Both the position numbers and the translations under genes were made by a program. This document shows, piece after piece, positions 1-64,000 of a DNA stretch of 64,000 nt. Numbering within the stretch: position 1 is the first letter of the stretch; each line of letters begins with the position of its first letter. The stretch covers positions 186,001 through 250,000 of the IMG/VR virus record IMGVR_UViG_3300036853_000446. One strand, 5' to 3'. The notes under the pieces were generated by a model. That model ran no database searches. It had not been told where the DNA came from and worked only from the letters and a program-made list of their open reading frames with translations.

Positions 1-7
1 TCCTGTT

Positions 8-478
8 TTGCAGCGACCCGTCTCGATGGCTGCCCTCGAATTTCTCTCGCGGGCGGTTCAGGCTCTCATTGGAAGCCTGCCGCGGGTTGCTCTCGAGCCG
101 CCTGGGTGGTTCCTCGCGCTGGACGAGCGAAATTACCCGTCCGTGGCAACCAAGTCGTTCCGCAGGAAGGAGAAGGGGGCGTGGCTTCGCGCCCGAGCCC
201 TCCTGCATCAGATGCTCACGCGCGAGCAGCGCTGGAGTCTTCGGGCCTCGGGCGGCTTCCAAGTCCAGGGGCAAGACGGGCGCACCTACGAGGTCAGCAA
301 GACCGCGGTGCGGCTCATCGTGGATGGGAAACCGCGCGTTTCCTACTGCATCCACCCTAAAGAGCGTTTGCCAGCCTATGACGTCATGCTGGCGCAGAAG
401 CTTTTACTCGAGAGCAACGTCCAGCATTTTCTCGCTACCGCCAACGCGCGCGACCTCGACGCCGCTCGAGCTGGATGA
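8..478 (+). CDS. Conserved phage-type hypothetical protein
   Basis: 156 aa ORF; C-terminal LPAYDVMLAQKLLLE..FLATAN motif resembles a recurrent phage hypothetical family; true start may lie before the window. Confidence 0.6.
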   Translation: MQRPVSMAALEFLSRAVQALIGSLPRVALEPPGWFLALDERNYPSVATKSFRRKEKGAWLRARALLHQMLTREQRWSLRASGGFQVQGQDGRTYEVSKTAVRLIVDGKPRVSYCIHPKERLPAYDVMLAQKLLLESNVQHFLATANARDLDAARAG

Positions 479-637
479 TGGCCCAGCATTTGCTTTAATG
501 ACTCCACGTTTGAATCACCGGCGCCCCTCGTCTTGATCAAGAAGGGTGAACCGCCCTATCTGATCGGCGGCAATACGCGGCTGATGGCGTCGCGCGCGTT
601 CGGAGCCAAGCCGAAGGTCTTAATGATTCGAGTCTAA
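479..637 (+). pseudogene. Start-less ParB/Srx-like C-terminal fragment
   Basis: Frame of ORF 8..478 continues after its TGA as ...FESPAPLVLIKKGEPPYLIGGNTRLMASRAFGAKPKVLMIRV*; GNTR resembles the ParB G-x-x-R motif. Confidence 0.35.
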
Positions 638-650
638 ACCTCATGAGCCC

Positions 651-1763
651 CTACTTCCTTTTGGTCGGCTCGGGCTTTTTGGCGTCGGCTTCCACAGCGA
701 GGGTTTCGGCAGCGGTCGAAATCGAAGCGGCGGCCTGTGCAATCGAATCGGCGGCCTGTGCAATAGACTCTGCCGCCTCGGTGCGGCCCGCTATATTGTC
801 CGCTCGAGGTGGCTTGTTCGCCTTGAGCTTGGCTGTAGCAGGGCCCACTTTCACTTTAGCGGGGCCCACTAAGGTTGGCTCCGCCCTTATGACGGACGTC
901 ACCGCGACAGGTTCCACTGTGATCGGCTTTACCACCTTGGCGGGCTCAGTCCTTATGGTCGGCGCCACTGCGGCGGGCGCCACTGCGACGGGCTCCACTG
1001 CGACGGGCTTGACCACCTTGGTGGGCTCTGCCCTTATGGTCGGCTCCACCACGGCGGGCTCCACTGCGACGGGCTCAACCACGGCGGGCTCCCGGGTCCA
1101 GCCTCCGGAAATCTGTAGCGAGGCATCTTCCTCGTTGTCCTGATTCCAACGACGGAGCACGGCGTTCGACAGCTTGACGGTTTCCGCGTGGATACTGTCC
1201 TCGACGTTCTGGGACCACGTGCCCAGGATGGCCAATCCAATGATGGACACGATTGCCGTGAACAAGCCGAACGCGGTGCAGTTCATGGCTTCGGAGATAC
1301 CCTCAGCGAGGATCCTCGATTTTTGCGTGTAGTCTACGCTCTCGGCACCCACGGAACCAAACGATTTTATGAGCCCCAGGATGGTCCCAAAGAGTCCGGA
1401 AAGCATTGCGAGATTCGCATAGAGGGCGAGGTACCGCACGCCCCGATGGATGAGCGGCAGCTCGTACAGCGCCACCTCGTCCATCCCCGCTTCGAAGGCT
1501 TTGATTCCGCGGGAGGCTCTCGCGAGTCCGCCGCGGGTGATGCGCCCAAGGGGCGTCTTGGCGGCTGCAGCAAGTCGAATGGCTCGGCTCCAGTCGCCGG
1601 CCTCGACGAGCTTCGTAATCGTTGCCGTAAAAACGTTGACCTCCTGATATGCCGAGAACAAGTAGAGGGTCTTCCAACAGAAGCCGTAAGCCACGGCGCC
1701 GAGCCAGAAAAGAATGGGCCACATCGCCCAGCCTCCCGCCCTGAAATGCTCGAGGAGGGTCAT
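651..1763 (-). CDS. MotA/TolQ/ExbB proton-channel protein with repetitive C-terminal tail
   Basis: GGWAMWPI N-terminal TM, GLFGTILGLIKSFG and GISEAMNCTAFGL TM motifs; about 150 aa Pro/Val/Ala/Glu tail. Confidence 0.9.
   Translation of the reverse strand: MTLLEHFRAGGWAMWPILFWLGAVAYGFCWKTLYLFSAYQEVNVFTATITKLVEAGDWSRAIRLAAAAKTPLGRITRGGLARASRGIKAFEAGMDEVALYELPLIHRGVRYLALYANLAMLSGLFGTILGLIKSFGSVGAESVDYTQKSRILAEGISEAMNCTAFGLFTAIVSIIGLAILGTWSQNVEDSIHAETVKLSNAVLRRWNQDNEEDASLQISGGWTREPAVVEPVAVEPAVVEPTIRAEPTKVVKPVAVEPVAVAPAAVAPTIRTEPAKVVKPITVEPVAVTSVIRAEPTLVGPAKVKVGPATAKLKANKPPRADNIAGRTEAAESIAQAADSIAQAAASISTAAETLAVEADAKKPEPTKRK
865..1092. repeat. Degenerate coding tandem repeats in the TolQ tail
   Basis: Recurring gcgggctccactgcgacgggc-like units encoding EPVAV / PTIRAEPTKVVKP. 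Confidence 0.8.
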
Positions 1764-2458
1764 ATCTCGAGAGCGTCCAGAAGCTCGCGGGCAAGATCCG
1801 CGTCGTCGACCGGCGAGGGCCGGGTATCGTAACCGCTTTCATGAAGCCGCGAGCCCACGGCGCCCCGGGCGTTGTCCCCCGTGTAGTGGCCCTCGTAGAG
1901 CAAGGGCTCTCCGACGATCGTGTGAAACCTGACCTGGCAGAAACGCATTTTCGGGAAGACCCGCACTGGGATCTGCGCCGTCACCTCCAGCGTGAACTGA
2001 CCGTTGAAGCCCGGGTCTCCGTAGCCCGCCGTGTGATGGATGAGAATGAAGCAGCGGCCAAGGCTCGATTTGCCGTCGACGATCGACACGTAGTGGTCGG
2101 TGTGTATGCGCTCGGCCGTGTGCATCAGATAGCAGATGCCGGGTTTGAGCACCCAGCCGATCGCGGGGTCGATCGTTCGCGTCACCGTCGGCCACGCCGC
2201 CCGCGTGTCCCAGATGACCTCGGGGTAGGTCACGACTCGACCCGACACCGCCCTGTATTCACGGCCATCAACCGAGGGCCGCTTGCAGTCACCTTCCTTG
2301 AAAGTCCCCTCGTAGAGGGTCACCCGATCCCCGAGCGTGAGATCGACGGACGCCGGGTTGACGCGCTTCGGGTTGAATGGATCAATCTCGATTCGCCCGG
2401 CGTCGATCTGTTTACGGATTTCAGGGCCCGTCAGGATGCCTTGAGCAGCAGGATTCAT
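1760..2458 (-). CDS. dcd: dCTP deaminase
   Basis: NPASVDLTLG, DGKSSLGR, TAGYGDPGFNGQFTLE, RFCQVRF motifs. Confidence 0.95.
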   Translation of the reverse strand: MNPAAQGILTGPEIRKQIDAGRIEIDPFNPKRVNPASVDLTLGDRVTLYEGTFKEGDCKRPSVDGREYRAVSGRVVTYPEVIWDTRAAWPTVTRTIDPAIGWVLKPGICYLMHTAERIHTDHYVSIVDGKSSLGRCFILIHHTAGYGDPGFNGQFTLEVTAQIPVRVFPKMRFCQVRFHTIVGEPLLYEGHYTGDNARGAVGSRLHESGYDTRPSPVDDADLARELLDALEI

Positions 2459-2470
2459 GATCCGTGTCTC

Positions 2471-2477
2471 TACACCG
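2471..2477 (-). promoter_or_regulatory. CGGTGTA motif 12 nt upstream of dcd ATG
   Basis: One of about 20 copies at 9-12 nt from start codons (see findings). Confidence 0.75.
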
Positions 2478-2497
2478 GAGGCTCACGCTGACGTTTA

Positions 2498-3880
2498 TCA
2501 GTGATTCCTGAACTGCCAATCTTGGACAATGGCACCCTCAGCCGGCAATGGCCTTTCTTTCCAATCGGCGATGAGCCTCTCGAGCGGTTTAATATCCGAG
2601 GCCATCGACTTGATCATGTCGGGAAACTTACGCTTTGCAGTTTCAACGCCCTTATTCCACCCGCGGTCACCAAGCCTGACGAGCGAGCGAACATCGCCGG
2701 GCACCACAAAAAGGATATCGAGAGTTCCAGCATCAATCTGAGCCAGTAACTCTCGAAGCTTCTCCTGTTGCAAGATGAGGACTTTCACGAGGTGCTTGGT
2801 CCCTTCGGGGGATAACTCAAACGGCGGAAAGCCCGCACTAATGCAGTTGCCCTGGATGCTTCCCCACCCCGGTCGGGTGAAGCCATGATTCACTACGGTC
2901 GGGAGACCTCCCGACGCTTTCAGCTTGACGTTACGGAAGCATCCTCCACATGACCCAGTGTTGTTCCTGGTCCGTTGTGCGCCCGGCTGATGCTCCTCCA
3001 TTCCGAGAGCATCGAGTACCTGTTTACTGAAGCTCGTCTCCTTTTTAAGCCAAGTGACGTAACCGAAGCTCCGAATAAACTTGGTAGCTGGCTTGGGTCC
3101 AAGCTTTGCCAAGTTACGGAAATCTCCTTGTTTGATCGACCGCCGCCACACATTATGCTCAGGTAGGACCTCGAATGTCTTGCCCTCAGGCGACGTTATT
3201 CTGAAGCCGGCGGCGCCGACCCACAACTTGAACTCGAATCCCGTCGCTTCGGGTCCCGCACCGGGAGCCGCACGAACGTCGGTGATATCCATGACGTAAA
3301 TTGCATCCGCGCGGGGCGAGACGGGCAGGCTCGCTACTTCATGCTTTCTCGCGTACGCATGCAATTCGGCCACTTCGGCAGCCACTTTTGACACAAAATC
3401 GGTTTCGTACAGAACATGTACGATTCCGATGCACGGTTCTATGTTCCAACCCCCGAGATGGTCGAGAACCTTCTTTAGCTTGCCGATGCTTTCGATCGGG
3501 GTCGTCACACCCTTACGGAGCTTCAGCAGGATGGCCTCCATGTCGTCGGCAGCCTGGATGTACTGCTCGGCGACGCGGGCCCCGATGAGATCGATGGACT
3601 TCTTGTTCATGGGCATCCAATTCGCACATTTCAGGTAGCGCACGGCGAGCCGTGTTGCGAGCGGAGCCCGTCGGATCTTGAAGAGGGCGATCGTCTTGGT
3701 CTTGTGGGGGCTCTTGTTGAGAGGCTGCAGCTCGACCAACGGGTTACCTCTACCATCGTCATGGAAGGCAACTATTTTTGCGGGCACATTGAGGAATTTG
3801 CCCATCATCACCAAATCCCCGACGTTGAAAAACGCGGCGGCGATGCCCCGGCCATTCTTTTGCTGCCTTGCAGTCCGCAT
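2498..3880 (-). CDS. Leader-bearing protein with two RVA-x-x-Y motifs and C-terminal Cys/His (Zn-binding-like) domain
   Basis: ATRLAVRYLKCA and GARVAEQYIQAA; GSCGGC...NHGFTRPGWG..GNC. Confidence 0.75.
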   Translation of the reverse strand: MRTARQQKNGRGIAAAFFNVGDLVMMGKFLNVPAKIVAFHDDGRGNPLVELQPLNKSPHKTKTIALFKIRRAPLATRLAVRYLKCANWMPMNKKSIDLIGARVAEQYIQAADDMEAILLKLRKGVTTPIESIGKLKKVLDHLGGWNIEPCIGIVHVLYETDFVSKVAAEVAELHAYARKHEVASLPVSPRADAIYVMDITDVRAAPGAGPEATGFEFKLWVGAAGFRITSPEGKTFEVLPEHNVWRRSIKQGDFRNLAKLGPKPATKFIRSFGYVTWLKKETSFSKQVLDALGMEEHQPGAQRTRNNTGSCGGCFRNVKLKASGGLPTVVNHGFTRPGWGSIQGNCISAGFPPFELSPEGTKHLVKVLILQQEKLRELLAQIDAGTLDILFVVPGDVRSLVRLGDRGWNKGVETAKRKFPDMIKSMASDIKPLERLIADWKERPLPAEGAIVQDWQFRNH

Positions 3881-3948
3881 TGCATTCGGGCCGGGCCAAA
3901 AGTAAATCCGCGAGAATGAGGCACTCGCGACCCCCAACGGTCGTCACC

Positions 3949-4290
3949 ATGCGAATGATCCAGAATCCCGACGTCTGGCGCGAAGCGAACATCTCGGCGC
4001 TCGACGGTGTCGATCCTGATGTCTACGACCGAATCCGGTCGACCCCCGGGGCCCACCCCGATGACCTCCTCGATCAACGAGGCGTTCACGTCAAAGCCGT
4101 CTTCGAAACGAAGCGCTACAGTTTTGTGCACTTCGGAGTCCTCATCAAATTCAGGGGCGCTCCGTTGCATTGGCGTACGCCGGGCTACGAAACGGTCGCC
4201 GACGAGGTCGTAGTCGTCTCGACCACGGATAAAGAGACCGTCTGGTTTGGCAGCGTCGAGCAGTACCTCGAGATGTGGTGCGCCGATTGA
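3949..4290 (+). CDS. Hypothetical protein
   Basis: Clean ORF divergent from 2498..3880. Confidence 0.6.
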   Translation: MRMIQNPDVWREANISALDGVDPDVYDRIRSTPGAHPDDLLDQRGVHVKAVFETKRYSFVHFGVLIKFRGAPLHWRTPGYETVADEVVVVSTTDKETVWFGSVEQYLEMWCAD

Positions 4291-4307
4291 CGGTGTAAGA
4301 GCGGACG

Positions 4308-4601
4308 GTGATGGGGTCCATCGTCGTCGTTCACCAACTCGAAGGTGGCTACCGCAGACGGTGGGTCTTCGAGTGGCACGGCCGAGACGTCGTCCTCTTG
4401 CGCTACCACCTCGAGCGTCGCGAGGGCAAAGGCCACCGACTCGTCGAATTCTTCGACGGCCAGGATGCCGGCGACTACGGCAACTGGAAATGGCTCGAGG
4501 AGTCCGAAGTGCCCTGGGACGAGGAGCTTCAGGGTGAGGTCGGACTGGCCATCATCAGCAGGCTACGGATCAGAAGGCCGAGCGAGAGCCGCGACGGCTA
4601 G
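4308..4601 (+). CDS. Hypothetical protein
   Basis: CGGTGTA at 4291-4297, 10 nt before the GTG. Confidence 0.65.
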   Translation: MMGSIVVVHQLEGGYRRRWVFEWHGRDVVLLRYHLERREGKGHRLVEFFDGQDAGDYGNWKWLEESEVPWDEELQGEVGLAIISRLRIRRPSESRDG

Positions 4602-4626
4602 AGTTCTTATCAAGGTCACCCATCGT

Positions 4627-5136
4627 ATGATCGACGCGCATGAAATAGTCCCGCTTCTCTGGCAAGGTTCAAAGCCCAAACCCGGGCGCGAGATAGCCGA
4701 TGCGGGCTTCGATGTCCTCGTGTTCTGCGCGCGAGATCACCAACCCTCGCCGGCCTCCTTCCCCGGGCTCGAGGTCATTCTCGCCCCGAACGATGATCAT
4801 ACTTTCCTCACGAAAGACGACTTGGCCGTGGCTGTCAGCACGGCGACTCGGGTGGCCAAGCGTCTCTTGTCGGGAAAAAAGATCCTCGTGACCTGTTACG
4901 CGGGGATCAACCGCTCCGGTCTCGTCGTCGCGCTGACGCTACACAAGGCCTTCGGCTACTCGGGACGGAGCTGCATCGAGCTGGTGAGGCAGCGTCGAAA
5001 GTTCGAAGATGGGGACGTGGCCCTCACCAACACGTTCTTTGTCGAGGCCTTGCTCAAACTACCGGGCCAAGATTTGGTCGTCACCCCAAATATTTGCATC
5101 TCGGATCACCGAGGTCACCGCGGGTTGATTGTGTGA
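4627..5136 (+). CDS. Dual-specificity/tyrosine phosphatase
   Basis: CX5R loop VTCYAGINRSG; EIVPLLWQGS N-terminus. Confidence 0.9.
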   Translation: MIDAHEIVPLLWQGSKPKPGREIADAGFDVLVFCARDHQPSPASFPGLEVILAPNDDHTFLTKDDLAVAVSTATRVAKRLLSGKKILVTCYAGINRSGLVVALTLHKAFGYSGRSCIELVRQRRKFEDGDVALTNTFFVEALLKLPGQDLVVTPNICISDHRGHRGLIV

Positions 5137-5218
5137 TTTCACGGGGTTCTCTCGAACCGATCTGTGGATAACCCGTTTCCACTAGATCAAACTTCACAGG
5201 TTTCGTAATAGGTGGATC

Positions 5219-5473
5219 ATGCGGAGCGCAGTCCAGACCCCTCGCATGTATCGATCCACCCTGCTCATGTCGATAGAGGACGCGATCGCCCACGTCGACG
5301 GCTGCGGCGCCCGTCACGTGGCGGGCGCGTGCGGTGGACTCTACGTTTGCAACTCGTGTGGCCGCACCATCGGGCGCTGCCACTCGGAGCCGGACATGCC
5401 GGCCGTTTGTGTCCTCTGCCGAGCCCGATACCTGAGAGCGTGGTCACTCAACGATGCGAAAATCACGGGCTAG
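5219..5473 (+). CDS. Small Cys-rich Zn-binding protein
   Basis: CNSC, CVLC and further Cys/His pairs. Confidence 0.6.
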   Translation: MRSAVQTPRMYRSTLLMSIEDAIAHVDGCGARHVAGACGGLYVCNSCGRTIGRCHSEPDMPAVCVLCRARYLRAWSLNDAKITG

Positions 5474-5608
5474 GTAGATAAAGTCCTCACCACTGTCGTC
5501 TACAATTCTGAGTCGACCTTCCGCCTCATGTTTAGGGTCCGGCAGCACCCGGTATTTCTTACCCTCTGTCAGGTCCACATCGTCCCCTAGTAAGCAGATG
5601 GCGTGCAG
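5444..5608 (-). CDS. Putative immunity/antitoxin for the upstream toxin
   Basis: AICL..DLTEGKKYRVLPD..LRIVDDSGEDFIYLARDF matches a small family I recall as paired with this toxin type; start uncertain (CTG). Confidence 0.6.
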   Translation of the reverse strand: MHAICLLGDDVDLTEGKKYRVLPDPKHEAEGRLRIVDDSGEDFIYLARDFRIVE

Positions 5609-5615
5609 TGCACTC

Positions 5616-5975
5616 TTATTTCTTGACCTTGAATTCGTATCGACCGCGGCCGGCCCATTCGATCCAGTGGACCTCTGCGGCGGTTTGCGTTTTGCCGTCG
5701 TCGTATCTGACGTTGGCATTGCCTTTCCATTTCGTCCATTCATTGGCTTCCCCACCGTACTTGGCAGCCTTCTACGCGGCGTCTCTAAAGGGCTTGATTT
5801 CTTCGCGATGAGTGACCTTGCTTGTGACGATAAAGCCTCTTGGTTTTCCGTGGGCAAGCTCGCCGCGATACTGCTTAGGTGGTTTGGGTCGCTTCGTTTT
5901 CGGGTCATCGGAGGGATCTTGCGCGGCGAGAAATCTCTTTGTAACGCGGTACGCGAGATTGTCATAACGTCTCAC
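5616..5975 (-). pseudogene. Leader-bearing putative nuclease toxin (MuF C-terminal type) interrupted by in-frame TAG at 5772-5774
   Basis: Reading through the TAG gives ...RVTKRFLAA...FRDAA*KAAKYGGEANEWTKWKG..AEVHWIEWAGRGRYEFKVKK*. Confidence 0.7.
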
Positions 5976-5983
5976 ACAACGGA

Positions 5984-5991
5984 CGCATCAA
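5984..5991 (-). promoter_or_regulatory. TTGATGCG motif upstream of leader-bearing gene
   Basis: Identical 8-mer at 53538-53545 and 56374-56381, also upstream of leader genes. Confidence 0.55.
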
Positions 5992-6099
5992 CAAACGCCT
6001 TATTGTAACACAAAACGGAGTGCAACGCCGCTTCCCGATCGCAACCTCGAAAACTATCGTAGCTCGTAACTTTCGCAACTATTCAGTAACGGCTTGGCA

Positions 6100-6606
6100 A
6101 TGACCATCCAGTACGTCGTGGGGGACGCGACCCGTCCGCAGGGGCCCGGACCCAAAGTTCTCGTCCACTGCGTGAACGACATCGGCAAGTTTGGCGCGGG
6201 TTTCGCTCTGGCCATCAACTCCCGCTGGTCTCGAGTTGCGGAGTCGTATCGGGAGTGGCATCGGACCGGTAGCTCTCCCCTGGTCCTGGGTTTGACGCCG
6301 AGCGCCGAGCCGACAACGGCCTTTCACCTTGGGGCCGTTCAATTCGTCGAGGTCGAACCGAGCCTCTGGGTCGCCAACCTCATCGGGCAGCACAAGACCA
6401 TCAGCGACGGCGAGAAGGTGCCGGTCCGCTACGAGGCACTGGAGATGGGCCTTCAGACGGTCGCGGTATTCTGTGACCGCCAGCAGGCCTCCGTCCACGC
6501 GCCGCGGCTCGGGGCGGGGCTCGCCGGAGGGCGTTGGGACAGGATCGAAGCCCTTCTGAAGCGCACGCTGCGAGGACGATCGGTGACGATTTACACGCTG
6601 CCCTGA
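6100..6606 (+). CDS. Macrodomain (Appr-1-p / ADP-ribose processing, TARG1/Poa1-like)
   Basis: YVVGDAT, VHCVNDIGKFGAGFA, APRLGAGLAGGRW. Confidence 0.9.
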   Translation: MTIQYVVGDATRPQGPGPKVLVHCVNDIGKFGAGFALAINSRWSRVAESYREWHRTGSSPLVLGLTPSAEPTTAFHLGAVQFVEVEPSLWVANLIGQHKTISDGEKVPVRYEALEMGLQTVAVFCDRQQASVHAPRLGAGLAGGRWDRIEALLKRTLRGRSVTIYTLP

Positions 6607-6677
6607 CCCGACCGTTGCATGAGAAATCTTCTAACCACAACCTTTGCAATCTCCTCGTCCACCTTCGCTAGGCGCAT
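6591..6677 (-). CDS. Leader-only micro-ORF
   Basis: MRLAKVDEEIAKVVVRRFLMQRSGQGSV; TCGATGAG upstream at 6717-6724. Confidence 0.35.
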   Translation of the reverse strand: MRLAKVDEEIAKVVVRRFLMQRSGQGSV

Positions 6678-6753
6678 CGCGGGTTTTCCATAGAGCGTAT
6701 GCTCTGAAGCCGAACGCTCATCGACTATGCGCCGTAGAGATCCGCAAACACCA

Positions 6754-7128
6754 TCACGCACTCTTCTTCGCGCGTTTCTTTGTTGCCGTGCGACTCGCCA
6801 TGGGTCCACGTTCCAGAGCTTCGGGCGTAGGACGGGTGAAGAGAAATTCTGCTACGATGACACGAAGTAGCGCGTGGAGCGTTATCATGCGATGAGAAGC
6901 CTCGGCTTCGAGTTGATCCCACACATCGTTGGTGAATCGGAGCGATCGAGTCGAGGTACCAATCGCCTTGTTTCCCTTCGGCGGCCGTCCACGGACTGCT
7001 CGTGTGAACGCCAGAGCGTTTGCACGGCCCTCAACCCCGTGCCCGAAGGTGCGCGTGGCGTCCCCTTCGTTATCGGCCTGCAACGCTTCTAGTCGCTTTG
7101 CGGTGGGATCCTTGTCATCAACCTTCAT
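6754..7128 (-). CDS. BrnA-like/RHH antitoxin
   Basis: RGRPPKG..TRSLRFTNDVW..L RHH-like C-terminus; overlaps the BrnT stop. Confidence 0.75.
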   Translation of the reverse strand: MKVDDKDPTAKRLEALQADNEGDATRTFGHGVEGRANALAFTRAVRGRPPKGNKAIGTSTRSLRFTNDVWDQLEAEASHRMITLHALLRVIVAEFLFTRPTPEALERGPMASRTATKKRAKKSA

Positions 7129-7384
7129 AACGTTTCCTTTGCGAGGGCGTGGCAACCCACGCGGTGATGATCTCAGCGTGTTCGTTGTCGACAATCTCGA
7201 CCGTGACGACATACAGCAGCCTTTCGTGGTCTGAGTACCCGATGAAGTTCATCCGCTCGGGGTGACGCAAATTTGGCTCGAAGTAGACGTCCGGATCGTT
7301 GTACGCGGTCTCGGCTTCCTCGAATGAAACGCCGTGCTTGCTGAGGTGCTCAGCCGCGTTCTGCTCATCCCAAGTAAACTTCAC
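7118..7384 (-). CDS. brnT: BrnT family toxin
   Basis: FTWDEQN..HLSKHGVSFEEA..ERMNFIGYS..LLYVVTVE..IITAW. Confidence 0.85.
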   Translation of the reverse strand: MKFTWDEQNAAEHLSKHGVSFEEAETAYNDPDVYFEPNLRHPERMNFIGYSDHERLLYVVTVEIVDNEHAEIITAWVATPSQRKRYEG

Positions 7385-7685
7385 ATTAAAGAGTAACACT
7401 AATTATCGTGGAGAGCAACGTCCGAAGCCAAACGGGCACGAACAGGCCGCCCGGGCCCGAGAGTCCGGTATGCAAGTGCTTGAAATCGTTATATAGAAAG
7501 CGGCAGAAAGGCATAGTCCGCTTCCGACGGGAGTTTCCGACATCTTGGGCCAAAGAGGCCCGTTGGCCTGATTGGGGCCATCGGGGGCCAACCCGAGCGC
7601 GGACGGTTTGGAAGCGACTGACGAACTCGTTGAAGGTCCGCGTTACTCAACTGTCCAATGGATCGACCCGGTGTATTCCCCGGGC

Positions 7686-8006
7686 ATGAAGAACTTCGAC
7701 CCAGCCACGATTCGTCCCCTCTGGAACCGCGTCCTCATCGAGGAAGACCCCAAGCCCACCGTGAGCGAGGGCGGAAGCATCATCCTCCCGTCCACGGCGC
7801 GCGACGCCAAATACTTCACGCCCGCGACCGTGCTCGCCGTCGGTCGGGGCAAGCTCCTGAAGAGCGGGAAGCTCGTCGAGATTCCCTTCAGGAAAGGTGA
7901 CCGCGTCGTACTCGGGAAGCGCCAAGGCGTCGAGGTTCATGGCGAGCGCATTCGGATGGTCGACGTCGATACCATCGAAGGTCTGTTAGAGGAAGAATCT
8001 GCGTGA
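7686..8006 (+). CDS. groES: Co-chaperonin GroES
   Basis: IRPLWNRVLI, GGSIILP, VLAVGRG, KGDRV; CGGTGTA 10 nt upstream. Confidence 0.9.
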   Translation: MKNFDPATIRPLWNRVLIEEDPKPTVSEGGSIILPSTARDAKYFTPATVLAVGRGKLLKSGKLVEIPFRKGDRVVLGKRQGVEVHGERIRMVDVDTIEGLLEEESA

Positions 8007-8275
8007 TTCACGCGGATCCGAAAGAGCTGCTCGAGAAGCTCGTCCTCGCACGCGAGATGGTTCAGGTGGGTGGCTCTTACCGCCACCGCATCACGGGCGC
8101 GTTGTATCGCGTGCATCTCATCGTCATGCGTGGGGAGAAACTGGAGCCCGCGGTCGTCTATTCTGCGGTGGACGGGCCCGCAATCCCTTGGGATCGAAAA
8201 CTCACGGTTTTCCTCGAGCGCTTTCACCTCGTCGAGTTCTCGGCGTTGCCTCCTATCGATCCACCCGAAGTCTAA
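8003..8275 (+). CDS. DUF1653-like protein
   Basis: GGSYRH..GALYRV..EPAVVY..WDRKLTVFLERF. Confidence 0.7.
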   Translation: MIHADPKELLEKLVLAREMVQVGGSYRHRITGALYRVHLIVMRGEKLEPAVVYSAVDGPAIPWDRKLTVFLERFHLVEFSALPPIDPPEV

Positions 8276-8279
8276 GATC

Positions 8280-8621
8280 ATGAGCGAGCCCTCTTCTCCG
8301 TGTCTCGTGAAATATAGGGCCTTGTGTCATCAACCAGCGCCGCCCGAGATTCGAGAGAGTACGTGGACGATCCTCGCGGCGTGGATCGGTGATCACGTGG
8401 CCCAAGATGCCCTCGTCGAGACTTATCGGGAAATGTTAAAGGAACTTGGCCCCATCTCGCAAGCAAAGGAGGGCACCCCCGCGGGACTCCTTGCCGAGGC
8501 CATCAGAGACGCCGCTGACGTCGTCTGGTATGCCTTGGACGAAGAGCATCTCGAGATGCTCGATGAAGTTGTGGCGGAGCTGGCCAAGCTGCCGGCAGAA
8601 AACAACCCGCAACCCGAGTGA
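8280..8621 (+). CDS. Hypothetical protein
   Basis: Co-directional ORF directly after DUF1653. Confidence 0.6.
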   Translation: MSEPSSPCLVKYRALCHQPAPPEIRESTWTILAAWIGDHVAQDALVETYREMLKELGPISQAKEGTPAGLLAEAIRDAADVVWYALDEEHLEMLDEVVAELAKLPAENNPQPE

Positions 8622-8656
8622 AAGTCGACATCGTTGATTCGCGCCGTAACGCCTGT

Positions 8657-9301
8657 CTAGCGCAGACCTAAATCTTGCGCGCGGTCGTGGTGGCCCTGCA
8701 CCGTCCACGACCGCGTGAGTGCGCCTTGGAGTAAGTGCCCGAGTTCGTGCTGAAGCGTCGTTTGCGACAAGGGCTCGACCGATCGCCGGTAGCTGACGAC
8801 CATCTTGTGTGAACGCGCCACGTCGAACCCGGGCAGCGGCATCTTCTCGCCCGCGCAGCAGCTCCCCGCGAGGTTCGGCTTCAGCCAGACCCAGAACATG
8901 GCGCCGTCCGCGAAGTCGCGAATCTGCGACCATCTGAAGGCCTTCTGCCAGCAGTCGAAGGTAAAGAAGAACTGGCCGATGACCACCTCGGGATCGAGAG
9001 CCCCCTTGTAGCTGCCCGGGTGGATCATGACCGAATAGAAAGGTCCCCGGATGTAAATGAACGGCTCGAGCAGTCGGCGTCTCCGCCAGAGAAGGTTCGC
9101 GTAGACGGCGGTCACGCCGAGCAGGAGGATCCCGAGCGTCCCTTGCACGCCGATCAATCCGGCGGGTAGTCCCCAGGCCTTGGCAGTGCTTTGGCATCTT
9201 GACGTTCCGGCGCACAGCAAGGCGATGAGGACGAGCGGGACGAGCGAGCCCGGGAACAGCAGGTCCTTCGAAGTCAGCCAACGCGGTCTGGACGGCGGCA
9301 T
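8657..9301 (-). CDS. Membrane-anchored zincin-like protein
   Basis: Two N-terminal hydrophobic segments; LQHELGHLL (HExxH). Confidence 0.6.
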   Translation of the reverse strand: MPPSRPRWLTSKDLLFPGSLVPLVLIALLCAGTSRCQSTAKAWGLPAGLIGVQGTLGILLLGVTAVYANLLWRRRRLLEPFIYIRGPFYSVMIHPGSYKGALDPEVVIGQFFFTFDCWQKAFRWSQIRDFADGAMFWVWLKPNLAGSCCAGEKMPLPGFDVARSHKMVVSYRRSVEPLSQTTLQHELGHLLQGALTRSWTVQGHHDRAQDLGLR

Positions 9302-9304
9302 GAC

Positions 9305-9712
9305 TCAGCCGCTCACACGCCCTGCGCGATAGAGAATTTCCCGTACGACGATCGCGGTTTCCTCGACGCGCATGATGCTCGCCATGTGAGCCGTGCCCTT
9401 GGAAAGGGTGTCCTCGAGCTTGAACGCGAGCCCGACATCGATGAAGCAGCCGTCTTGCTTGCAGGGATGCTCCGACCGGAGCATCCTGAGATTCCGTCGG
9501 ATGCCCGCCGCGGGCCATGGCCCGTCGAGCTTGGGGTTGACGGGGTAGGGGCGTACCTCGAAGCCGAGAATCTCTGCGGCGAAGCCTGCGATGATGTCAG
9601 CCCCACGAGCGCCCCCGTGCACGACGATTGTGCCCTCCGGGAACTCCTGAAGAACCGCCTGGATTGGCTTCTGATCGAGCCAGACGCGCGGGCCACAGAC
9701 GAGGACTTTCAT
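9305..9712 (-). CDS. SLOG/DUF2493 family protein
   Basis: MKVLVCGPR, VVHGGARGAD, AAGIRRNLRML. Confidence 0.85.
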   Translation of the reverse strand: MKVLVCGPRVWLDQKPIQAVLQEFPEGTIVVHGGARGADIIAGFAAEILGFEVRPYPVNPKLDGPWPAAGIRRNLRMLRSEHPCKQDGCFIDVGLAFKLEDTLSKGTAHMASIMRVEETAIVVREILYRAGRVSG

Positions 9713-9759
9713 CCCTGTCCGTACACCTACCACCCCGAAGCCGGTGTAGTCGGATGGCG

Positions 9760-11484
9760 ATGCCCGAACTTGGAGAGACGTGGTCTGTAGCACGGATGGG
9801 AGAAACCCGACTCGAGGCAGTCATCATCGCCACCGGACCTTCGATGATCCGGCTCGTCACGCGCGCTGGGAACCGAGTCACGCTTCCCACCAATAGCCTG
9901 AACCTCCTTGGGACTCTCGTGAGCCCCGCCCCGGCGCCGCATACCTGTAGTAATTGTCGCCAGGCCGCTTTCTTCCGTCACACTTTTGGCCCCGAGACCG
10001 TTTGGGTCTGTGAGGATCACCTGCCACACGGGGCCAGAGCCTATTTTCCCGGAGACGCGCTTGGGCCGTCCGGACTCGATGTCACGTGTCCGCGGTGCGA
10101 GTCGGCCCTCGTGACGGTCGACCTTCAGCTCGTGCCTCTCGCCAACGGCCGGGCGACGACCAAGTGGAGTTGCGACGACTGTCATTGCTGCTGGAGCATG
10201 CTCGTTGGCCGCGGCCTTGGAGACGACGGGGCGACGCTCGCCGGAGACCTTGCCCTGATGATTGAGAATGACCCCTCGATATCGGAAGCGTGGTTGGGCT
10301 TCGTCGCCTATCGAAACATCTGTCGTGCCATGGGCATGGGAGACGTGGCTCACATCCATGGGATCCCCCTCCAATCGAAATCAGGATTGGCAGATATGCT
10401 GACGCTGGTCTTGTCCGTCGCGAGCCCGGAGCAGACGATGAACATGATCGCCGGGGAGCAATCTCCCCTATTCGGGCTTCAATTCCCCACGCTCGACATC
10501 GGCATCGGCTCGAGTTGGAAACGACGTTCCTTCCCTCCTCAGCGGGAAACGTTTTGCACGATCTTCTCCGCCGATGCTGATCACGTCACGTTTGGTCTCA
10601 TCGGCGCTAACACCGAATACTTGAATTACTACGCCTTGCGCGCCCACGAGGCCGGCCCGCCCATGACGCTCAGCGTCCCGGCCTTCCTGCTTTATTGGAC
10701 CCCGAACGTCCTGTTGACGGAGCGCCCGAGGGAGTGGACGATCTGGCAACACGTCGAGACGCGAGAGATCGTTCAAGTCACCCCCGGAACTCGGACTCAA
10801 TCCTCCAACAATCAGGTCTCGTATTTCACTCCCGACGGCCGACGCGAGGCAACCCCGATCGTCACCTTCTACCGTCTTTACCGGGAATTACCGACGCCAC
10901 CCGAGCGCCACATCTGGCATCAGCACGGCCAACTCTTCACGGTCGAGCGCACGGAAAAGAGCCTCACCCTGCATCCCTACGCGGCGCACGAAGGGTCCTC
11001 TCGAGCCGGCGTGCGCGAGACGACGAGCGCAGATTTCTATGAGCTTTACGAGGCATTGGTCTTCGAAGATCAACTCGTAACGTTTCACGCCGACAAGGTG
11101 GTGCTGCGCAAGAACGCTCGATGGCATCTCAAATCAGACCCCGATCACTCCGTGACCATCGTCGACATTGGGCGCGTGGGCTCGGCCGACTACGTGCGCT
11201 TCACTGACACGGACTTGCGAGTCGAGGAGCTGACGCATTTTTTAGCCGAGTTCGTACACATCGGAATCGAACTTCCCTGTCGAGTTGGCGAGACTTGGGT
11301 TGGGCTCACCGAGCCCAGCCGTCAAGGCGTCATCCTCGAAGTGGACACCACCTTTGGCAGAGCGACGCTCAGGCTTGAAGACGGCTCAGAAGTAGCGATC
11401 TCCCGGGACACGCTCAGCTCGCAGTTTAGGAAACTAGACATTCGAAGTTACTGGGAAATCCTCGACTCAGATGATGGCACCTGA
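9760..11484 (+). CDS. Modular protein with Zn ribbons and repeated Trp-led beta modules
   Basis: CSNC/CEDH, CPRC/CDDC; modules GETWSV, GSSWKR, WTIWQH, RHIWHQ, ARWHL, GETWVG. Confidence 0.7.
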   Translation: MPELGETWSVARMGETRLEAVIIATGPSMIRLVTRAGNRVTLPTNSLNLLGTLVSPAPAPHTCSNCRQAAFFRHTFGPETVWVCEDHLPHGARAYFPGDALGPSGLDVTCPRCESALVTVDLQLVPLANGRATTKWSCDDCHCCWSMLVGRGLGDDGATLAGDLALMIENDPSISEAWLGFVAYRNICRAMGMGDVAHIHGIPLQSKSGLADMLTLVLSVASPEQTMNMIAGEQSPLFGLQFPTLDIGIGSSWKRRSFPPQRETFCTIFSADADHVTFGLIGANTEYLNYYALRAHEAGPPMTLSVPAFLLYWTPNVLLTERPREWTIWQHVETREIVQVTPGTRTQSSNNQVSYFTPDGRREATPIVTFYRLYRELPTPPERHIWHQHGQLFTVERTEKSLTLHPYAAHEGSSRAGVRETTSADFYELYEALVFEDQLVTFHADKVVLRKNARWHLKSDPDHSVTIVDIGRVGSADYVRFTDTDLRVEELTHFLAEFVHIGIELPCRVGETWVGLTEPSRQGVILEVDTTFGRATLRLEDGSEVAISRDTLSSQFRKLDIRSYWEILDSDDGT

Positions 11485-12055
11485 AAAAGAGGTACAAACG
11501 CCCCTAAAGTTGATGTTACCCTTCCGACCAGATATGGGGAACTTCGAGAGCGACCTCGATCAGCTTATCGAACAGAAAATAGTGCGCATACTGGCGCGCG
11601 TACTAGAGAAGCTCGGCGGCGCAGTAGGTTCCGACCGAACCGGCAGCAACACCGACGCTGTCGCGGCTCTCTCCGACGACACTCGTCGTACGACCACCCG
11701 CCGAGCTGGAAAAAAGAAGAAGCGGAAGGCGAAGAAGAAATCGACGGTCACGACCGCTAGAAAAAAGCGAAACAAGAGGGCGGTGGCAATGACTCTAGTG
11801 GGGGCAGCATCTCGGGATGCCATCGTCAACGTGCTCATGCAGAAAGGCCCACTGAAGGTAGCTCAGATCGAAAAGGCCATCGGCCTCACGCAAACCACCG
11901 TAAACCGGCACCTCAGAGATCTGAAGACAGCCAAGGTCGTGGCGACGGTCAGGGATGGGAAGCGGGTGCTCTACAAGGCCGTTCACGACGGACGAGCGGG
12001 ACGCAAGACCGAGCCACCGGTATCGGCAGTCAACGCCCCTGCGACCGCCGCCTGA
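11471..12055 (+). CDS. ArsR-type winged-HTH regulator with basic linker
   Basis: LKVAQIEKAIGLTQTTVNRHLRDLKTAKVV..RDGKRVLY. Confidence 0.8.
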   Translation: MMAPEKEVQTPLKLMLPFRPDMGNFESDLDQLIEQKIVRILARVLEKLGGAVGSDRTGSNTDAVAALSDDTRRTTTRRAGKKKKRKAKKKSTVTTARKKRNKRAVAMTLVGAASRDAIVNVLMQKGPLKVAQIEKAIGLTQTTVNRHLRDLKTAKVVATVRDGKRVLYKAVHDGRAGRKTEPPVSAVNAPATAA

Positions 12056-12064
12056 GGGCCCCAA

Positions 12065-12376
12065 ATGAAGGTGTGGAGGGTTGGAGCCGAGCCGCGCACG
12101 CTGCGCTGCGAAGATGAGGTCGTCGGCATGATGGACACGCCGGAGCTGGCAGCTTACCTCGTAGGCACTATCGAGGACTGCGAACGGTTGCAAACCGCCA
12201 GATCGTCCTCGCAGCACAACCTGGATACCGCCTTTGCCGAAATACTTCGGCTTCTCGACGTTCAGAGCAAAGCCTTCGAGCTGCTCCGGAAGGCTTCTTG
12301 TCCCGACGACCCCGAATGGGAGCGCCAGCGTCGAGAGCTTCTCGGGCTCCCCCTCGCCGATCCCGAAAAGACTTAG
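12065..12376 (+). CDS. Hypothetical protein
   Basis: Co-directional ORF. Confidence 0.6.
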   Translation: MKVWRVGAEPRTLRCEDEVVGMMDTPELAAYLVGTIEDCERLQTARSSSQHNLDTAFAEILRLLDVQSKAFELLRKASCPDDPEWERQRRELLGLPLADPEKT

Positions 12377-12407
12377 CCCAAACTCGGGCACGACAACCGC
12401 GTTGGGT

Positions 12408-12689
12408 TCAACGCGCGACGGTACGACCGTCTGCGGTCCCTTCCTGAATGAGAGCGTCGCCGACGACCCTACCCCAGTAGGTCTCCACCTTTGCGGCCGT
12501 GCGGATCCAGATCTTCTGGCCCGAGACACGAAAGTACGCCGCGATGCTCCGAGGTTGGACGTCGCTCGTGTGCCAGCCGGACACGCCCGTGTAGGCGTGA
12601 ACGTACCGGGCACCTCTGCATCGGGACGCCTTCAGAAGCGCTGTTGCAAGGTCGGGCTCGCCAGGGGGGATCACGTCGGGCTTGGTCAC
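12408..12689 (-). CDS. Hypothetical protein
   Basis: ORF in the minus-strand run. Confidence 0.5.
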   Translation of the reverse strand: MTKPDVIPPGEPDLATALLKASRCRGARYVHAYTGVSGWHTSDVQPRSIAAYFRVSGQKIWIRTAAKVETYWGRVVGDALIQEGTADGRTVAR

Positions 12690-12731
12690 CTTCCGAATAC
12701 GGGCGGACGTTCGATTTTGCAGCCCAACGAT

Positions 12732-12956
12732 TCAAAGTAACTCCCACAGCGTGCGTTGTCGAAACGGGCGGCCGAGAGGCTCGAATTCCAACAGGAATTT
12801 CTCTAGGTGCCAGGTGCGCCGCACCTTCGCAAACTGCGTTCGGTCGACCGTGACGGTGGGACAACCCGCGTTCCGAGTGTCGAGCACCTCGACTTCGTAG
12901 CCCCGCGTCTTGTGGCGCCAGCACTTATGCCGGATCTGCGGAGGTTCGTCGGTCAT
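12732..12956 (-). CDS. Small beta-module protein
   Basis: Ends RTLWELL, like RSYWEIL at the end of 9760..11484. Confidence 0.6.
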   Translation of the reverse strand: MTDEPPQIRHKCWRHKTRGYEVEVLDTRNAGCPTVTVDRTQFAKVRRTWHLEKFLLEFEPLGRPFRQRTLWELL

Positions 12957-13215
12957 CGGGATTCCTACCTACCCCGGTCCACCGGTTGCGCGGAGACTCC
13001 CTTGGAATCGTCCGCTCAGGCGTTCTCTCGTTCCCTGCGGGATCTATTCGAGTTTCTCGGCCGGCCTTTTCGGCCAAGACCCTTCTTTGCGCCCACGGTT
13101 CGGATGCGAAGCCGACGACAGTCGTTCTTCTGCACGAGGGCAAGCGTGTGGTTGCGGGCATCCATCAATTCCTCGATCTCGACCCAAACACTTTAGCCCA
13201 TGCCTACGCGGCGCG

Positions 13216-13437
13216 CTACTTCAGGCGAAAGGTGATCAGCCCATGCGACATGTCGTAGGGCGACACCGCAACGCGAACTCGATCGCCGGGGACGACCCGG
13301 ATGTAATTTCGCTTGAGGCGCCCAGACAGCTGACCCCGGACCACGTTCTCCTGCTCGTTGATTTGGATCTCGTATTGGCCGCCGCCAAGCGCGTTGACGA
13401 TGGTGCCATCAAGCTCGACCAGATCACCCTTGGGCAT
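13216..13437 (-). CDS. infA: Translation initiation factor IF-1 homolog
   Basis: LSGRLKRNYIRVVPGDRVRVAVSPYDMSHGLITFR. Confidence 0.95.
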   Translation of the reverse strand: MPKGDLVELDGTIVNALGGGQYEIQINEQENVVRGQLSGRLKRNYIRVVPGDRVRVAVSPYDMSHGLITFRLK

Positions 13438-13990
13438 GCACCTCGTCCTCGCCTTTGACCAAAGCCCTCATGGCCTGGACGTACCAGATACCGTCGATAC
13501 TCTCGTTCGAGATCTCGCGCAGCTGGTCTTCGGACTCGAGGACACCCCACCACGACTCGTAGCCGTAGACGACGCGCCACAAGCTCGGGATCCAGAGGGC
13601 GGGATTCTGCATCGAAAGGCTGAAGCTCAACACGCCCGACTCCGGATCGTAAGAGCACCCCACGGTGCGTGCGACGTCACCGAGATACAATCCGAGGTAC
13701 GTCTTGCCTCCAAAATCCTCACCACACGGACGAACCCGAACGAGCCGATTCACCTTCCGACTTCGACCGGGGGCGACGAGTTCTCCGTCGATATGAACGC
13801 CCGTGACGCTCACGGGATACTTGAATGGTTTGACCAAATCCGGCTCTGCCAGCAGCCTCGATAGAGAGTCCTCGCAGATCTTCTCGGCATCCGGAGCCAT
13901 GAGGCTTTCGGCGTAGATCGCTCGGCGCCTCTCCTCGAGTTGTTCGATCTGCTCGTCGATGCTCGCGAGTTCGTCTTTCAAGGTCGACAT
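13424..13990 (-). CDS. Conserved phage hypothetical protein
   Basis: VRVRPC..KTYLGLYLGD..NPALWIP..VYGYESWW. Confidence 0.7.
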   Translation of the reverse strand: MSTLKDELASIDEQIEQLEERRRAIYAESLMAPDAEKICEDSLSRLLAEPDLVKPFKYPVSVTGVHIDGELVAPGRSRKVNRLVRVRPCGEDFGGKTYLGLYLGDVARTVGCSYDPESGVLSFSLSMQNPALWIPSLWRVVYGYESWWGVLESEDQLREISNESIDGIWYVQAMRALVKGEDEVHAQG

Positions 13991-14069
13991 TTGGGTTCTC
14001 CACCATGGCGCGAATCAGGGACCGACTCTCTTTGGATTTGCACTCACGGTGTACTTCAAAGCAGATATT

Positions 14070-14957
14070 GTGGCGAGTCACATTTATTCGGTTGTGGCCA
14101 TCGTTACCGACGATGAGGGCCGTTACCTCGTCGTTTCGCGAAAGGGCGACCACGACGACCTCGGTTGGCCTGGTGGAAAGGTAAACCCGGGCGAAACCGC
14201 AGAACTGGCGATCATCCGCGAGTTGTTCGAAGAGACCGGGCTCCTCGTTTCTCAACGGTTTCTTCGTTCGACCTTCATCGCGGCCGATCAAGAGGGACGC
14301 CTCTGTATGGCGTTCGACATCCTGCAGTACAAGGGCGTCGCTTACTCGAGGAAAGGCGCGTGGGTTGGCTGGGTCAAAGCCGCGAGACTCGTTACCGAAC
14401 GAAATGCGTTTAGAGATTACAACATTGCCGTCTTCAATCAAAAAGGGATCGCCTTCGACGGACCCCCGGAACCTCCCCCGCCCCCTGAACCCTCCGTCGA
14501 AGAAAAGCTCCTCGAGCTGACGGGAACACGAGGGTTTCCACAACGTCACATCACCTTCTTGCACGGGCCGTCGGCTCTGTCGTTTTGCCCCGTGGTGAGC
14601 ATTCCCCAGCCGCGGCTGACCTTCGACCGCAAGTGTTTCGTCGGCCTCTCGAACGAGCCCGTTCTCGGGATACGGGCGCACCTCCAGAAGTCGCTGATCC
14701 CTCTCAACCTGCTTCGCTACATGCACAGCCTCGGGGATCGCTGCATCGCGGCCGTCGTGGCCGTTTGTCCGCATCGGCCCCCCGCCGATTGGGAAGCGGT
14801 GTCGTCGAACATCATCGAGTGCCAGCCCCTTCAGATCGAGGTGAAGCTGACGTTGACAAAGAATCGGGCAGCCACCACCCCCATCGGATCGTCCGTGATC
14901 GTCTCGAGGCCTGCGCGCTCCGAGACGACCACGTCATTTCACCAACCGTTGCCGTAG
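14070..14957 (+). CDS. Nudix hydrolase with C-terminal extension
   Basis: Nudix box PGGKVNPGETAELAIIRELFEETGL. Confidence 0.85.
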   Translation: MASHIYSVVAIVTDDEGRYLVVSRKGDHDDLGWPGGKVNPGETAELAIIRELFEETGLLVSQRFLRSTFIAADQEGRLCMAFDILQYKGVAYSRKGAWVGWVKAARLVTERNAFRDYNIAVFNQKGIAFDGPPEPPPPPEPSVEEKLLELTGTRGFPQRHITFLHGPSALSFCPVVSIPQPRLTFDRKCFVGLSNEPVLGIRAHLQKSLIPLNLLRYMHSLGDRCIAAVVAVCPHRPPADWEAVSSNIIECQPLQIEVKLTLTKNRAATTPIGSSVIVSRPARSETTTSFHQPLP

Positions 14958-16333
14958 TCGACCGTCAAGCTATTCCTTCGTGCCCACTCGATGATGACGC
15001 GATCCTCCTGCGGCTTCGTCCGCCGGTTATGGGCGCCGCGCGCCTGCACGATCGCTTTCGTCTTGTTATTGACCTCGAGCGTGATGAGCTTTTCCGAGGG
15101 CGTAAACTCGTCAGAGACCGAAAGGCTCCAGATCGACTTTTCTTTAGCCTCGATCTCCGATCGATACGAGTAGACGCAGTGATGCAGCGCCTTGCCTTCG
15201 GCGCGCAAATCTTCGGACGAGACAATTTCCTGGATCGTCCACACTACGACGTTGGCGAACCCGCGCTTGGCGAGCTTACCGTCTTCCTTCTCGACGCGGT
15301 AACTCCGAAACCCCGACCGTTCAAATTTGACGGACGGTCGATCGTCCACCTGCCAGGGGAAGCGGCGACCTCCTCCGGCCTGGTTCAGCTCTCGATGCCA
15401 TTCGTTCATCGCGCGCGTGAGCGCCGCCACCGTTCGGCCCTGCATCGAGAATGCGGGATTTTCCCTGAACCTCCGGAAGACGAAATCGCAGACGGGCGCG
15501 ATCTGCTCACGACTGAACATCGGATTGCGCGCGAAGAAGCGCAGCACACTGAGTCGGAATTCCTCCTCCGTAGCGGTGCCGATCATCTTGTTTCTCTCCA
15601 AGTTTCGCCAGACGCTGAACAATTGGTTGTCACCGCCTTCGGCTTTGACCTGCACGCGGCGCAGCGCGGAGACGATGCCAAACTCCGCCGGTGTCTCAAT
15701 AAACTCGAGGCACTGCGCCCGGGTGAGAGCCAACGGCAACCTTCCGCTCTTGCAGTATTGAAAGAGAGAGCCGCCACCAGCGACATGCACGACGAGCGGC
15801 ATGAGGAGCGCGGCATTCTGATCGTTTTCCGCGAATGCCGACCAGAGGAAGCGCGGCGTCGGATACTTCGCCAACAAGTGCTCGCAAAGACTGCGGAACA
15901 CGCTGCCGCGACCCTTGCCCTGTGGCTTCCAAGTCGCCAAGGGCCGAAGATGCTCGACCCTGGCGAGCCGACACAACGTGTCACGCTCCGAAGGCAAGAC
16001 GAGCTTTCGTCCCGCCGCCGGTCCCTCGAGTAGCTGGCGAATGAAGGAGCGAGGTCCGGGATCGAGACGCGCGATCACCCTGTCTTTCCAGAGCGTCCCT
16101 TGGTTCGCGAGTACCTGGAGAGCTGCCTCCGCGAGTTTGGTTTTCTTATCGTTTTCTACACGCTCGACTTCGCGAGCGTGTTGCTGCTGGCCCTCCGCAC
16201 GTGCACGGAAGGCCTCACGCTGACGCCTCTTCATTACTCGACCGCCCACTGGAAGCGCCGAAACGCCTTCCAGTTCTTCTGGAGGTTGCGGGAACGTCGA
16301 GAGTCCATGCACCGACGGCGATGCGTCAGGCAT
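14939..16333 (-). CDS. PcfJ-like protein
   Basis: LRAEGKALHHCVYSY..LITLEV..IVQARGAHNR. Confidence 0.85.
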   Translation of the reverse strand: MPDASPSVHGLSTFPQPPEELEGVSALPVGGRVMKRRQREAFRARAEGQQQHAREVERVENDKKTKLAEAALQVLANQGTLWKDRVIARLDPGPRSFIRQLLEGPAAGRKLVLPSERDTLCRLARVEHLRPLATWKPQGKGRGSVFRSLCEHLLAKYPTPRFLWSAFAENDQNAALLMPLVVHVAGGGSLFQYCKSGRLPLALTRAQCLEFIETPAEFGIVSALRRVQVKAEGGDNQLFSVWRNLERNKMIGTATEEEFRLSVLRFFARNPMFSREQIAPVCDFVFRRFRENPAFSMQGRTVAALTRAMNEWHRELNQAGGGRRFPWQVDDRPSVKFERSGFRSYRVEKEDGKLAKRGFANVVVWTIQEIVSSEDLRAEGKALHHCVYSYRSEIEAKEKSIWSLSVSDEFTPSEKLITLEVNNKTKAIVQARGAHNRRTKPQEDRVIIEWARRNSLTVDYGNGW

Positions 16334-16663
16334 CGGTCGCAGAGCCGCAGAACCCCGTCTTTTCGCAAGCGGAGTGCGCGGTATCGAAGTGCAGAGGAAA
16401 GCGGCCAACCACCAGGGTTGTGCCGTTCCTCATTCTCCAGCGACGATGCTGGATCGTCCGCTGCGCTCGAGGCGCAGCAACGCATGGACCCGAAAGTTGA
16501 CTTCGAGTTGTGGGGGAAGAGACGCATTCACTAGGCTCCTGTTCAGGATATCACTAGTGACCGGTCTCCTTTTTCGTCTGTGAGTTCAGCAGCATGACAG
16601 CGCCGGTGAGCATGACGCCGCCCCGAACGATGTCAAGTCGAGTCGCCGGTGTAGAGCCTTGGC

Positions 16664-17371
16664 ATGAGCGAACCCATCGACGTTCAGTTGATCGAGGCAG
16701 GCGTAACGTACCGCGACCGGCAAAAGAACCCAGACCCGCGGCGCGAGAATCCTCGTTACGCTGTAGAAATCGACCGAGGCTTTCAGGCGCCGGTCATCCT
16801 CGGGGAAGGAGCGTCGCCCGCGGAGGCCTTCGAGAGAGCAAAGGTCAAATGGCTGGAGCAGCCCAAGCCCCGCGCGCCCTCATACGCGGAGCTGGAGACA
16901 ACGGCGCAGACCTGGCAGCACATCGACCTCTTGCGGAAGTTGCTACGAATTGCTGCCGTCGAATTGCTCAAGCGGGGTGAGACCCATGATCGCTCGAAGT
17001 TCGACCGCGCCGAGGTCGACACGTTCACCGAGTTTACGCCGAAGCTGAAGACCTGCACCTATGGCTCGGACGAATACAAGGCGCATCTCGTCGAGATGAA
17101 GGTGGCCCTCGATCACCACTATGGGCACAACCGACATCACCCCGAGCACTTTGCGCGCTCCATCCACGGAATGAATCTAGTCGACGTATTCGAGATGCTT
17201 CTCGACTGGTGGGGTTCATCTCATCGCCACGCCGACGGTGACATTCGACGCAGCATCGAGATCAACCGCAAGCGCTTCGGCATGTCGGACGAACTCGTGG
17301 AGATCTTCCTCAACACGGTGCAGTACTTTGAACCCGCCGTGGCTGAAGCAATGGGCGGGACGAGGCCATGA
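16664..17371 (+). CDS. DUF5662-like HD-type protein
   Basis: HDRSKF, HHYGHNRHHPEHF, EMLLDW; CGGTGTA 10 nt upstream. Confidence 0.85.
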   Translation: MSEPIDVQLIEAGVTYRDRQKNPDPRRENPRYAVEIDRGFQAPVILGEGASPAEAFERAKVKWLEQPKPRAPSYAELETTAQTWQHIDLLRKLLRIAAVELLKRGETHDRSKFDRAEVDTFTEFTPKLKTCTYGSDEYKAHLVEMKVALDHHYGHNRHHPEHFARSIHGMNLVDVFEMLLDWWGSSHRHADGDIRRSIEINRKRFGMSDELVEIFLNTVQYFEPAVAEAMGGTRP

Positions 17372-17655
17372 CCGTAACGCATCTCGAGACGACCCTCCGG
17401 TTCTACTTCGACCGCTGGTCGCGGCACTTTCCAGCCGAACGCATCGACACCGACGAGCTGTTCCCGGCGGGGGACCGTGACAAGGCGATGCGGCACGCGA
17501 TGTGGATGTGCGAGGTCTCCCTCGGCTTCATTCGCGACGGTCAAGCCGGCAAGGCAGACCGCTGGCTCGGCTTCGTTCAGGGGGTTCTATGGGCTTGTGG
17601 CCACTACACGATCGACGAGATGCGAGTCCACAGCACCGAACCCACCGAACCCTAG
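17368..17655 (+). CDS. Conserved phage hypothetical protein
   Basis: KADRWLGFVQGVL motif; ATGA coupling with the upstream gene. Confidence 0.75.
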   Translation: MTVTHLETTLRFYFDRWSRHFPAERIDTDELFPAGDRDKAMRHAMWMCEVSLGFIRDGQAGKADRWLGFVQGVLWACGHYTIDEMRVHSTEPTEP

Positions 17656-17945
17656 GTATCGCTCAGGCGCTCGACCATACGCACGTGGAGTTGATCCATC
17701 TTCGTCTGCAGCGAGGGCCCCGTACCGCGACGTTCTTCGCACTTGCGGTCCTCGCGGTGCGGGTGGTGCCATAACTCGAGCACGGGACGACCCATGCCCG
17801 CGATTACAATGAACGCTCCACAGTTTTCGCAGATGTACTTGGATTGACCGAGATCAAATCCGTGGACCATCGTGAATTTGTGACCAGCAGCTTCCAGGTC
17901 ATCCCAGTCGATTTCCTGAACTTCCTCTTCGGTTGTTTGCGCCAT
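17652..17945 (-). CDS. Small Zn-ribbon protein
   Basis: CENCG; GAGG RBS. Confidence 0.6.
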   Translation of the reverse strand: MAQTTEEEVQEIDWDDLEAAGHKFTMVHGFDLGQSKYICENCGAFIVIAGMGRPVLELWHHPHREDRKCEERRGTGPSLQTKMDQLHVRMVERLSDT

Positions 17946-18162
17946 GGGTGGCTGCCTCGCCGTATCGAGAGTGTTGAGAATCCTCTTGTGTGTCGGCTGG
18001 TTGGGGCCCGTCGGAAGCAGTCATGATGGGCGGCCGTCCCGACAACGACGGGCCCCACCAAATAACCTAGGAGAGACATCGCCGGATCGCAAGCAGCACG
18101 GTGCACCGAGCACGGTGAGGGGACGATCAGGGGGAGGCTCCGGCGCGGTGTATGAGAACGTT

Positions 18163-18313
18163 GCCCAGGCCGGGCGACTAGAGTCGTGGGAGAACCGCGG
18201 ACACGTTCAAATTTGCGTCATTGAACACGCCTGGCCTGGGCACCTCTCTTTAGGATGGCTGCACCAGCTCGTACCATCGCTTAGAATGCCCCTTCGGGGC
18301 TCCCGACGAGCTG
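18163..18313 (+). ncRNA. Candidate structured non-coding RNA
   Basis: 15-bp closing stem 18162-18176/18228-18242 enclosing three hairpins; second domain 18265-18272/18306-18313; CGGTGTA at 18146-18152. Confidence 0.5.
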
Positions 18314-18352
18314 CCTCTTGAGTTCCGTCTGTCGAGGGGCTACGAGAGAGCG

Positions 18353-18826
18353 ATGGGGTTTGTGGGCCGATTCGCCGCGTCATGGAAAACCGGCGCTCGA
18401 AAGCTCACCGCGGCAATCGTTATATTTGGGCTCGCATGCTCCATCGAGCAGCTCGTCTCTGGCCCGGTCACGTTGACGGGCGAGTGGACGACCGTGACAC
18501 CCCCCGAGCCGCTTCGAGTCGCCGGCAAAGGGCAACAGGTGGTCTGCCTGCAGGTCGTTGGCACACTGAGCGATGTTGACTTTAAGAGAGGCGCCGCGCT
18601 CGTCAACGGACAGTGGCACGTGCTCGCGGGAGAAGCCGTGGACGCCGAGCAGACGAACTACCCCCTCCAGGTCGGAGATCAGGGCGGCAACACAACCTGC
18701 TTATACCGTGCCGGGGAGCATCCTCCCGGGCCCGACTTTCCCGGGGATATCGTCAAACTCCGCCTTCGCAGCGAACCGCCGCTTCAGCTCGAGGGGATCC
18801 GGTGGCATTCCTACGATCAAAAATGA
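18353..18826 (+). CDS. Secreted/lipoprotein-like hypothetical protein
   Basis: Hydrophobic signal ending GLAC, followed by a beta-rich domain. Confidence 0.6.
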   Translation: MGFVGRFAASWKTGARKLTAAIVIFGLACSIEQLVSGPVTLTGEWTTVTPPEPLRVAGKGQQVVCLQVVGTLSDVDFKRGAALVNGQWHVLAGEAVDAEQTNYPLQVGDQGGNTTCLYRAGEHPPGPDFPGDIVKLRLRSEPPLQLEGIRWHSYDQK

Positions 18827-18838
18827 GGCAACAGACCC

Positions 18839-19462
18839 ATGCTCATATCCGTTAATACGCTGCGCCCCGCCGACATCATTGTCAGTACGACGGATGCTAC
18901 AATTTCCGCCGTCATTCGTGCGGGCACGGGGTCTTCGGTCAGCCATTCGATGATTTACGTCGGAGGCTCGGCCGTTATCGAGGCCATCGAGAGAGGGGTG
19001 CTCAGACGATCGCTCACGGACGCTTTCGACGATGCCGTCCTTGCGATCGCGCTACGTCGCCGCAACCTCACCGAGAAGCAGCGTGCCGACGTCATCAAGT
19101 ACGCAACCCAGTTCATGTTTAGACCTTATGACGTTCTTGGCGCCGTGGGCTCCGGCACCAAGACGGGCAGGGGTGGTTTTCTCGCGGGGTTCGGTTGCTC
19201 GATCAGTCTGATGTTCTGCGCGGCTGGAACGGCGGAAATACGCGAAAACGCCAAGCCCGAGAACGCGGACAAATCTTTCTTCTGCTCTGAGCTGGTCGCC
19301 CGATGCTTCGAGCTGGCGGGAGCGCCCGTGGTCGATGGCTTGCCTTCGTTCACCGCGCCGCGACACCTTCGAGTCGCGAACACGCTCTATTATTTGGGCA
19401 AGCTCGTGGATACCCCCGTCCCCGAGCAGGAGGACGGGATTGCTCTCGGGTCGCCGATGTAA
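18839..19462 (+). CDS. Permuted papain-like (YiiX/YebB, NlpC/P60) amidase
   Basis: LRPADII, SHSMIY (His) before FCSELV (Cys). Confidence 0.85.
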   Translation: MLISVNTLRPADIIVSTTDATISAVIRAGTGSSVSHSMIYVGGSAVIEAIERGVLRRSLTDAFDDAVLAIALRRRNLTEKQRADVIKYATQFMFRPYDVLGAVGSGTKTGRGGFLAGFGCSISLMFCAAGTAEIRENAKPENADKSFFCSELVARCFELAGAPVVDGLPSFTAPRHLRVANTLYYLGKLVDTPVPEQEDGIALGSPM

Positions 19463-19522
19463 CCTTCCCTTCCCGACCTGCTGCGCGACGAACTTTATGC
19501 AGAGGCTCAACTCCCACCGCCG

Positions 19523-19708
19523 TCAATCCGAGCTGTCCGGTGGCCCGTCGTCCTCTATGCTCACCGAGCCCGTCAAGAATGAGTGCTCGACTGAAGCCTC
19601 GCATTTTTCGCAGACATAGGTGATCGAGGTGACCCGCGGGACGTCGAGCTTGACCTCGTGTCCACACTTCGGGCAAACGAGTTGAGCGGGCCGCAACGAG
19701 TCGCTCAC
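19523..19708 (-). CDS. Zn-ribbon protein
   Basis: CPKCG..CEKC. Confidence 0.6.
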   Translation of the reverse strand: MSDSLRPAQLVCPKCGHEVKLDVPRVTSITYVCEKCEASVEHSFLTGSVSIEDDGPPDSSD

Positions 19709-20856
19709 AGAATGGCCTCGAGCATCGCAACCTGGTCGTCCGGCAAGAGGTCCTCGCAGTAATATGCGATCATCTCGGCGAAGTTCTCTTCGGGAGTCGT
19801 TGCGGCGTACGGCGAAACGAAGACGCTGGTTTCCGGATGCTTCTGCCCAATGAAGGCACCGAGATCCATATGCGCGCCGCGGCTGGGGTCAGCCTCCCGC
19901 GCCAGCTCTACGACGGGGCTCTTTCCCTTGTAGCTCACGCCCTTGACGACGTAGGTAACACCGTTCTCCGTGATGGTTTCGCCCCCACTAGGCCATTTGC
20001 TTCGATCCTTCAGCAGGTCGAGGTCTGCCCTCTGCTTCTTATGCGCCAACTGGCTATAAAGGCCGTGGATCTCGCTATTCTTGCTCTGAAGGAACTTCTT
20101 GTGGAGGCGATGACCCAGTTCGTGCGTCACGCTCAGCACTGCCGGTCCCTGCTTGCCCTTCAGGTTGGCCCGGATGTAGAGGGTGTCGTCGCTTGGCCGG
20201 TAGAAGGCCAGCACGCGCGTCGATCTGCCCACCGAGTTGGTAACCTGGATGCTACCGTAGCAGATACGGGCGAGTCCCTTGCTATGCAGCAGCTTGACGG
20301 ATTTCTCGACAACTTTGGCGACGTCTGCCATCGCCGCAGGAGCGAAGCCGCCGGTATTGATCAGCTGGAAGGGTCCCGCCTCGAGGACCGTGTCTCCGCC
20401 CTCTTCAGAGTGTTTGCTCCCACTCGTCAAAACGCGACGGACGGTCGCCGCGAAAAGTCTATATTCATCGAGCGTCTTGATGAAGACCTCGACCGCCTTG
20501 TCCTCCTTGATGCGGTTGACCTTTGATTTGGCAAATGTCTTGGCGGCACGCTCGACAATCTTGCGATCCTTCGGAACCATCGCGTACTCGCGAAGAACGT
20601 CCAAGAACATTTCGTAAGCGCCATGCCTCCGCATGTAGTCGAACACACCTTGAATGACGGCCCCAAGTCTGAGGCGGTCGTACACGTCCTTGGGATCCCG
20701 GGCCCTCTCTTCGTGCTTCGCTAAGCCTTCGACAAAGGCTTCGAACTGACGGAGAAGCTGCAGCGTATCGCCCGCCACTTTGTGGCGGCGGTCATAGTCA
20801 TAGACGGGCTGACGACGTTCATAGCTCCAAGGCACCACGTCCAAGGCCGCTGACAA
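19705..20856 (-). CDS. Leader-bearing zincin metallopeptidase
   Basis: WSYERR..YDYDRRHKVAG leader; THELGHRLH and SPYAATTPEENFAEM. Confidence 0.8.
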   Translation of the reverse strand: MSAALDVVPWSYERRQPVYDYDRRHKVAGDTLQLLRQFEAFVEGLAKHEERARDPKDVYDRLRLGAVIQGVFDYMRRHGAYEMFLDVLREYAMVPKDRKIVERAAKTFAKSKVNRIKEDKAVEVFIKTLDEYRLFAATVRRVLTSGSKHSEEGGDTVLEAGPFQLINTGGFAPAAMADVAKVVEKSVKLLHSKGLARICYGSIQVTNSVGRSTRVLAFYRPSDDTLYIRANLKGKQGPAVLSVTHELGHRLHKKFLQSKNSEIHGLYSQLAHKKQRADLDLLKDRSKWPSGGETITENGVTYVVKGVSYKGKSPVVELAREADPSRGAHMDLGAFIGQKHPETSVFVSPYAATTPEENFAEMIAYYCEDLLPDDQVAMLEAIL

Positions 20857-21040
20857 GAGGAACCGTCAGTCGATCGTCGATGCAGCGCCCGAGATCTCCT
20901 TCGGAATCCAACGGACCGCAAATCCAAACAAACAGACCAACACCGCGTCGGCACACGAGAACAAATGAGGGACGTCTTTTCGGAGTTTAGTGTCGAGGCC
21001 CACGCGAGCGCCGCCTAGAGTCGGTGTACTTGCCAATCGC

Positions 21041-21523
21041 ATGGCATTTTCCGTTCACCCAGCCGCCCACACTTCCGATTATGTGACCTGGCGAAAGATG
21101 GTCGCGCGCTGCGGGGACCCTTACAACCGGCGTTGGTCCAGATACGGTGGCGCTGGAATCAACGTTTGCGAACGGTGGCGAACCTTCGACGTTTTTCGAC
21201 GCGACATGGGGCCTCGTCCCAATGGACATGTCTTGGCCAGGCGAGACCGGACGGGGGGTTACACGCCGGAGAACTGTTTTTGGGAACCCCGCGAAGAGTC
21301 TGCTCGCCGGTGTCGGTCGACCATGACCGTGACCTATATGGGAGAGACTTTGCTTCTCGCCGAGTGGGCTCGGCGCACGGGGCTGCGAAAGAGGACCATT
21401 CGCAGTCGGATTCTGATCTTACGTTGGTCCGTGGGTCAAGCCTTGGGGTTCGAACCCCGAACGGTCTCGTTGTGCCTCAGTCGGCGGCCGAATGAGCTTT
21501 CACCGACGGCAAGTGCCCGGTAG
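21041..21523 (+). CDS. Degenerate HNH-endonuclease-like protein
   Basis: RYGGAGINVCERW..DMGPRP..YTPENCFW; CGGTGTA 12 nt upstream. Confidence 0.8.
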   Translation: MAFSVHPAAHTSDYVTWRKMVARCGDPYNRRWSRYGGAGINVCERWRTFDVFRRDMGPRPNGHVLARRDRTGGYTPENCFWEPREESARRCRSTMTVTYMGETLLLAEWARRTGLRKRTIRSRILILRWSVGQALGFEPRTVSLCLSRRPNELSPTASAR

Positions 21524-21544
21524 CTTTACCAACCGAGGTAGGTA

Positions 21545-22120
21545 ATGACACAGAACTATATGGACGTCCTCCGGCGTTTCTTTCCGGGCTCCGCCCACAT
21601 TGATGACCTCGACCCTAACGATCCTGACGCATACGAAGCGAAAAGTCTCGAGGTCATGTTTACCACTATCGTGGCAGCCTTGACGAAACACGGGAACCGG
21701 AAGATCGCAATACTCGGTCAGCACCTTTGGGAGGTGATTAACCAGCGGCTCGTTCATGTAGCGCGTGACGCGCGTCCGCCCACGCTGAGCTTTCTCGTCG
21801 CGACCACCGGTGGGGTCGTGCAAGGGATCATCCTCGTGCCCGTGGGTTGGCTCGCGATGATCCAGGTCGACCCGGCGATGGAGGTAGGCGCGATCGTTTA
21901 TGTGGGGTCGCAGGCCGTCGACTTCTTCAATGGCCGTCTGAAGTTCGATTCGAGCGATCGTATCCGCGCTCGAGCCGCGGCTTACGAGGCAGAGTTCCTG
22001 AAGACCCTACCCCGTTCCACTCTCAACGCCTACCAGCAAGAAATCCTTGGAAAGTTTTCAAACGGCTTCGATGAGCAGTTCAGCTATGCCTACAGGAGCG
22101 TTGCCGCGAGTCGCACGTGA
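21545..22120 (+). CDS. Hypothetical protein
   Basis: 191 aa ORF with GAGGT RBS. Confidence 0.65.
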   Translation: MTQNYMDVLRRFFPGSAHIDDLDPNDPDAYEAKSLEVMFTTIVAALTKHGNRKIAILGQHLWEVINQRLVHVARDARPPTLSFLVATTGGVVQGIILVPVGWLAMIQVDPAMEVGAIVYVGSQAVDFFNGRLKFDSSDRIRARAAAYEAEFLKTLPRSTLNAYQQEILGKFSNGFDEQFSYAYRSVAASRT

Positions 22121-22129
22121 AACCCGCGC

Positions 22130-23661
22130 TCAGTCGGTCCCTTTGATCGAGCACACGGGGTAGAGACGGTTCGCGACGCGCGCGATCCCGCACTGCTCGA
22201 GCACGGATAAAACCTCGTCGAGGTCCTTGTAAACGTGGGCGCACTCGTCGAGTGGGGTCTTCTTGTAATTGCCAACGATACCCTCGACCGTGACGCCCGC
22301 GAAGGTTCTTTTGACCGTCGCCATTTCGTTGTCGATGCGGGCCTGCTTGTGCTCAAATTTGTTCTTAGCCTTGCCCCGCGCCATGAGTCGGCCCGAGCCA
22401 TGATTCACGGAGCAGCCCGCGCCGTACGCCCCGGCGAGCGGGAACAGGATCGCGGCGCCCGTGTACATCGAGCCCGGGATGAGGCAGGGGTGGCCCGTGG
22501 TTTCCCATCGGGACCCCGCGAGGTCGGGATGCCCGGCGGGGAAGGCACGTGTCGCCCCTTTCCGATGGACGAAGCCCTTCTTCGTCGTGCCGTCGGGCAG
22601 CACCAGGGTTTCCTGCTGCACGAGGTTGTGACTGATCTCGTAGTAGACCTCGCCCTGGACGTCGAAGACTTCCTCGAGCGCCTCTTGAATCCCTTGCACG
22701 ATGATGTGCCGGTTGGCGATCGCGTAGTTGGCGGCCGAGTTGTGGTACGCCCAGTATTCCTTGCCGAGGGGCTCGTCGGCGCGAAGCCACGAGTCCTCGC
22801 GGCGCTTCATCGGGAGCCCACGGAGGCGGGCACCTTCGATGAAGAAATGATCGGCGATCTGGTGACCGTAACCGCGCGACCCGCAATGCACCATGACCCA
22901 GACCTCTCCCGTGTCACGGTCGCACTGAAGCTCGACGAAATGGTTACCCCCGCCGACGGACCGAGCTGAGGCAGGGCTCGTTTGCGTGCAGTCTCGACCT
23001 TGTCGAGGTCTAGCCCGTCTTGAATGGGTATGTACTGCCGCTCGCAAACGTCCGCCTTGACGCCCAGCGGCTTGGCGCCGTAGCGCAGGATCTCGTCGAG
23101 CTGCGTGTCGTTGAAAGTCTGCATCATCTCTACGCGGTGCGAGCCGACGCCGGTTGCGATGCGCTTCTCGACCTCGCTGATCCAGCGCCCGCGGCGCTCT
23201 TTGCTCTGGACCTTCTTTGCCGAAAGTCCGGGCACCTTTAGGGACAAGATCCCGCAGTTCACGTCGTACCCTGAGCCCGCCTGAATGAGCGTGTCGTCGG
23301 TGACGATCACGCTGCCCACCGGGACGCCAAAGCCAACATGAGTGTCAGGCATCAGGTACGCGCCAGTAACTCCTTCATAGGAAGCTCCGTTTGCGATCTG
23401 CTGCCAGAGCCCTTCGTCCGACGCCGCATAGAGCGCGTCCGACAAGAATGCGTGGACCTCGGTCTTCATCGAGGCCACCTTGGGCAGGACGTAGTGATTC
23501 TCGCCGGTCTTCACCGCGGTGTATTTGAAGGACATGAGCGCGCGAGGTGTATACTCCAAAGATTCGTGGACTACCACTGTCGGCGCCCGCTCCTCCTGAG
23601 TTTGGCGCCCCACGAATCGCTCGACCGCGTGTTTCGTAATGATCGGTTGGGAATCATGCAT
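22130..23661 (-). pseudogene. rtcB: RtcB RNA ligase split by a 1-nt frameshift near 22960
   Basis: MPDTHVGFGVPVG, GYDVNCG, GGGNHF, HCGSRG, HRKGATRA, NHGSGR, DECAHVYKD spread over two frames. Confidence 0.9.
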
Positions 23662-23741
23662 CGGAGATTCGCTTACACCGGTAAATCTCCTCGAGCGTCG
23701 CGTCCGGATCAAAACCCGTGTGTGGCCCGTATTCGGCATTG

Positions 23742-24623
23742 ATGATGAAGGATTATGCAATCCAGCGCCCGGGCAAAGAACAGAAGGGGCGATCGTTCCG
23801 AGCCACCTGTGTTGCCGTTGCGACGGCCAACAGCCTTTGGGATGAGGGGGGCAAGGATGGCGCGATCCGGCCCGTCTGGGCGATGTTTGCGGGGACCGAA
23901 CAAGAGCTGCGCCCATTTGTGGCCAACCTCAAATCGGGGCGTAAAGCCGAACCCGCCGAGCAATTTTGGAGGGGCGGCGACAATGAGCGCTTCGAGTTTC
24001 TGCGCTCCGTCGGATTCGTCGCGTCCTGGCAGCGGGAAGCCGAGGGCTCCCTCGTGACGCTGTTTCATCCGGAACTCTTTCGACTCGATCCGGGGCTCAT
24101 CGAACCCTCCACTATTCGTTTCCTCCTGTTCGTTCCATCGGATTGGTCGGACGCGCAGCGGGTCGACGTCGCTAGTGCCGTTCGACACGTGCAACCGTTG
24201 GCGCCAAAGCTCGAGGAAGGTTACCTTTCCAGTCTGGTCCCGACGGCCTACCTCTTTGCTGCCTATCTCGACCGGCGCACGCGCGCGCCTCTGGTGGCCG
24301 ACGGCCGCTTCTACCTGCAGCTACTCCTGTCGGCTCTCGACCAGGGGCTCGCGTCTCTCCCGGGGAGAGACATCAAATACAACCGTTCCTCCCGTGACCA
24401 GTGGGGATTTCACAATGGTCACGGCTTCGATTTCGAGATGGGTGGCTCGAGCTGGAGTCCGCTCGGAATCGACTCCATCGGGCTCGCGCACGTGATCTCT
24501 TTCAACTCGACGCACACCGTTTTCGAACAGTTCCTCGCCGAGCAAGTGACCCAATATTTCGCCCGCGTGAAGGGCAAGACGCGGCGCGGGAAGATTGACC
24601 TTTCCGCCTTTGCCGCCGGTTGA
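23742..24623 (+). CDS. Hypothetical protein upstream of the MTase-helicase
   Basis: 293 aa ORF divergent from rtcB. Confidence 0.7.
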   Translation: MMKDYAIQRPGKEQKGRSFRATCVAVATANSLWDEGGKDGAIRPVWAMFAGTEQELRPFVANLKSGRKAEPAEQFWRGGDNERFEFLRSVGFVASWQREAEGSLVTLFHPELFRLDPGLIEPSTIRFLLFVPSDWSDAQRVDVASAVRHVQPLAPKLEEGYLSSLVPTAYLFAAYLDRRTRAPLVADGRFYLQLLLSALDQGLASLPGRDIKYNRSSRDQWGFHNGHGFDFEMGGSSWSPLGIDSIGLAHVISFNSTHTVFEQFLAEQVTQYFARVKGKTRRGKIDLSAFAAG

Positions 24624-24663
24624 TTCCGGATCAAATCCCAACTCTGACCCGTACTACTTTCAA

Positions 24664-27600
24664 ATGGCGAGACCAGAATCGATCGCGGTGGGAGGATTTT
24701 TTCCGACCCCCTCACATCTCATCCCCCTGATCGCTCGACACCTTTCGGTGGGCGATGGGGGCCGCATCTACTACGCCGACCCGTGCGCGGGCGACGGCGC
24801 TGCCATCTACGGCTTACATGAGGCGATGGGTAGTTCCGCGGAGGTCTTCTCGTGCGAGATGGAGGCCGAGCGCCATACGGGTCTCCTGGCTCGCGCCAAC
24901 CTCGACGGTTACAATGCGGCGCAGCGGACGTTGCACGGCGACGCCTTCCGGATCGAGATGTCCGCGGCCATCGGCTGCCTGCTCCTGAATCCCCCCTACG
25001 ACCTCGACTCGGTGCACGGTCGGCTCGAGCAGCGCTTTCTGGAGCGCTTCACGACCGCGCTTTGTGACGGCGGCGTGGTCGTCTTCATCGTTCCCCACTA
25101 TGCGCTCGCGGCATCGGCCAAGACTCTCGCGACCACGTTCGACAACGTCGAATGCTTCCGCTTCCCGAAAGAGGATTTCGCGGCCTTCAAGCAGGTCGTC
25201 GTGTTCGCGTCGAAAACCAAACCGCGACTGTCGCCTGACGCGCTCATCTTGGCGCGAGTCAACGGCTGGGCCAAGACTGTCGCCCGGTGCCCGATCCTGG
25301 GCTCGAAAGAAGACACGCACGAGCTTCACGGCACACACAGCACGCTGACCTGGCAGCTGCGCGAATTTGACCTGAAGGGCCTCATCAGCAAGGCTCGCCC
25401 GTGGCGCGAGTCCCGGTCCAAAGGGGTGGCCGGTGTCCTCACGGTGGTCCCCCACATCCTGCCCGAGATCCCGGTCGAAGACCTGCTGTTCCGTACCTAT
25501 CGGGTTGCAACGGCACCCCGCCCGGCGCACATCGCCGCCGGTATCGCGAGCGGCCTCTTCAACGGACGCGAAGTCTCGAGCGCGACGCCGGGCATGCCGA
25601 ACCTGCTCGTCAAGGGCGTGTTCACTCGCGAGTACGTCACGATCCAGGAGAACGTCAACAGCAAGGGCGAAATCACGGGCGTCACGCAAGTACAGCAACC
25701 CAAGCTCGAAACGACCGTGCTCGACCTTTCGACGAAACGCTACTCGCTGCTCAAACCCGCGGGTTCGGCGACGACATCCGGGATCGACGGGATGGGTATC
25801 GAGGGCCTGCTCGAGCACTACGGGCCGAGCCTCATGAACGTGATGGCGGAGCAGTGCCCGGTCACCTACGACCCGAAGCGCGACGCGACCGGGCTCAGGC
25901 TGGCTCCTGTCGGCCGCCCCCTGTTCCGGGCTCACGAGCACGCAGCCAAGGCCCTGCTGATGTTGCTCGGGGGTCAGGACCTCACCCCGAGCGAACGCAA
26001 AGGCAAGGCCGCCATTCTTCTCGGCGAGATTGGATCGGGGAAGACGGCCACGGTGCTCGCCCTCGGTCAGACGATCGCCAAATGCATCCTGGTGCTCTGC
26101 CCGCCCCACCTACTCGACTCGTGGAAGAACGAGACGAGGGTCGTGCTGCCCGGTGCGGACGTGCGGATCCTGAGTGACCTGAACGACGTCGACGCCCTGG
26201 CCCGTGACCTGGAGCTGCCGAGCGATCGGACCGTCATCGCGGTCCTCTCTCGTGAGGACGGCAAGCTCGGCCACGGCATGGCGGCCGTCGAATACCTGGG
26301 CTGTTGTCCGAAATGCGGCGCGCCCCTGCCCGAAGGAGACCTCGCCAAGAAGCGCGCTCATTGCGACGCCAAGCCCCTGACCTTGGCAGACGACCTGGCA
26401 CGGGCGGCCTTCACGCTCGCTCTCCACGTGGCCCCTCAGGCCCCAGAGGACGGCAACGTCCGGGCCCTTCTCGCCGGGCGTCACCTCGGCCGGTATCTCG
26501 TGAGCCTCGAGGGCCAAAAGAAACGCGCCAAGTGGTCGGGGTTCGATCCCCATTGGGTCCTCACGACGATCGCCACCGTCGTCCAGCGCCTGACGAGCCG
26601 CTTCGATAAGGGCCACGCCGAGTTGCTCGGCGCGCTACTGATGGCCGACTACGACCCGGAGCAGATCGCCACTCTCGCCCGCAAATTCTCCGGCAGCACG
26701 AGCTACGAGCAGCAGGGCCTCGCGCGGGCCCTCACGTGTCTTCTCCCGTTCGGTGGCGAGCTACAAAACGAAGTCCAAAAAGAAACCTACGCGAGCAACG
26801 GCGGCTTCTCTCATTACAAATTCGCGTCGGACGCCGAAACTTTGCGGGAGAAGGGTTTGAGTACGACGATTGGAACGATCGCGCTCGGGGGCGGCCAACT
26901 CCGCCTCAACGACGCCGCGCACGGGTCGGCCAAACTCGCCCTTGGCATTCTGACCCAGCTCGCGGTTCTCGGAAGCTTTCCGCGGGCTAAAGAAGAGTGC
27001 GGCGAAGCACTGTACCAAGCCACCCCGCGGCCTCGTCGGTACCCACTGGCGAAATACATCGCGCGGCGACACCCGAACCTTTTCGACCTCCTCTTGATCG
27101 ACGAGGCCCATGAAAACCAGAACGCCGATTCGGCCCAAAGTAATAGTGCGCACCGTCTGACGGGGCTTGGAATCCCATTCGTGCTCATGACGGGCTCGCT
27201 CATGAACGGCTATGCCGAGTCACTCTTCACGAACATTTGGGCGGTCTCGCCTGACTTCCGCGACGAGTTTAGGCACGACGAAAAGCAGAGATTCAACGAG
27301 CGCTACGGCTACAGCAAACGGATCCTCACGGACAAGGACCGCGAGACCAAAAAAATTGTCTCGTTCGGCACCCAATCCGACCGAGTCGAGCGCGGCGCGA
27401 AGACCGCGGGCAAAGCTCCGGGCCTCCTACCTCTCTTTCTTTTCCGCCACCTGCTCGCGTACGCCGTCACCCTACATAAGGCCGACCTCGCGCTCGATCT
27501 TCCCAAGTGCGCGCACTTTCGACACGAAATCGAGCCGAACGCGACGCAGACCAAAAACTACAAGAGCCTGTTGCGTGCACTGAAGGCGCGGATCAGCCAG

Positions 27601-28359
27601 GACCGCTACTCGACGGAAGGCCTCGCGGGAAAGCTCTTCGGGGCGCTCGCCGAGCTGCCGAGCTACCTCGACCGAGCGACGGGCGACACCGGCAATCAAG
27701 ACGACGGTTCGTACGGGATCTATTACCCGAAAAACGATGGTGGCAAGCTGGTCGCCAAAGCCGAGCCAATGAGTGCCAAGACGATCCTGCCGAAAGAGCA
27801 GTGGATGCTCGACACGGTGCGGGCCGAAATTGCCGAGGGTCGCAACGTGATGGTGTTCTGCTGGCACGTGAACCTACTGCCGCGGCTCGCGCGTCTCTTG
27901 AAAGAGGCGTTGGGAATCGAGTTCCCGGTGCTGCACGCGGACAAGGTTCCGCCCCACAAGCGCGAGGCCTGGATCAACAAGAACGTTCGCGACGTTGGCG
28001 CGCGTGGCATGATCGCCAATCCCGTCGGGATTCAGACGGGTTTGAACAACCTCGTCTATTTCGCTACCGAGATCTGGATGGAGGACCCTGCGTCCAACCC
28101 GACGATCTTCCGTCAGGCCACGGGTCGCGTCGATCGCGTGGGTCAAAAGCTCGAGACCCGCATTCACACGCCGGTCTACGCCGGAACCCTTCAGGTTCAG
28201 CTGCATGACCTGCTGCTCCGAAAGGTGGCCGTCTCGACGGCGACCGACGGGCTCGACAACGAGAGCATGCTCCTGGCGGCCGGCGCCGCGGAGGACGCGA
28301 TGCTGACCGGGCTCTCCATCGGTCGCCAGCTGTGGGACATGATGATGGACGTGAACTGA
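24664..28359 (+). CDS. DNA methyltransferase-SF2 helicase fusion (DUF6094/SNF2-like)
   Basis: DPCAGDG and NPPY; GEIGSGKT, DEAH, MTGS, QATGRVDRVGQ. Confidence 0.9.
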   Translation: MARPESIAVGGFFPTPSHLIPLIARHLSVGDGGRIYYADPCAGDGAAIYGLHEAMGSSAEVFSCEMEAERHTGLLARANLDGYNAAQRTLHGDAFRIEMSAAIGCLLLNPPYDLDSVHGRLEQRFLERFTTALCDGGVVVFIVPHYALAASAKTLATTFDNVECFRFPKEDFAAFKQVVVFASKTKPRLSPDALILARVNGWAKTVARCPILGSKEDTHELHGTHSTLTWQLREFDLKGLISKARPWRESRSKGVAGVLTVVPHILPEIPVEDLLFRTYRVATAPRPAHIAAGIASGLFNGREVSSATPGMPNLLVKGVFTREYVTIQENVNSKGEITGVTQVQQPKLETTVLDLSTKRYSLLKPAGSATTSGIDGMGIEGLLEHYGPSLMNVMAEQCPVTYDPKRDATGLRLAPVGRPLFRAHEHAAKALLMLLGGQDLTPSERKGKAAILLGEIGSGKTATVLALGQTIAKCILVLCPPHLLDSWKNETRVVLPGADVRILSDLNDVDALARDLELPSDRTVIAVLSREDGKLGHGMAAVEYLGCCPKCGAPLPEGDLAKKRAHCDAKPLTLADDLARAAFTLALHVAPQAPEDGNVRALLAGRHLGRYLVSLEGQKKRAKWSGFDPHWVLTTIATVVQRLTSRFDKGHAELLGALLMADYDPEQIATLARKFSGSTSYEQQGLARALTCLLPFGGELQNEVQKETYASNGGFSHYKFASDAETLREKGLSTTIGTIALGGGQLRLNDAAHGSAKLALGILTQLAVLGSFPRAKEECGEALYQATPRPRRYPLAKYIARRHPNLFDLLLIDEAHENQNADSAQSNSAHRLTGLGIPFVLMTGSLMNGYAESLFTNIWAVSPDFRDEFRHDEKQRFNERYGYSKRILTDKDRETKKIVSFGTQSDRVERGAKTAGKAPGLLPLFLFRHLLAYAVTLHKADLALDLPKCAHFRHEIEPNATQTKNYKSLLRALKARISQDRYSTEGLAGKLFGALAELPSYLDRATGDTGNQDDGSYGIYYPKNDGGKLVAKAEPMSAKTILPKEQWMLDTVRAEIAEGRNVMVFCWHVNLLPRLARLLKEALGIEFPVLHADKVPPHKREAWINKNVRDVGARGMIANPVGIQTGLNNLVYFATEIWMEDPASNPTIFRQATGRVDRVGQKLETRIHTPVYAGTLQVQLHDLLLRKVAVSTATDGLDNESMLLAAGAAEDAMLTGLSIGRQLWDMMMDVN

Positions 28360-28408
28360 CAGAGGGCTAGGTCTCCTCGGTGTAGAGGCTATCGAGGAGA
28401 CCCAGCCC

Positions 28409-28606
28409 ATGCGTGACATTTGGCAACTGAGCAAGATTTCGAAGAGCCACCCCCAGGACGCCAACCCCCCTCGAGAGATGACGGTCGCGGATTTCAGGGT
28501 CCCCTTCCGTCACACCCTCGCGCTGTGGTTCGCGAAATGGGAAGTTCCCATCGTGGTCACCCTCGCGGGGCTCGCGATCCTCGCGACCTTCTGGTGGCTT
28601 CCGTAG
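28409..28606 (+). CDS. Small membrane protein
   Basis: C-terminal TM helix. Confidence 0.55.
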   Translation: MRDIWQLSKISKSHPQDANPPREMTVADFRVPFRHTLALWFAKWEVPIVVTLAGLAILATFWWLP

Positions 28607-28622
28607 CGGAGACGTGAAGACG

Positions 28623-28895
28623 TCAGCACGTGACCACGATGGCCACCTTGGGCGGCCACTCTAAATCGGCGGCCGCCATGGCAGCCTCGGGCGTGCCAAA
28701 GCGTCGAGGCCAAGTAACGTTCGAGTTCCGTCGACCCTGCTTCAGACACCGATCGTGGGGCTCCGGGGACCAGGCCGTCCACATGCGGGCATTGGGGAGA
28801 CATGGGTTCGCGTAAGGCGTGCGATCGTCCCAAATGACCACCGCTCCGTCAGAGCGCTCCCATCGGCGCTCGTGAACCTTCTGCCAAGGATTCAC
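28623..28895 (-). CDS. Hypothetical protein
   Basis: Trp-rich 90 aa ORF. Confidence 0.55.
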   Translation of the reverse strand: MNPWQKVHERRWERSDGAVVIWDDRTPYANPCLPNARMWTAWSPEPHDRCLKQGRRNSNVTWPRRFGTPEAAMAAADLEWPPKVAIVVTC

Positions 28896-28899
28896 GCCG

Positions 28900-29286
28900 C
28901 TACCATGGCTGCTGGGGCGACGTCCGCTCGATCAGCGCGTCGACGCCCCCGCGCAACAGGTCAGGCCAATCCGCCCTCGGCACTCCCTCGATAGCCTTTT
29001 GCAAAACGTTCGCCACGAATGCCCGATCCATGCCCTCGTTATCGCAGGTGGCTCCGTCCGCAGTCTCCGCGAATCGAAGCGTCCCGAAGCCAGCGCTGCG
29101 CGTCTCCCACTCGAGCCAGAGAACCCGAGAATTCGTTCTCACCGTCTGAACGTCGACGATCATGAAGTCCAGGCGTACCTTCGCGATCCCCTTCAACGGC
29201 GGGGACCTTACCACCGACAGATTCGCAGTCATTGCGACCTCCCCGTGTGAAATGGCAACCCTACAAAGCCCCTGGGGCAAAAGCAA
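28900..29286 (-). CDS. Hypothetical protein
   Basis: ORF; internal ATG with GGAGG RBS is the likely start. Confidence 0.55.
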   Translation of the reverse strand: MLLPQGLCRVAISHGEVAMTANLSVVRSPPLKGIAKVRLDFMIVDVQTVRTNSRVLWLEWETRSAGFGTLRFAETADGATCDNEGMDRAFVANVLQKAIEGVPRADWPDLLRGGVDALIERTSPQQPW

Positions 29287-29436
29287 GATCCCCTGGAGTT
29301 TGGATCAACGGCAGACAAAGGAGAAGCCATGGTCTAAACCTGTGGATCTCAGTCAACATCGCGGCACCCATGCGACGCGAATACCAATGTAGGTTTTTGG
29401 AGTCTATTGACGCCATCGATCGCGATTATGTCAAAG

Positions 29437-29724
29437 CTACGGACGATTCAGTGGTTCTCCGATGATCGCCAAGAGGGCTGTCAAATTGATCTTCGCACCT
29501 GCCTCCGGAGCGATCAGGTGGCCATCCTCGAACCTCCACCTCGACTCCCTGTGCGTCGAGTCTTTGATGTTGGGACGATCGTCGACCTCTGCCCTAAGAA
29601 TGGTGACGTGCTTGGGGGCACTAATGGCAAGCTTGACCCCACCTCGGTGAGTCTCAACGACGACGATCTCGATGTCGTCCCCGATTAAAACGCGCTCCAT
29701 CTTTTTGCGGTAGAAGACCAGCAT
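29437..29724 (-). CDS. csrA: CsrA/RsmA homolog with C-terminal extension
   Basis: [46 protein letters not shown]. Confidence 0.9.
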
Positions 29725-30252
29725 CCTATCCGTTGTCACTTTACAGGGCCGCCCGCCAGCATCAGGGACACCCATTTGATGGTTTTGTCTACGTTTCGAA
29801 AATCCATGCACTCCCCCACCCCAGCCCGCGGTCTCTGCACTTCCGATTTCACCGACATCTCACACGATTGATAACCCAGCGCGGTCTTCGCGCGCGGTGT
29901 CACAGGGTCGTATTGGGGGTTATCCACCCACCCTCAATTCGATTTCAAAGGGTCGTCAAACAGCTCGTCGAAGGTGACCTCTCCCTCTTTGCCGAGATCA
30001 GTCAGGACGTCGCGTTCGTCCCGTCTTCCGTCGTCGCCGGAGACCTATTCGTTGCCAGCAACGGAACCGCCAGTTGCAATTGGTACGAGGTCATCGAACC
30101 GGCGCTAGATGACCTCGTCTTCGTTCGACTCTTTTCTTGGGCGTTTCGGCAGGGCGAGTACGACCATGTGGAGCTGGACCACCTGGCAGCGCGTGTCACA
30201 CGTCGCCTTTTCGAGCGCGCGAGGGCGAACGGGTTTCGATCGGTGCGGCTCT

Positions 30253-30495
30253 TCAATTGACGCGGGTTCGTCGCGGCTTGGCGGCGGCGTCCACGATGCC
30301 GAGCAAGGCTTCGCCAGCAACTGCCGGGGTATCCTGAAGTCGAGAGGCTGATATCTCGACGACCCTCAGGAGAGCTGACAGGTTCTTGCCGAGAGAGCCT
30401 TGCCCGCCCCTCTTGCAGAGGTATCGGCAGTGGTGAAGGAAATCAAACAGTTCGCTTCTTTCCGTCTTCGGGAGGCTTCCGAGAAATTTATCCAT
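30253..30495 (-). CDS. Hypothetical protein
   Basis: 80 aa ORF divergent from 30512. Confidence 0.5.
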   Translation of the reverse strand: MDKFLGSLPKTERSELFDFLHHCRYLCKRGGQGSLGKNLSALLRVVEISASRLQDTPAVAGEALLGIVDAAAKPRRTRVN

Positions 30496-30511
30496 TTGGT
30501 ATCGTGTCAGT

Positions 30512-30991
30512 ATGACTCGATCGAAAGAACATGCCGCTCATAACGACGAGCCTGTAAAGCCCTTGAACGAGATGCCGCCACCCGGCTCGGAAGATCTTCG
30601 CCGGATAACCATTCGACTCAACATCGCAAGCGCGGGCAACGGTCTGCCCTCGAGGACTCTCGAGGAACTCACCGCGATCGCCCGTCGCGGCACGCCCGTC
30701 GATATCTACACGGAGGCGGGCGGCGTCGATCGCCCCGTTGGTCGTGCCCTCCGTTACGAAATGTCAGGCGACGATCTGTGGGCCATTTGCGACCTGGATG
30801 TCGGGGCCCAAAGGGCACGAGCGGCAGCAGTCTTGGCGCGGCAACCGGACGGGATTCTGAAGTTGGCCGCGGTGTGGCTCACCGATCTGGAGCGGCCGAT
30901 GATCGAAACCGTCGGCGCGGGCCTCACGTATCCAGAAGCCCAGCAATACGCGCTCGGGCGCTCAGCGTGGAAGCGACGGGGCACGTCGTGA
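30512..30991 (+). CDS. Hypothetical protein
   Basis: 159 aa ORF. Confidence 0.6.
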   Translation: MTRSKEHAAHNDEPVKPLNEMPPPGSEDLRRITIRLNIASAGNGLPSRTLEELTAIARRGTPVDIYTEAGGVDRPVGRALRYEMSGDDLWAICDLDVGAQRARAAAVLARQPDGILKLAAVWLTDLERPMIETVGAGLTYPEAQQYALGRSAWKRRGTS

Positions 30992-31022
30992 CCCTTAGGA
31001 GTATTCTGGCGACCCGCGCCAC

Positions 31023-31265
31023 TCAGGGGAAGACGGGCAGAGAGTCCCGGTTCCCCTCCACCATCGCGAGCCCGTGGATGCGTAGCAGCAGGGCTTCCAG
31101 CTCGTCCCGCTTGTCCTGGTAGGACACCTTCATGCAGCGGAGCCGGGCGCCGATCTCGTGCCGTTGCAGCTCCTCGATGCGCTCGAGGATGATCGTCTCG
31201 ATTTGGCTCTGGTCCATTTCTACCCCTTCCTGGAAACCACCTACAAACTGGGTTGCGAAGAGCAC
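31023..31265 (-). CDS. Hypothetical coiled-coil protein
   Basis: ORF; internal ATG with RBS is the likely start. Confidence 0.5.
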   Translation of the reverse strand: MLFATQFVGGFQEGVEMDQSQIETIILERIEELQRHEIGARLRCMKVSYQDKRDELEALLLRIHGLAMVEGNRDSLPVFP

Positions 31266-31325
31266 ACCCTAAAGTCAGATCTCAAATCGGTGTCGCGCGG
31301 GTTAGACCGAGCGCCGGTCGCAGTA

Positions 31326-31595
31326 TCAAGGCAGGCCGACACCGTGCGGCGCGAGACTCGCCTTCAGCCGGTCGTATTTCGCCTGCAAGGCCATCAGATT
31401 CTTTGAGGAGCGGTCATTGTCCGCGTTGCTGCCCAAGTCGTCAACGGACTGTAAGGCAGTGAGCCCGTCACGCAGCGTTTCGACTTGTTTGCGGGTCTCC
31501 TCGAGGGTTTGAGGCTCTCCCAATGCGAGTGCCTCATCCCCTTTCTTAAGGCGCAAAATATCCCGCGCGCTGGGTCCGGTGCGTCGGTGTTCCAT
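31326..31595 (-). CDS. Hypothetical coiled-coil protein
   Basis: CGGTGTA at 31606-31612, 10 nt upstream. Confidence 0.65.
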   Translation of the reverse strand: MEHRRTGPSARDILRLKKGDEALALGEPQTLEETRKQVETLRDGLTALQSVDDLGSNADNDRSSKNLMALQAKYDRLKASLAPHGVGLP

Positions 31596-31827
31596 GGTTG
31601 GCCCCTACACCGGCTGATTCGTGGTACCGTGACTTGGGCCTGTGCGACGCCGTTTGGCCGCATTACTCCGAGGCAAAAAAAATAGAGGTTCTACCACACC
31701 CCTCGCCCATACATAAGTCGTAACACCGTCATGGACCCGCCTAAACAGGAGTAGTACGGGTAACGCACGGGAACTGGTTGACGGTGACCGTCTGAACCGA
31801 AAGCCTTCCCGAGTTAGGGGTCCTGCG

Positions 31828-32202
31828 GTGCCGAAGAAATACTCGACTGCCAAGAAGACCGCCCTCCTGAAGAAACTGGAGGTGCAAGATCCAACAACCG
31901 TGGCCAGGACGAGCGGCGTGCATATTGGCACCTTGAGGCGTCTTGCCAGCGACGCCGGCTTGACCTTGGTCGACGGGCGCCGAAAGCCTTCTGCTCAGAA
32001 GGAGAAAGTGCCCTCCGTAAAGAAGCCGTCCCTCACTAATGGACACCGTACGACGTCAGCCGTCTCCGCCTCGCTCACCCAGAATGGCCTAAAGATCGCC
32101 ATCCATGGGCTCGAGGAATACATTCGCAAGTGCGTGCGGGAAGAGGTCGGCTCGGTCCTGCGCTCGGAGATAATGGCCATGGCCGCTAGTTTGAAACGCT
32201 GA
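31828..32202 (+). CDS. Putative HTH DNA-binding protein
   Basis: TTVARTSGVHIGTLRRL; basic. Confidence 0.55.
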   Translation: MPKKYSTAKKTALLKKLEVQDPTTVARTSGVHIGTLRRLASDAGLTLVDGRRKPSAQKEKVPSVKKPSLTNGHRTTSAVSASLTQNGLKIAIHGLEEYIRKCVREEVGSVLRSEIMAMAASLKR

Positions 32203-32273
32203 CCGCCAAGGCTTCAATGGCTGGGTGAGCCTACTCCTCTGCGACGCCGCGAGATGACGGCGATGAAGCCAGT

Positions 32274-32468
32274 TTATAGCCAGCCGCGGAACCAGGTAAG
32301 CTGAATATCGAAATACCGAATTACCGTATCGAGCGCGACGCCCACGGAGAACAATACGAGGGCCAGAAACCAAAAGAAGCGGTCCGAGTTGACCCAACGC
32401 CAGGCCCGCTCCCAGAACGGAGAACGGAACGTGGACTCGTCAGCATGATCATCGTCTGAGGGCGGCAT
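32274..32468 (-). CDS. Small membrane protein
   Basis: TM helix; CGGTGTA 9 nt upstream. Confidence 0.65.
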   Translation of the reverse strand: MPPSDDDHADESTFRSPFWERAWRWVNSDRFFWFLALVLFSVGVALDTVIRYFDIQLTWFRGWL

Positions 32469-32487
32469 CCCCTGCCGTACACCGCGA

Positions 32488-33537
32488 TCAGCCGGCCTTC
32501 TCTGGCAGATGCTCGAGCCGCTTGTACGGGAGGATTTGGATTGGCTTCCGCAAGCTGAGCCCGGGACCGTAGGCTTGGTTCTTCCAGTGTCCTTTGACCA
32601 GCTGCTGAAAGTCGGGGCTTTTCCGATCACCGGCGAGGAAGGCCCGGACGTAGGGGCGCGCGTCGATGTCGATCTCGGTTGGGTCGAGGAACACATTGAA
32701 GCTCGGACCACCCTTGGCGGCCTTCTTACCCGCCCTGGCCGTTGGCTCGAGCTTCCGCTTCGAGGTCTTGCCCGAGGCGAGATCAAGGCACAGAGATACG
32801 ATGAGCCGCGTGACGAGACGGCGGACCCGCAAGTCGTGGTCGTCCATCTCCCAGCCGATCCCAAAATATTCGTCCTCGGGAATGACCGTGCCCGCGATGA
32901 GTTCGTCAACATGGCGGTTCATCTCCCACAACATCAGATCCGCTCGCGTCATGCAGATCCAGCGCCAGTACTCGCCCGGGGGCAGCGCCGCATCTGCGCC
33001 GTCGCGCTCGGGCGTCACGTTGACAACGTGCACGAAGACGCCGATGGCAGGCCGAAGCTTGCCCTCTGCATTCGTGATCTCGATGAGGCCGTCGGGCAGC
33101 TCGATATAGAAGGCACGAAACGGAGGCTTCACGTGTTCGGCCATGTCGACCGAAACGTTGGTGGCCATGAACGCGGCGGTGCGCTTATGACCGAGGCGGT
33201 AGACGGGCAAGCCCTCGCCAAACCAACGGGCGCCGCCCAACATGAGGATGACTGCGTCCGCGAGCTTCATCTGCTCCGACATGACGAAATGCCGCTCGGG
33301 TTCGTTTCGGAGACTCTCGACGTAATCGACCCAGTTGTCTCGCGCGGCTTCGTCGGACGACGTCGTCCGGTAGGTGTGGCTCCACATGGCCTCGCCAATC
33401 TGGGCGATCGTGGACTTGCTGATACCCTCGACCTTGGCATCACGCACCTGGGAGGAATACTGGCGGAGGCGAGCCTGAGCCACGAGTTGCTCTTGCTTCG
33501 TGACGAAGCGGACGGGCAGTTCGCTGGCTTTCGTCAT
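32488..33537 (-). CDS. Hypothetical protein
   Basis: 349 aa; C-terminal VKGHWKNQAYGPG motif seen in phage proteins. Confidence 0.75.
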   Translation of the reverse strand: MTKASELPVRFVTKQEQLVAQARLRQYSSQVRDAKVEGISKSTIAQIGEAMWSHTYRTTSSDEAARDNWVDYVESLRNEPERHFVMSEQMKLADAVILMLGGARWFGEGLPVYRLGHKRTAAFMATNVSVDMAEHVKPPFRAFYIELPDGLIEITNAEGKLRPAIGVFVHVVNVTPERDGADAALPPGEYWRWICMTRADLMLWEMNRHVDELIAGTVIPEDEYFGIGWEMDDHDLRVRRLVTRLIVSLCLDLASGKTSKRKLEPTARAGKKAAKGGPSFNVFLDPTEIDIDARPYVRAFLAGDRKSPDFQQLVKGHWKNQAYGPGLSLRKPIQILPYKRLEHLPEKAG

Positions 33538-33627
33538 GACTTCCGGAAGTCCCTCGAGGGAAGATTACCGTGAGATCAGCGCCACCGGGAGACCCAAAGT
33601 AAGCGTGTAGGGCTCGGGCGCCGCGCT

Positions 33628-33846
33628 TCAATATCTTCTGGAAGTCCGTTCACCAACCAAGCCACCGGGGGATTCGACCAGCACGTGCCATTCGCCCTCG
33701 AGCCACAGCATGGGCACTCGTTTCGGCACCGACCAACGGTTGACGTGCATGCCACGCCACGAAGACTGTCCCTCGGTCTGAACCCAATGTTCATCGCGAT
33801 GCCACCCTTCACCCAACCCCACGTCAGCGCGCACCCATCTGGCCAT
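33628..33846 (-). CDS. Hypothetical protein
   Basis: CGGTGTA 10 nt upstream. Confidence 0.6.
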   Translation of the reverse strand: MARWVRADVGLGEGWHRDEHWVQTEGQSSWRGMHVNRWSVPKRVPMLWLEGEWHVLVESPGGLVGERTSRRY

Positions 33847-33931
33847 GCTCGGTGGTTACACCGGCGCCGGATCAAAGGGCGGGATCAAAAAGCCTACCCT
33901 AAGGACCGCCGGTGGGGGTTATCATTGCGCC

Positions 33932-34165
33932 ATGCAAAGGAACGAGCCAACGCACGCCTGGTTCGGCGCCTCTTGGGGCGCGCCGATCAACGAGATCCAA
34001 CCGCACGTCGAGACGCCCGTCGCTGAGGATTGCTTCTTCTGCCACGAGCCCATCGCCCCGAATGATCAAGGGTATATGATGCCGTTTCACGACGACGGCG
34101 AGGGGTTCAAGCGGGTCTTCGCGCACAAGCGGTGTCAGCACCGCTCGCTTGGGATCAAGAGCTAG
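33932..34165 (+). CDS. Small Zn-binding protein
   Basis: CFFC..HKRC. Confidence 0.6.
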   Translation: MQRNEPTHAWFGASWGAPINEIQPHVETPVAEDCFFCHEPIAPNDQGYMMPFHDDGEGFKRVFAHKRCQHRSLGIKS

Positions 34166-34362
34166 GGCAGCCTCCGGACGGGCAGCGCCACGGTCTGGTC
34201 GAGGGCGAACGGGACTCCGATCTCTTCAGGGCAAACGGTGAGGCCGTCCGCGTCGTCGTCAAACCACCAGATCCAGTGCGTGAAATCGTCGGTGCGCTCG
34301 GTCTCGATGACCTTGCCGCGTAGTTCGGAGTTTTCCGGAGCGACGACTTCGTAGCGAATCAA
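34162..34362 (-). CDS. Hypothetical protein
   Basis: Directly follows dam. Confidence 0.5.
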   Translation of the reverse strand: MIRYEVVAPENSELRGKVIETERTDDFTHWIWWFDDDADGLTVCPEEIGVPFALDQTVALPVRRLP

Positions 34363-34365
34363 AAG

Positions 34366-35238
34366 TTACTCCTCGAACATCAAGTGAATGGGCGGGCGTC
34401 GGTAGCGCTCGGCCTCGGGCACGGAAGAGACTCGATAGAGCCGCTCGGTGCGTGGTCCCTTCGTCCCGCCGCTCACTTTGAGCGTCGCCGGGGCACTCCA
34501 GATACAAGCACCAAGCGGGAAATCATACTCGGACACGAAGACGTCCGTGTGGCGCGACCACTCGGCGACACGAGCCCGAAAGGCGTCCTGATCGAAGGAT
34601 GGCACGCCATCATAGCCCGTCGTGCCGGCGTACGGCGGATCACAGTAGATGAGTGATTCGATCGGGCGCGGGGCGACGGCGAGAAAGTCGACGACGGCGA
34701 ACGTCATCGAACGATCCGTTGCTCGCCGATCCAGCATCCGGAGGGACGAAACCACGGCGTTCATGATTGTACCTCCGTGATGCGTCGCCGTCTTCGGTGA
34801 CGAGCGAGGGCCCGCGTAGCCGCCGAACCACTTGCCGCCGAAAGAGCAGCCGAAGCCGCAGAAGGCCTTCAGAGGGTCGCTGTCGGGCAGGACCTTGGCA
34901 GCGGTCCAGGTCTCCCTGCTGACGACGTCAGGGGGCTGCCAGCCGCCCTGCACGGCGGCGTAGAGGGAAATGAGGGCGGCGTTGACGTCCGTGGCGTAGA
35001 CGGGCCCATCCTCCTCGAGCGCCGCGGCCACCGACAGGCCCCCGCAGAAGGCGTCCCAAACCTCCTGCCCTGGCCGGCGGTAGTCGAGCATCACGGCCGC
35101 GAGCTGCTTGGCGACGAGCGTTTTGCCACCGAGGTACTGCATCTCGGAGCGAGGTACACCGTTCCTCAGGAATGACCGGTTTGAGGGCTGATCGTCAAAG
35201 GTGTCGCGAGCTGCCCGCGGCTTCAGGGTCAGAGGCAT
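34366..35238 (-). CDS. Dam/D12-class DNA adenine methyltransferase
   Basis: MQYLGGK, DAFCGGLSV, YCDPPY. Confidence 0.9.
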   Translation of the reverse strand: MPLTLKPRAARDTFDDQPSNRSFLRNGVPRSEMQYLGGKTLVAKQLAAVMLDYRRPGQEVWDAFCGGLSVAAALEEDGPVYATDVNAALISLYAAVQGGWQPPDVVSRETWTAAKVLPDSDPLKAFCGFGCSFGGKWFGGYAGPRSSPKTATHHGGTIMNAVVSSLRMLDRRATDRSMTFAVVDFLAVAPRPIESLIYCDPPYAGTTGYDGVPSFDQDAFRARVAEWSRHTDVFVSEYDFPLGACIWSAPATLKVSGGTKGPRTERLYRVSSVPEAERYRRPPIHLMFEE

Positions 35239-35345
35239 CGGGAAGAGATTACGCCCCTGAGCCACGGGAAAATGCCGTGGACTAAATTCCCGGCTTCGGG
35301 GAATCTGCGAAGGCCGTTCAGCGGAGGCGTAAAGGAGGGGGCACG

Positions 35346-35714
35346 ATGATTCAGAAAATCGGACGCAACGACCCGTGTAGCTGCCATTCTGGTCTCAAGT
35401 ATAAGAAGTGCTGTGGCAAGGCCGCGCCCTTCGACGAAGACGGTTATACGTACGCCGGACATATCGCTCTCACCGACGCAAACGAGCCCGAGGTGGGCGC
35501 CAGAGAGGGATTCATCATCGTCAAGGTTCAGACGGCGTTGGACGACCCTACGAGCGCCGCCCTGATTTACGATCGAGGTCGTACCTTCAAGCGCTTCGTG
35601 GACGTCGAGCAGGTCAGCGAGCGCATGGCGGGCAGGATCAAGGCGTTCTTCTATGCCAAGCTGAGCTTTGGGCAGCTCGTCCTGGGCGACGAGGCCCCGG
35701 AGCAAAGGTGGTGA
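35346..35714 (+). CDS. SEC-C motif protein with C-terminal beta domain
   Basis: [21 protein letters not shown]. Confidence 0.85.
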
Positions 35715-35849
35715 ATGCCGTGAGCGGGATTGCTCGGTAACCGCGACTCGATCGCACACCGATTGATCGAATAAAGAGCCTCTCTCGAGGCGACCCGAAA
35801 ATTTCCCGGCCCACGTAGCCCCACAACGGGGCGGTGTACTTCCGGGACC

Positions 35850-36197
35850 ATGAACCGTCGATCCCTCTTCCAAGCCCTCAGCGCCTTCGCCCTGGCGCTC
35901 GTTCTGCCCCCGGTACGCGCAGCAAAGGCAAGCCTCCGGCGCCTCGTAAACCCCTCCTGGTACGATGGGAGACGGCCTTGGGAGCATCTGGCCGTGCCGG
36001 AACACATGCCTGCGTCGTCCGAACTCTACGGTGGCCGCCGGGTTTGCCGCATGCTCAATCCCGTCAAGGCGCCCCGGGCGAATATTGCGGACTCGGAAGC
36101 GTACCTCCGCATCCTTCTCGAAAGCGGGGGCTCTTCTCATTCTTGGCTGCTCGAGGAGGAACTCCCTCGAACGAAACGGGAATCCGGCGAGACATGA
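35850..36197 (+). CDS. Tat-signal-like hypothetical protein
   Basis: MNRRSLFQALSAFALA; CGGTGTA 11 nt upstream. Confidence 0.6.
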   Translation: MNRRSLFQALSAFALALVLPPVRAAKASLRRLVNPSWYDGRRPWEHLAVPEHMPASSELYGGRRVCRMLNPVKAPRANIADSEAYLRILLESGGSSHSWLLEEELPRTKRESGET

Positions 36198-36412
36198 GCA
36201 AGCCAAAGCCCGGCGTCTGCGGTCGATGCGGATGTGCCGTCGTGCGGTCCCTGCGTGAGCCCGTGGACGGTGAGAAGAACGGCCACGCTTACTGGGACGG
36301 GCAGCTCGTTCGGACGCGCTGCAAGGACCATGGGGGTCGGAACTTCACGGCCCGGCCAGACGACGACATCATCGGCGATGATTTCGGATGGGATGAAATG
36401 CCCACGATCTAA
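36194..36412 (+). CDS. Zn-ribbon protein
   Basis: CGRCG..RCKDH. Confidence 0.55.
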   Translation: MSKPKPGVCGRCGCAVVRSLREPVDGEKNGHAYWDGQLVRTRCKDHGGRNFTARPDDDIIGDDFGWDEMPTI

Positions 36413-36447
36413 CACGGGCAAAAGAATGACGAGGGGCGCCTTTTTGC

Positions 36448-36750
36448 CTAGGGACCACGACGGAGCCTCAAGGCGCTCACGATGCGGTCGCGGTCGCGAT
36501 TGAAGAGCGTGCTTCCACAGCCGCCCCCGAACGCGGGAACCATTTCCCAACCCGGCTGCGTCCGAATGAATTCGTAGCGGCCACATCGGTAGCGCGGTAC
36601 ATCGAGATCATCGCCCTCCCATGGGACGAGGTGGATGCACCAGCCACTCGACGGGTCTTGCGAGCCATAGGGGCAAGGGGCTTCCTTGCAACAGAAGCCG
36701 GAGCCCACGCAGGGCCGCGTTGGCAGGTCATTCGGCACGGTGAAGCCCAT
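36448..36750 (-). CDS. Cys-cluster (Fe-S/Zn) protein
   Basis: CVGSGFCCKEAPC..C..CGRYE. Confidence 0.65.
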   Translation of the reverse strand: MGFTVPNDLPTRPCVGSGFCCKEAPCPYGSQDPSSGWCIHLVPWEGDDLDVPRYRCGRYEFIRTQPGWEMVPAFGGGCGSTLFNRDRDRIVSALRLRRGP

Positions 36751-36845
36751 ACCACAAAGCGCGTGACGACGGCGAGATCGAAGCGGCAGAAGTCATCGAG
36801 CAGCTCGAGCGCACCCCGGAACTTTTTATCGCCCGAGAGCTTATT

Positions 36846-37163
36846 ATGAGTTACTCGTACGATCGCACGGCCGCTCGCGGGACACAGGCTCTCGACTACC
36901 TCAACCTCCCGACCGCAGCCAGTAACGCCCTCTGGGCTCTCGATGAGAAGTTCATCGGGACCGAAAACTACATGGGCGTAGCGTACTTCTGGAGCCTCGA
37001 GTACAAGTGGTGGCTGCGCGATGCGTCGCCGAAGGTGCGCCGAGCGGTCCACGAAGCGTTCCGCAAGGCACGGCTGTCGCCCGAGGACGACAGCGCCGAG
37101 CACGCGGCAATCGTCGCGAAGTTCTTTCCGGACGCCAAGGTCTTTTATGACCGTGGTGTGTAG
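36846..37163 (+). CDS. Leader-bearing small protein
   Basis: MSYSYDRTAA leader. Confidence 0.7.
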   Translation: MSYSYDRTAARGTQALDYLNLPTAASNALWALDEKFIGTENYMGVAYFWSLEYKWWLRDASPKVRRAVHEAFRKARLSPEDDSAEHAAIVAKFFPDAKVFYDRGV

Positions 37164-37427
37164 CTCCCAGAACGAACCCGGGCGACTCGTCAGCTCATTA
37201 TCTCGCGTCTCTTTCATCCCGTCTCAGAGGGAGGGTCCATTTGCAGGATCGCGTGCTGCAGCGCCTCGAGATCCTCCGCGGACAATTCGGAAGAGGCTTG
37301 GCCGATCGTGGTCGGCGCGGAGTGGGACGGCCTTAGCGCGCTAGGGCGAGCGGCACGCGCCGAAACCACTTGGAAAGACGCTTCTCCGGATCAAAAACTA
37401 CCGGAGCATCCGTACTGATTAGCAAAC

Positions 37428-37793
37428 ATGGCCAAATCGAAAGTGGTACTACAGACTGACCATAAGGATCTCTGGCGCATCTACTGGCTCGTAGACGGTT
37501 GGGAGGGCGGCGACGACGAAGCCGGCGGGTGCCTTGGCGAACTCAAGTCCTGGAAAGAAGAGGCGCCCACGGCCGACGACCGCGAAGCCTGGGAAACTTG
37601 GGCCGTCGAGACGGCCCTGCACGAGAGAGGGTGCGAAAGCGATCCGACCGGGTTCTTTTGGGAGTCCATGGACGAGGGGAAGAAGGCCCTCGCGATCGTA
37701 AAGGAAGTCCTGAAGCAGGAGCGTCCCCTACCCGATTGGGCCAAAAAAGCCCTGGCAGCAGGCTGGAAGCCGCCAAAGGGCTGGAAAGCGTAG
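37428..37793 (+). CDS. Hypothetical acidic Trp-rich protein
   Basis: Ends WAKKALAAGWKPP. Confidence 0.7.
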   Translation: MAKSKVVLQTDHKDLWRIYWLVDGWEGGDDEAGGCLGELKSWKEEAPTADDREAWETWAVETALHERGCESDPTGFFWESMDEGKKALAIVKEVLKQERPLPDWAKKALAAGWKPPKGWKA

Positions 37794-37812
37794 GCGGCTC
37801 GTGTGCCGGTCC

Positions 37813-38160
37813 ATGAGCGACTTCATCGAATGGCGAGGCCTTCAGCTCGAGCGGCGGAAAGAATACCCACACGAGCGGTACGACTACGTCGTCGAGGGCG
37901 GCGCGTTTTGGATCGTCGAGCGGCTGGACGTGTCCAAGAGATGGATCGCGTGGCTCATCGTTGGCGACCGTGTGCGGTTCATGAGCCCGGCGGAGACCCC
38001 GAACGAAGCGCTCGAGGGAGCCTACGTCGACGCGCTCAAGCTCGACGAGCAGCTCCGGGGCGCCATCGCAGAGGTCCGCAACGCGACCTTTGACCGCTGG
38101 CTCGATCGGCACTCACTCGACGACACCGGTTACAACGACCCGGAGGGGCACGCCGCATGA
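37813..38160 (+). CDS. Hypothetical protein
   Basis: Co-directional ORF. Confidence 0.6.
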   Translation: MSDFIEWRGLQLERRKEYPHERYDYVVEGGAFWIVERLDVSKRWIAWLIVGDRVRFMSPAETPNEALEGAYVDALKLDEQLRGAIAEVRNATFDRWLDRHSLDDTGYNDPEGHAA

Positions 38161-38232
38161 AAGACAGCGTGGCCGCGCGGCCGAATAGGCGGGCTGCGCA
38201 GCGAGACACCCTATGGTATCCTTTATCGGCTG

Positions 38233-38424
38233 ATGCCTAAAGACCGCACGGAGCTGACGGAAGCTGGGGATTCTCGACCATCGATCGATGAGGCGGGCGT
38301 TGACCTCACATTGATCCGTCTGTACCTCGCACTCACGCCAATCGAGCGCTTACGCTCGCTACAGAACGCCGTGCGAGCGATCGAGAAATTCCGGCCCATC
38401 AAGAACGTGGCCCAGTCGAAATGA
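38233..38424 (+). CDS. Small partner of the nucleotidyltransferase (TA-like)
   Basis: GVDLTLIRLYLALTPIERLR; ATGA coupling. Confidence 0.7.
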   Translation: MPKDRTELTEAGDSRPSIDEAGVDLTLIRLYLALTPIERLRSLQNAVRAIEKFRPIKNVAQSK

Positions 38425-38897
38425 CTTTTGACCTGGAGGCAATGTTGCGAGCCCTTCGCGACGTCGAGTTTATCCTGGTCGGTGGCGTTGCGGCTGCGGT
38501 CCAGGGCGCACCCATCGTGACTCAGGACGCGGACATCCTCTATCGTATCGAGCCGTCGAATCTCGTGCGACTCGAGGCAGCGCTGCTCGACTTGGACGCC
38601 GTCGTACGCGACGACCCCCGTCGCCTGCGTTTCCGGATCAGCCACCTGGAAACCAAGGGCCACAAGCTGACCAGTACTCGGGCCGGCGCGCTCGACGTGC
38701 TCGGCTCCATCAACGCGGAGGAGTTGGTGTTTGAAGACATCCTCCCGCACACCGACCTAATGGACTTCGACGGGCAAGAAATCCGTGTTTTGCGGCTCGG
38801 CAAGCTGATTGAGCTGAAACGGCGCCTCGGGCGTCCCAAAGACTTGGCAGCTCTACCAGTCCTCGAAGCGACGCAGCGAGAACGTGAGCGATCATGA
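38421..38897 (+). CDS. Minimal nucleotidyltransferase
   Basis: LVGGVAA..TQDAD, GRPKDL. Confidence 0.85.
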   Translation: MTFDLEAMLRALRDVEFILVGGVAAAVQGAPIVTQDADILYRIEPSNLVRLEAALLDLDAVVRDDPRRLRFRISHLETKGHKLTSTRAGALDVLGSINAEELVFEDILPHTDLMDFDGQEIRVLRLGKLIELKRRLGRPKDLAALPVLEATQRERERS

Positions 38898-39133
38898 CCT
38901 ACGAAGACGTCATTCCCGCGCTCCGGTGGCGGTGCCGAAAGCTTCCGGATCTCGCTACCGCCGAAGCCCTCGTGGCCGCGCTGACGGTCGAGCAGCTGCG
39001 ATACACGGAGATCCCGGCAAAAATCTGGCCGAGCGTGCGCGCCTTCCGCCGGCTACGTTCCGACGTTCGCCTGAATGTGGCCGTCAAATATCTACGGGGA
39101 AAGAAGGGGGCGGGTGTAGACTCCCGCCCGTGA
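38894..39133 (+). CDS. Hypothetical protein
   Basis: Translationally coupled to the NTase gene. Confidence 0.55.
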   Translation: MTYEDVIPALRWRCRKLPDLATAEALVAALTVEQLRYTEIPAKIWPSVRAFRRLRSDVRLNVAVKYLRGKKGAGVDSRP

Positions 39134-39492
39134 AAAAGGCGACCAAAGCGAAGCCGGGCATGCGCAAGAAGCGAAAGCTCGGGGCGGGGCGCCCTGCAGT
39201 GCTCGGCGTTCCGCGGGACAAGACTCTGACATTGAAGATGAGCGCGGCGGAACTCGAAAGCGTGACTCGACTTGCGGGAGAGCTTGGCCTCGAGCGAAGC
39301 GAACTTGTTCGGCGCGCGATCGAGATCGTTGTCGCGAATCCCAAACTCCTCCGTCCCGTCGAGACGCTCAGGCCCGAGCGCTATGCTCAGATCTATGAGT
39401 CGGTCCTCCATCAGATGGCGGCTGCAGGCCCGAACCCAGAGGAGGACTTCAGCGGCATCGGTACGGGCGACCTCTTCGACCTCGGTGAGTAG
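39130..39492 (+). CDS. CopG/RHH DNA-binding protein
   Basis: LTLKMSAAEL..LAGELGLERSELVRRAIE. Confidence 0.7.
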   Translation: MKKATKAKPGMRKKRKLGAGRPAVLGVPRDKTLTLKMSAAELESVTRLAGELGLERSELVRRAIEIVVANPKLLRPVETLRPERYAQIYESVLHQMAAAGPNPEEDFSGIGTGDLFDLGE

Positions 39493-39574
39493 AGACTGGC
39501 TACCCCGTTGCGATGGAGCCTCACGCCGGTGTAAGCCCTCGGTATGAGTAGAGCCTCGGAAGTCGAGACGAACG

Positions 39575-39703
39575 ATGTGTGACCTCATCCAGGCACTCAA
39601 CGGGCTGACGTGGCCCGCCGCGTTTGCGATTGCCGTCATCGCGATTGCATGTGCGTTCATAGGCTATTCGTATTTTCGGAGCTTCTGGTTTCGGAGCTTC
39701 TGA
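39575..39703 (+). CDS. Small membrane protein (not in ORF track)
   Basis: MCDLIQALNGLTWPAAFAIAVIAIACAFIGYSYFRSFWFRSF. Confidence 0.5.
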   Translation: MCDLIQALNGLTWPAAFAIAVIAIACAFIGYSYFRSFWFRSF

Positions 39704-39741
39704 TGAACGTCAAAAAGAAGCCGCGGTGTACCTCCGTAGCC

Positions 39742-40086
39742 ATGATCTACGAATACTATGCGACGCTCGACCGGGTGGTGGACGGCGACACGGTCTGGTT
39801 GCACGTCGATTTGGGGTTCCGGTCGAGCCTCCGGGTCGACTTTCGCCTCTACGGCATCAACGCGCCGGAGATGGTTGGGGCGACCCGAACGGCCGCGATC
39901 GCGTCGAAGACGGAACTCGAGCGGCTCCTCGGGCTCGGACCCATCAGCATTACGACACATAAGGCGGACGCTACGGACAAATACGGGCGCTGGCTCGCCA
40001 CGATCTACGTGCACACGAAAACGGGCCCGGTGAGCGTGAACGACGCCCTCCTGAGCGGGAGTTTCGCCGTGAAGTATCCCGCTTGA
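39742..40086 (+). CDS. Thermonuclease (SNase-like)
   Basis: RVVDGDT, RLYGINAPE, DKYGRWLA. Confidence 0.9.
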   Translation: MIYEYYATLDRVVDGDTVWLHVDLGFRSSLRVDFRLYGINAPEMVGATRTAAIASKTELERLLGLGPISITTHKADATDKYGRWLATIYVHTKTGPVSVNDALLSGSFAVKYPA

Positions 40087-40150
40087 CGCCTGAACCGAAA
40101 AATAGGGCGCGCGCCGGTGTAGTTATCCCCCGAAGGAGGCTGGAAAGCAT

Positions 40151-40474
40151 ATGGGAGACTGGGCAGACGCAGTTCTGGAGGGCGAGTTCTGTGAAGGGTG
40201 TGGAACGGAGATGGAAATCGGGGTGGGTTACCCGCAGCGATGCAAGGCCTGTTCGGAAGCTGGAGACACGGATGATTCTCTGCTCGACGACGGCGCCGAA
40301 AAGGCCGAGTTACTCATGAGAGAGATCCGAATGTTCGACGCCTTGGAGCTTGACCGCTTTCTCTCGGAGCTTCGGGCTTGGCTCACCAGGTCCATCATCA
40401 TCCACTCGGAGGAGGGACAGCCGATTGCGATCGAGTCCACGATCGATCCGACACCCTATTACCCGCCGCGCTAA
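40151..40474 (+). CDS. Hypothetical protein
   Basis: MGDWADAVLEGEFCEGCG; AAGGAGG RBS. Confidence 0.7.
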   Translation: MGDWADAVLEGEFCEGCGTEMEIGVGYPQRCKACSEAGDTDDSLLDDGAEKAELLMREIRMFDALELDRFLSELRAWLTRSIIIHSEEGQPIAIESTIDPTPYYPPR

Positions 40475-40530
40475 AGCCGAGCCCGAGGTATGACTCGAGA
40501 TCGAGCAGGAACGACGGTTACCCTGGGCTC

Positions 40531-42165
40531 TCAGCGTTCGAAAACCGACGCGAACGACTCGAGCTGATCGCGCGTGATGTCGAACTCGAGGACGTAGTGG
40601 GCAAACGCTTCGGCGAAAGCCTCGTCGATGTTGGTTTTGCCGTAGGCGGAGACGGGAACGACGGGGGCGGGATTGTCGACGTAGGAACTGAGCCACTCGG
40701 GGCCGCCCTCGAGCCCCGATAGCTGCTCGTCGGCGACGGCGTTGAAGGCTTTGGCGGCGGCGTCGACCCAGGCGTGCGCCGCCGTGACGACGTCTATCGC
40801 GCCCTGATCGATTGCCGCGCGATCCTGACGGTCGATCGCCTTTCCGAGTTGGCGTTCCGCCTGGCCGAGTGGCAGGTCGTATTCGTTGTGGAGATCGATC
40901 GCCGGTCCGCTCAAAACCTTCGTGTCGTCGACGAGCGAGGTGAAGCGCCGGAGATCCTTCGTCAGACCCTCGAGCGCCGCAGCCATGGCGCGGAGGAGCC
41001 CGGCAGGGTTCGAGGAGGACTCGAGCTTGTCGATGAGGGGATGAAAGCGGTCGGCGAAGCGGTCGACCGCGTGGTGGCCGCTCGCAATGTCCCGGTTGGT
41101 GAAATGCATGACCTTCAAGTGCCGCGGGGCGCCCTCGGGTTGATGCACGGTGTGGACCTTGACGAGGGTCGAAAAGCGCCCGCGCTGCTCCTGGGACATG
41201 CTTTTGAACCAGTACCGGTGCCCTAACTCGTGGATGATCGCGTAGACGGCGCGCGCGCTCGGCTTCGTGTAGAGCCGGACCGTATCGGGGCCCATACGAT
41301 AGGCCCCACCGGCGCCTTTATCGCAGTCCCGACAGATGAAGAGGATGCCGTACCAGGCGGTCTTCAGGTGCTTCTGAGCGAGCGCGCGGTAGGCCTCGAG
41401 CACGTTCTTCATGTAGGGTTCGATGTCCTTTTCCGCCGTTGCGCTCTCGAAGACGACGCGGAGCCCGGCAACGTCAAAAGTAGTGAAGGGCTCCGGCGCC
41501 CACGCACGCGAGAGTGACTCGAAAATCGTGTCGACCCAACCGACGGGGCTCCAGGTCCCTTTGGCTTTGACGACGGCCTTCGGGGCCACGGCCTTGACTG
41601 TCGTCACGAGGTCACGGGGGGAATCGGTGGGCCTCGCCTTCTCGAGGACCTTCTCGGCGGCGCGCGTCACGACGTCGTCAGCGACCGAGTACGTCGTTTT
41701 AAAGAGATCGCCGACCGTCTTGACCGAGGTTTCAACACGATAGACGCAAGCCCAGCCGGCGGCGTGACGGAGCTGTTCGGCGACGCCCCTCGAGTCGGGG
41801 TCGAAAATGTAACGGTTGCGGAAGGACTCGAGGTTCCACCAGGGGATGAGCGAGAGGCGGAGGCTCCGCTTGGCTTCACGGACCGCCGGGGCGACGGCGT
41901 CCGCGTGAGTTGGAGCGACCTTGGCAAAATCGCGCTCAAAGTCGTCGAAGAACGCGGTCAAGGAGGCTTCGACCTTGCCACTCCAGAACTGGAGGCCGCC
42001 GTCGAGGGGCTCTTTCAGGATCGCCCGTAGCTCGCCGGCCTTGGCCTTGAACCATTTTGCCGGGATTGAGGCAGCGATCCGCGTTCGGCGGAGCGCGAGC
42101 CGGATGAAATACCGAAGAGCCACCTGCTCGGACGTGTGGACGATCGATCTCCGCGAGGTTCTCAT
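40531..42165 (-). CDS. Leader-bearing zincin metallopeptidase
   Basis: EQVALRYF..RIAA leader; IHELGHRYW and SAYGKTNIDEAFAEAF. Confidence 0.8.
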   Translation of the reverse strand: MRTSRRSIVHTSEQVALRYFIRLALRRTRIAASIPAKWFKAKAGELRAILKEPLDGGLQFWSGKVEASLTAFFDDFERDFAKVAPTHADAVAPAVREAKRSLRLSLIPWWNLESFRNRYIFDPDSRGVAEQLRHAAGWACVYRVETSVKTVGDLFKTTYSVADDVVTRAAEKVLEKARPTDSPRDLVTTVKAVAPKAVVKAKGTWSPVGWVDTIFESLSRAWAPEPFTTFDVAGLRVVFESATAEKDIEPYMKNVLEAYRALAQKHLKTAWYGILFICRDCDKGAGGAYRMGPDTVRLYTKPSARAVYAIIHELGHRYWFKSMSQEQRGRFSTLVKVHTVHQPEGAPRHLKVMHFTNRDIASGHHAVDRFADRFHPLIDKLESSSNPAGLLRAMAAALEGLTKDLRRFTSLVDDTKVLSGPAIDLHNEYDLPLGQAERQLGKAIDRQDRAAIDQGAIDVVTAAHAWVDAAAKAFNAVADEQLSGLEGGPEWLSSYVDNPAPVVPVSAYGKTNIDEAFAEAFAHYVLEFDITRDQLESFASVFER

Positions 42166-42221
42166 TTGGCCTACCCTTAGCCGCGAATCGATGAAAAGCG
42201 ACCGTGGGGGCCTCGGGCGCC

Positions 42222-42578
42222 TTACTGCATGAGCCGCCTAGCTTCAGGGCACCGTTGGGAGTCCTCCAGACACCGCCCTTGGTGCTCGGCCAATTGTTGA
42301 TCTCGTCTCCGCCGCTCGAGTTCGAACCGGGTCAAGCTCTCAAAGAACGTCAAGAAACGAGCGTCGTCGGTGGGGAGATCCCATTCGATTTCCTCGAAAC
42401 AAGTCCGAAGAAGCTGAGCAATCACGGATGACAGGCCTTGTGTCTGACCGATGACACGCCTGATGAGCCCCTCGCGCGCGGCGGGATCGGGGCTGCCCCA
42501 CTGCTCTGAAATCGCGCTAAGGGCCATTTCTAGTGCAGCAGCTTCATTGGACACGGAGTCAGAGCGTTGGTTGGTCAC
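42222..42578 (-). CDS. Hypothetical protein
   Basis: AGGTGTA 11 nt upstream. Confidence 0.6.
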   Translation of the reverse strand: MTNQRSDSVSNEAAALEMALSAISEQWGSPDPAAREGLIRRVIGQTQGLSSVIAQLLRTCFEEIEWDLPTDDARFLTFFESLTRFELERRRRDQQLAEHQGRCLEDSQRCPEARRLMQ

Positions 42579-42712
42579 TCAGGGGATGTTACACCTGAGG
42601 CGTCGCAGGGCAGATTGGAAGACGAGTTCTGGCCCCGGTTTGGTCAGGTGACCGACAAGGGTCGTGTTCACATATTCGTAGTTTAAAGAATGCATGCTAG
42701 GATCTAAAAACG

Positions 42713-42913
42713 ATGAGAGTCCTGAAGCGGACCCCTGCCACCCTAATGAACGATGAGAATTCCGAGCTGAAGGTCAGCGGTGATCTCGGTCCCGAGTGGG
42801 AGGCTGAAATCCAGCGACGGGTTGCAAGGCTCGACGCTGGCCTAGCCGAACTCATCCCAGCCGAAGAAGTCTTCGAAGAGTTGGCCCAGAAATTTGGCTT
42901 TCGGCTTCGATAA
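42713..42913 (+). CDS. Orphan addiction-module antitoxin (TIGR02574-like)
   Basis: WEAEIQRRVARLDAG..IPAEEVFEEL. Confidence 0.7.
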   Translation: MRVLKRTPATLMNDENSELKVSGDLGPEWEAEIQRRVARLDAGLAELIPAEEVFEELAQKFGFRLR

Positions 42914-42949
42914 AGAGCGGTCCAGATTTTATTGTTCGTCAGCGAGAGT

Positions 42950-42982
42950 ATGTCTCTCGCACATCGGGTTGCTGCCCGTAGG
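42950..42982 (+). pseudogene. Leader stub MSLAHRVAARR colliding with the 3' end of the opposite-strand ART gene
   Basis: ATG at 42950 after TTTTATTG; frame runs antisense into 42985..43773 and stops at 43093. Confidence 0.5.
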
Positions 42983-42984
42983 AC

Positions 42985-43773
42985 TCAGGTCTTTGCTTTC
43001 AGGTCGACCTTGACCGACTCCCATGAGCCATCGTCCCAGTATTTGCACCATTCGATGAGCTGGACCCGCACGACCTCATGCTTGTTTAGGTAAAGCTCCC
43101 GCTCCTCTTCGTACTCGGGCAGTACCATGAACTGAGCCGGTATATAGTTGCGCCGCTGATCGTCGCGCCGAATCACGCCGCTCAGGATGATGGGCAGTTG
43201 ATTACCCTCAGGCGCATGCGAACCTCCGGCGTATGCCCGAAGCGTGGTGCGGTTGTCAGGGCTGGTCCAGCTTGCCCCCAACCCCTGTCGCGTGATGACC
43301 TTCCAGATGGCAGCCCCGAGGGCGCTCGGCTTGTCTCGTAACTCGGCGAGATTCGGAACCTCGATGCGCATACCCCGGGCGATGGCTCGGGGCGTCGGCT
43401 GACAGACATGAGCCCCCGAGACCCAATCGTCCTTTTCGATGAGCCCATTGATGCTCGGAGCATCGGACACGAAGAAAAGCTTCAGCCGGGGATCTTCATC
43501 GAGCGTCCAGGTGCGGCCACGAGGCGTCGACCTGATGACGAACTTCTTGTCACATTTTACGCATTTGGTGATCCACCCGGGGTCACTCTTGTTGACCTTC
43601 CACTGGATGAGGTCGTGACCACGGGCTTCCGCGTCCCCGTGCCACCGCTTGGCTAAGGCTTCGATGTCAGGAGACGGAAAGCCATTTCTCGGACCTTTGA
43701 AGCTCGCGATGACCAAGGCTCCTTGTCGGGTGCTCGAATAACGGGCGGCGACTCGGCGTGCAATGCGGCTCAC
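42985..43773 (-). CDS. Leader-bearing ADP-ribosyltransferase-like protein
   Basis: MSRIARRVAARY leader; IARG, GLGASWTS, YEEERE (R-S-E pattern). Confidence 0.6.
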   Translation of the reverse strand: MSRIARRVAARYSSTRQGALVIASFKGPRNGFPSPDIEALAKRWHGDAEARGHDLIQWKVNKSDPGWITKCVKCDKKFVIRSTPRGRTWTLDEDPRLKLFFVSDAPSINGLIEKDDWVSGAHVCQPTPRAIARGMRIEVPNLAELRDKPSALGAAIWKVITRQGLGASWTSPDNRTTLRAYAGGSHAPEGNQLPIILSGVIRRDDQRRNYIPAQFMVLPEYEEERELYLNKHEVVRVQLIEWCKYWDDGSWESVKVDLKAKT

Positions 43774-44025
43774 GACAAGGTCGTAGCAGCAAAGGATTCG
43801 CCTTCAATCGCGGACGCGGCTTTGCCAAAAATTGCCCGGGCAATAAATTTTGGAAATCGCACCCTTTCCGGCTGCTGGTGGACCACCTTCAAAGTCGACT
43901 ATAGGGAATTCGAGAGCGCTCGGGCGCCGATATTACGGAAAATGACGACGATTGGGTCATTTACGGACGCCGTGCAAGACGACTGAACCGTGGTGGTGGT
44001 AGGCCGGCGATTGAGGTTCCCCACG

Positions 44026-44355
44026 ATGAAGAAAACAAAGAAGGCCGCCAAGGCCACCGCCAAGCCGAAAGCGCAGCCCAAGGCCAAGGCGACGATCAAG
44101 GCCAAGGCCAAGGCCGTCTCGAAGAAGAGAAGGCCGGCAAAGGTCGCCAAGAAGCTTCCGGAGGTGCTTGTGAGGAGCCCTACGATGGGCCCCGTGAGGT
44201 TCTGGGCCCCTCCGGGGTCGAGGTCCGCGCACGTCCAAAACCTGTTTTCGCTCGCTGAGCTGCTGCACGACGAGAGCGAGGCGGATGAAGACGGCTTCAT
44301 CAAGGGCGCCGGGTTCGATCGCTATGGCGGGTTCGAAGGCGACGGCCTTTCATGA
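44026..44355 (+). CDS. Histone H1-like Lys/Ala-rich protein
   Basis: KKTKKAAKATAKPKAQPKAKATIKAKAK N-terminus, acidic C-terminus. Confidence 0.7.
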   Translation: MKKTKKAAKATAKPKAQPKAKATIKAKAKAVSKKRRPAKVAKKLPEVLVRSPTMGPVRFWAPPGSRSAHVQNLFSLAELLHDESEADEDGFIKGAGFDRYGGFEGDGLS

Positions 44356-44536
44356 CGGCATCCGGGTGTAACTCCGCGAAGGTCGCCTTCCTCGAGTGGC
44401 TGCGCGGGCGGATGAAAGCGGAGGACCTACGCGGATCTAGCGAATCCCCATTGATTCAAGTGTCGGGAATCGATGGGTATTGTCGGTGTTTTGGAATTGA
44501 CCTCCATGATATGCTTAGTCTAGCCCCTCGGTTGCA

Positions 44537-44812
44537 ATGACGAATCAACGATCCATCCGCCGCAAGCCGTCCAAAGCCCCCCGACCCAGTCCGACAAACG
44601 GTCGAGCATCTCAGCCGGCGGTCAATCCGCGAAATCTCGAGGCCTATACTCGGCACATCGCGGACAACATCGTCGCGAACATCGATCCCAACGTCGGCTT
44701 CGTGCTCATCACGGCCATGAAGGACCACGCAACATGTGAGCACACCGTGATTCACAACTTCACGTCCGAGATGGCCGTCCACCTGCTCGAGAGCGCCGTC
44801 GACCACGTTTGA
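44537..44812 (+). CDS. Hypothetical protein
   Basis: 91 aa ORF. Confidence 0.55.
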   Translation: MTNQRSIRRKPSKAPRPSPTNGRASQPAVNPRNLEAYTRHIADNIVANIDPNVGFVLITAMKDHATCEHTVIHNFTSEMAVHLLESAVDHV

Positions 44813-44853
44813 TTTGATCACCGTGGTGCCTCTGCCGGGGCCCAGATGACAGC

Positions 44854-45018
44854 CTAGGGCTCCCCTGCCGACCAGAGCGTGTAAGGCCAGAAGAGCGGCA
44901 TGCAGATCTTCTCGAGTAGGGTGGGCGCGCGGTCATCGACCGTCTTGCCCACCACGACGTTGGTCACGATGGCGCCGCCGAGATAGATTCCGACGAGGAG
45001 GCCGAGTAGAAAGGTCAT
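44854..45018 (-). CDS. Small membrane protein (not in ORF track)
   Basis: MTFLLGLLVGIYLGGAIV..LFWPYTLW; TGGTGTA 10 nt upstream. Confidence 0.6.
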   Translation of the reverse strand: MTFLLGLLVGIYLGGAIVTNVVVGKTVDDRAPTLLEKICMPLFWPYTLWSAGEP

Positions 45019-45659
45019 GCCGGGTAGCTACACCACGGGACTCCGCACGGCACCACCCCATGACGCCGACTTTCGGTCAATGCAGCGTCTCGCGGAGCCC
45101 GTAGAGGTCGAGGCAGTCCTCCCGAGACTCCTTCGCGAGGGTCGCATCGTGGAAGCGCACGGCGTAGTATCGGGTCCCGTCGGGCCCGCTGACGGTCAAG
45201 AGCAGGTCCGCGGTGCCCTCCTTCAGCAGCTCGTAGACCCGCTCGGGGGACTCGACCAGCGTCTGCGAGCAGCCCTCGGGGTTGAGGGCCTGGATGATGC
45301 GGAGCTTCAGGTCCGATCGCCGCTGCTCGCGTGCTTCCTTGCGCCAAAAAATGACCCGGGCCCAAATTTCGAAGATTCCCTTCACTGCGCACCTTGGTCG
45401 GCTTGTAAGCGGTTTGACGAGATTGCGAGCGCGGTTTTCTGGAAATGAAGAGGGGGAGGACATTGGCCCTGTCTCCCGTCATCCGGCATGGAGCCCGGTG
45501 CCGCCCGGTCACTGCCCCGTCTGCAAAGCCAAGCCGGGCGAGGCTTGCGACGCGGGGCTGCACTCGTGAGTCTGGCCCTTCGGTTTCGTGCGTCGCGATG
45601 ACCTCGTGATGCTTCAAAGGGGGACGCTGCAAGAAGAGCTGGGTGTAAGACTCCCAGCC

Positions 45660-45827
45660 ATGGTGATGGTCACGTTCCGGTGCCCCCTGACGGGCGAGAC
45701 TCAGACGGAAGTCCTGTGCGAGGGGTGCGCCGAAGCGCTCGAGCCTCTTCCGCCGGACGTGAGGGAAGCGGACGCCGACGTCGAGTGCACGACGTGTCCC
45801 CGGTTAAACGAGCCCGCCGGGGGATGA
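45660..45827 (+). CDS. Small Zn-binding protein
   Basis: CEGC..CTTC; GGGTGTA 12 nt upstream. Confidence 0.55.
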   Translation: MVMVTFRCPLTGETQTEVLCEGCAEALEPLPPDVREADADVECTTCPRLNEPAGG

Positions 45828-45837
45828 ATGACCCACG

Positions 45838-46188
45838 TCACAAGTTCGGAGTGGGCTCGTCCACCCAAACCCGGATCCCCTCCTCCGTGCGCTGAAGCGT
45901 GACCGCAAGGCCCCGGTCGAGAAGGTCCCCGGCGATGCGGAGGGCGTCCTCTAGCGTGCCGTGAAGGGCGGGCGACCCGACGTAAGACGTCTCCGCCAAA
46001 AGGCGCCCACGGCCCCCGTCGGCGACCGTGATGGCCATCCGCGGCGCCGCGTCGCGCTCCCGTCTGATAGAGCGAGCGAACGAGGCGAGCCGATCGCAGC
46101 CCATGAGCGTGGCGCTGATCTCCTCGAGGAGACGGGAGAGTAGGAGTCCGGAGTGAGGGCCGCCGGGGAGCGAGGGTTGTTGGGCCAC
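45838..46188 (-). CDS. Hypothetical protein
   Basis: CGGTGTA 11 nt upstream of the GTG. Confidence 0.55.
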   Translation of the reverse strand: MAQQPSLPGGPHSGLLLSRLLEEISATLMGCDRLASFARSIRRERDAAPRMAITVADGGRGRLLAETSYVGSPALHGTLEDALRIAGDLLDRGLAVTLQRTEEGIRVWVDEPTPNL

Positions 46189-46639
46189 GAAGAGAAGGGT
46201 ACACCGGTGGCCGGCGTCCACGAAGACCGCTCGCCGTCGAAGCTGGCGTCCACAGGGGGCAAAATCGGGCGTGAGACCCTCCGAGGACCGCGCCTAAGCC
46301 ATTGAAATAGGCAGCGATTTGGAAAGTTCGTCGAACGGACGCTTTCGGGCGTCGGCGCGATGGGGGAGAGCCGAAATACCCCATAAATGCCGTATTTTCG
46401 GACCCGCCGCGAGAGCCGTTTTGGACCTGCGTGGAATGAATCGCGAGTCATGGCCTGCTGGCACTCTAAATCACGGTAAGAGCGGACGATTTTGACCACC
46501 GGAGCCCAAATTTGGACCCCAAGGACCACGAAATGGGTCCCCTTTTGGTGGGGTGAGGGGGTGCGAAACGGAAAATGCCCCGGCGAGCGGCAACCACAAA
46601 GGCAAACCCTCAACACCGGATTCTCCATACAATGGACCC

Positions 46640-46897
46640 ATGCCGGAGCTGCCATCACTCAAAGGACGCTATTTCATCGTCGGTCTCTGCTGTGACTGTT
46701 GGGACCGGTGCAACGCCGACCGCAAACTCGACCCCGAGCGCCGCGCCGCTATCGAGGAGCAAGTCGCCGAGCAGACGCGGAATTTCGACAAGGACGACCT
46801 GGCAGACAACCGCTGTCCCGTTTGCGACGAAAACATCAACGCCGGCATCTACGTCCGGGTCACGCCCGAGACGCTGCGCAAGATGCGGCCTATTTGA
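46640..46897 (+). CDS. Zn-binding hypothetical protein
   Basis: CCDC..CPVC. Confidence 0.6.
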   Translation: MPELPSLKGRYFIVGLCCDCWDRCNADRKLDPERRAAIEEQVAEQTRNFDKDDLADNRCPVCDENINAGIYVRVTPETLRKMRPI

Positions 46898-47028
46898 CCC
46901 TGAGGGATCGGACGCCCATAGGCCCGAGATCCGCGGGGGCGAGAATTGAAAAAGACTACCGGGGCCAAATTTCGAGACTTCGGGCGAATCGGGAAGGACT
47001 TCAGCAAGGCCCGGGGGTGGACGCCTCA

Positions 47029-47109
47029 GAGGCCCGGCGAAGCCTGGCGTTGGGAGGGAGGAACAGGACCATCCGAGGGCACCTGAGGCCCGGCGGAGCC
47101 TGGCGTTGG
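47029..47109. repeat. 25-nt direct repeat, 56-nt period, in a GGA-rich non-coding tract
   Basis: gaggcccggcg(a/g)agcctggcgttgg at 47029-47053 and 47085-47109. Confidence 0.85.
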
Positions 47110-47345
47110 ACGGAGGACAGGGGGATCCGAGGGCGTTGACGGGGGATCCGAGGACGTCTCAGGATCTGAAATCCGGCCCAGATGCCGGAGAGCACGGGGC
47201 AGAATTTGGGGATCCGGAGGGAGCACGAATCCACTTACCATCGACCCATGTATTGAATACGCCCCTCCAGGGTACCCGGCCACCTGGCCAAGATAATCGA
47301 CCGGATTTAAGTCAAGCACTATTTTACGGCGGGCGGTCGATTTAT

Positions 47346-47397
47346 GTACCGGCAGCTGTAACACTTCCGGCTCGCCGGTTGTTACAGCTGCCGGTAC
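47346..47397. repeat. Perfect 18-bp inverted repeat
   Basis: gtaccggcagctgtaaca (47346-47363) / tgttacagctgccggtac (47380-47397). Confidence 0.9.
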
Positions 47398-47419
47398 GTT
47401 CCTGAGTACCAATGGGGGA

Positions 47420-47668
47420 ATGAGCGGACGTCAACCCATTGTTGAAGATTCAACGACGGGTGTCACTGTTGGCTTCATGGAGGAGACCCAGGGGATGGCA
47501 CGTTACCGCGAGCTGGTGGCTAAGTGGATGGCAGTGCGTGAGAGCGCCGGGGTGCCGCTCACGCAGGCAGAGGAAGTCCGCTGGGCGGGCGAGGTCGACC
47601 GCATCTGGGTGGCGCTGACCGAGGACGAGCAAGACACGCTCGAGCTGGAGCGACGTCTCCGCGGGTGA
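47420..47668 (+). CDS. Hypothetical protein
   Basis: 82 aa helical ORF. Confidence 0.55.
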   Translation: MSGRQPIVEDSTTGVTVGFMEETQGMARYRELVAKWMAVRESAGVPLTQAEEVRWAGEVDRIWVALTEDEQDTLELERRLRG

Positions 47669-47821
47669 GTGATCGGTCGTGCGGGGGAAGTCCCCACCCT
47701 CCACTCCCTGAGTACGGGTCGGAGGGGCAGCTTTGATCCTATGAAATTCAGATGGATCAAACCTGGGGCTTCAACTCGTACTCGAGGGAGTGGTGGGTGG
47801 GAACCGGTGTAGTGAGGGGGG

Positions 47822-48109
47822 ATGTTGGACGACGATCTGGAGCTTAGCGCCCTGAGGGCACTCAACGCGCGCCTCGAGGCCCTGTACGCGCGCCTCGGGG
47901 AAGGCGGGGACTGCCCGAAGCCCGTGCTCGAGATCGCTATTGACGCCCTCGAGAGGGAGGTCGTGTTGCTGATCCAGGCTCGGTGTGATGCGCGGCTCAG
48001 CTCGGGACGCCGACCCTCTGGGGTGTCTCAAACCGGGGGACTGAACGAGCAAAATTCCGTGTCGTTACCGGATACTGAACTGTCCCGTTGCGCCGGCTCG
48101 GGGCACTGA
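47822..48109 (+). CDS. Hypothetical protein
   Basis: CGGTGTA 10 nt upstream. Confidence 0.55.
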   Translation: MLDDDLELSALRALNARLEALYARLGEGGDCPKPVLEIAIDALEREVVLLIQARCDARLSSGRRPSGVSQTGGLNEQNSVSLPDTELSRCAGSGH

Positions 48110-48173
48110 ACTAGGGTTTTGCGCCGGAATGGGAGACTGAACGGCGCCGAATCCGCCTTCGGAGCGCATCGCG

Positions 48174-48395
48174 ATGGGCTTTTTCTCACGCTGGTTTGGG
48201 CCCCGTCCGGGCGGATCCGAGCGTCCCGAGCCCGTCGCAACCCTCCCAGCGCCGCCACCCGCGCCGTGGTGTCCGAGCTGCGGGCGCTCGGAAGGGGTTC
48301 TCAGCTCGACCCGGGATGCCTACGGGCGCTACTGCACTCGGTGTGGGCACGGGTGGCAGGTTGACGGCGTCGTTCCCGAGGGGCTCGAGCCGTGA
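48174..48395 (+). CDS. Zn-ribbon protein
   Basis: MGFFSRWFG; CPSC..CTRCG. Confidence 0.6.
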   Translation: MGFFSRWFGPRPGGSERPEPVATLPAPPPAPWCPSCGRSEGVLSSTRDAYGRYCTRCGHGWQVDGVVPEGLEP

Positions 48396-49069
48396 CGTCC
48401 GCGACGCGACACCCGAGCACCCCGCCGCTGACGCCCTGAGGGGCCTCCTCGAGCGCCCGCGGGCGTCGGGTGCACCGAGCGACGGGAGGGGCGCTCGGTG
48501 CCTGTAAACGGGCTGTGGGAGCCTCCGGGGCGATGGGCGCGGCGGAGGTCCCTTGGGCGCCCGCGTTTCTCTTGGGAATACGTCGCTTTCTGTAAAAACC
48601 GCGCCGTTGTTTCGTCTCGTGCCGGCCCATTTTAGGTTACTCTCACTCGTTTCGGCGCACGGGCGGGGTCATCTCGTTTCTGACTGAGACACCCAGCTCG
48701 GTGCCGCCGCCCTCAGCGAAGCTCGACTCCCCGGCAGCGAGCGGCTCAAAAGGTCCGCGCGCGCCCTTCCAAGATGGGAGTTAACGGCGCGCCACCAGAA
48801 AACAGCGGCGGATTGGATACTCTGGTCACCCCTCAGGTACCGCTTGTTAATGCGCTCCGGGCTCAGTCGTTTTCGATTGACATTCGACAAATAGCGCTCC
48901 CCCCGGCGCCCCTTCTTACTGGACGCGCAATCGGCCCAACGGCCATGAAAAGAATGAGCAAATCGGCCGGTCGAAACTGGCCTTAACGCAGCCCTAACTG
49001 AGACTTGGCCGACCCGCCGGTTTGATCATTCCTGCCTCCCCCCTCCGACCCGGCCTTCGGCCCTGGTCT

Positions 49070-49175
49070 TTAGGGTCGAGGCGTCGACCCTCCCGCTGTC
49101 TCGTTAGGGGTCGAGGCGTCGACCCTCCGGATCCCTGTCTTGAGCCGTCGCCGGCCTTAGGGTCGAGGCGTCGAC
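49070..49175. repeat. Three copies of palindromic unit TTAGGGTCGAGGCGTCGAC(CCTCC)
   Basis: 49070-49093, 49104-49128, 49157-49175. Confidence 0.85.
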
Positions 49176-50041
49176 TTGTTTCGGATCGAATCGAGCCGGG
49201 TGCTCAATTCGACGATCTGCTTGGCGGCTGCGCCTTTGGGGAGCGTGGCGTTAAAGGACTCTCCGGCTTTTTTGCACAGGTGCTCGAGGTATTCCGCCTG
49301 CCGCTCCGTCATGGGCTCATCCTTGCTGAGCCACAAATCTGGATTCTCGCGACGCGCCTCTTGGCATCGCGCCACCAGGGCGTCGATGAGTTCGGTGGCC
49401 ACGGGTTTAGAAAGACTCCCATCAAAGACCTCACCCGTCTGCTCGCAAAGCGACTTCAAGAGTGCCGCCTGCTTCTCCGTCATTTTGGGCGGCTTGCGAG
49501 GTTTGTTCGGCTTGTCGGGCGGGAGCGCTTTCAACAGGGCGATGACTTCGAAGGCCCACAGCCGCTGGACCCTGTCGGACGGAGGCGGTTCGCTGTTTTT
49601 TGGAGGAAACGCCGAGGACCATCCATCCTGCCCGAGCGGGCGTTCGTGATAGAGCCCCTTCGCGGAGCCCGTCGGTACGTCTTTGCCGTTGACGCGCTGG
49701 AGGAGCCCGGCGTGTCGGAGGAGTTTCGCAACGCTCGAGGGGGCCAGGGAAGGCGGGCCAAGGTTCACCCCGATAGTGGTCACGTTCAGCCACTCCGTCT
49801 GGGGATCGGTTACGGGCGGCTCTGGTGACTCGCGGCTCGGTAGTCCCGAGAGAATCGTCCAGAGCCTGCCGGGATCGCATCGCACGCACAGCCCCCCGTG
49901 AGCGTCCCGAAACCAGTCGAGACCCGTGGCGGCGAGTCGCTCCTCCGGGTCGTCGGGTTGTCCTTCGATAGGCCGCCAATACCGACGGATTTTCGTCCCC
50001 GTAAATTGCGTCAAACCCGTCTGATCGTCGTAGCCAGACAT
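49157..50041 (-). CDS. KilAC/antirepressor-like domain plus two DUF3072-like repeats
   Basis: TTIGVNLG..VAKLLRHAGLL..VPT; MTEKQAALLKSL and EPMTERQAEYLEHL. Confidence 0.7.
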   Translation of the reverse strand: MSGYDDQTGLTQFTGTKIRRYWRPIEGQPDDPEERLAATGLDWFRDAHGGLCVRCDPGRLWTILSGLPSRESPEPPVTDPQTEWLNVTTIGVNLGPPSLAPSSVAKLLRHAGLLQRVNGKDVPTGSAKGLYHERPLGQDGWSSAFPPKNSEPPPSDRVQRLWAFEVIALLKALPPDKPNKPRKPPKMTEKQAALLKSLCEQTGEVFDGSLSKPVATELIDALVARCQEARRENPDLWLSKDEPMTERQAEYLEHLCKKAGESFNATLPKGAAAKQIVELSTRLDSIRNKSTPRP

Positions 50042-50413
50042 TGTCGTCGTTCACCGTGACGCCGCGAGAGCTGATTGCAGGGGAGCTTAAAGGCGATCCG
50101 CCGTGCGCGAAAGGGGCACGTCACTCGGGACGGTCACCCTATTCCGGGCTCGCTCACCGCTATGTGCCGACAGCCACCGACGTTCCCCGTCCGGTCTCGT
50201 TCCGTTGATTCGGGCAGGGGTTACGACTTGCACCACGGGTTACGCGGTTGGGTCTACTCGCGCCACGTCGTCTTCTACGTGCCCGCCGAATGGGGCGTCG
50301 AGGTCATTCGCATCCCTCCACTCCCGCCGCGACATCGGACTCGCCGTTATTACTGGTATCGCAGGGCATCCGGCCAACTTGACCTTTCCTCAAGTTCTGC
50401 TAGTCTATTGGGT

Positions 50414-50683
50414 GTGCCACCGAACACCCCTGCCGCTGTCCTGGCCGAGTGCCACGCAGGCGGGCGCACTGGGATCTTCATGCTCGGGGAGCACGGGGCA
50501 GACAGCGCTCGCAAGCGGAACATCGACATCCACGATATCAAGCATGCACTGGTAGGGTCTACCAAAGCGTTCCTCCAACCCAATGGTCGATGGAATGTCT
50601 CCGGTGGTTCAGACCTCGAAGGCGATCCCGTCACTCTCATCGTCAATGTCGAACGTGGCCTGCTGATCGTGACCCTCTATTGA
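50414..50683 (+). CDS. DUF4258-like toxin
   Basis: EHGADSARKRNIDIHDIKHAL..RWNVSG.DLEG; promoter TTGACC(50379)-N16-TAGTCT(50401). Confidence 0.75.
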   Translation: MPPNTPAAVLAECHAGGRTGIFMLGEHGADSARKRNIDIHDIKHALVGSTKAFLQPNGRWNVSGGSDLEGDPVTLIVNVERGLLIVTLY

Positions 50684-51090
50684 TGGGAGAACCTATGAAA
50701 CGCGAACACAAGATCACCGTCGGCCGCTACACGCTGATCGGCACGTACGAGGCGGTCGAACTCGAGGACGGCACGTTCGCCATGTCGAGCGCCGATTTCG
50801 GCCGTCTCGGACTGCAGGCGGCGATCGCCGTCTTCAAGAAGGCCGAGAGCATCAACGGTGACGAGTTGCGCTTCGCTCGTAAGACCATGGGCCTCCGTCA
50901 ACCGGACCTTGGCGCCCTGCTCGACGTCGCTACCGAGACGGTGTCACGTTGGGAGACGGGAGCCGATCCGATTCGTCGGCAGACTCAACTCGCCGTTCTC
51001 TTGTTCCTCGAGTATACGCAACAGTATGGTTCGCCCGTGCCACTCGCTCCGGCGAACGATCAAACTCTCCCCGTCCGCATCGTCGCCTGA
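50683..51090 (+). CDS. MqsA-like HTH antitoxin
   Basis: ELRFARKTMGLRQPDLGALLDVATETVSRWETG; TGATG coupling. Confidence 0.8.
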   Translation: MGEPMKREHKITVGRYTLIGTYEAVELEDGTFAMSSADFGRLGLQAAIAVFKKAESINGDELRFARKTMGLRQPDLGALLDVATETVSRWETGADPIRRQTQLAVLLFLEYTQQYGSPVPLAPANDQTLPVRIVA

Positions 51091-51168
51091 CTTTCCCTTG
51101 GCGCGCGATCAAAGGTCGTTCGTCGTCAGCTCTCCCGCTTTCTTCCGTTACCCTTTGGGAATGCCGTC

Positions 51169-51546
51169 ATGACTGCCGAATCGGTTTCTCGCGCGTTCGA
51201 GTCCCTCACGACGCTTCCCGCTCTCGAAGGGGGCTTCCTCCGCCATCTCCTATTTCAGGCGATCGACGACCCCGCGTTGGCGCTCGACCCCGCGCTCGCC
51301 ACCCATTTGTACCTCGTCCCTTTGGTCGTCCGCGTCTTGCCCTCGTCATTCGTTCGCAGCATCCTGGCCAGCCCGAGCGTACGGTTCATGGCAGCGAACA
51401 CCCTCGACGACGCCGCTCGCAACGTCGCCGTTGGCCGTGACGACATCTCAGCCGAGACGCTCGTGAAGCTTTCTCGTATCGCGCTCCACGACCCCGCCTT
51501 CCTCGCTTATTTCCTCGACAATCGCCCCCCGAGCCCGTTCCTGTGA
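51169..51546 (+). CDS. Hypothetical protein
   Basis: 125 aa ORF. Confidence 0.55.
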   Translation: MTAESVSRAFESLTTLPALEGGFLRHLLFQAIDDPALALDPALATHLYLVPLVVRVLPSSFVRSILASPSVRFMAANTLDDAARNVAVGRDDISAETLVKLSRIALHDPAFLAYFLDNRPPSPFL

Positions 51547-51555
51547 ACCGCCAAC

Positions 51556-51759
51556 ATGTACCATCTACGCATCCTCGCTCATGACGCCGTGTGGTATCGC
51601 CCCTGGCCGAGGATCCCCGAGCTTTACGACACGCTCATGCTGGGCGGCCGCTATACCGTCGATGCGGTCGAACATGAAGCGGGCACGGAAGCGGGCAACC
51701 GATGGGACGTGACCGTTCGGGTGAGGCGTCTCCCGGATCCTTTGGCGGGCACTTCCTAG
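51556..51759 (+). CDS. Hypothetical protein
   Basis: 67 aa ORF. Confidence 0.55.
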   Translation: MYHLRILAHDAVWYRPWPRIPELYDTLMLGGRYTVDAVEHEAGTEAGNRWDVTVRVRRLPDPLAGTS

Positions 51760-51975
51760 GTCCGGCTCCAGCGTCTCTCCGGGCCCCCTGACAGCCCGCC
51801 AGTGCCCGCCGTCGAGTCGCCCCTTCCTCCGCACGCCCGAGCCGCCGGGGCTTCTCAGAGGGCCCACTGAGCGTTCCTGCGGGGCCGTCCAGGTCGAATC
51901 CCCCGGTCACGTTCGCTTTCTTCACCCCGCGGACAGCTTGGATAGCCTCCAATTCGTCACCAAGGTGCGGTAGGT

Positions 51976-52377
51976 GTGCACATGTCTTCCAAAACGAAAC
52001 CATTGCCCGAGCGTCCCGATCCCGCCCTCATCGAACCGGGCCAGACCACACAGGATCTCGCCCACCTCCTGAAGGGCCTCGAAGACGCCAGACTGTGGAG
52101 TCATTTTGCCCCGCACTCTGCGGGTGGCATGGCGACCGCAGACATGGTCTCCGAACGGCTCGGGGCCGTCGATACCATGCTCGAAGCGCTCGTGAGGATC
52201 GTGAGCGGGCTCGCGCACGAGGTACGGGTCTCCGAGGTCCAAGCGCGGAACGGCATCACGTATTTGGAAGCCTCGCAACTCGTGTCGGCCGAGAAAGCCT
52301 GGCTCGACGCTGAGGAGCGTGAGAAACCGCAAGACGCTCGAACCCATCTTCGGGCACCTTCGCTGTCCCTCCGCTAG
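51976..52377 (+). CDS. Hypothetical protein
   Basis: 133 aa ORF. Confidence 0.55.
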   Translation: MHMSSKTKPLPERPDPALIEPGQTTQDLAHLLKGLEDARLWSHFAPHSAGGMATADMVSERLGAVDTMLEALVRIVSGLAHEVRVSEVQARNGITYLEASQLVSAEKAWLDAEEREKPQDARTHLRAPSLSLR

Positions 52378-52486
52378 GCCCGGGCGACGTGGGAACAACG
52401 ACTCTGCCGCTTTCCCGTCGACCGTCTCTCGCTTTCAAACATTCTCGCTCTCCCTGCTTCTGGCAGAGCAAACGCGGAACTAAAAC

Positions 52487-52693
52487 ATGACCATCAAACT
52501 CATCGACGGCACCGAATGGTCAGACGGTGACCTGCACGCCCAACGAGCTAAAGAATGGGGAATGACCCGCGTAGCCGCCAAGGCTAGGGGCTTTATGCTC
52601 GATTACTGCACGCCAGGCCAATCGCTCAATGCGCTCATTGGAAGGAAGGACCTCATTGAAAAGAAGGACGAGAAGCAAACAAAACCCAAATAA
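52487..52693 (+). CDS. Hypothetical protein
   Basis: 68 aa ORF. Confidence 0.55.
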   Translation: MTIKLIDGTEWSDGDLHAQRAKEWGMTRVAAKARGFMLDYCTPGQSLNALIGRKDLIEKKDEKQTKPK

Positions 52694-52760
52694 TCTCTCA
52701 GCGGGCGCAATGTCCTTGATTCTTTCGGGGGGATACTTCCCCTCTCCCGACGCGGGTTAG

Positions 52761-53507
52761 CTAGCCACGATCTCGATCCGACTTCGCTTCTTCCTTACGG
52801 TATTTGTCTCGATCCTTCTCGTAACGCTCCTGCGCCTTGTCTCTCGCGTCCTCGAGCGCATCCGTGTGGACGTGCTTTGCACCTTGGGAAGTCATATGTG
52901 CCGCGAAGTCAGCCATGTCCGGGCCCCCGGATTTGAACTCCACTTCAAAGACATCGTCACCCGATTGGCAGCTCATGACGCCGTTGCCGCTGGTATCCGT
53001 GTTTAGGTTGAACTTCATCTTCGATATGGGCTTCTTCTTGTCCGTGCCTTGGGTATGCAGCAGCCGCTCCACGTCCTTTTCACTGATTTTCGAGGCATCC
53101 CCGCCGCGCGCCAAAGCACGATTGACCCCTTCGTGGTCCTGCTTGTCGCGAAGCTTGTTCAGCTCGGCTTTCGTGGCCTTCTGACCCCCCGGCTTGGCTT
53201 CATCCTTCGGCTTCTTCTTACCCTCATCCTTGCCGTCGCCCTTCTCCCCCTTGGGCGCGTCCCCCTTCGTCTCCTTCGTCTTGACCTTGTGCTTCGAGTG
53301 GTCCGCTTTCGGATGTTCGTGAAGGTATTTCTCGAGCGCTTCCGGTGAGGAATGCTCCATGGACGTCACGGAACGCCGTGCAACGCGCTCGGCCAGGTCA
53401 TTCAGAGCCGACGCGACCCGCACTCGAGAAGGGGCCTCGCTTCGCGCGTAGGCTAGGAGAGCCCGAAGCTCGTGTCGTAGATCTCGAGGGGAAGCGATCT
53501 TGTTCAT
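52761..53507 (-). CDS. Leader-bearing charged protein (KIAS family)
   Basis: MNKIASPRDLRHELRALLAYARSEAPSRVRVASALNDLAERVA. Confidence 0.75.
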   Translation of the reverse strand: MNKIASPRDLRHELRALLAYARSEAPSRVRVASALNDLAERVARRSVTSMEHSSPEALEKYLHEHPKADHSKHKVKTKETKGDAPKGEKGDGKDEGKKKPKDEAKPGGQKATKAELNKLRDKQDHEGVNRALARGGDASKISEKDVERLLHTQGTDKKKPISKMKFNLNTDTSGNGVMSCQSGDDVFEVEFKSGGPDMADFAAHMTSQGAKHVHTDALEDARDKAQERYEKDRDKYRKEEAKSDRDRG

Positions 53508-53609
53508 GGTGGGGAAGTCCTTTTCTCGTACAACCGGCGCATCAATGGATTTGGCAACGCGATCCAGAGCTAACCAGGGCACGGATCAAACCGTTGGGCT
53601 CGCCCGTAC

Positions 53610-53969
53610 TTGGCTTTGCCCCCTATGAAAACCCCCCTCATCACGGTTCGCTCTGCCGGCTCCACGCGCCCCGGCTTTGCCCAAATCACGTTACAGGTCT
53701 CGACGGTTAGCGACCCCGCCACCAGCCACGACGAGTGGATCACGGGGCTTCGCGAGCGGCGCGCCCTCACCGCCGCCGTCTATTGCGTGGCCGCCCGTCT
53801 CGAGCAGATCGCTAGCACGGAGGCCCTCGAGTTAGAAGTCAGCGTCGGCCAAATCCGGCTCGGCGTCATCGACGTCGACACCCGCAAGGACGCCCTCGAC
53901 GACGACATCATCACCGAAATCGTCATCGAAGCCTGCGTCGATTGCGGCTTCACGCTCGCCGATCAGTAA
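53610..53969 (+). CDS. Hypothetical protein
   Basis: 119 aa ORF. Confidence 0.55.
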   Translation: MALPPMKTPLITVRSAGSTRPGFAQITLQVSTVSDPATSHDEWITGLRERRALTAAVYCVAARLEQIASTEALELEVSVGQIRLGVIDVDTRKDALDDDIITEIVIEACVDCGFTLADQ

Positions 53970-54076
53970 TCCCCCATTTCGCTGAAACATCGTTATCCGA
54001 GCATCTCTTTTGAAACGGCCCGATTAGGGCCCGTTGCTCGGTTAACGAACGTAAAGCAAACTAGTCATCTCCCAGC

Positions 54077-54553
54077 ATGCCAACCCTAATCGCGATTGCC
54101 GCCGCGCTACTCCTATTTCTCATCTTCGCCGAGCACGGCGGACTGCGCTGGCTAGGGTCCGTTCTTCGTCTGGCTTTCGCCCCGCAGCTCGCCTGGGTCT
54201 CGTGGGCCGTCGCTTACCTCGTCGAGACTCTAGTGGTTTCACCCCGGCGTTGGGTGCATCGACGGGTCGAAGCTCGATTCGGCAAGCGGGTTGCCGACGA
54301 GTATCATTGGCGCCTCGTGCTCGTCGCCATATTCGGTTTCTTCGCAGTGTACGACTTCCGTATGTTCATCTCCGGCATAGTCGCCTCCATCGTCCTCGGC
54401 GTGGGTCTCACGCTTGCCTTTCTGGCCCTCGTATCCGTGTTCGGGATCGTCAGTCTGTTCATCTACTACGGCGTCATAGTCCTCAGCCACGTCCGCCGCT
54501 GGTTTCGCTGGTTGACGACGGCATATCTCCGGGAGGCCCCGAGCGGCTCGTGA
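54077..54553 (+). CDS. Integral membrane protein
   Basis: Several TM helices. Confidence 0.7.
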   Translation: MPTLIAIAAALLLFLIFAEHGGLRWLGSVLRLAFAPQLAWVSWAVAYLVETLVVSPRRWVHRRVEARFGKRVADEYHWRLVLVAIFGFFAVYDFRMFISGIVASIVLGVGLTLAFLALVSVFGIVSLFIYYGVIVLSHVRRWFRWLTTAYLREAPSGS

Positions 54554-54722
54554 CCGGTAGCCCGCCTTACCGTCAGGGCGCCCCGTGGTGAGGCGACGGG
54601 ACCTCCAACGCTCTCGCTGGTCGTCCCCTCCCTCGGGGGCGCTCTCAGAGCCCGCCGTAGCGCTCCCTCACGGGCCCTTCTCGACCCTGGCTCCGTTATA
54701 ACGAATGTGCTAAACCGTTAGC

Positions 54723-54953
54723 ATGGCACCAAAAAAGCCCATCGTAGCGGGCAACTCCCTCGCCGTCGTTCTCGACAAGGCCGTCCTCGAGGCGACGGGC
54801 ATCACGCGGGAGACCGTCCTCGAGGTCTCGACCGACGGTGACGTCGTCGTGCTCTCCCCCGTGCGCTCACCGGCGCGGTCCGCCCGTCTGGCAGCCATCG
54901 CCGACGGCGTTTTCACACGTCATGCGGGGGCGTTCCGCAAGCTCGCCGAATGA
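54723..54953 (+). CDS. AbrB/MazE-type antitoxin
   Basis: GNSLAVVLDK..LEVSTDGDVVVLSPV. Confidence 0.85.
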   Translation: MAPKKPIVAGNSLAVVLDKAVLEATGITRETVLEVSTDGDVVVLSPVRSPARSARLAAIADGVFTRHAGAFRKLAE

Positions 54954-55372
54954 CCGAGTTCCTCACCCTCGATGAGGTCCTCGCTTTGCACTCGGGATCG
55001 ATCGCGCGCTTCGGAGGCGACCCTGGGATCAAGGACATCGGTCTCCTCGAGTCCGCTCTCGCCATGCCTCAGGCTTCTTTCGACGGCGTCGATCTCCACG
55101 AGACGCTCTCCGAGAAGGCCGCCGCGTATCTCTTCCATGTCGTCAAAAACCACGCCTTCGTTGACGGCAACAAGCGCACGGGGCTCGCCGTTGCGCTCGT
55201 CTTCCTCGAGCTAAACGGCTTCCGCTGGGAGGCTTCCGACTCCGATCTCATCGCCCTCACGCTCTCGGTAGCGTCGGGCGCCCGTAGTAAGGCCGCCGTG
55301 GCGGTAACGATCGCCGAAGGGCTCGTCCCGCTCCCGCCCCCCTTTCCCCCTAGGACCACAACCCCAAAATGA
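54950..55372 (+). CDS. doc: Doc/Fic toxin
   Basis: KNHAFVDGNKRTG. Confidence 0.9.
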   Translation: MTEFLTLDEVLALHSGSIARFGGDPGIKDIGLLESALAMPQASFDGVDLHETLSEKAAAYLFHVVKNHAFVDGNKRTGLAVALVFLELNGFRWEASDSDLIALTLSVASGARSKAAVAVTIAEGLVPLPPPFPPRTTTPK

Positions 55373-55728
55373 CCGACTCCAACCCCTTTGCCGTCAACCA
55401 ATTCGGTTCGCATCCCGATCTCGGCAACGACGACTGCCAGAGCGGCGCCGAATTTGACTCTCTCTCGGACGCCGAAGCGGCCTTCTCTGCGCCCGTCACC
55501 GATCCCTACGTCGCGTTCGTCGAGCTTCTAGGGCCCTCCGGTCTCCGTAAAGTCCGTGCGAACCCCGCCTACGACGCGGCATTTGTCGCTCGGGAGCGAG
55601 CCCCGGACGACGCCGAATGGCGTCAGGAGCGCGCCATGCAGGCCGGCATGGGGCTCGGCATCGACGCCTACAACGAAGCGATGGGCTACGAAATCGAGGA
55701 CTACAACGAAGCGATGGGCCACGAATGA
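55369..55728 (+). CDS. Hypothetical protein with C-terminal 11-aa duplication
   Basis: YNEAMGYEIED YNEAMGHE; DNA repeat 55668-55692/55701-55725. Confidence 0.65.
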   Translation: MTDSNPFAVNQFGSHPDLGNDDCQSGAEFDSLSDAEAAFSAPVTDPYVAFVELLGPSGLRKVRANPAYDAAFVARERAPDDAEWRQERAMQAGMGLGIDAYNEAMGYEIEDYNEAMGHE

Positions 55729-55937
55729 CCGCGATCACGCCGGACGCTTTCTCCAAGGCAGCGCTCGAAGCCATCGAAGAAACGGGCATCAGCCCCGTCG
55801 AAGATCTCGAACGTCTTCTCAGCCGCAACGTCACGCCCGCCGAGCTTCTCGAGGAATGTCTCCAGGGCTCCGACGGTGACCGCGAGCAAGGATGGCAAGA
55901 CTACGTCAGCGCGCTCGAGTCGCTCGCGAGCCTCTAG
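55725..55937 (+). CDS. Hypothetical protein
   Basis: ATGA-coupled to the upstream gene. Confidence 0.6.
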   Translation: MTAITPDAFSKAALEAIEETGISPVEDLERLLSRNVTPAELLEECLQGSDGDREQGWQDYVSALESLASL

Positions 55938-55965
55938 CTCCCTCATTCCCGTCGCAGCCCCCTAG

Positions 55966-56346
55966 TCAAATCAAACGCAAGTCCCTTTCAATCATGAATC
56001 CGAAATGAAGGACGGTGTCTTGGACATGACGTCGGTGCTTGGCCCATTGTCTCTCCAAATCCCTGTCACCACCCTTGGCCTTGGCGGCATTCTCGAGTTC
56101 CTTTACCAATACCTCAGCTTTTGTGGCAGCGTCCAAGGCTGATTTCAGGTGCTTCTTCAGCGCACTCAGCTGGGCCTTGTTCTCGGAATCAAAAGCCCCA
56201 GCCTCCTTGACGAGCCCTAACCCTTCGCTCAAGGTCTGAAGCTCACTTGCAATCCGTACACGTGATGGGCGCCCACCCTCCGTGTAGGCAATGAGACGCC
56301 GAAGCTCATGCTGTAGCTCTTGGGGGGACGCGATCTTGTTCATCAT
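55966..56346 (-). CDS. Leader-bearing small protein (KIAS family)
   Basis: MNKIASPQELQHELRRLIAYTEGGRPSRVRIASEL..VKEAG. Confidence 0.75.
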   Translation of the reverse strand: MMNKIASPQELQHELRRLIAYTEGGRPSRVRIASELQTLSEGLGLVKEAGAFDSENKAQLSALKKHLKSALDAATKAEVLVKELENAAKAKGGDRDLERQWAKHRRHVQDTVLHFGFMIERDLRLI

Positions 56347-56456
56347 GGGTGAAGGCCTTTCGCCTCACGTCGGCGCATCAACGGATTCTTGGGTGTGGGC
56401 CCCGTGGAATCGCGCAGTCCCGCACTCGCTCCCACGGGCTCGGTGTAGCTCATGAC

Positions 56457-57254
56457 GTGACGCCCGAAAGAAGAGCTTGGCTTAGCATGTTCGATCGCTG
56501 TCGGACCATGCCCGACTATGCCCACGTGAAGATCGCTCGCCGTTGGGCGTCGTTTGAAGCGTTTCTCGCGGACGTTGGCCCGAAGCCCTCCCCTCACCAT
56601 CTGTTCTGTCGCATCGACAATGGCGGCCATTACATGCCCCGTAACGTCCGATGGATGACCCGGACCGAGCAGCTCCGGAGTCGCACGAACACCATCCGTT
56701 TGACCTATCACGGGGTCACGGACACGCTCCCGGCATGGGCAGAGCGCCGAAAGCTTCCCCGCAAAAATATCGTCAACCGGCTCAATTACGGATGGTCCGT
56801 CGGTCAGGCTTTGGGCTTCCAACCCCCTCCGGATCGCATCATAGCCCGCGCCCGCAAACGCCAGGCGAGCGGCAAGAGCCGGGATAAAGAATACCGTAGC
56901 TGGCGCTACATGCTGCGTAGCAGCCTCTCCGTGCATCCCCCGTGGCGGCAGCTCGATCGCTTCCTTTCCGACATGGGCCCGTGTCCAGCCAAGCACCAAC
57001 TCGGGCGGCTCGACACCGCGTTGGGGTACGACCCGTCCAATTGCCTTTGGATGACCCGGTCCCGAGTCATGCGGCTCAGCCGAGCGGCTCACGTGCTCGA
57101 CTATGCTGGCGAAAGCCATCCCGTCGTGGTTTGGAGCGATCAGACCGGGCTCAGCGTGGCCACGATCCATTGCCGCCTTCAGCGCGGCTGGAGTGTGGGG
57201 GAGGCACTCGGTCTCGCGGCTAGGTCTCGAGGCTCACGTGCGTCGGCCAAATGA
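56457..57254 (+). CDS. Tandem degenerate HNH-like protein
   Basis: Two units each ending GWSVG(Q/E)ALG; CGGTGTA 9 nt upstream of the GTG. Confidence 0.8.
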   Translation: MTPERRAWLSMFDRCRTMPDYAHVKIARRWASFEAFLADVGPKPSPHHLFCRIDNGGHYMPRNVRWMTRTEQLRSRTNTIRLTYHGVTDTLPAWAERRKLPRKNIVNRLNYGWSVGQALGFQPPPDRIIARARKRQASGKSRDKEYRSWRYMLRSSLSVHPPWRQLDRFLSDMGPCPAKHQLGRLDTALGYDPSNCLWMTRSRVMRLSRAAHVLDYAGESHPVVVWSDQTGLSVATIHCRLQRGWSVGEALGLAARSRGSRASAK

Positions 57255-57290
57255 TCCCCATCGTAGGCTTCCGTAAGCCACACTCGACGT

Positions 57291-57809
57291 TCACCCAGCC
57301 CCGGTGCCATTGACAGGCCTCCGAGAGGGCTCCGGGTGAATCACCCCCTCCCGGTCATACTCCGGCTCCCCCGGGCTCTGAGAGGGCTCCTGAGGCTCAG
57401 GGCGCTCCCCCATTACCCCCACGACGTACCGCCTCCGCTCGCGCATCTCGCGAGCAAAATCCTCCATCATCTCCTGCATGTCGCTGGCGGATTCCTCATC
57501 CCTCGGTGGCAGGATCCCTTCCGCTCTCAGCCGGGCGACGCGCTCCCGGTAGCCCCCGAGAATGTCCGCGATTTCCTCCCCGAGTTCGCAGAGGGCGATC
57601 CGCCTTCCCGCGTCCCCGGTCTCGTCGCTCTCTTCCTCCCATGCCGTCGGCAGCTCGTCGATCCGATCGAGCTTGCCCACGCAGAAATGCAGTTCGTTCT
57701 CGAACCGCCGAATCCGCACGTCCCGAGCGTTGATCATGCGCAGCGCCTTCGGCAGGACCTTGTTGAGCGTTTCGCATTCCTCGTCCGTGAGTTCTTCCCT
57801 CTCCCTCAT
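57291..57809 (-). CDS. Hypothetical acidic protein
   Basis: 172 aa ORF. Confidence 0.55.
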   Translation of the reverse strand: MREREELTDEECETLNKVLPKALRMINARDVRIRRFENELHFCVGKLDRIDELPTAWEEESDETGDAGRRIALCELGEEIADILGGYRERVARLRAEGILPPRDEESASDMQEMMEDFAREMRERRRYVVGVMGERPEPQEPSQSPGEPEYDREGVIHPEPSRRPVNGTGAG

Positions 57810-58074
57810 CCGGGTAGGATCGCACGCCTCCGCGACGACGAATAGGGCTTCTGCCGATCAGCCTTGTCCCAAGGGCGGCCCCTCGTACCGTTCGAGCGTT
57901 GGCCTTGGGCAACACGAGCTGAGAGGTCATGCCCCTCAGTTGGTCAAACCGATGAATTTCATCGTTCGCGAGATGGGGGACGCCTGCCGAGGCCTTGGGG
58001 TGTGTCACTCTGATTCAGTCTAACAAGATCAGATGACCCTTGACGGTCTCTCAGGATCGTATAGAGTGCGTCCC

Positions 58075-58485
58075 ATGACCGTCCAATACGTCTTCAACCC
58101 CGACCGCGCCCTCGAGCTGGGCATCATCACCATCCTCGTTCCCCCCGACTCGTCTTCCAGCGCCGCCGCTGGGAACGACGTCTCCGACGCGCTCTACCAG
58201 AAGTTCCTGAGCTACCTCCCACGGGGGGAAACGGACATCGGTCAGCGTCACGTCGCGCAATTCATCAAAGAGAGCCTCGACGGCGTGACCATGTCGGCCA
58301 TCAGCTCCCATTTCGGGATCACGCCAAACAGCGCCTCGGGCATCATCAACGGCGGCTTGCAAGCCAACATCAAAAAGGCCGGCTTTGCCACGGTCGATCC
58401 CATCCTGAAGATCGAGAAACGGGGCCGCCAGTGGCACTACTCCCCCGGCGAGGTCCTCTGCCGGCAGCCGCCCATCCCTTTGTAA
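58075..58485 (+). CDS. Putative winged-HTH protein
   Basis: GVTMSAISSHFGITPNSASG; TTGACG-N16-TAGAGT promoter at 58040-58067. Confidence 0.6.
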   Translation: MTVQYVFNPDRALELGIITILVPPDSSSSAAAGNDVSDALYQKFLSYLPRGETDIGQRHVAQFIKESLDGVTMSAISSHFGITPNSASGIINGGLQANIKKAGFATVDPILKIEKRGRQWHYSPGEVLCRQPPIPL

Positions 58486-58629
58486 GCGCGTCGCTCGCCA
58501 CCTTCAGGTTCCCACACGCCACTCCGGCTCGCACCACGCACTCGTCGCAATCGAATGGCTCGCTAAGGATCGCGATTTACAAAAACTCGCTAGAGAAGGC
58601 CGACACTGCAAGTAGAGACCCCGCATATT

Positions 58630-58986
58630 TTACAACCGCGCTAGCGAAGCCTTGAGAATCGTTTTGGCTGCGGCCTCGGCTTGTGCCTTGGCGTCATCTC
58701 GACTCTTCGCTTCGCCATCCTTTAGGGCTTTTACCGTCGTTCCCCCTTTTGCCTCTACGCCATACACCACCCACGCATCATCGTGTGCAACCAGTGAGAG
58801 CGAACCCAGATTCGCGACATCTTTTGCCTTTAGCACGGGTTCCCATATCGACGTGGCGGCGACCCGGCGACTGAGTTCGAGAAGGCTTCGGCTCAGAGCA
58901 ACTCGCGAGGGTTGGTGACCTCCCGCGTGATCGAGCAGCTGAAGCAGCTCATGCTGAAGGTCGTTGGTCGTTGCGATTTTGCGCAT
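58630..58986 (-). CDS. Leader-bearing small protein (KIAS family)
   Basis: MRKIATTNDLQHELLQLLDHAGGHQPSRVALSRSLLELSRRVAA. Confidence 0.75.
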   Translation of the reverse strand: MRKIATTNDLQHELLQLLDHAGGHQPSRVALSRSLLELSRRVAATSIWEPVLKAKDVANLGSLSLVAHDDAWVVYGVEAKGGTTVKALKDGEAKSRDDAKAQAEAAAKTILKASLARL

Positions 58987-59102
58987 GTTTACCTCTGCGT
59001 AGGGCGTCGATAAGAACAAAACCGTAAACGCTCGTCGGATGGTGCGTCAGACGAAGCAACAAGCGGCAACGGCGCACGCCCCTCCGGTGTAGAATCGTAG
59101 CC

Positions 59103-59399
59103 ATGGCAGATAAGCTTTGCTCGTGCACGGAGAAGGACCCGCCGACGGACGGCGCGATCGAGGAGTCTCACGCCGAGCGGCGCTTACGACTTCGGCCGCT
59201 CTTGTCGAGCCTCGAGAACCGAAAAGGCGGCAGCGCGTTCCTCGACCTCTGTGAGATGCTCCTCATGCTCTCCGACGATATCGACGGAAGCATCGAATGG
59301 GATCACCCGCGGGTCCTCGTAAAGATTCGGCAGATCGCGAACGCAAATCGCATCGCGAAGAAACGCGCCGCCGAGTGGAAGGGCAGGCGCACCGGATGA
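59103..59399 (+). CDS. Hypothetical protein
   Basis: CGGTGTA 11 nt upstream. Confidence 0.6.
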   Translation: MADKLCSCTEKDPPTDGAIEESHAERRLRLRPLLSSLENRKGGSAFLDLCEMLLMLSDDIDGSIEWDHPRVLVKIRQIANANRIAKKRAAEWKGRRTG

Positions 59400-59420
59400 G
59401 CTTTTCCATAAAACAACGTC

Positions 59421-59687
59421 TCATCGCGAGCCCTCGCCCGAGTTGCTCCCGAGGGTTTCGCGCAGGAGCCCGATCACTGCTTCGGCCTCCGAGCGCCGGA
59501 TCGTGATGGTCGGTGAGTCGCGTGAGGGCGGGCAAAACTCGCCGTTAGCTGCATTCAGCCAGAACACGCGGAAGGAGACGAACCGCCTGCCTTTGACTTC
59601 TATCAGCTGGATCTTGAGTTGCTCGGGTTTGCCGGAGCGAGATGCACGGGAAAACGAGATCTCACGAATCGTCCGAAAGTCCGCCAT
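59421..59687 (-). CDS. PC4/YdbC-like ssDNA-binding protein
   Basis: LKIQLIEVKGRRFVSFRVFW..ITIR. Confidence 0.65.
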   Translation of the reverse strand: MADFRTIREISFSRASRSGKPEQLKIQLIEVKGRRFVSFRVFWLNAANGEFCPPSRDSPTITIRRSEAEAVIGLLRETLGSNSGEGSR

Positions 59688-59853
59688 AGTAAATCGAGGG
59701 ATAGGTAAATGTTGATAATCATTGATGCTTATTCCCTCGTACGGTCAGGTTTGGCAATGTCCGAACGATGGTCAGTGGACAACTGAGCTTAGATCGGATC
59801 ACGGCCGCTCGTACACGGCCCTCGTACTTTTATAAACCAGGCGCGGCATCGAT

Positions 59854-60639
59854 TCAGACGAGCCGCTTCATCGCCTCGTATTTTTCGGGCGCGCGACGTT
59901 TCAGATCGGCGGGCTCCTCCACATAGGAGCGAAAGGTTTCGGCGAAATCTTCGATGTTCGGCCTAAACTCGGCGTAGTCGGAAATGAATGGCGGCTGTCC
60001 CCAGGGCGGTGCGAACAGGTCGACGTGGTGCTTCTCTTCGAGCGCATGTCCTAGCTCATGCGTGACAGTACTCACGAGAATAGAGACCGAGGGCGGCTTA
60101 CGGTCGTGCACCGATAGGCTCAGGACGCCGCCTAGGTCCCACGAGGCATCTTCGGTTCCCCGCGGTGGTTGCAAGTTGATCGTCCGGGCTTCCCCTTGGA
60201 AGATGGCCTTCGCAACCGGTTTGAGCTTCCCGAACGCTTTCTTCCACGCTTCGACGTACGCTCCCCCGTGTTCGAGCAATTCGAGGGACCCTCTGTACAC
60301 GACGTTCTTACCGGTTGCCGCCCGTAACGCGAGACAAGTCTCCTCGAACGATGCGGAGGGTTTCTTCCTCACCACACGCGCGGGTTTGACCGCATCGATC
60401 TTGTCCAAATCCTCGTCGAACACGCCGCGCGCTTGGAGCCAGGCCCGAAGCTCCGCCACTGGAAAGGGCAGCATACTCCCGATATCGAGTGCGCCACGCA
60501 GGCGCTTCAGCACAGAGAGACCGTTCGTGCTCCACTCCCGTACCTTCAATAACCGATCGACATATTCGATCGTGACCAGGGCGTCAGCGGCTCCTTCGAG
60601 GTATCGGGCAGCAACACGGAGGGCGAGGCGACGGTCCAC
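59854..60639 (-). CDS. Leader-bearing zincin metallopeptidase
   Basis: LALRVAARYLEGAA leader; THELGHALE and SDYAEFRPNIEDFAETF. Confidence 0.8.
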   Translation of the reverse strand: MDRRLALRVAARYLEGAADALVTIEYVDRLLKVREWSTNGLSVLKRLRGALDIGSMLPFPVAELRAWLQARGVFDEDLDKIDAVKPARVVRKKPSASFEETCLALRAATGKNVVYRGSLELLEHGGAYVEAWKKAFGKLKPVAKAIFQGEARTINLQPPRGTEDASWDLGGVLSLSVHDRKPPSVSILVSTVTHELGHALEEKHHVDLFAPPWGQPPFISDYAEFRPNIEDFAETFRSYVEEPADLKRRAPEKYEAMKRLV

Positions 60640-60949
60640 CTCCGACCGGAGCCCATGAATGAATTACCGTCGGGCAAGGCAGCAGCACCCCTGGTCGCCC
60701 CGTGGTGAGGCGTGGCCCTTCCCACGTCCCGAGCGACCTTCCACTAACCCGGGGCCCTCTCTAGCCCGTGCAGAGCCCGTCCTGTTGCAGACCGGCGGTC
60801 GTCCCTCGGATCAAACGTGCCGCGCCGCCCGTACTCTCGGTTGACTTTGAGCTTTCCTCAAGTCAGTTTAGGAGCGACAAGATGGCTCGCGTCATCCACT
60901 CCTGCTCCCCCAAAACCAATTCCCCTCGAACCGCGGTACACTCACCCAC

Positions 60950-61201
60950 ATGGCGCAATCCTCCAAAGCCTCGCTCCCGGTCGACCTTCTCGAGAAGGCT
61001 CTCGGTCTCTCTCCCGATGCGCGCTTGGCGCTGGCCACCGAGCTATTGGACAGCGTCGAAGGGTCCGACCCCGCTTGGGAGCAGGCTTGGAGTCGCGAAC
61101 TCGATCGCCGTGCCGCCGAGGCCGACGCTCATCCCGAGCAGGGAATTCCGTGGTCCGTGGCGCGCGCCCAACTCGAAGCCCTCGTCAGCCCGAAACCGTG
61201 A
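60950..61201 (+). CDS. Addiction-module antitoxin (TIGR02574-like); partner toxin truncated
   Basis: ALGLSPDARLALATELLDS..AWSRELDRR..IPWSV. Confidence 0.85.
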   Translation: MAQSSKASLPVDLLEKALGLSPDARLALATELLDSVEGSDPAWEQAWSRELDRRAAEADAHPEQGIPWSVARAQLEALVSPKP

Positions 61202-61271
61202 AGCCCATCGTTTGATGGCTTTGAGTAGGTCTCGGATAACGGGAACCTTCTTGTGCGTGGCCAATTTGAAG

Positions 61272-61697
61272 ATGGAGTACTCATACGACCGACGCATGCA
61301 CGCTGCAAACTCCGGCGACGACGCTGAAGACGACGCCGACAAGCTCACCGACTTGCAGGGGCTGATCGCGGACGCATTGACAGCGGCTCGAGCGACGGCG
61401 GATGAGCTGGACAAGAGCACAGATTCCGATGCTCTGGACGCACCGCTCAAGCTCGCGAAAGAGCTATGCAGTGACTTCAGCTCGGCGGAAACGTGCGAAA
61501 CAGTCGCCGACTATCTGGCCAATATTCGGGCTGCGAAAACCAATGTCGGGAAGCTCGAGGCTGCGCTGAAGTTGGCCAAGAAGAGCGCCAAACGAGAAGA
61601 CGACGCCGAAGCGCTCGAAGCGCTCGAGGATGCCAGCGACGAGCTGAAAACCGTAAAGCGCGAGCTGCATGACATCGAGGGCGAGATCGATGGCTAG
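61272..61697 (+). CDS. Leader-bearing acidic helical protein
   Basis: MEYSYDRRMHAA leader. Confidence 0.7.
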   Translation: MEYSYDRRMHAANSGDDAEDDADKLTDLQGLIADALTAARATADELDKSTDSDALDAPLKLAKELCSDFSSAETCETVADYLANIRAAKTNVGKLEAALKLAKKSAKREDDAEALEALEDASDELKTVKRELHDIEGEIDG

Positions 61698-61712
61698 CCT
61701 CCTGAAAGAACC

Positions 61713-61964
61713 ATGAAGATTCAGATCCGCGATCGGACGGGAGGGCGGCTAGTCGAGCCGATTGGCGCGCTCGGCGACACGGTTCTCCAGTGCACGCTCG
61801 AGGACGCCTCGAGGGTCGCGGGCAGCCTCTACGCCAGGGGCCTCGACGTCACGCTCGAACACGCGAGAGAAAGCGACAACGTGGACGCCGTGTTGTGGGT
61901 TGGCGATCCCCGGTACCCCAAGGCCGTAGCTAGAAGGTGGGTTAACTCATGGCCAAACCACTAG
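61713..61964 (+). CDS. Hypothetical protein
   Basis: 83 aa ORF. Confidence 0.55.
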   Translation: MKIQIRDRTGGRLVEPIGALGDTVLQCTLEDASRVAGSLYARGLDVTLEHARESDNVDAVLWVGDPRYPKAVARRWVNSWPNH

Positions 61965-62290
61965 ACCCAAAGGTCGCGATCCCAATACTGCAAGGCGTCA
62001 ATGCGACCCTCGAGGCGCTCTGCAACGAAAAGCACGGCGAGCTGACCGACGACATCCTAAAGCCTCTCGAGCAGGCGATCAGGGCCATTCGGGAGGCCAC
62101 CGCCGCCATCCTGCTTGCCACTCCCGACGAGTCACTCGCTGGGCTCATCTCGACGCTCGAAGCCCAGACGGTGCCCGGGGGAACCGTTCCCCCGTTCGCT
62201 CCCGCCACGCTCGGCCCTAACCAGGTTTTCATCTCTCGCTACCCGACCCCCGAAGACCTCATCGAAAAGCCGGAGAAGCGTCGACCCTGA
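61949..62290 (+). CDS. Hypothetical protein
   Basis: 113 aa ORF. Confidence 0.6.
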   Translation: MAKPLDPKVAIPILQGVNATLEALCNEKHGELTDDILKPLEQAIRAIREATAAILLATPDESLAGLISTLEAQTVPGGTVPPFAPATLGPNQVFISRYPTPEDLIEKPEKRRP

Positions 62291-62350
62291 ATCTCCTTGA
62301 CCCCGATCCGACAAAGCTTCGCCTCGGCTCGGGCGGTGTACCCGGTCGGG

Positions 62351-62665
62351 ATGCGCAAACCACTCACCTACCGCGACCTCCTCCGGCTGCTACGCGCCCA
62401 CGACTCTCGGTTCGACATCCGCCCCGGCAAGGGCAGCGAACGGGTTCTCTGCCTCCAGGGCCGCCCGGTCACCTGCTGCCTGCCGCACCACGGCGACGGG
62501 CACACGATTGGCGTCGGCCTGCTGACTCGCATCGAACGCGCCTTCAAACTGCCCCGGGGCTTCTTCGACCGGCGGGACAAGCGGAAGGCCGCGGTCGAGA
62601 TTCGGGGCGCAGACGTCGTAGGCGCCGGCCGTCCCTCCTCGGCCACCTGGGAATCCCCAGCCTAA
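62351..62665 (+). CDS. HicA-like mRNA interferase (orphan)
   Basis: LTYRDLLRLLRAH..GKGSERV..LPHHG..IGVGLLTRI; CGGTGTA 10 nt upstream. Confidence 0.7.
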   Translation: MRKPLTYRDLLRLLRAHDSRFDIRPGKGSERVLCLQGRPVTCCLPHHGDGHTIGVGLLTRIERAFKLPRGFFDRRDKRKAAVEIRGADVVGAGRPSSATWESPA

Positions 62666-63024
62666 TCCTAGTTTTCTCGCCGACTTCCTCGAACGGACCG
62701 ACCGACCGTGACATCGTCGGTCTCTCGCCGATTTGTCGACGTGCCGCCCACTCCTTTCTCGCGGTTCAAACCGCCGGGCTCGCCCGTACTTCCGGCAGAA
62801 TGTCACTCACCGAATCCAAGAAGGCTCTCGCCAGCTCCGACCCCGTCATTTTCGCGCGCAGGCCCGATTACTGGTTGAAGCCGGCGTTCCGCGGACTTCC
62901 GATCTAGGTCACTTTGGTCCGGGCTGGAGACGGCCGTCATGAGAACCCCTTGCCGATCCTAGGGGTTGGGGGCGAGTTTGAATTTTTAGGGAACGAAATC
63001 GGCGGCTGGCGTCGTCATGGTCTT

Positions 63025-64000
63025 ATGATGACGACGAGCATGCAGCGGCACGAAACCAAGGCCGAACGACTGAGTCCTCTGGCGCCTGACCACGAGCGCA
63101 ACGCCGAAAATTATCCGAGCTGTTCGAACATCTCCGCTGGTCTCATCGGCTGGCAATTCACTCTCGTCCCAGAACGGCCGTCAGGTCCACCCGAGTACGT
63201 CCACGTCCCCGTCACCAGACCCTTCTCGTGGGGAGATGAGGAAGCGCTCAAAGTTCACCTCTTCGCGACTCGCTGGAATGCCGCCTGGGAAGCGGGACAC
63301 CTGCGATCGCAGATGTTCAATGAGAGCGATGTCCCTCGAACCCTGAAGTGGCTCGGAGATTATGACGATGTGGACTTACGCCTGATCGTCGCCGGCCGGG
63401 ACAATCCGTACCTTGCTTACGAGCCCCTGTACCATCTCCTGACTCTCGACACGTTGCACCACTGCGGACTGCCGCCTCTCAGGCGTGGCATATGGCCGTC
63501 GCTCGGCCCGATTGGAAATGCCCGTATGGGCGGCTACCTTCCGAGCGATTTCTCCCACCGACTGCAATCTGGCTTCTCCCGGCAGCTCTGGCCTCATCTC
63601 GAACGCCGACATCGAGGCTCGTATTCACCTCACGAGCCACTGGTCATGCTCTCGAACTGCCTGGATTTTTGGCTACCATACCTCGATCGAGTCGCGCAGA
63701 CCAGGCTCGGCGAATTCGAACGAGTTGCCCACGACGAAGAGTCGCTGGAGGCGCTCGAACATATCCCGGCAAACGTGAGAAAAAAGATCCGGCGTCCTCT
63801 AAAGGGCGGTGACATTTGGCACGGTGAGTTGGACGCGCAAGACGCCATGACTGAGATGGTGGAAGCCGCAGACGAGCGCGGCCGTCTGCGTGGAATTGTG
63901 GACGCCATACGGTCGAACAGGGTCGAGGACGACTTTTCAGCGCGATGGTCGAAAGCCAAGGCAGACTTCGAGCGTCGCCTCTATCACAAGCGCACTCACG
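63025..64000 (+). CDS. Long ORF running off the window end (function unknown)
   Basis: 325 open codons from ATG 63025 (MMTTSMQRHE...FERRLYHKRTH); absent from the track because there is no stop. Confidence 0.75.
   Translation, partial: MMTTSMQRHETKAERLSPLAPDHERNAENYPSCSNISAGLIGWQFTLVPERPSGPPEYVHVPVTRPFSWGDEEALKVHLFATRWNAAWEAGHLRSQMFNESDVPRTLKWLGDYDDVDLRLIVAGRDNPYLAYEPLYHLLTLDTLHHCGLPPLRRGIWPSLGPIGNARMGGYLPSDFSHRLQSGFSRQLWPHLERRHRGSYSPHEPLVMLSNCLDFWLPYLDRVAQTRLGEFERVAHDEESLEALEHIPANVRKKIRRPLKGGDIWHGELDAQDAMTEMVEAADERGRLRGIVDAIRSNRVEDDFSARWSKAKADFERRLYHKRTH

What the first reader, a model, noticed from the sequence alone, without database searches (positions are those of the whole stretch)
5975..61219. 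Second upstream motif (T-rich-[AG]T[TC]GA[TC]GC) linked to leader-bearing genes: putative late promoter
Seen: TTGATGCG at 5984-5991(-), 53538-53545(-) and 56374-56381(-); the first two share 18/22 nt (TTGATGCG[TC]C[CG]GTTGT[GA][TC]GAGA). Looser copies: TCGACGCC 59003-59010(-), TCGATTCG 42184-42191(-), TCGATGAG 6717-6724(-), TTGATGGC 61212-61219(+), TTTTTATCG 36823-36831(+), TTTTATTG 42927-42934(+), TCTATTGACGCC 29403-29414(+). None of the leader genes uses GGTGTA. Inference: two temporal classes, with leader-bearing cargo expressed late as expected for virion proteins.
Basis: partly seen in the sequence, partly recalled or inferred. Interest (0 to 1): 0.6.

Follow-up and report, generated by a model that had tools for sequence, protein, structure and literature searches.

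The report
Misdrawn edge of a phage promoter block

Summary
All ten strings are at the stated coordinates. As written, the motif is not more than chance. TTGATGCG occurs 4 times in the window against 2.55 expected. The regex [AG]T[TC]GA[TC]GC occurs 249 times in the genome, with 6 upstream of genes against 11 expected. An 18/22 match is expected about once among the window's upstream regions.

De novo discovery on the whole 407,634-bp phage genome finds three upstream motif classes:
- Class A: CCGGTGTA, 9-10 nt before ATG.
- Class B: GGATCAAA-N13-CCGTACT, about 6 nt before ATG.
- Class C: one 12-nt block, G-R-W-T-C-C-W-Y-T-K-R-T, with no -35 partner, ending at least 13-15 nt before the start codon.

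Four reader sites (53538, 56374, 36823, 42927) overlap strong class C blocks and 59003 abuts a weak one. The other five are not supported.

Class C is strand-specific and far above controls. It lies directly upstream of baseplate, fibre-like and head-module genes, and of 11 of 12 MNKIASP-leader paralogues. It is kept upstream of orthologues in related phages. DNA-metabolism genes use class A instead.

Timing and transcription start sites are untested.

The parts
53541..53552 (-). Class C block AAATCCATTGAT, 33 nt before ATG 53507.
   Evidence: PWM score 13.5; about 30 genome positions score as high.
52761..53507 (-). MNKIASP-leader family gene, 248 aa.
   Evidence: N-terminus MNKIASPRDLRHEL.
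56377..56388 (-). Class C block GAATCCGTTGAT, 30 nt before ATG 56346.
   Evidence: PWM score 11.9.
55966..56346 (-). MNKIASP-leader family gene, about 125 aa.
59010..59021 (-). Weak class C block TTTTGTTCTTAT, 23 nt before ATG 58986.
   Evidence: PWM score 10.0.
58630..58986 (-). MNKIASP-leader family gene, 118 aa.
36818..36829 (+). Class C block GGAACTTTTTAT, 16 nt before ATG 36846 (MSYSYDR gene, 105 aa).
   Evidence: PWM score 13.4.
42925..42936 (+). Class C block GATTTTATTGTT, 13 nt before ATG 42950. The ORF is only 47 aa (MSLAHRVAARR...) with a negative coding score, so it may be a remnant of a leader gene.
   Evidence: PWM score 12.2; ORF details.
43788..43799 (-). Class C block GAATCCTTTGCT, 14 nt before GTG 43773 (262 aa, N-terminus VSRIARRVAARY).
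   Evidence: PWM score 13.0.
60655..60666 (-). Class C block TAATTCATTCAT, 15 nt before GTG 60639 (261 aa, RVAARY-type N-terminus).
   Evidence: PWM score 11.8.
20853..20864 (-). Class C block GGTTCCTCTTGT, 8-17 nt before the start of a 376-379-aa gene of the 7-member paralogue family.
   Evidence: PWM score 14.0.
3898..3909 (-). Class C block GGATTTACTTTT, 17 nt before ATG 3880 (460 aa).
   Evidence: PWM score 12.0.
17978..17989 (+). The best class C block in the window, GAATCCTCTTGT. It is followed by about 360 nt without an ORF before gene 18353.
   Evidence: PWM score 15.8; sequence and ORFs; fold z-score -4.1.
5984..5991 (-). No class C block, and the downstream ORF 5444-5965 has a negative coding score.
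6717..6724 (-).
   Evidence: Best overlapping score -4.4; downstream ORFs are non-coding by score.
29403..29414 (+).
   Evidence: Score 3.0.
61212..61219 (+). By eye, GGAACCTTCTTGT at 61242-61254, 17 nt before ATG 61272, is a likelier block with one extra base. It does not score with the ungapped matrix.
42184..42191 (-). CTTTTCATCGAT scores 4.1, but it resembles the TAATCCATCGAT variant seen at the orthologous position in relatives L094 and L095.

Best explanation
The window is part of a 407,634-bp uncultured soil phage with a contractile-tail-type baseplate. RtcB similarity points to Myxococcota as a possible host.

Its consensus is G-R-W-T-C-C-W-Y-T-K-R-T, for example GAATCCATTTGT, GGTTCCTTTTAT or GAATCCATTGAT. 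I call this class C.

I think class C is the core of a phage-specific promoter made of one block with no -35 partner. It would drive the virion regulon and the N-terminal-'leader' gene families. The host RNA polymerase would read it after redirection by a phage factor that I could not identify.

Transcription would start a few bases downstream of the block. That gives either a very short leader (block end 14-15 nt from the start codon, often GTG) or a 25-70-nt leader with a Shine-Dalgarno sequence.

Shown: the motif, its strand bias, its position, its enrichment, its gene associations and its conservation in relatives.
Inferred: promoter function, the start-site position, the 'late' timing and the recognition factor.
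For: Discovery and enrichment:
- Expectation-maximisation on 243 upstream regions lacking classes A and B converges on the block from many seeds.
- At 13 bits or more there are 39 sites in the genome, 30 of them within 80 nt upstream and in sense of a called start (1.7 expected).
- At 11 bits: 44 upstream regions carry a sense-strand site against 14 with an antisense one; column-permuted matrices give 4.5 +/- 2.7; shuffled regions give 3.0 +/- 1.6.
- There is no information outside the 12 positions.
- Distance to the start codon has its mode at 14-15 nt (about 20 of the 70 gene-proximal sites) and a tail to about 60; 12 sites lie closer than 13 nt.

Gene associations:
- Class C lies directly upstream of the baseplate wedge gene, a fibre/head-decoration-like gene, the acidic gene after the prohead protease (15.8 bits) and a conserved 375-aa head-module gene (16.0 bits).
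- All nine DNA-metabolism genes tabulated in genome 43-136 kb, plus GroEL, have class A as the nearest upstream site.
- 11 of 12 MNKIASP paralogues have a class C block and none has A or B. Fisher p is about 1e-9.

Conservation in relatives:
- The 450-aa gene orthologues L025-L027 keep TAATCCTCTTGT or TAATCTTTTTGT at the same distance while the flanks differ.
- The 375-aa gene orthologues, at 48-71% protein identity, keep a TAATCC-type block (TAATCCGTTTTT, TAATCCATCGAT, TGATCCTTTAAT; TAGTTTACTTAT in L097 scores only 5.9) 50-68 nt before ATG.
- Leader genes in other IMG/VR phages (L031, L033, L034) have the block 14-15 nt before ATG.
- In three related genomes the degenerate pattern occurs 38 times against 18 for the reversed control. 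Of 30 sites, 19 are followed by an ORF start within 70 nt (random 30%), and the commonest spacing is again 14.

Phage specificity:
- No phage RNA polymerase was detected.
- The block is 5-8 times less dense in three candidate host-type genomes.
Against: - There is no transcript or 5'-end data. No RNA run holds this phage.
- No sigma-like factor with a region 2 was found. The only hit is a protein with two tandem sigma region-4 domains.
- The portal and protease genes have only a weak class C block (10.3 bits), and class A sites lie nearer.
- Major capsid, sheath and terminase genes were not identified, so 'upstream of capsid and tail genes' is shown only for part of the virion module.
- The matrix was trained on upstream regions, and my gene calls are home-made.
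- A block ending 14-15 nt from the start codon does not sit where a canonical -10 hexamer of a leaderless mRNA would.
Confidence: 0.6

Rival explanations
1. There is nothing functional. The listed strings are chance matches, and the similarity between 53538 and 56374 is left over from duplication of paralogous genes together with their upstream DNA.
For: The literal motif is not enriched. An 18/22 match is expected by chance. The sites at 53538, 56374 and 59003 precede paralogues. Five of the ten sites have no support.
Against: The 12-nt block is about 10-15 times over every control I ran (shuffled regions, column-permuted matrices and random-position expectation) and about 3-5 times over the antisense strand. 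It precedes many unrelated genes. It is kept upstream of orthologues and in three other genomes while the flanks diverge. The paralogues are only 33-54% identical in the protein leader, so neutral upstream DNA would not have survived.
Confidence: 0.08
2. Class C is an operator, meaning a binding site for a phage transcription factor such as the tandem sigma-region-4 protein at genome 107861-108577. It would switch the virion and leader genes on or off, while the actual promoter core lies elsewhere in the region and is too weak to detect.
For: It is a single block with no -35 or -10 architecture. A DNA-binding protein with two sigma-4-like helix-turn-helix domains is encoded in the genome. The block ends 14-15 nt from start codons, further upstream than a -10 hexamer of a leaderless mRNA would lie.
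Against: No second conserved element lies within 35 nt upstream or 45 nt downstream of the block. The motif is asymmetric and strictly oriented with the gene, unlike most dimer operators. Distances to the start codon fall mostly at 13 nt or more, with a mode at 14-15, as expected if the start site is tied to the block.
Confidence: 0.17
3. Class C acts in the RNA. It would be a U-rich 5'-UTR element that enhances or controls translation, for example by binding ribosomal protein S1 or a phage regulator.
For: The block is T-rich, strand-specific, and often 14-15 nt before start codons that lack a Shine-Dalgarno sequence.
Against: Many copies lie 30-70 nt upstream of genes that have their own Shine-Dalgarno sequence. 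In the 375-aa gene orthologues the block stays at the 5' edge of a leader of varying length. The best copy in the window has no ORF for 360 nt.
Confidence: 0.07
4. Class C is a host-type housekeeping (early) promoter element rather than a phage-specific late one.
For: No phage polymerase or complete sigma factor was detected, so the host holoenzyme must start transcription somewhere. The AT-rich 3' half could act as a -10-like element.
Against: It precedes virion genes rather than DNA-metabolism genes. It has no -35 element. It is 5-8 times less dense, and only about 1.7 times over its control, in three candidate host-type genomes. The host assignment itself is only a lead.
Confidence: 0.08

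Closest known systems
T4-type late promoters: a single -10-like element TATAAATA read by gp55 with gp33 and the sliding clamp (from my own knowledge, not tested here).
   Same: A single short block with no -35 partner, placed upstream of virion genes, in a phage that relies on the host RNA polymerase.
   Different: The sequence is unrelated (GAATCCATTTGT against TATAAATA). No gp55-like factor was identified. The block ends 14-15 nt or more from start codons. Timing is untested.
Single-element middle/late promoters read by phage-encoded ECF-like sigma factors, as in phiEco32 (from my own knowledge).
   Same: A phage-specific one-block consensus that marks a temporal class and is distinct from host promoters.
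   Different: No sigma factor with a region 2 was detected here, only a tandem region-4 protein. The consensus is different.
Class A (CCGGTGTA-N9/10-ATG) and class B (GGATCAAA-N13-CCGTACT-N6-ATG) of the same genome.
   Same: They are also strand-specific and lie at a fixed distance from start codons.
   Different: The sequences differ. Class B is bipartite with an ECF-like -35/-10 layout. Class A precedes DNA-metabolism genes, and class B precedes small ORFs in genome 200-330 kb. Neither precedes a leader gene.
Bacteroidota housekeeping -7 element TAnnTTTG (from my own knowledge).
   Same: A T-rich block ending in TTTG, with weak or absent Shine-Dalgarno sequences downstream.
   Different: Class C has C, not A, at the critical position (TCCATTTG). 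It has no -33 TTTG partner. The host lead points to Myxococcota, not Bacteroidota.

Membership tests
   249 copies in the genome, 6 within 80 nt upstream against 11.2 expected. TTGATGCG: 17 copies, 2 upstream against 0.8 expected. In the window, 4 against 2.55 expected.
   The positions after the 12-nt block carry at most 0.2 bit of information.
Class C block as a phage promoter | Strand-specific enrichment just upstream of start codons | tested here: met
   30 of 39 sites at 13 bits or more lie upstream in sense (1.7 expected). Sense 44 against antisense 14. Permuted matrices 4.5, shuffled regions 3.0.
Class C block as a phage promoter | Kept upstream of orthologues while the flanks diverge | tested here: met
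   Orthologues of the 450-aa and 375-aa genes, leader genes in other phages, and three related genomes.
Class C block as a phage promoter | Transcripts start at a fixed distance downstream | not testable with these tools
   Only DNA runs from soil metagenomes hold the sequence.
Late (virion) temporal class | Present upstream of virion structural genes and absent from replication genes | tested here: met
   Baseplate wedge, fibre-like, scaffold-like and head-module genes carry class C directly. The nine DNA-metabolism genes tabulated in genome 43-136 kb carry class A as the nearest upstream site. The portal and protease genes are exceptions, with only a weak class C block. Capsid, sheath and terminase genes were not identified.
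Late (virion) temporal class | Expressed after the onset of replication | not testable with these tools
   No expression data.
Sigma-70-type bipartite promoter | A -35 element 16-18 nt upstream of a -10 element | tested here: not met
   No information in the 35 nt upstream of the block.
T4-type late promoter system | A gp55-like late sigma factor encoded by the phage | tested here: inconclusive
   No Sigma70_r2 hit above threshold. Only a tandem sigma-region-4 protein was found. PHROG scans of 50 proteins gave no sigma factor; the only transcription-category match was an antiterminator family (phrog_6386) on the 108590-110434 protein. A specific gp55 model was not searched.

The most novel reading that the evidence does not exclude
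A clade of uncultured soil huge phages, possibly of Myxococcota, would run its virion regulon from a one-block promoter (GAATCCATTTGT-like). The block would be read through an unrecognised phage factor with no detectable sigma region 2. The same promoter would be coupled to two families of N-terminal 'leader' peptides (MNKIASP... and ...RVAARY), marking proteins made late and delivered into the virion. This would sit alongside two other promoter classes that yield leaderless mRNAs.
Probability: 0.3. Interest if true: 0.6.

Novelty: new member of a known kind. Interest (0 to 1): 0.42.

Why it matters
Uncultured huge phages have almost no functional annotation. A three-class promoter map splits about 450 mostly unknown genes into co-regulated sets. 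It corrects start codons: for example, the 1254-aa ORF at 24595 starts at ATG 24664, behind a class B site. It also gives a testable label, 'made with the virion', for the leader-bearing families and for dozens of unknown genes. The motif carries over to related phage genomes from other samples. It offers a concrete bait for finding the transcription factor that redirects the host polymerase.

Tried and rejected
- RNA evidence: the look-up of sequencing runs found only three soil DNA runs.
- Hallmark Pfam searches of the genome for Terminase_6C, Phage_capsid, Phage_sheath_1, T7-type RNA polymerase, RpoB and RpoC domains found nothing. For PF00940 the control genomes were also silent, so that blank says little.
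- The structure of the 450-aa class-C gene had pLDDT 43 and was unusable.
- The structure of the conserved 375-aa gene had pLDDT 68. The fold search gave only SH3-like matches to its N-terminus at E of about 0.1. Profile searches of PDB sequences gave nothing. Its role stays unknown.
- The 547-aa gene after the protease is acidic and of low complexity. I call it scaffold-like by position and composition only.
- The 12-sequence leader alignment was too diverse for the search for related loci. A 5-sequence subset worked.
- I considered that TTTATCG (the k-mer hit) was a separate motif. It is the 3' variant of class C.
- I considered a sigma-54 layout and a terminator U-tract. There is no GG/GC pair and no hairpin signal upstream of the block.
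- Two literature searches found no description of these motifs.

Full report
**What the window is.** The window is bases 186,001-250,000 of a single 407,634-bp record with 60.5% G+C. The tools identify it as an IMG/VR virus record, with CheckV completeness 86%. The only sequencing run that holds all of it is a soil metagenome. The window has no tRNA and no Rfam family. My own codon-usage gene caller gives 457 genes and 86% coding.

PHROG scans place the functional modules on a long minus-strand arm.
- Tail and baseplate genes lie at genome 1-40 kb: baseplate wedge, hub with tail lysozyme, a fibre/head-decoration-like protein and a lysin domain.
- Head genes lie at about 82-96 kb: portal and a prohead-protease-like protein.
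- DNA-metabolism genes lie at about 43-136 kb: helicases, methyltransferase, primase, clamp loader, exonucleases, NAD ligase and ribonucleotide reductase, together with GroEL.

No phage RNA polymerase was detected and no sigma region 2. The only related hit is a 238-aa protein with two sigma region-4-like domains. The phage RtcB is 80% identical to copies in Polyangiales (Myxococcota) MAGs. That is a host lead only.

**Checking the observation.** The statistics do not support a motif as written.
- TTGATGCG occurs 4 times in the window against 2.55 expected, and 23 of 100 shuffles do as well.
Only 6 lie within 80 nt upstream of a gene in sense, against 11.2 expected. TTGATGCG has 17 copies, with 2 upstream against 0.8 expected.
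- Shuffled versions of the window's 95 upstream regions give 0-2 pairs sharing at least 18 of 22 bases.
- The ORFs downstream of the 5984 and 6717 sites have negative coding scores and ordinary third-position G+C, so they are doubtful genes.

**What is really there.** K-mer enrichment in the 60 nt before all genes, followed by expectation-maximisation, reveals three upstream motif classes.
- Class A is CCGGTGTA. Its last base lies 9-10 nt before the ATG. There are 70 gene-proximal sites.
- Class B is bipartite: cGGATCAAA, 13 nt, CCGTACT, then about 6 nt to the ATG. There are 26-28 copies, all in genome 200-330 kb and around 385-393 kb.
- Class C emerged from the 243 upstream regions that lack A and B. 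It is a single 12-nt block, G-R-W-T-C-C-W-Y-T-K-R-T. Typical copies are GAATCCATTTGT, GGTTCCTTTTAT and GAATCCATTGAT. The ninth base is an invariant T. There is no information in the 35 nt upstream or the 45 nt downstream.

Four sites overlap strong blocks:
- 53538 lies in AAATCCATTGAT (13.5 bits).
- 56374 lies in GAATCCGTTGAT (11.9 bits).
- 36823 lies in GGAACTTTTTAT (13.4 bits).
- 42927 lies in GATTTTATTGTT (12.2 bits).

Site 59003 abuts a weak block, TTTTGTTCTTAT (10.0 bits). Sites 5984, 6717, 29403 and 61212 score 5.6 bits or less. Site 42184 scores 4.1 and is at best a variant.

**Is class C more than composition?**
- At 13 bits or more the genome has 39 sites. Thirty lie within 80 nt upstream, in sense, of a called start, against 1.7 expected.
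- At 11 bits, 44 upstream regions have a sense hit against 14 with an antisense hit. Two hundred column-permuted matrices give 4.5 +/- 2.7 (maximum 14). Shuffled regions give 3.0 +/- 1.6.
- The distance from block end to start codon peaks at 14-15 nt, usually with no Shine-Dalgarno sequence and often with a GTG start. A tail runs from 20 to 60 nt, and those leaders carry Shine-Dalgarno-like sequences.

**Gene associations.** Class C lies directly upstream of four virion-module genes:
- the baseplate wedge gene;
- the fibre/head-decoration-like gene;
- the acidic low-complexity gene that follows the prohead protease (15.8 bits);
- a 375-aa gene in the head module that is conserved in more than 180 metagenomic homologues (16.0 bits).

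All nine DNA-metabolism genes tabulated in genome 43-136 kb, plus GroEL, have class A as their nearest upstream site. A further exonuclease gene at 116462-117343 carries class A directly. The portal and protease genes are exceptions. They have only a 10.3-bit class C block upstream of their operon, and class A sites lie nearer.

Of the 12 paralogues with the N-terminal leader MNKIASPxELQxEL...PSR, 11 have a class C block of 9.9 bits or more within 90 nt. None has class A or B. The background is 58 of 457 genes, and Fisher p is about 1e-9.

A second leader type...RVAARY, is found in 12 genes. Five of them have class C directly upstream and none has class A or B. The others sit inside operons.

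**Related sequences.**
- Orthologues of a 450-aa class C gene, at 55-58% protein identity, keep TAATCCTCTTGT or TAATCTTTTTGT at the same distance in three large phage contigs, while the flanks differ.
- Orthologues of the 375-aa gene, at 48-71% identity, keep a TAATCC-type block 50-68 nt before the ATG (TAATCCGTTTTT, TAATCCATCGAT, TGATCCTTTAAT; the L097 copy, TAGTTTACTTAT, scores only 5.9). It sits at the 5' edge of a leader that ends in a conserved GGAGA.
- MNKIASP-type genes exist in other IMG/VR phages. Three of the five found have a class-C-like block 14-15 nt before the ATG.
- In three related records of 275-372 kb, the degenerate pattern occurs 38 times against 18 for the reversed control. 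Of 30 sites, 19 are followed by an ORF start within 70 nt, against 30% for random positions. The commonest spacing is again 14 nt.
- In three candidate host-type genomes of 7.6-8.9 Mb the pattern is 5-8 times less dense and only about 1.7 times over its control.

**Interpretation.** The best reading is that class C is the core of a phage-specific, single-block promoter for the virion genes and the leader-bearing families. The host polymerase would use it after redirection by an unidentified phage factor. Classes A and B would serve other sets: replication and metabolism genes, and a block of small ORFs.

The fixed spacings of A and B fit leaderless mRNAs, if the TA of GGTGTA and the CGTACT of class B are taken as -10 elements. 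That is inference, not data. For class C the start site, the factor and the timing are also inferred.

The main rival is that the block is an operator for a phage regulator, for instance the tandem sigma-4 protein. An RNA-level role fits poorly, because many copies lie far upstream of genes that have their own Shine-Dalgarno sequence, and the best copy in the window has no ORF behind it. Pure chance or paralogy explains the literal TTGATGCG motif, but not the block.

**Comparison with known systems.** In layout it works like single-element late promoters such as those of T4 (recalled from memory, not tested here). It is not a member by sequence, and no gp55-like factor was found. It is not a -35/-10 sigma-70 promoter. 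I found no paper describing these motifs. It is a new member of a known kind: temporal or functional promoter classes in large phages.

**Verdict.** 'Late' remains a reasonable but untested label.

Noticed in passing
Window 2471-2476(-), 4292-4297(+), 7670-7675(+), 16648-16653(+), 35155-35160(-), 47806-47811(+), 59086-59091(+) and others; genome-wide: Class A motif CCGGTGTA, with its last base 9-10 nt before the ATG and usually no Shine-Dalgarno sequence. There are 150 GGTGTA copies in the genome and 70 gene-proximal sites. It is the nearest upstream site for the DNA-metabolism genes. The spacing fits leaderless mRNAs.
   Followed up: partly
Window 23703-23736(+), 24625-24658(+), 37388-37416(+), 47711-47739(-), 47754-47782(+), 53580-53613(+), 60805-60838(+), 62760-62793(+); genome 200-330 kb: Class B bipartite motif cGGATCAAA-N13/14-CCGTACT, about 6 nt before the ATG, with an ECF-sigma-like layout. 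It moves the start of the 1254-aa methyltransferase/SNF2 ORF (24595) to ATG 24664. A divergent pair sits at 47711-47782.
   Followed up: partly
Window 52761-53507(-), 55966-56346(-), 58630-58986(-); genome 51163-51633, 146264-169749 (nine more): Twelve paralogues share a roughly 45-aa N-terminal module, MNKIASPxELQxELRxLLAY...PSRxRIAxEL..LAxRVA, followed by unrelated C-termini. One has DUF7007. The same module occurs in other IMG/VR phage contigs (L030-L034).
   Followed up: partly
Window 43773(-), 60639(-), 42950(+), 42165(-); genome 60976, 105489, 153422, 252860, 327070, 328791, 354030, 355160, 357333, 384332: A second N-terminal tag, ...(I/L)AxRVAARY/F..., occurs on 12 otherwise unrelated proteins, several of them starting with GTG 14-15 nt after a class C block. 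It is also seen in relatives (L110, L117). The 47-aa ORF at 42950 looks like a remnant that kept the promoter and the tag.
   Followed up: partly
Window 17978-18352(+): The best class C block in the window (15.8 bits) is followed by about 360 nt with no ORF. The stretch 17997-18352 folds at -167.6 kcal/mol, z-score -4.1, with 0 of 100 shuffles as stable. It may be a structured RNA or a long 5' UTR. There is no Rfam match.
   Followed up: partly
Window 4800-6090: About 1.3 kb with no ORF of positive coding score and lower G+C (0.53-0.55 in parts).
   Followed up: partly
Genome 107861-108577(-) (L020:1114-1830): A 238-aa protein with two tandem sigma-70 region-4-like domains and no region 2, beside the clamp-loader and exonuclease genes. 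It is a candidate transcription regulator.
   Followed up: partly
Window 22130-22894(-): The phage RtcB ligase is 80% identical to copies in Polyangiales/Myxococcota MAGs, which gives a host lead. One of the best hits is on a 264-kb contig of a MAG, which may itself be a binned phage.
   Followed up: no
Genome 1-126 and 407496-407621: The first 126 bases of the record recur exactly 13 bases from its end. The genome is probably complete and circularly permuted or terminally redundant, although it is listed as linear.
   Followed up: no

What the first reader, a model, noticed from the sequence alone, without database searches (positions are those of the whole stretch)
18146..18313. GGTGTA-driven structured ncRNA candidate with a tRNA-like acceptor end
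Seen: CGGTGTA at 18146-18152 places +1 at G18163, exactly at the start of a 15-bp stem (tgcccaggccgggcg / cgcctggcctgggca, one G-U). The stem closes three hairpins (cgac-taga-gtcg, gtgg-gagaa-ccgc, gttcaa-N10-ttgaac). The 3' side reads GGGC-A-CC, like an acceptor stem plus discriminator, but there is no canonical T arm. A second domain follows (cagctcgt 18265-18272 / acgagctg 18306-18313 around a gcccc-ttcg-gggc hairpin). No credible ORF covers it. It could be a tRNA mimic or decoy, a Y-RNA-like RNA (RtcB is 4 kb away), or a new ribozyme.
Basis: partly seen in the sequence, partly recalled or inferred. Interest (0 to 1): 0.65.

Follow-up and report, generated by a model that had tools for sequence, protein, structure and literature searches.

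The report
Conserved phage three-way-junction RNA, unannotated
The flagged stretch is a real, evolutionarily conserved folded RNA element shared by this soil jumbo phage and unrelated marine phages; it matches no catalogued RNA family, and its function is still unknown.

Summary
The first domain of the finding (window 18162-18242, + strand) is real and is not an orphan. It folds as a three-way junction. A 15-bp helix P1 closes a single-stranded ACUAGA joiner, a 7-bp hairpin P2 with a GAGAA loop, and a third hairpin P3.

A degenerate DNA pattern taken from it hit one marine phage contig, L185. The protein next to that hit led to about 20 further marine loci, and all of them carry the element at the same place. 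A covariance model built only from six marine copies (28-42% GC) finds 18161-18243(+) as the top hit in the 64-kb window: 44.4 bits, E = 2.6e-8, against 16.6 bits for the next hit. The same model finds nothing in 1.37 Mb of control DNA.

On the 7-sequence alignment, 15 of 21 pairs change on both sides. 86% of cells pair, against 29-45% when partners are slid. Rfam 15 has no match and ARAGORN finds no tRNA.

The tRNA-mimic and Y-RNA readings are not supported, and a ribozyme is untested. The CGGTGTA motif is a genuine gene-start/promoter-like signal of this phage, but this particular copy could be a chance occurrence. Function is unknown. My best guess is a stable, independently folding RNA module recognised by a conserved partner.

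The parts
18146..18152 (+). CGGTGTA, this phage's gene-start/promoter-like motif. If active, it predicts an RNA 5' end at about 18163-18165.
   Evidence: GGTGTA occurs 32 times against 8.8 expected. 21 sites have an ATG 8-13 nt downstream, and 19 of those open coding-like ORFs. The same arrangement stands before the orthologous DUF5662 gene in relative L169, and also occurs in L004 and L005. This copy has no start codon after it and may be a chance occurrence.
18162..18176 (+). P1, 5' arm of the closing helix (14-15 bp)
   Evidence: MFE and pair probabilities of about 1.0. All 14 modelled pairs form, with letters entirely different from the marine copies.
18177..18182 (+). J1/2, single-stranded joiner ACUAGA (family consensus A-[C/A]-U-A-[G/A]-A)
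   Evidence: Near-invariant across 7 sequences. It is not paired in the MFE.
18183..18202 (+). P2 hairpin: 7 bp with a bulged G18199 and the invariant GAGAA loop at 18190-18194
   Evidence: 4 of 7 pairs change on both sides in the family, and 94% of cells pair.
18203..18227 (+). J2/3 (AC), P3 hairpin GUUCAA-N10-UUGAAC, and J3/1 (A). The invariants are GUC in the loop and UGAACAC at the 3' end.
   Evidence: P3 is shorter here than in the marine copies. Its arms are conserved in sequence, so covariation cannot test them.
18228..18242 (+). P1, 3' arm
18243..18254 (+). CU-rich tail CCUCUCUUUAGG after P1. It may be a weak terminator tail and/or a partner for the GAGAA loop. Marine copies carry a UYCCUUUC hairpin loop 5' of the junction instead.
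   Evidence: Terminator-like flag and sequence. The link between the two is inference only.
18265..18313 (+). Second hairpin domain of the finding. Possibly the end of the transcript. It is not part of the conserved family.
   Evidence: Folds. Only sequence is shared with L009, and neither the outer stem nor the GCCCC/GGGGC hairpin is kept there. Homology to the cassette starts at 18269 in L009 and at 18304 in L005.
18318..18346 (+). Sigma-70-like promoter of the downstream gene: TTGAGT (18318-18323), a 17-nt spacer, TACGAG (18341-18346), then 6 nt to the ATG at 18353 (a leaderless layout). This belongs to the cassette, not to the RNA.
   Evidence: CTTGAGT-17-TAnnnn-6/7-ATG is shared by about 12 homologous loci.

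Best explanation
Window 18162-18242 (+) encodes one copy of a conserved phage RNA structure that is absent from Rfam 15.

Anatomy: a long helix P1 (14-15 bp) joins the two ends. It closes a three-way junction made of an invariant unpaired joiner A-[C/A]-U-A-[G/A]-A, a 7-bp hairpin P2 capped by an invariant GAGAA loop, and a third arm P3 that ends in invariant UGAAC-A. The same module lies in the 3' untranslated region of an ATPase/475-aa operon in marine phage contigs of up to about 43 kb.

Shown: the fold, the family, the covariation and a modest lean to the + strand.

Inferred for this jumbo phage:
- The module is transcribed on its own from the CGGTGTA motif 10 nt upstream.
- The transcript is either about 85-90 nt, ending in the CU-rich tail, or about 155 nt, ending at the second hairpin just before the next gene's promoter.
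- P1 hides both ends from exonucleases and from 5'-end-dependent decay.
- The roughly 20 invariant unpaired nucleotides form a surface read by a partner common to very different phage-host pairs, most likely a protein.

On this reading it is a stable, trans-acting RNA module rather than a regulator of one particular gene.

Rough odds: real conserved RNA structure, about 0.9; independent promoter-driven transcript here, about 0.5; protein-binding trans-acting role, about 0.3.
For: Fold stability and strand asymmetry.

Discovery of a homolog through a pattern that left the P2 stem letters free.

Model R1, built from the window alone, finds the element at the same syntenic spot in marine loci that were fetched through a protein, not through the pattern. 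L204 scores 28.9 bits (E = 4e-4) and L194-L203 score 22.5 bits.

The reciprocal model R2, built from marine copies only, finds 18161-18243(+) at 44.4 bits, E = 2.6e-8, full length. The next hit is 16.6 bits and the minus strand of this locus is not listed.

There are 0 hits in 1.37 Mb of unrelated loci.

Covariation: 15 of 21 pairs change on both sides; 86% of cells pair against 29-45% when slid; 0 of 500 shuffles reach the observed values. RNAalifold on the marine sequences alone recovers P1 and P2.

No protein gene is shared between the marine loci and the window, so the RNA is conserved independently of its neighbours.

The marine 5' domain is absent from the window. This fits a 5' end near P1 and the promoter-like motif.

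No Rfam family matches.
Against: There are no transcript data.

The alignment used for pair counts was fitted to the model. It holds only 7 sequences in about 5 lineages.

The strand signal in the family is modest: 127 of 147 cells pair on the given strand against 120 on the opposite strand.

The CGGTGTA copy may be chance, because unlinked sites number about what chance predicts.

In marine phages the element sits inside an mRNA 3' UTR, which suits a cis role as well as a trans one.

The edge of contig L009 looks like the 3' end of another copy in front of the same cassette. That would tie the RNA to the cassette. However L005, 76% identical across the cassette, lacks the element.

No partner has been identified.
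Confidence: 0.6

Rival explanations
1. It is a cis-acting element at the border of a transcription unit. The module would protect or process the mRNA it is attached to: the 3' UTR in marine phages, and here the 5' leader of the lipoprotein/amidase cassette. It would act as an exonuclease block, a 5'-end stabiliser or an RNase processing site.
For: In all marine loci it starts just after a stop codon, on the same strand, ahead of a hairpin and the next promoter. Here P1 begins at the predicted +1, so no 5' overhang is left. The edge of L009 suggests a second copy before the same cassette. The long-leader fold pairs the CU tract with the GAGAGAG just before the ATG.
Against: A plain stabiliser needs no invariant junction and loop nucleotides across 28-62% GC genomes. 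The flanking genes are unrelated between the window and the marine phages. The cassette has its own conserved promoter. L005 keeps the cassette without the RNA.
Confidence: 0.25
2. It is a new small self-cleaving ribozyme, or another catalytic or ligand-binding RNA. The conserved junction nucleotides would form an active site or a binding pocket.
For: About 20 invariant, mostly unpaired nucleotides are held by covarying helices. That pattern is typical of ribozymes and aptamers. Marine copies add a domain with a GNRA tetraloop that could dock on a helix. No known family matches.
Against: There is no match to any ribozyme or riboswitch model in Rfam 15. The hammerhead core motifs are absent by inspection. 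The downstream genes are not conserved, which argues against a riboswitch. Nothing here tests catalysis.
Confidence: 0.1
3. It is a tRNA mimic or decoy. P1 would imitate the stacked acceptor/T helix, with an A-CC 3' end that could be matured to CCA, for RNase P, the CCA-adding enzyme, RtcB or a tRNA-targeting defence nuclease.
For: 'ACC' directly follows P1 in the window, L185 (UACCU) and L194 (UACCA). P1 is 12-15 bp long. UAGAG and GUUCAAAU recall D-arm and T-loop sequences (my own knowledge, as a lead only). RtcB lies about 4 kb away.
Against: ARAGORN finds nothing at 80-100% thresholds, and at 70% gives only junk that ignores the real helices. There is no Rfam tRNA or tmRNA hit. L186, L188 and L204 lack ACC. 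The GUUCAAAU string is not conserved in most marine copies. There is no D stem, and P2 has a 5-nt loop.
Confidence: 0.06
4. It is a Y-RNA-like RNA that tethers a Ro60 (Rsr) protein, linked to the nearby RtcB.
For: Size and the end-to-end helix fit Y RNAs, which are 80-130 nt with a long stem (PMC4201824). Phage Y RNAs exist (same paper).
Against: There is no Rfam hit even at E = 10. No TROVE domain is found among the 20 ORFs scanned against Pfam, which include every ORF of about 350 aa or more in my rough gene map. There are no T-arm or D-arm mimics. The marine copies were fetched with no Ro60 or RtcB neighbour.
Confidence: 0.02
5. It is a DNA-level element, for example a single-strand initiation or origin structure, or a protein-binding palindrome, rather than an RNA.
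For: G-T wobble is also tolerated in single-stranded DNA. The family's strand asymmetry is modest. In marine copies the opposite strand of the conserved P3 block reads TTCACTATAGG, like the core of a T7-type promoter (the resemblance is from my own knowledge). The marine copies lie among DNA-metabolism genes.
Against: The fold z-scores favour the + strand strongly in the window. R2 does not list the minus strand. All marine copies are co-oriented with their genes. The T7-like block is absent from the window copy and occurs once per locus.
Confidence: 0.05

Closest known systems
Bacterial and phage Y RNAs (YrlA/Yrn1; Chen et al. 2014, PMC4201824)
   Same: About 80-130 nt, with the 5' and 3' ends joined in a long helix that closes a branched or looped module. 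They are encoded in phages as well as bacteria and are thought to act by binding a protein.
   Different: No Rfam match, no Ro60 gene found, and no T-arm or D-arm mimic. The conserved nucleotides (ACUAGA, GAGAA, UGAACAC) are unrelated to the Ro60-binding helix.
phi29-type packaging RNA (pRNA) (from my own knowledge; its Rfam family gave no hit)
   Same: A phage-encoded RNA built on a three-way junction, with a long helix formed by the 5' and 3' ends and two hairpin arms whose loops are functional.
   Different: No sequence or model match. The host phages are a 407-kb jumbo phage and marine contigs of up to about 43 kb, not phi29-like phages. No complementary loop pair is evident.
tRNA-like structures (tmRNA tRNA-like domain, viral 3' tRNA-like structures, mascRNA)
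   Same: A long terminal helix followed in some members by A-CC. In marine phages it sits at the 3' end of an mRNA, where a tRNA-like fold could direct processing.
   Different: No cloverleaf, no T-loop and no D-arm. ARAGORN and Rfam are negative. The ACC is not conserved family-wide.
Candidate structured RNAs predicted in bulk from IMG/VR (Fremin, Bhatt & Kyrpides 2023, PMC10690425)
   Same: The same kind of object: a covarying intergenic RNA motif in uncultivated phages with no assigned function. The window's contig is an IMG/VR entry.
   Different: I could not check whether this motif is among their 10,006 candidates, because no supplementary files are held. It is not in Rfam 15.
Three-way-junction riboswitch aptamers (purine class and similar)
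   Same: A P1-P2-P3 junction with conserved joiners, and helices that covary.
   Different: P1 is very long and stable. The downstream genes differ between members. No Rfam riboswitch matches: the only weak hit, Guanidine-III at 16.9 bits against a 36-bit cut-off, lies in the second domain and the promoter region.

Membership tests
The new three-way-junction phage RNA motif (defined here from marine loci L185-L204) | Significant full-length match to a covariance model built without the candidate | tested here: met
   R2 (marine copies only) against the window: 18161-18243(+) at 44.4 bits, E = 2.6e-8, model positions 1-102 of 102. Controls of 1.37 Mb gave 0 hits.
The new three-way-junction phage RNA motif | Long closing helix P1 whose letters covary | tested here: met
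   All 14 modelled pairs form in the window. 11 of 14 P1 pairs change on both sides across the family.
The new three-way-junction phage RNA motif | Invariant joiner A-[C/A]-U-A-[G/A]-A, GAGAA-capped P2, and 3' UGAACAC | tested here: met
   ACUAGA at 18177-18182, GAGAA at 18190-18194, and UGAACAC at 18222-18228, running one base into P1.
The new three-way-junction phage RNA motif | 5' Y-shaped domain (GNRA hairpin plus UYCCUUUC-loop hairpin) seen in marine members | tested here: not met
   R3 against the whole window gave no hit at E <= 10. This domain is therefore accessory, or the window copy is a short form.
tRNA / tRNA-like | Cloverleaf with D, anticodon and T arms | tested here: not met
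   ARAGORN finds 0 genes, still 0 at 80% thresholds, and only inconsistent junk at 70%. The fold is a three-way junction.
tRNA / tRNA-like | Discriminator plus CCA at the 3' end of the terminal helix | tested here: inconclusive
   A-CC-U here, UACCU in L185 and UACCA in L194, but absent in L186, L188 and L204. The mature ends are unknown.
Y RNA (YrlA type) | Encoded next to a Ro60/TROVE gene | tested here: not met
   Pfam scans of 20 window ORFs, which include every ORF of about 350 aa or more in my rough gene map, show no TROVE domain. The rest of the 407-kb genome was not seen.
Y RNA (YrlA type) | Match to the family model / T-arm-like stem-loop | tested here: not met
   No Rfam hit at gathering score or at E <= 10.
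Known self-cleaving ribozymes (classes held in Rfam 15) | Match to a family model | tested here: not met
Self-cleaving ribozyme (any, including a new class) | Site-specific self-cleavage | not testable with these tools
   Needs in-vitro transcription and a cleavage assay.
Guanidine-III riboswitch | Score at or above the Rfam gathering cut-off; guanidine-related downstream gene | tested here: not met
   16.9 bits against 36 at 18283-18343, overlapping the promoter. The ACGAG is not kept in L009. The downstream gene is a lipoprotein-like protein with no Pfam domain.
Intrinsic terminator | GC-rich stem with a short loop followed by a U-tract | tested here: inconclusive
   The window tail CCUCUCUUU was flagged only through a 5-bp sub-hairpin. 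The 'loop' of P1 is 51 nt, and the marine copies have no U-tract after P1.

The most novel reading that the evidence does not exclude
The module is a new class of catalytic or processing RNA carried by very different phages, from marine phage contigs to a 407-kb soil jumbo phage. It could be a self-cleaving ribozyme, or a tRNA-like signal cut by RNase P and extended with CCA. It would define transcript ends or act as a decoy for host RNA-targeting defences.
Probability: 0.12. Interest if true: 0.85.

Novelty: new member of a known kind. Interest (0 to 1): 0.6.

Why it matters
Phage intergenic 'dark matter' is rarely assigned. This element is conserved in structure, and in about 20 invariant nucleotides, between phages that share no detectable protein gene in the fetched regions. 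Those phages differ twofold in GC content and come from soil and ocean. Conservation that is independent of context points to a partner or chemistry common to many phage-host systems.

The marine host protein family has 344 detected members, so the RNA is probably abundant in ocean viromes yet is missing from Rfam 15. That makes it a concrete, cheaply testable target for transcript mapping, probing, cleavage assays and pull-downs.

The work also yields a promoter-like motif (CGGTGTA, then 9-12 nt, then ATG) that helps annotate gene starts in this jumbo-phage lineage.

Tried and rejected
1. Rfam at gathering score on the whole window gave nothing. E-value mode on 17900-18500 and 18150-18260 gave only a sub-threshold Guanidine-III hit and generic miRNA-hairpin hits.

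2. ARAGORN at default and relaxed thresholds gave no tRNA or tmRNA.

3. BLAST of the region against GenBank phages and plasmids gave no match. The L185 RNA region against phages gave only AT-rich noise.

4. Synteny through the downstream 157-aa gene covered 86 homologs, 12 metagenome loci and further contigs. The promoter is conserved but domain 1 is absent, and L005's upstream region is not unusually structured.

5. Synteny through the upstream 97-aa gene showed that relatives have no gap there.

6. Exact and degenerate DNA scans:
   - The 14-mer of P1 gave only chance hits.
   - The 22-mer of P3 found only the window itself.
   - The loop-based pattern gave 1 viral and 27 genome hits, all without the structure.
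   - The P3-stem pattern gave 10 hits without the structure.
   - Only the J1/2-P2 pattern succeeded.

7. No paralog exists in the window.

8. A target search for the P3 loop complement found nothing above chance.

10. My own early idea that UAUGAGAA upstream of P1 is homologous to L185's UAUUAGAA was dropped once L186 and L188 showed a 14-15-bp P1 like the window's.

11. I noted a resemblance of P2 and its flanks, plus the CU tract, to the 3' end of 16S rRNA, and resemblances to hairpin-ribozyme loop motifs. Both come from memory, could not be mapped consistently, and are kept only as leads.

12. Supplementary data of Fremin et al. 2023 are not held.

Full report
WHERE WE ARE. The window is part of IMGVR_UViG_3300036853_000446, a 407,634-bp phage contig of about 61% GC. 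The finding lies in a 407-nt non-coding gap at 17946-18352. On one side is a 97-aa zinc-ribbon-like gene on the minus strand (17652-17945). On the other is a 157-aa lipoprotein-like gene (18353-18826) followed by a C92/YiiX-type amidase (18839-19462), both on the plus strand. The only ORF across the region, 17944-18321, has non-coding codon-position GC (.67/.59/.61, against about .64/.45/.75 in real genes).

THE OBSERVATION. The letters and coordinates are right. ViennaRNA folds 18162-18242 as a 15-bp helix P1 with one G-U pair. P1 closes a three-way junction:
- a six-base unpaired joiner, ACUAGA;
- hairpin P2 (18183-18202), 7 bp with a bulged G and a GAGAA loop;
- hairpin P3 (18205-18226), 6 bp with a 10-nt loop.

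It costs 6.6-8.5 kcal/mol and has pair probability of at most 0.02. The fold is therefore not a cloverleaf.

The structure is unusual for this DNA:
- The 161-nt fold has z = -3.5 on + and -1.6 on -.
- The whole gap has z = -3.9 on + and -0.6 on -.
- In a scan of 1598 windows over both strands, 18161(+) has z = -5.0 and ranks 7th, behind a few plain hairpins.

THE GGTGTA MOTIF. GGTGTA occurs 32 times against 8.8 +/- 3.1 expected. 21 sites have an ATG 8-13 nt downstream, usually with a C before the motif. 19 of those ATGs open coding-like ORFs, including the true start of RtcB and the start of the DUF5662 gene. Two more sites precede GTG starts. Three have longer leaders; the two read in full (28379 and 40116) carry a Shine-Dalgarno sequence. 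The same motif and spacing precede the DUF5662 ortholog in relative L169, and genes in L004 and L005.

The motif is therefore a lineage-specific gene-start signal. It is best read as a promoter element for leaderless or short-leader mRNAs. That reading is an inference, because no transcript data exist.

The remaining 8-9 unlinked sites equal the chance expectation, so the copy at 18146 cannot be called functional from counts alone. In its favour are the C at -1, its intergenic position, and its spacing, which puts +1 at the first pairs of P1.

THE DOWNSTREAM GENE HAS ITS OWN PROMOTER. About a dozen homologous loci share CTTGAGT, 17 nt, TAnnnn, 6-7 nt, ATG. Here that is 18318-18346. The 157-aa plus C92 pair is a two-gene cassette found in many soil contigs, some next to IS66 genes, and in a Polyangiaceae MAG. 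Homology to the cassette begins at window 18304 in L005 and at about 18269 in L009.

The finding's second domain (18265-18313) therefore straddles the cassette border. In L009 only its sequence is conserved. Its outer stem and its GCCCC/GGGGC hairpin are not.

FIRST ROUND OF HOMOLOG SEARCHES: NOTHING. The following all failed for domain 1: Rfam, ARAGORN, BLAST, synteny through both neighbouring genes, and several exact or degenerate DNA scans. At that stage it looked like an orphan.

THE BREAK. A pattern was written that fixed only the joiner, the base of P2 and the GAGAA loop, and left the P2 stem letters free. It hit one other viral contig, L185 (IMGVR_UViG_3300032087_001682, about 44% GC). 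Beyond the forced letters, L185 shows three things:
- complementary free positions, GUAG/CUAC where the window has GUGG/CCGC;
- the same bulged G;
- a closing helix at the same junction positions made of different letters, and the same UGAACAC before the 3' arm.

The 473-aa protein just upstream in L185 has 344 detected homologs, largely in marine metagenomes. Fetching four of them gave L186-L204. All carry a 285-655-nt non-protein-coding gap after that gene; in the L194 type a gene call on the opposite strand (131 aa) fills part of it and overlaps the element's 3' end.

TESTS OF HOMOLOGY.
(a) Model R1, built from the window sequence alone, finds the element at the syntenic spot in loci that were chosen through a protein, not through the pattern. 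L204 scores 28.9 bits (E = 4e-4) and L194-L203 score 22.5 bits (E = 0.011).
(b) Model R2 was built only from six marine copies (28-42% GC; P1 14 bp plus P2 7 bp). Run with filters off over both strands of the 64-kb window, it gives 18161-18243(+) as the top hit at 44.4 bits, E = 2.6e-8, full length. The next hit is a plain hairpin at 16.6 bits.
(d) On the 7-sequence alignment A6, 86% of cells pair against 29-45% when the 3' partners are slid. 15 of 21 pairs change on both sides. The covariation score is 0.69 against 0.05-0.16 when slid, and 0 of 500 shuffles reach any observed measure.
(e) RNAalifold on the marine sequences alone, not fitted to my structure, recovers P1 and P2 with compensatory changes.

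Caveats: A6 is fitted to the model, and there are only about five independent lineages. The window copy is 40-58% identical to the others, yet forms every P1 pair.

FAMILY ANATOMY.
- P1 is 12-15 bp and covaries.
- The joiner is A-[C/A]-U-A-[G/A]-A.
- P2 is GU.NNRG / CYNN..AC with a bulge, capped by invariant GAGAAC.
- Then comes A.A.G.
- The third arm has invariant GUC and ends in invariant UGAACAC. Its UUCA/UGAA pairing is conserved in sequence, so covariation cannot test it.
- Marine copies have a longer third arm.
- Marine copies also have an extra 5' Y-shaped domain: a stem, a GNRA hairpin, and a hairpin with a UYCCUUUC loop. This domain covaries too. It is not detectable anywhere in the window (R3).

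The window instead has a CU-rich tract, CCUCUCUUUAGG, just 3' of P1. Whether that tract is a permuted counterpart able to pair with GAGA of the P2 loop is speculation.

'ACC' follows P1 in the window, L185 and L194, but not in L186, L188 or L204.

The given strand pairs slightly better than its complement: 127 against 120 of 147 cells, with 12 G-U cells against 5 A-C cells. All marine copies are co-oriented with their genes.

CONTEXT. In marine phages the order is: AAA_5 ATPase (PHROG 'porphyrin biosynthesis'/ATPase), then a 475-aa protein of unknown function, then the RNA, then (in the L185, L186 and L188 types) a hairpin and an AT-rich promoter-like stretch by my reading, then a 77-85-aa protein, then an SbcD-like exonuclease. 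There the RNA lies in an mRNA 3' UTR.

In the window the gene upstream points the other way. The RNA therefore needs its own promoter, and it is followed by a hairpin (domain 2) and then the next promoter. That is the same layout. No protein gene is shared between the marine loci and the window. The first 28 bases of contig L009 align with the 3' end of the window element (UGAGCGC... against UGAACAC..., then a G/C-rich arm and a CU-rich tract) in front of the same cassette. This is suggestive only, because the contig ends there.

WHAT IT IS NOT.
- It is not a tRNA.
- It does not match Rfam's Y RNA models, and no Ro60/TROVE protein is found among the 20 ORFs scanned, which include every ORF of about 350 aa or more in my rough gene map. 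Y RNA criteria are from PMC4201824.
- It is not a Guanidine-III riboswitch: 16.9 bits against a 36-bit cut-off, in the wrong place.
- It matches no known ribozyme model.
- RtcB, 4 kb away, is real but appears split by a frameshift. Nothing links it to the RNA.

MECHANISM (inference). Helices that covary while about 20 unpaired nucleotides stay invariant across 28-62% GC genomes indicate a specific tertiary fold or a recognition surface. The independence from neighbouring genes favours a self-contained module read by a partner common to many phage-host pairs. The long P1 would protect both ends.

I put about 0.35 on a trans-acting, partner-binding stable RNA, about 0.25 on a cis-acting transcript-border element, and about 0.1 on a new ribozyme or aptamer. 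I put about 0.06 on a tRNA-like processing or decoy signal, about 0.05 on a DNA-level element and about 0.02 on a Y RNA. The rest is for something not listed.

NOVELTY. No Rfam 15 family matches the window or the marine copies. Bulk predictions from IMG/VR exist (PMC10690425), and this motif may be among them. I could not check, because no supplements are held. I file it as a new family within a known kind of object: covarying phage ncRNA motifs of unknown function.

Noticed in passing
window-wide, e.g. 16648, 35833, 47806, 59086 (+); 2476, 31611, 42595 (-): CGGTGTA followed 9-12 nt later by ATG or GTG marks about 21 gene starts with no Shine-Dalgarno sequence (leaderless-like). Two sites with 24-29-nt leaders (28379 and 40116) do carry GGAGG/GAGGAG, and the 39528 site reaches a 42-aa ORF through a 12-aa ORF. 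The motif is conserved before orthologous genes in relatives (L169, L004, L005). It is probably the promoter element of a phage-specific transcription programme.
   Followed up: partly
window 22130-23661 (-): RtcB is split into two overlapping ORFs in different frames. 23661-22807 matches Pfam RtcB positions 1-116. 23047-22130 matches positions 144-426. This is a frameshift, a sequencing error or programmed recoding near the QLG/GGGNHF region.
   Followed up: partly
window 18318-19462; loci L005-L017, L138-L140: The 157-aa lipoprotein-like gene plus the C92 (YiiX-type) amidase form a two-gene cassette with its own sigma-70-like, leaderless-type promoter. The cassette is shared with many soil contigs and a Polyangiaceae MAG, sometimes beside IS66 genes. 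It looks like a moron acquired from, or exchanged with, Myxococcota-type hosts.
   Followed up: partly
window 18003-18057: A second strong hairpin in the same gap: an 11-bp perfect stem GGGGCCCGUCG/CGACGGGCCCC around an inner hairpin. z = -3.05 on + and -0.55 on -. A weak sigma-70-like promoter on the minus strand (TTGCGA-17-TAGGTT, 18092-18064) would start the 97-aa gene's mRNA right at this hairpin.
   Followed up: no
window 47690-47805, 47346-47397, 28364-28408: The most stable local structures of the window are long GC-rich hairpins without U-tracts (z down to -9.7). One directly precedes a CGGTGTA-N10-ATG gene start. Another holds GGTGTA in its loop, and its 3' arm supplies the next gene's Shine-Dalgarno sequence. 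They may be terminator-promoter modules or RNase III sites.
   Followed up: no
window 48110-49156, repeats at 49072-49175: About 1 kb has no convincing gene and holds three copies of the palindromic unit GGGTCGAGGCGTCGACCCT. Tandem Repeats Finder reports nothing there.
   Followed up: partly
window 4801-4920 (+): A strongly structured stretch (z = -5.7 on + and -3.0 on -) lies within or beside ORF 4345-5136, whose codon-position GC is atypical.
   Followed up: no
L186:3061-3071 and the same place in all marine copies: The opposite strand of the conserved third-arm block reads TTCACTATAGG, identical to the core of T7-type promoters (from my own knowledge). It occurs once per locus and is absent from the window copy.
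   Followed up: partly
L009:1-28: The contig edge aligns with the 3' end of the window RNA (UGAGCGC plus a G/C-rich arm plus a CU-rich tract) upstream of the same cassette. It may be a truncated second GC-rich copy. The non-coding stretch there is 79% identical to the window, while the protein is only 58% identical.
   Followed up: partly
L194:3060-3455 (-): In one marine lineage a 131-aa minus-strand gene with no family hit is called right after the RNA, overlapping its 3' end by about 13 nt. In the window a foreign cassette follows the RNA. The site just 3' of the element may be an insertion hot spot.
   Followed up: no
window 17652-17945 (-): The 97-aa protein has no hit in the word-indexed search but has 35 remote homologs of about 90 aa in the exhaustive search. 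In relatives it is convergent with the DUF5662 gene (L169) and sits inside an operon, so the gap and cassette upstream of it are specific to this phage.
   Followed up: yes

Follow-up and report, generated by a model that had tools for sequence, protein, structure and literature searches.

A very divergent protein with a predicted ADP-ribosyltransferase fold and a recurrent terminal peptide in an uncultivated huge phage

The 262 aa protein encoded at positions 42985..43773 (minus strand) of the 64,000-nucleotide stretch of DNA analysed here (referred to as the window) contains a C-terminal domain which, judging from its predicted structure, very probably has the ADP-ribosyltransferase (ART) fold, and the protein is probably an active transferase. 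ART effectors are already known from phages; what is new in the present case is the sequence family and its architecture. Membership in a curated ART family is not supported by sequence, comparisons with both the Alt/VIP2 and the ART-PolyVal families having failed. Near its N-terminus the protein carries a short peptide, or tag, which is found at the ends of a number of other proteins of the same phage, and this tag is a more unusual feature than the ART itself.

The source record and the ART gene

The window comprises bases 186001-250000 of a linear IMG/VR virus record of 407,634 bp (G000), the completeness of which is estimated by CheckV to be 86%. The record encodes a major head protein (G000 84874-85752; phrog_2522, E 2.3e-51) and a head-maturation protease of 529 aa (G000 88287-89876; phrog_18299 and phrog_2774), with an acidic scaffold-like protein (G000 86520-88277, minus strand) located between the two. 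The source is an uncultivated huge phage and not a bacterial chromosome, and the window is an accessory region of this phage. A first reading of the window as a cargo region of a conjugative element (PcfJ, methylase-helicase, SNase) was ruled out by the virus record with its own head genes. The window encodes a 1254 aa DUF6094 methyltransferase and SNF2-helicase protein (24595..28359, plus strand), as well as PcfJ-like (14939..16408, minus strand), D12 methylase (34366..35265, minus strand), NUDIX (13959..14957, plus strand) and SNase-like (39610..40086, plus strand) proteins. Such domains form part of the repertoire of the "polyvalent proteins" of phages and conjugative elements (PMC5512222), and in the window they are mostly encoded as separate genes. 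In the regions 0-140 kb and 360-407 kb of the record nearly all genes, including those of the structural module at 76-96 kb, are on the minus strand, and between 140 and 360 kb the gene orientation is mixed; this layout suggests that temporal gene classes are split by strand. Small accessory genes surround the ART gene, which is separated from the head module by more than 130 kb.

The ORF at 42985..43773 is a real gene, with a GC3 of 0.71 that is like that of the remaining coding frames in the window. It begins with a GTG codon and encodes 262 aa plus a stop. The database gene call for this protein (P0002, 243 aa) begins at L20 and thus loses the leader; however, the same leader is present in P0003, a homologue with 70% identity, and in most of the remaining family members, which supports a GTG start at 43773. 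Convergent to the ART gene is an orphan ORF of 66 aa (42713..42913, plus strand) that matches Unstab_antitox (PF09720; E 4.8e-6), for which no recognisable toxin partner was found and which is absent beside the ART homologues. A hairpin with a 7-bp stem, at about 42943..42961, is present between the stop codons of these two genes and may be a bidirectional terminator. A scan for promoters and terminators around the ART gene gave results at the chance level. Divergent from the ART gene is an ORF of 121 aa (43990..44355, plus strand) with a long lysine/alanine/proline-rich, histone-H1-like stretch and no Pfam match, whose product, from its composition, may condense or bind DNA.

No usable match to the 262 aa protein was obtained with the Pfam, PHROG, NCBIfam, or PADLOC models. 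In exhaustive searches about 14 relatives of it were detected, all of them metagenomic: a word search yielded three family members, phmmer over 1.84 billion representatives nine, and a profile word search four more, adding only close members of the family. Several of the homologues (P0003-P0015) are encoded on contigs of 80-196 kb or on short fragments. A scan of IMG/VR for relatives of the ART found nothing outside the source record itself, and a metagenome scan found two short contigs. As delimited by these sequence searches, the ART family is real but rare, and specific to phages of this kind. In one homologue (P0007) the protein is fused to a C-terminal HD domain. Another (P0011) is read in one uninterrupted frame across an entire contig of 2.2 kb, where the ART module comes directly after a head-maturation-protease domain (phrog_18299, E 2.7e-13; phrog_2774, E 1.6e-33) and is itself succeeded by further sequence; the protease-ART fusion is known from this single contig.

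Predicted structure and active-site residues

The full-length protein was modelled by AlphaFold with a pLDDT of 82.3 and a pTM of 0.65, and the C-terminal domain by itself (residues 127-262) with values of 87.4 and 0.83, respectively. Three parts can be distinguished in the model. The leader (residues 1-21) has a pLDDT of 33, and the tag that it contains (residues 2-13; 43735..43770, minus strand; core RVAARY at 43738..43755) is disordered. It is followed by a globular domain (residues 24-125; 43399..43704, minus strand) with pLDDT of 80-96, in which the near-invariant residues H53, C71-x-x-C74, and C124 form a probable zinc site, as suggested by their conservation. This domain is a likely candidate for a target-recognition module, and its fold matches among 48,161 PDB representatives compared by VIA-align were weak (Z 4-4.8). 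The third part (residues 127-262; 42988..43395, minus strand) is the predicted ART-fold domain, as delimited by the domain-only model and VIA-align.

When the full model was compared by VIA-align with the same 48,161 PDB representatives, nearly all of the matches to residues 127-260 were ART-fold or ART-like proteins, as were all 50 of the matches listed for the domain-only model; this classification was made by PDB entry titles and, for a few untitled rows such as IcmQ, BC2332, and a CNFy domain, by the known affinity of the proteins concerned. The best match was TreX (Z 7.2/6.9, rmsd 2.8-2.9 across 98-99 residues, identity 11-12%), and further matches included EcPltA (Z 5.9), diphtheria toxin (5.8-6.0), pertussis S1 (5.6) and Scabin (5.5-5.6). 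LT, Tpt1/KptA, PARPs, Tne2, Arr, TreTu, exotoxin A, CARDS, pierisin and DarT1 were also among the matches, and so was an ejection protein of cyanophage A4. According to the tool's own warning, Z values below 8 may reflect a common arrangement, and the top value here, 7.2, is a middling one; because the individual scores are modest, the assignment of the ART fold rests on the uniformity of the match list, for which it is difficult to find another explanation. Foldseek gave no match in the PDB with either the full-length or the domain-only model. Matches in BFVD consisted of uncharacterised phage proteins and of mycobacteriophage proteins described as having a "ParB-like nuclease domain" (E 7e-5 to 3e-4), and structure matches in the ESM Atlas were to viral clusters, DUF3990, and a cluster containing ADPrib_exo_Tox. 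A feature search of the ESM Atlas gave no usable match, and a profile search of PDB sequences retrieved no ART, its results being just chance SH3-like matches with E of about 0.5.

A first-pass annotation of this DNA had proposed a virion-delivered ART from the presence of an R, an S-x-T/S, and an E-x-E motif, in this order, behind RVAARY. All four of these motifs are found on the minus strand, with RVAARY at residues 7-12, R133 within IARG, S168-W169-T170 within GLGASWTS, and E224-R225-E226 within YEEERE. However, an ordered triad of R, S-x-[ST], and E-x-E also turns up when this protein is shuffled (257 of 2000 shuffles), and the triad alone is thus weak evidence; it is conservation that lifts it above chance. 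In an alignment of 10 sequences, R133, G134, L145, G166, W169, T170, D205, Q206, E226, E233, R236, E241, W242, and W251 are invariant. Near-invariant in this alignment, besides the four residues of the probable zinc site, are P28, R29, E49, G52 and W58 in the N-terminal globular domain, and G164, N174, P194, R208, Y210, P212, E224, D247, K259 and K261 in the ART-fold domain. The motifs noted earlier are thus conserved at R133, T170, E226, and, in at least 90% of the rows, E224, but not at S168, where S, H, Y or A is found. Over sequences that are only 27-40% identical, the R/T/ExE set is invariant or nearly so, which points to a conserved catalytic centre.

The order of secondary structure elements in the model fits the plan of the R-S-E enzymes. 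A strand formed by residues 129-138 is followed by a helix, a short strand (168-170), a second helix and another strand (192-201), after which a long conserved loop containing D-Q-x-R-N-Y leads to a strand (226-228) that starts at E226. Within the first of these strands is R133 (43375..43377, minus strand), the proposed catalytic or NAD-binding arginine. S168-W169-T170 (43264..43272, minus strand) would correspond to the S-T-S motif of strand 2, and the modelled short strand with its subsequent helix has a geometry that fits this role. The DQRRNY sequence (43144..43161, minus strand) occupies the position of the ARTT loop before strand 5, and its conservation makes a part in substrate recognition likely. 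The ExE motif, E224-R225-E226 (43096..43104, minus strand), is placed at the start of strand 5. In the ranges aligned by VIA-align, R133 falls onto R9 of pertussis toxin, R7 of LT and R77 of Scabin, and E224/E226 are consistent with E110/E112 of LT. That R133, T170, and E224/E226 sit where the catalytic residues of an R-S-ExE enzyme belong is well supported by the model. The ART identity proposed by the first-pass annotation is likewise well supported, both by the structural matches of the model and by the conserved R/T/ExE residues at the expected positions, and the split beta-sheet of ARTs is present in the predicted structure (AlphaFold models, VIA-align Z up to 7.2). The comparison of an AlphaFold model with ART folds that this annotation had suggested supported the fold with VIA-align but not with Foldseek against the PDB.

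The terminal tag in the phage and its relatives

The RVAxRY tag is a short terminal peptide common to unrelated proteins of one phage. Its motif in G000 is roughly x-[IL]-[AS]-x-R-V-A-x-R-Y-[L], and about 14 ORFs carry it near the start, at a distance of 3-14 residues, and about five more near the stop, at a distance of 9-22 residues (~19 in all). A strict pattern gave eight N-terminal matches in the record compared to 0-3 (on average about 0.5) in 20 genomes with shuffled codons, and a PSSM of the tag gave 27 matches compared to 0-4 in the shuffles. The codons of the different copies differ synonymously, which indicates that selection has been on the peptide and not on the DNA. A k-mer search for a common motif upstream of the tagged genes gave nothing convincing. 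Within the mixed-orientation region (140-360 kb), all 14 of the 14 tagged genes are on the strand of the structural genes, the chance of which is about 6e-5.

The proteins tagged in G000 are mostly unrelated to each other. In addition to the ART, they comprise a topoisomerase IB, a GNAT acetyltransferase, HExxH zincin-like paralogues, a J-domain protein and several unknowns. The topoisomerase (272 aa; G000 356515-357333, minus strand; PF01028, E 9e-26) is tagged N-terminally, and its gene is part of a run of four consecutive tagged genes (G000 352924-357333). The J-domain protein is a borderline assignment (26.8 bits compared to a cut-off of 27.8 bits), and its closest paralogue is tagged too. 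A neighbour of the ART gene in the window encodes one of the tagged paralogues, an HExxH zincin-like protein of 544 aa (40531..42165, minus strand) with the same type of tag near its N-terminus, and a second tagged protein, of 261 aa, which has weak zincin-like matches and is likewise counted among these paralogues, is encoded at 59854..60639 (minus strand). The N-terminal region of the scaffold-like protein located beside the head protease loosely resembles the first half of the tag (R-I-A and R-R-V-A); this resemblance is below the PSSM threshold and may be a coincidence.

The tag is also present in most members of the ART family. In P0006 it is found at the C-terminus instead, in P0007 it lies between the two modules, and in P0011, where the ART module is fused to the protease, it is absent. 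In two loci of relatives (L001 and L014) tagged genes adjoin the ART homologue; a candidate relationship of the downstream gene in L001 to the 544 aa zincin was ruled out by BLASTP (E 3.1). Relatives of this zincin were detected in 36 IMG/VR contigs, mostly of huge phages (78-512 kb, GC 0.42-0.70), and many of them begin with the tag. In these 36 loci, which were gathered by means of the zincin, the tag was observed 28 times at the N-terminus of an ORF compared to 0.8 expected from codon shuffles, and six times at the C-terminus compared to 1.0 expected, whereas internal occurrences of the pattern (24 observed, 21 expected) were at the chance level.

Another start motif, M-x(0-2)-Y-[DS]-Y-D-R-[RT], follows the start codon of six ORFs in the record without a gap and is seen 0-1 times in each of ten shuffles. 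Three of its copies are in the window, at 20802 (ORF 19705..20856, minus strand), 36852 (ORF 36846..37163, plus strand), and 61278 (inside ORF 60768..61697, plus strand), and the other three are outside it, at G000 90180, 170466 and 179595. Among the ORFs that bear it are those of a Peptidase_Mx1-like zincin and an ART-PolyVal protein, and one of 118 aa immediately upstream of the head protease. In some copies the sequence runs on as D-R-R-V-A, and from this sequence similarity the motif may be a variant of the RVAxRY signal.

Proposed function, alternative explanations and known systems

The explanation that we favour, and which we consider reasonably likely as a whole, is that the protein is a three-part effector, consisting of a disordered tag at the N-terminus (~20 residues, with RVAxRY as its core), a small and probably zinc-binding domain, and a very divergent R-S-ExE ART domain, which is packaged by means of its tag. 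The enzyme would most likely mono-ADP-ribosylate a host macromolecule using NAD+, with the small N-terminal domain likely selecting the target, and this modification would redirect or disable a host process for the benefit of the phage. By analogy with other ExE enzymes the modified residue would presumably be an arginine of a host protein, a choice of target that we put forward tentatively. The tag would direct its carriers into the head during assembly, much like the capsid-targeting sequence (CTS) of T4, for whose internal proteins this precedent has been described (PMC3012670), and the carriers would then be injected with the DNA. At present, the tag is best interpreted in terms of virion delivery, in view of the protease fusion, the resemblance of the tagged enzymes to polyvalent proteins, the strand bias of their genes and the precedent of head-packaged ARTs, which are a known theme in phages (PMC5512222, PMC9503650); we give tag-mediated packaging a little less than an even chance. 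The ART gene has no MuF or portal fusion. More broadly, RVAxRY, and perhaps also the related Y-D-Y-D-R-R start motif, might be a portable address label, usable at either end of a protein, by which unrelated enzymes are loaded into capsids across an uncultivated clade of huge phages. We put the chance of this generalisation somewhat below even; the set loaded in this way would include this ART, two other ARTs, the topoisomerase IB, the acetyltransferase, J-domain proteins, and many zincins.

A somewhat unlikely alternative is that the enzyme is an active ART that is made de novo in the infected cell, like ModA and ModB of T4, and is not packaged, its tag being a degron, a DnaK-binding peptide, or a peptide for docking to a phage complex other than the capsid. 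The location of the gene, far from the head module and among small accessory genes, agrees with this, as does the occurrence of the tag at either terminus, which is also seen for degrons, and the basic-hydrophobic-basic character of the tag together with the tagged J-domain proteins would fit a link to chaperones. It is countered by the existence of a tagless protease-ART fusion, by the strand of the tagged genes, which is that of the structural genes, and by the tagged ART, GNAT, and zincin proteins, which correspond to the enzyme repertoire of packaged polyvalent proteins (PMC5512222). The structural matches include Scabin, pierisin, DarT1, and Tpt1/KptA, and the N-terminal domain has a CxxC knuckle and a weak match (Z 4.3) to the DNA-binding C-terminal domain of MotA; the ART could thus modify DNA or RNA, as Scabin, pierisin, DarT and the RNA-targeting Rhs ARTs do, with its zinc-binding domain serving as a nucleic-acid binder. 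We consider this unlikely, since all matches of the N-terminal domain are weak and the family has ExE and not QxE. Guanine-specific ARTs carry QxE. Additionally, the best structural match, TreX, is an ART that modifies protein arginines (PMC11606950). It is very unlikely that the domain has the ART fold but no transferase activity, i.e., that it is an NAD+ glycohydrolase which depletes NAD+ or a non-catalytic module, structural or binding NAD or ADP-ribose, such as IcmQ. The structural matches do include both IcmQ and Tne2, an NADase, and S168 is variable, but the full R/T/ExE set would then have been retained, invariant or nearly so, at 27-40% identity.

The first-pass annotation had also pointed to a macrodomain at 6100..6606 that could reverse the modification. 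The ORF concerned (6094..6606, plus strand) does encode a genuine macrodomain, of the BT1257/SCO6735 type (phmmer against the PDB, E 1.5e-39 to 6.7e-39; 2fg1, 5e3b, 2afc), but the link between it and the ART did not hold up. The two genes are 37 kb apart and on opposite strands, and no macrodomain was called near the ART homologues on the contigs of relatives. Macrodomains act on ADP-ribose that is linked to acidic residues, terminal, or on nucleic acids; arginine-linked ADP-ribose, the linkage that an ExE enzyme is expected to make, is not normally removed by them. In view of the distance, the strand, the lack of co-occurrence, and this mismatch of linkage, a functional pairing is not supported. 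The macrodomain ORF also has weak DarG-like matches and is without the tag, and no hydrolase of the ARH/DraG type was found in the genome. It is extremely improbable that the ART is the toxin of a phage-borne toxin-antitoxin or abortive module with either this macrodomain, as in DarT-DarG, or the ORF at 42713..42913 as its antitoxin. A match to Unstab_antitox does adjoin the ART gene and the macrodomain in the window is genuine; however, the ART and the macrodomain are not encoded together as in a DarT-DarG pair, the antitoxin-like ORF is convergent, not co-transcribed with the ART gene and missing beside its homologues, and PADLOC gave nothing for the ART.

Phage ARTs reprogramme the transcription, translation and division of the host, and they are tools for finding host targets that are vulnerable. 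As the present family is invisible to sequence annotation and was recognised only by its fold and its conserved residues, similar effectors of huge phages have probably been missed. If the tag is indeed a packaging signal, it would provide, for a large group of uncultivated phages, a list of the "injectome" that can be read from sequence, and it would be a candidate means of packing foreign proteins into large capsids, a use to which the T4 CTS is already put. The ART described here would, if the address label is real, be an injectome member from a new family that is recognisable at the fold level only.

Of the known systems, T4 Alt, a head-packaged and injected R-S-E ART of the Alt/VIP2 clade, resembles the present protein in being a phage ART with an R, S-T, ExE-type pattern; the gene likewise shares its strand with the late and structural genes, and an injected, host-modifying role is plausible. 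However, the protein described here is smaller (262 compared to 682 aa) and has a different N-terminal domain, and its gene is not beside structural genes. No relationship with Alt at the sequence level was detected by hhalign (probability 0.2), and PF03496 (Alt/VIP2) has no match to the ORF and is absent from the genome. TreX and Tre1, which are R-S-ExE toxins of T6SS Rhs proteins acting on an arginine of FtsZ (PDB 8s2m), share with it a compact ExE domain of ~130 residues and provide its top structural match. TreX is an R-S-ExE enzyme, and ExE is typical of ARTs that modify arginine (PMC11606950). They differ in being delivered by Rhs/T6SS and not by a phage, no immunity gene is seen at the phage ART, and the identity is 11-12%.

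The likeness to the ART-PolyVal proteins (PF18760) lies in the theme of effectors, such as ART, GNAT and zincin enzymes, that are delivered together with invading DNA, and, as in polyvalent proteins, relatives of the phage ART occur as fusions (protease-ART followed by further sequence, and ART-HD). In contrast to the PF18760 ARTs, whose active site is H-Y-D (PMC5512222), the phage ART has R, T and ExE without a match to PF18760, and the modules are encoded separately, every one of them tagged at an end. Two PF18760 ARTs are also encoded by the record (G000 142154-142672, plus strand, and 178804-179688, minus strand), both beginning with a motif of the Y-D-Y-D-R-R type; together with the ART described here, the phage therefore carries at least three ART-fold genes. 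Lastly, the tag resembles the T4 CTS in being a short terminal peptide that is common to otherwise unrelated proteins of one phage (PMC3012670), whereas its RVAxRY sequence is different, it sits at either terminus, and it is conserved across a clade of huge phages.
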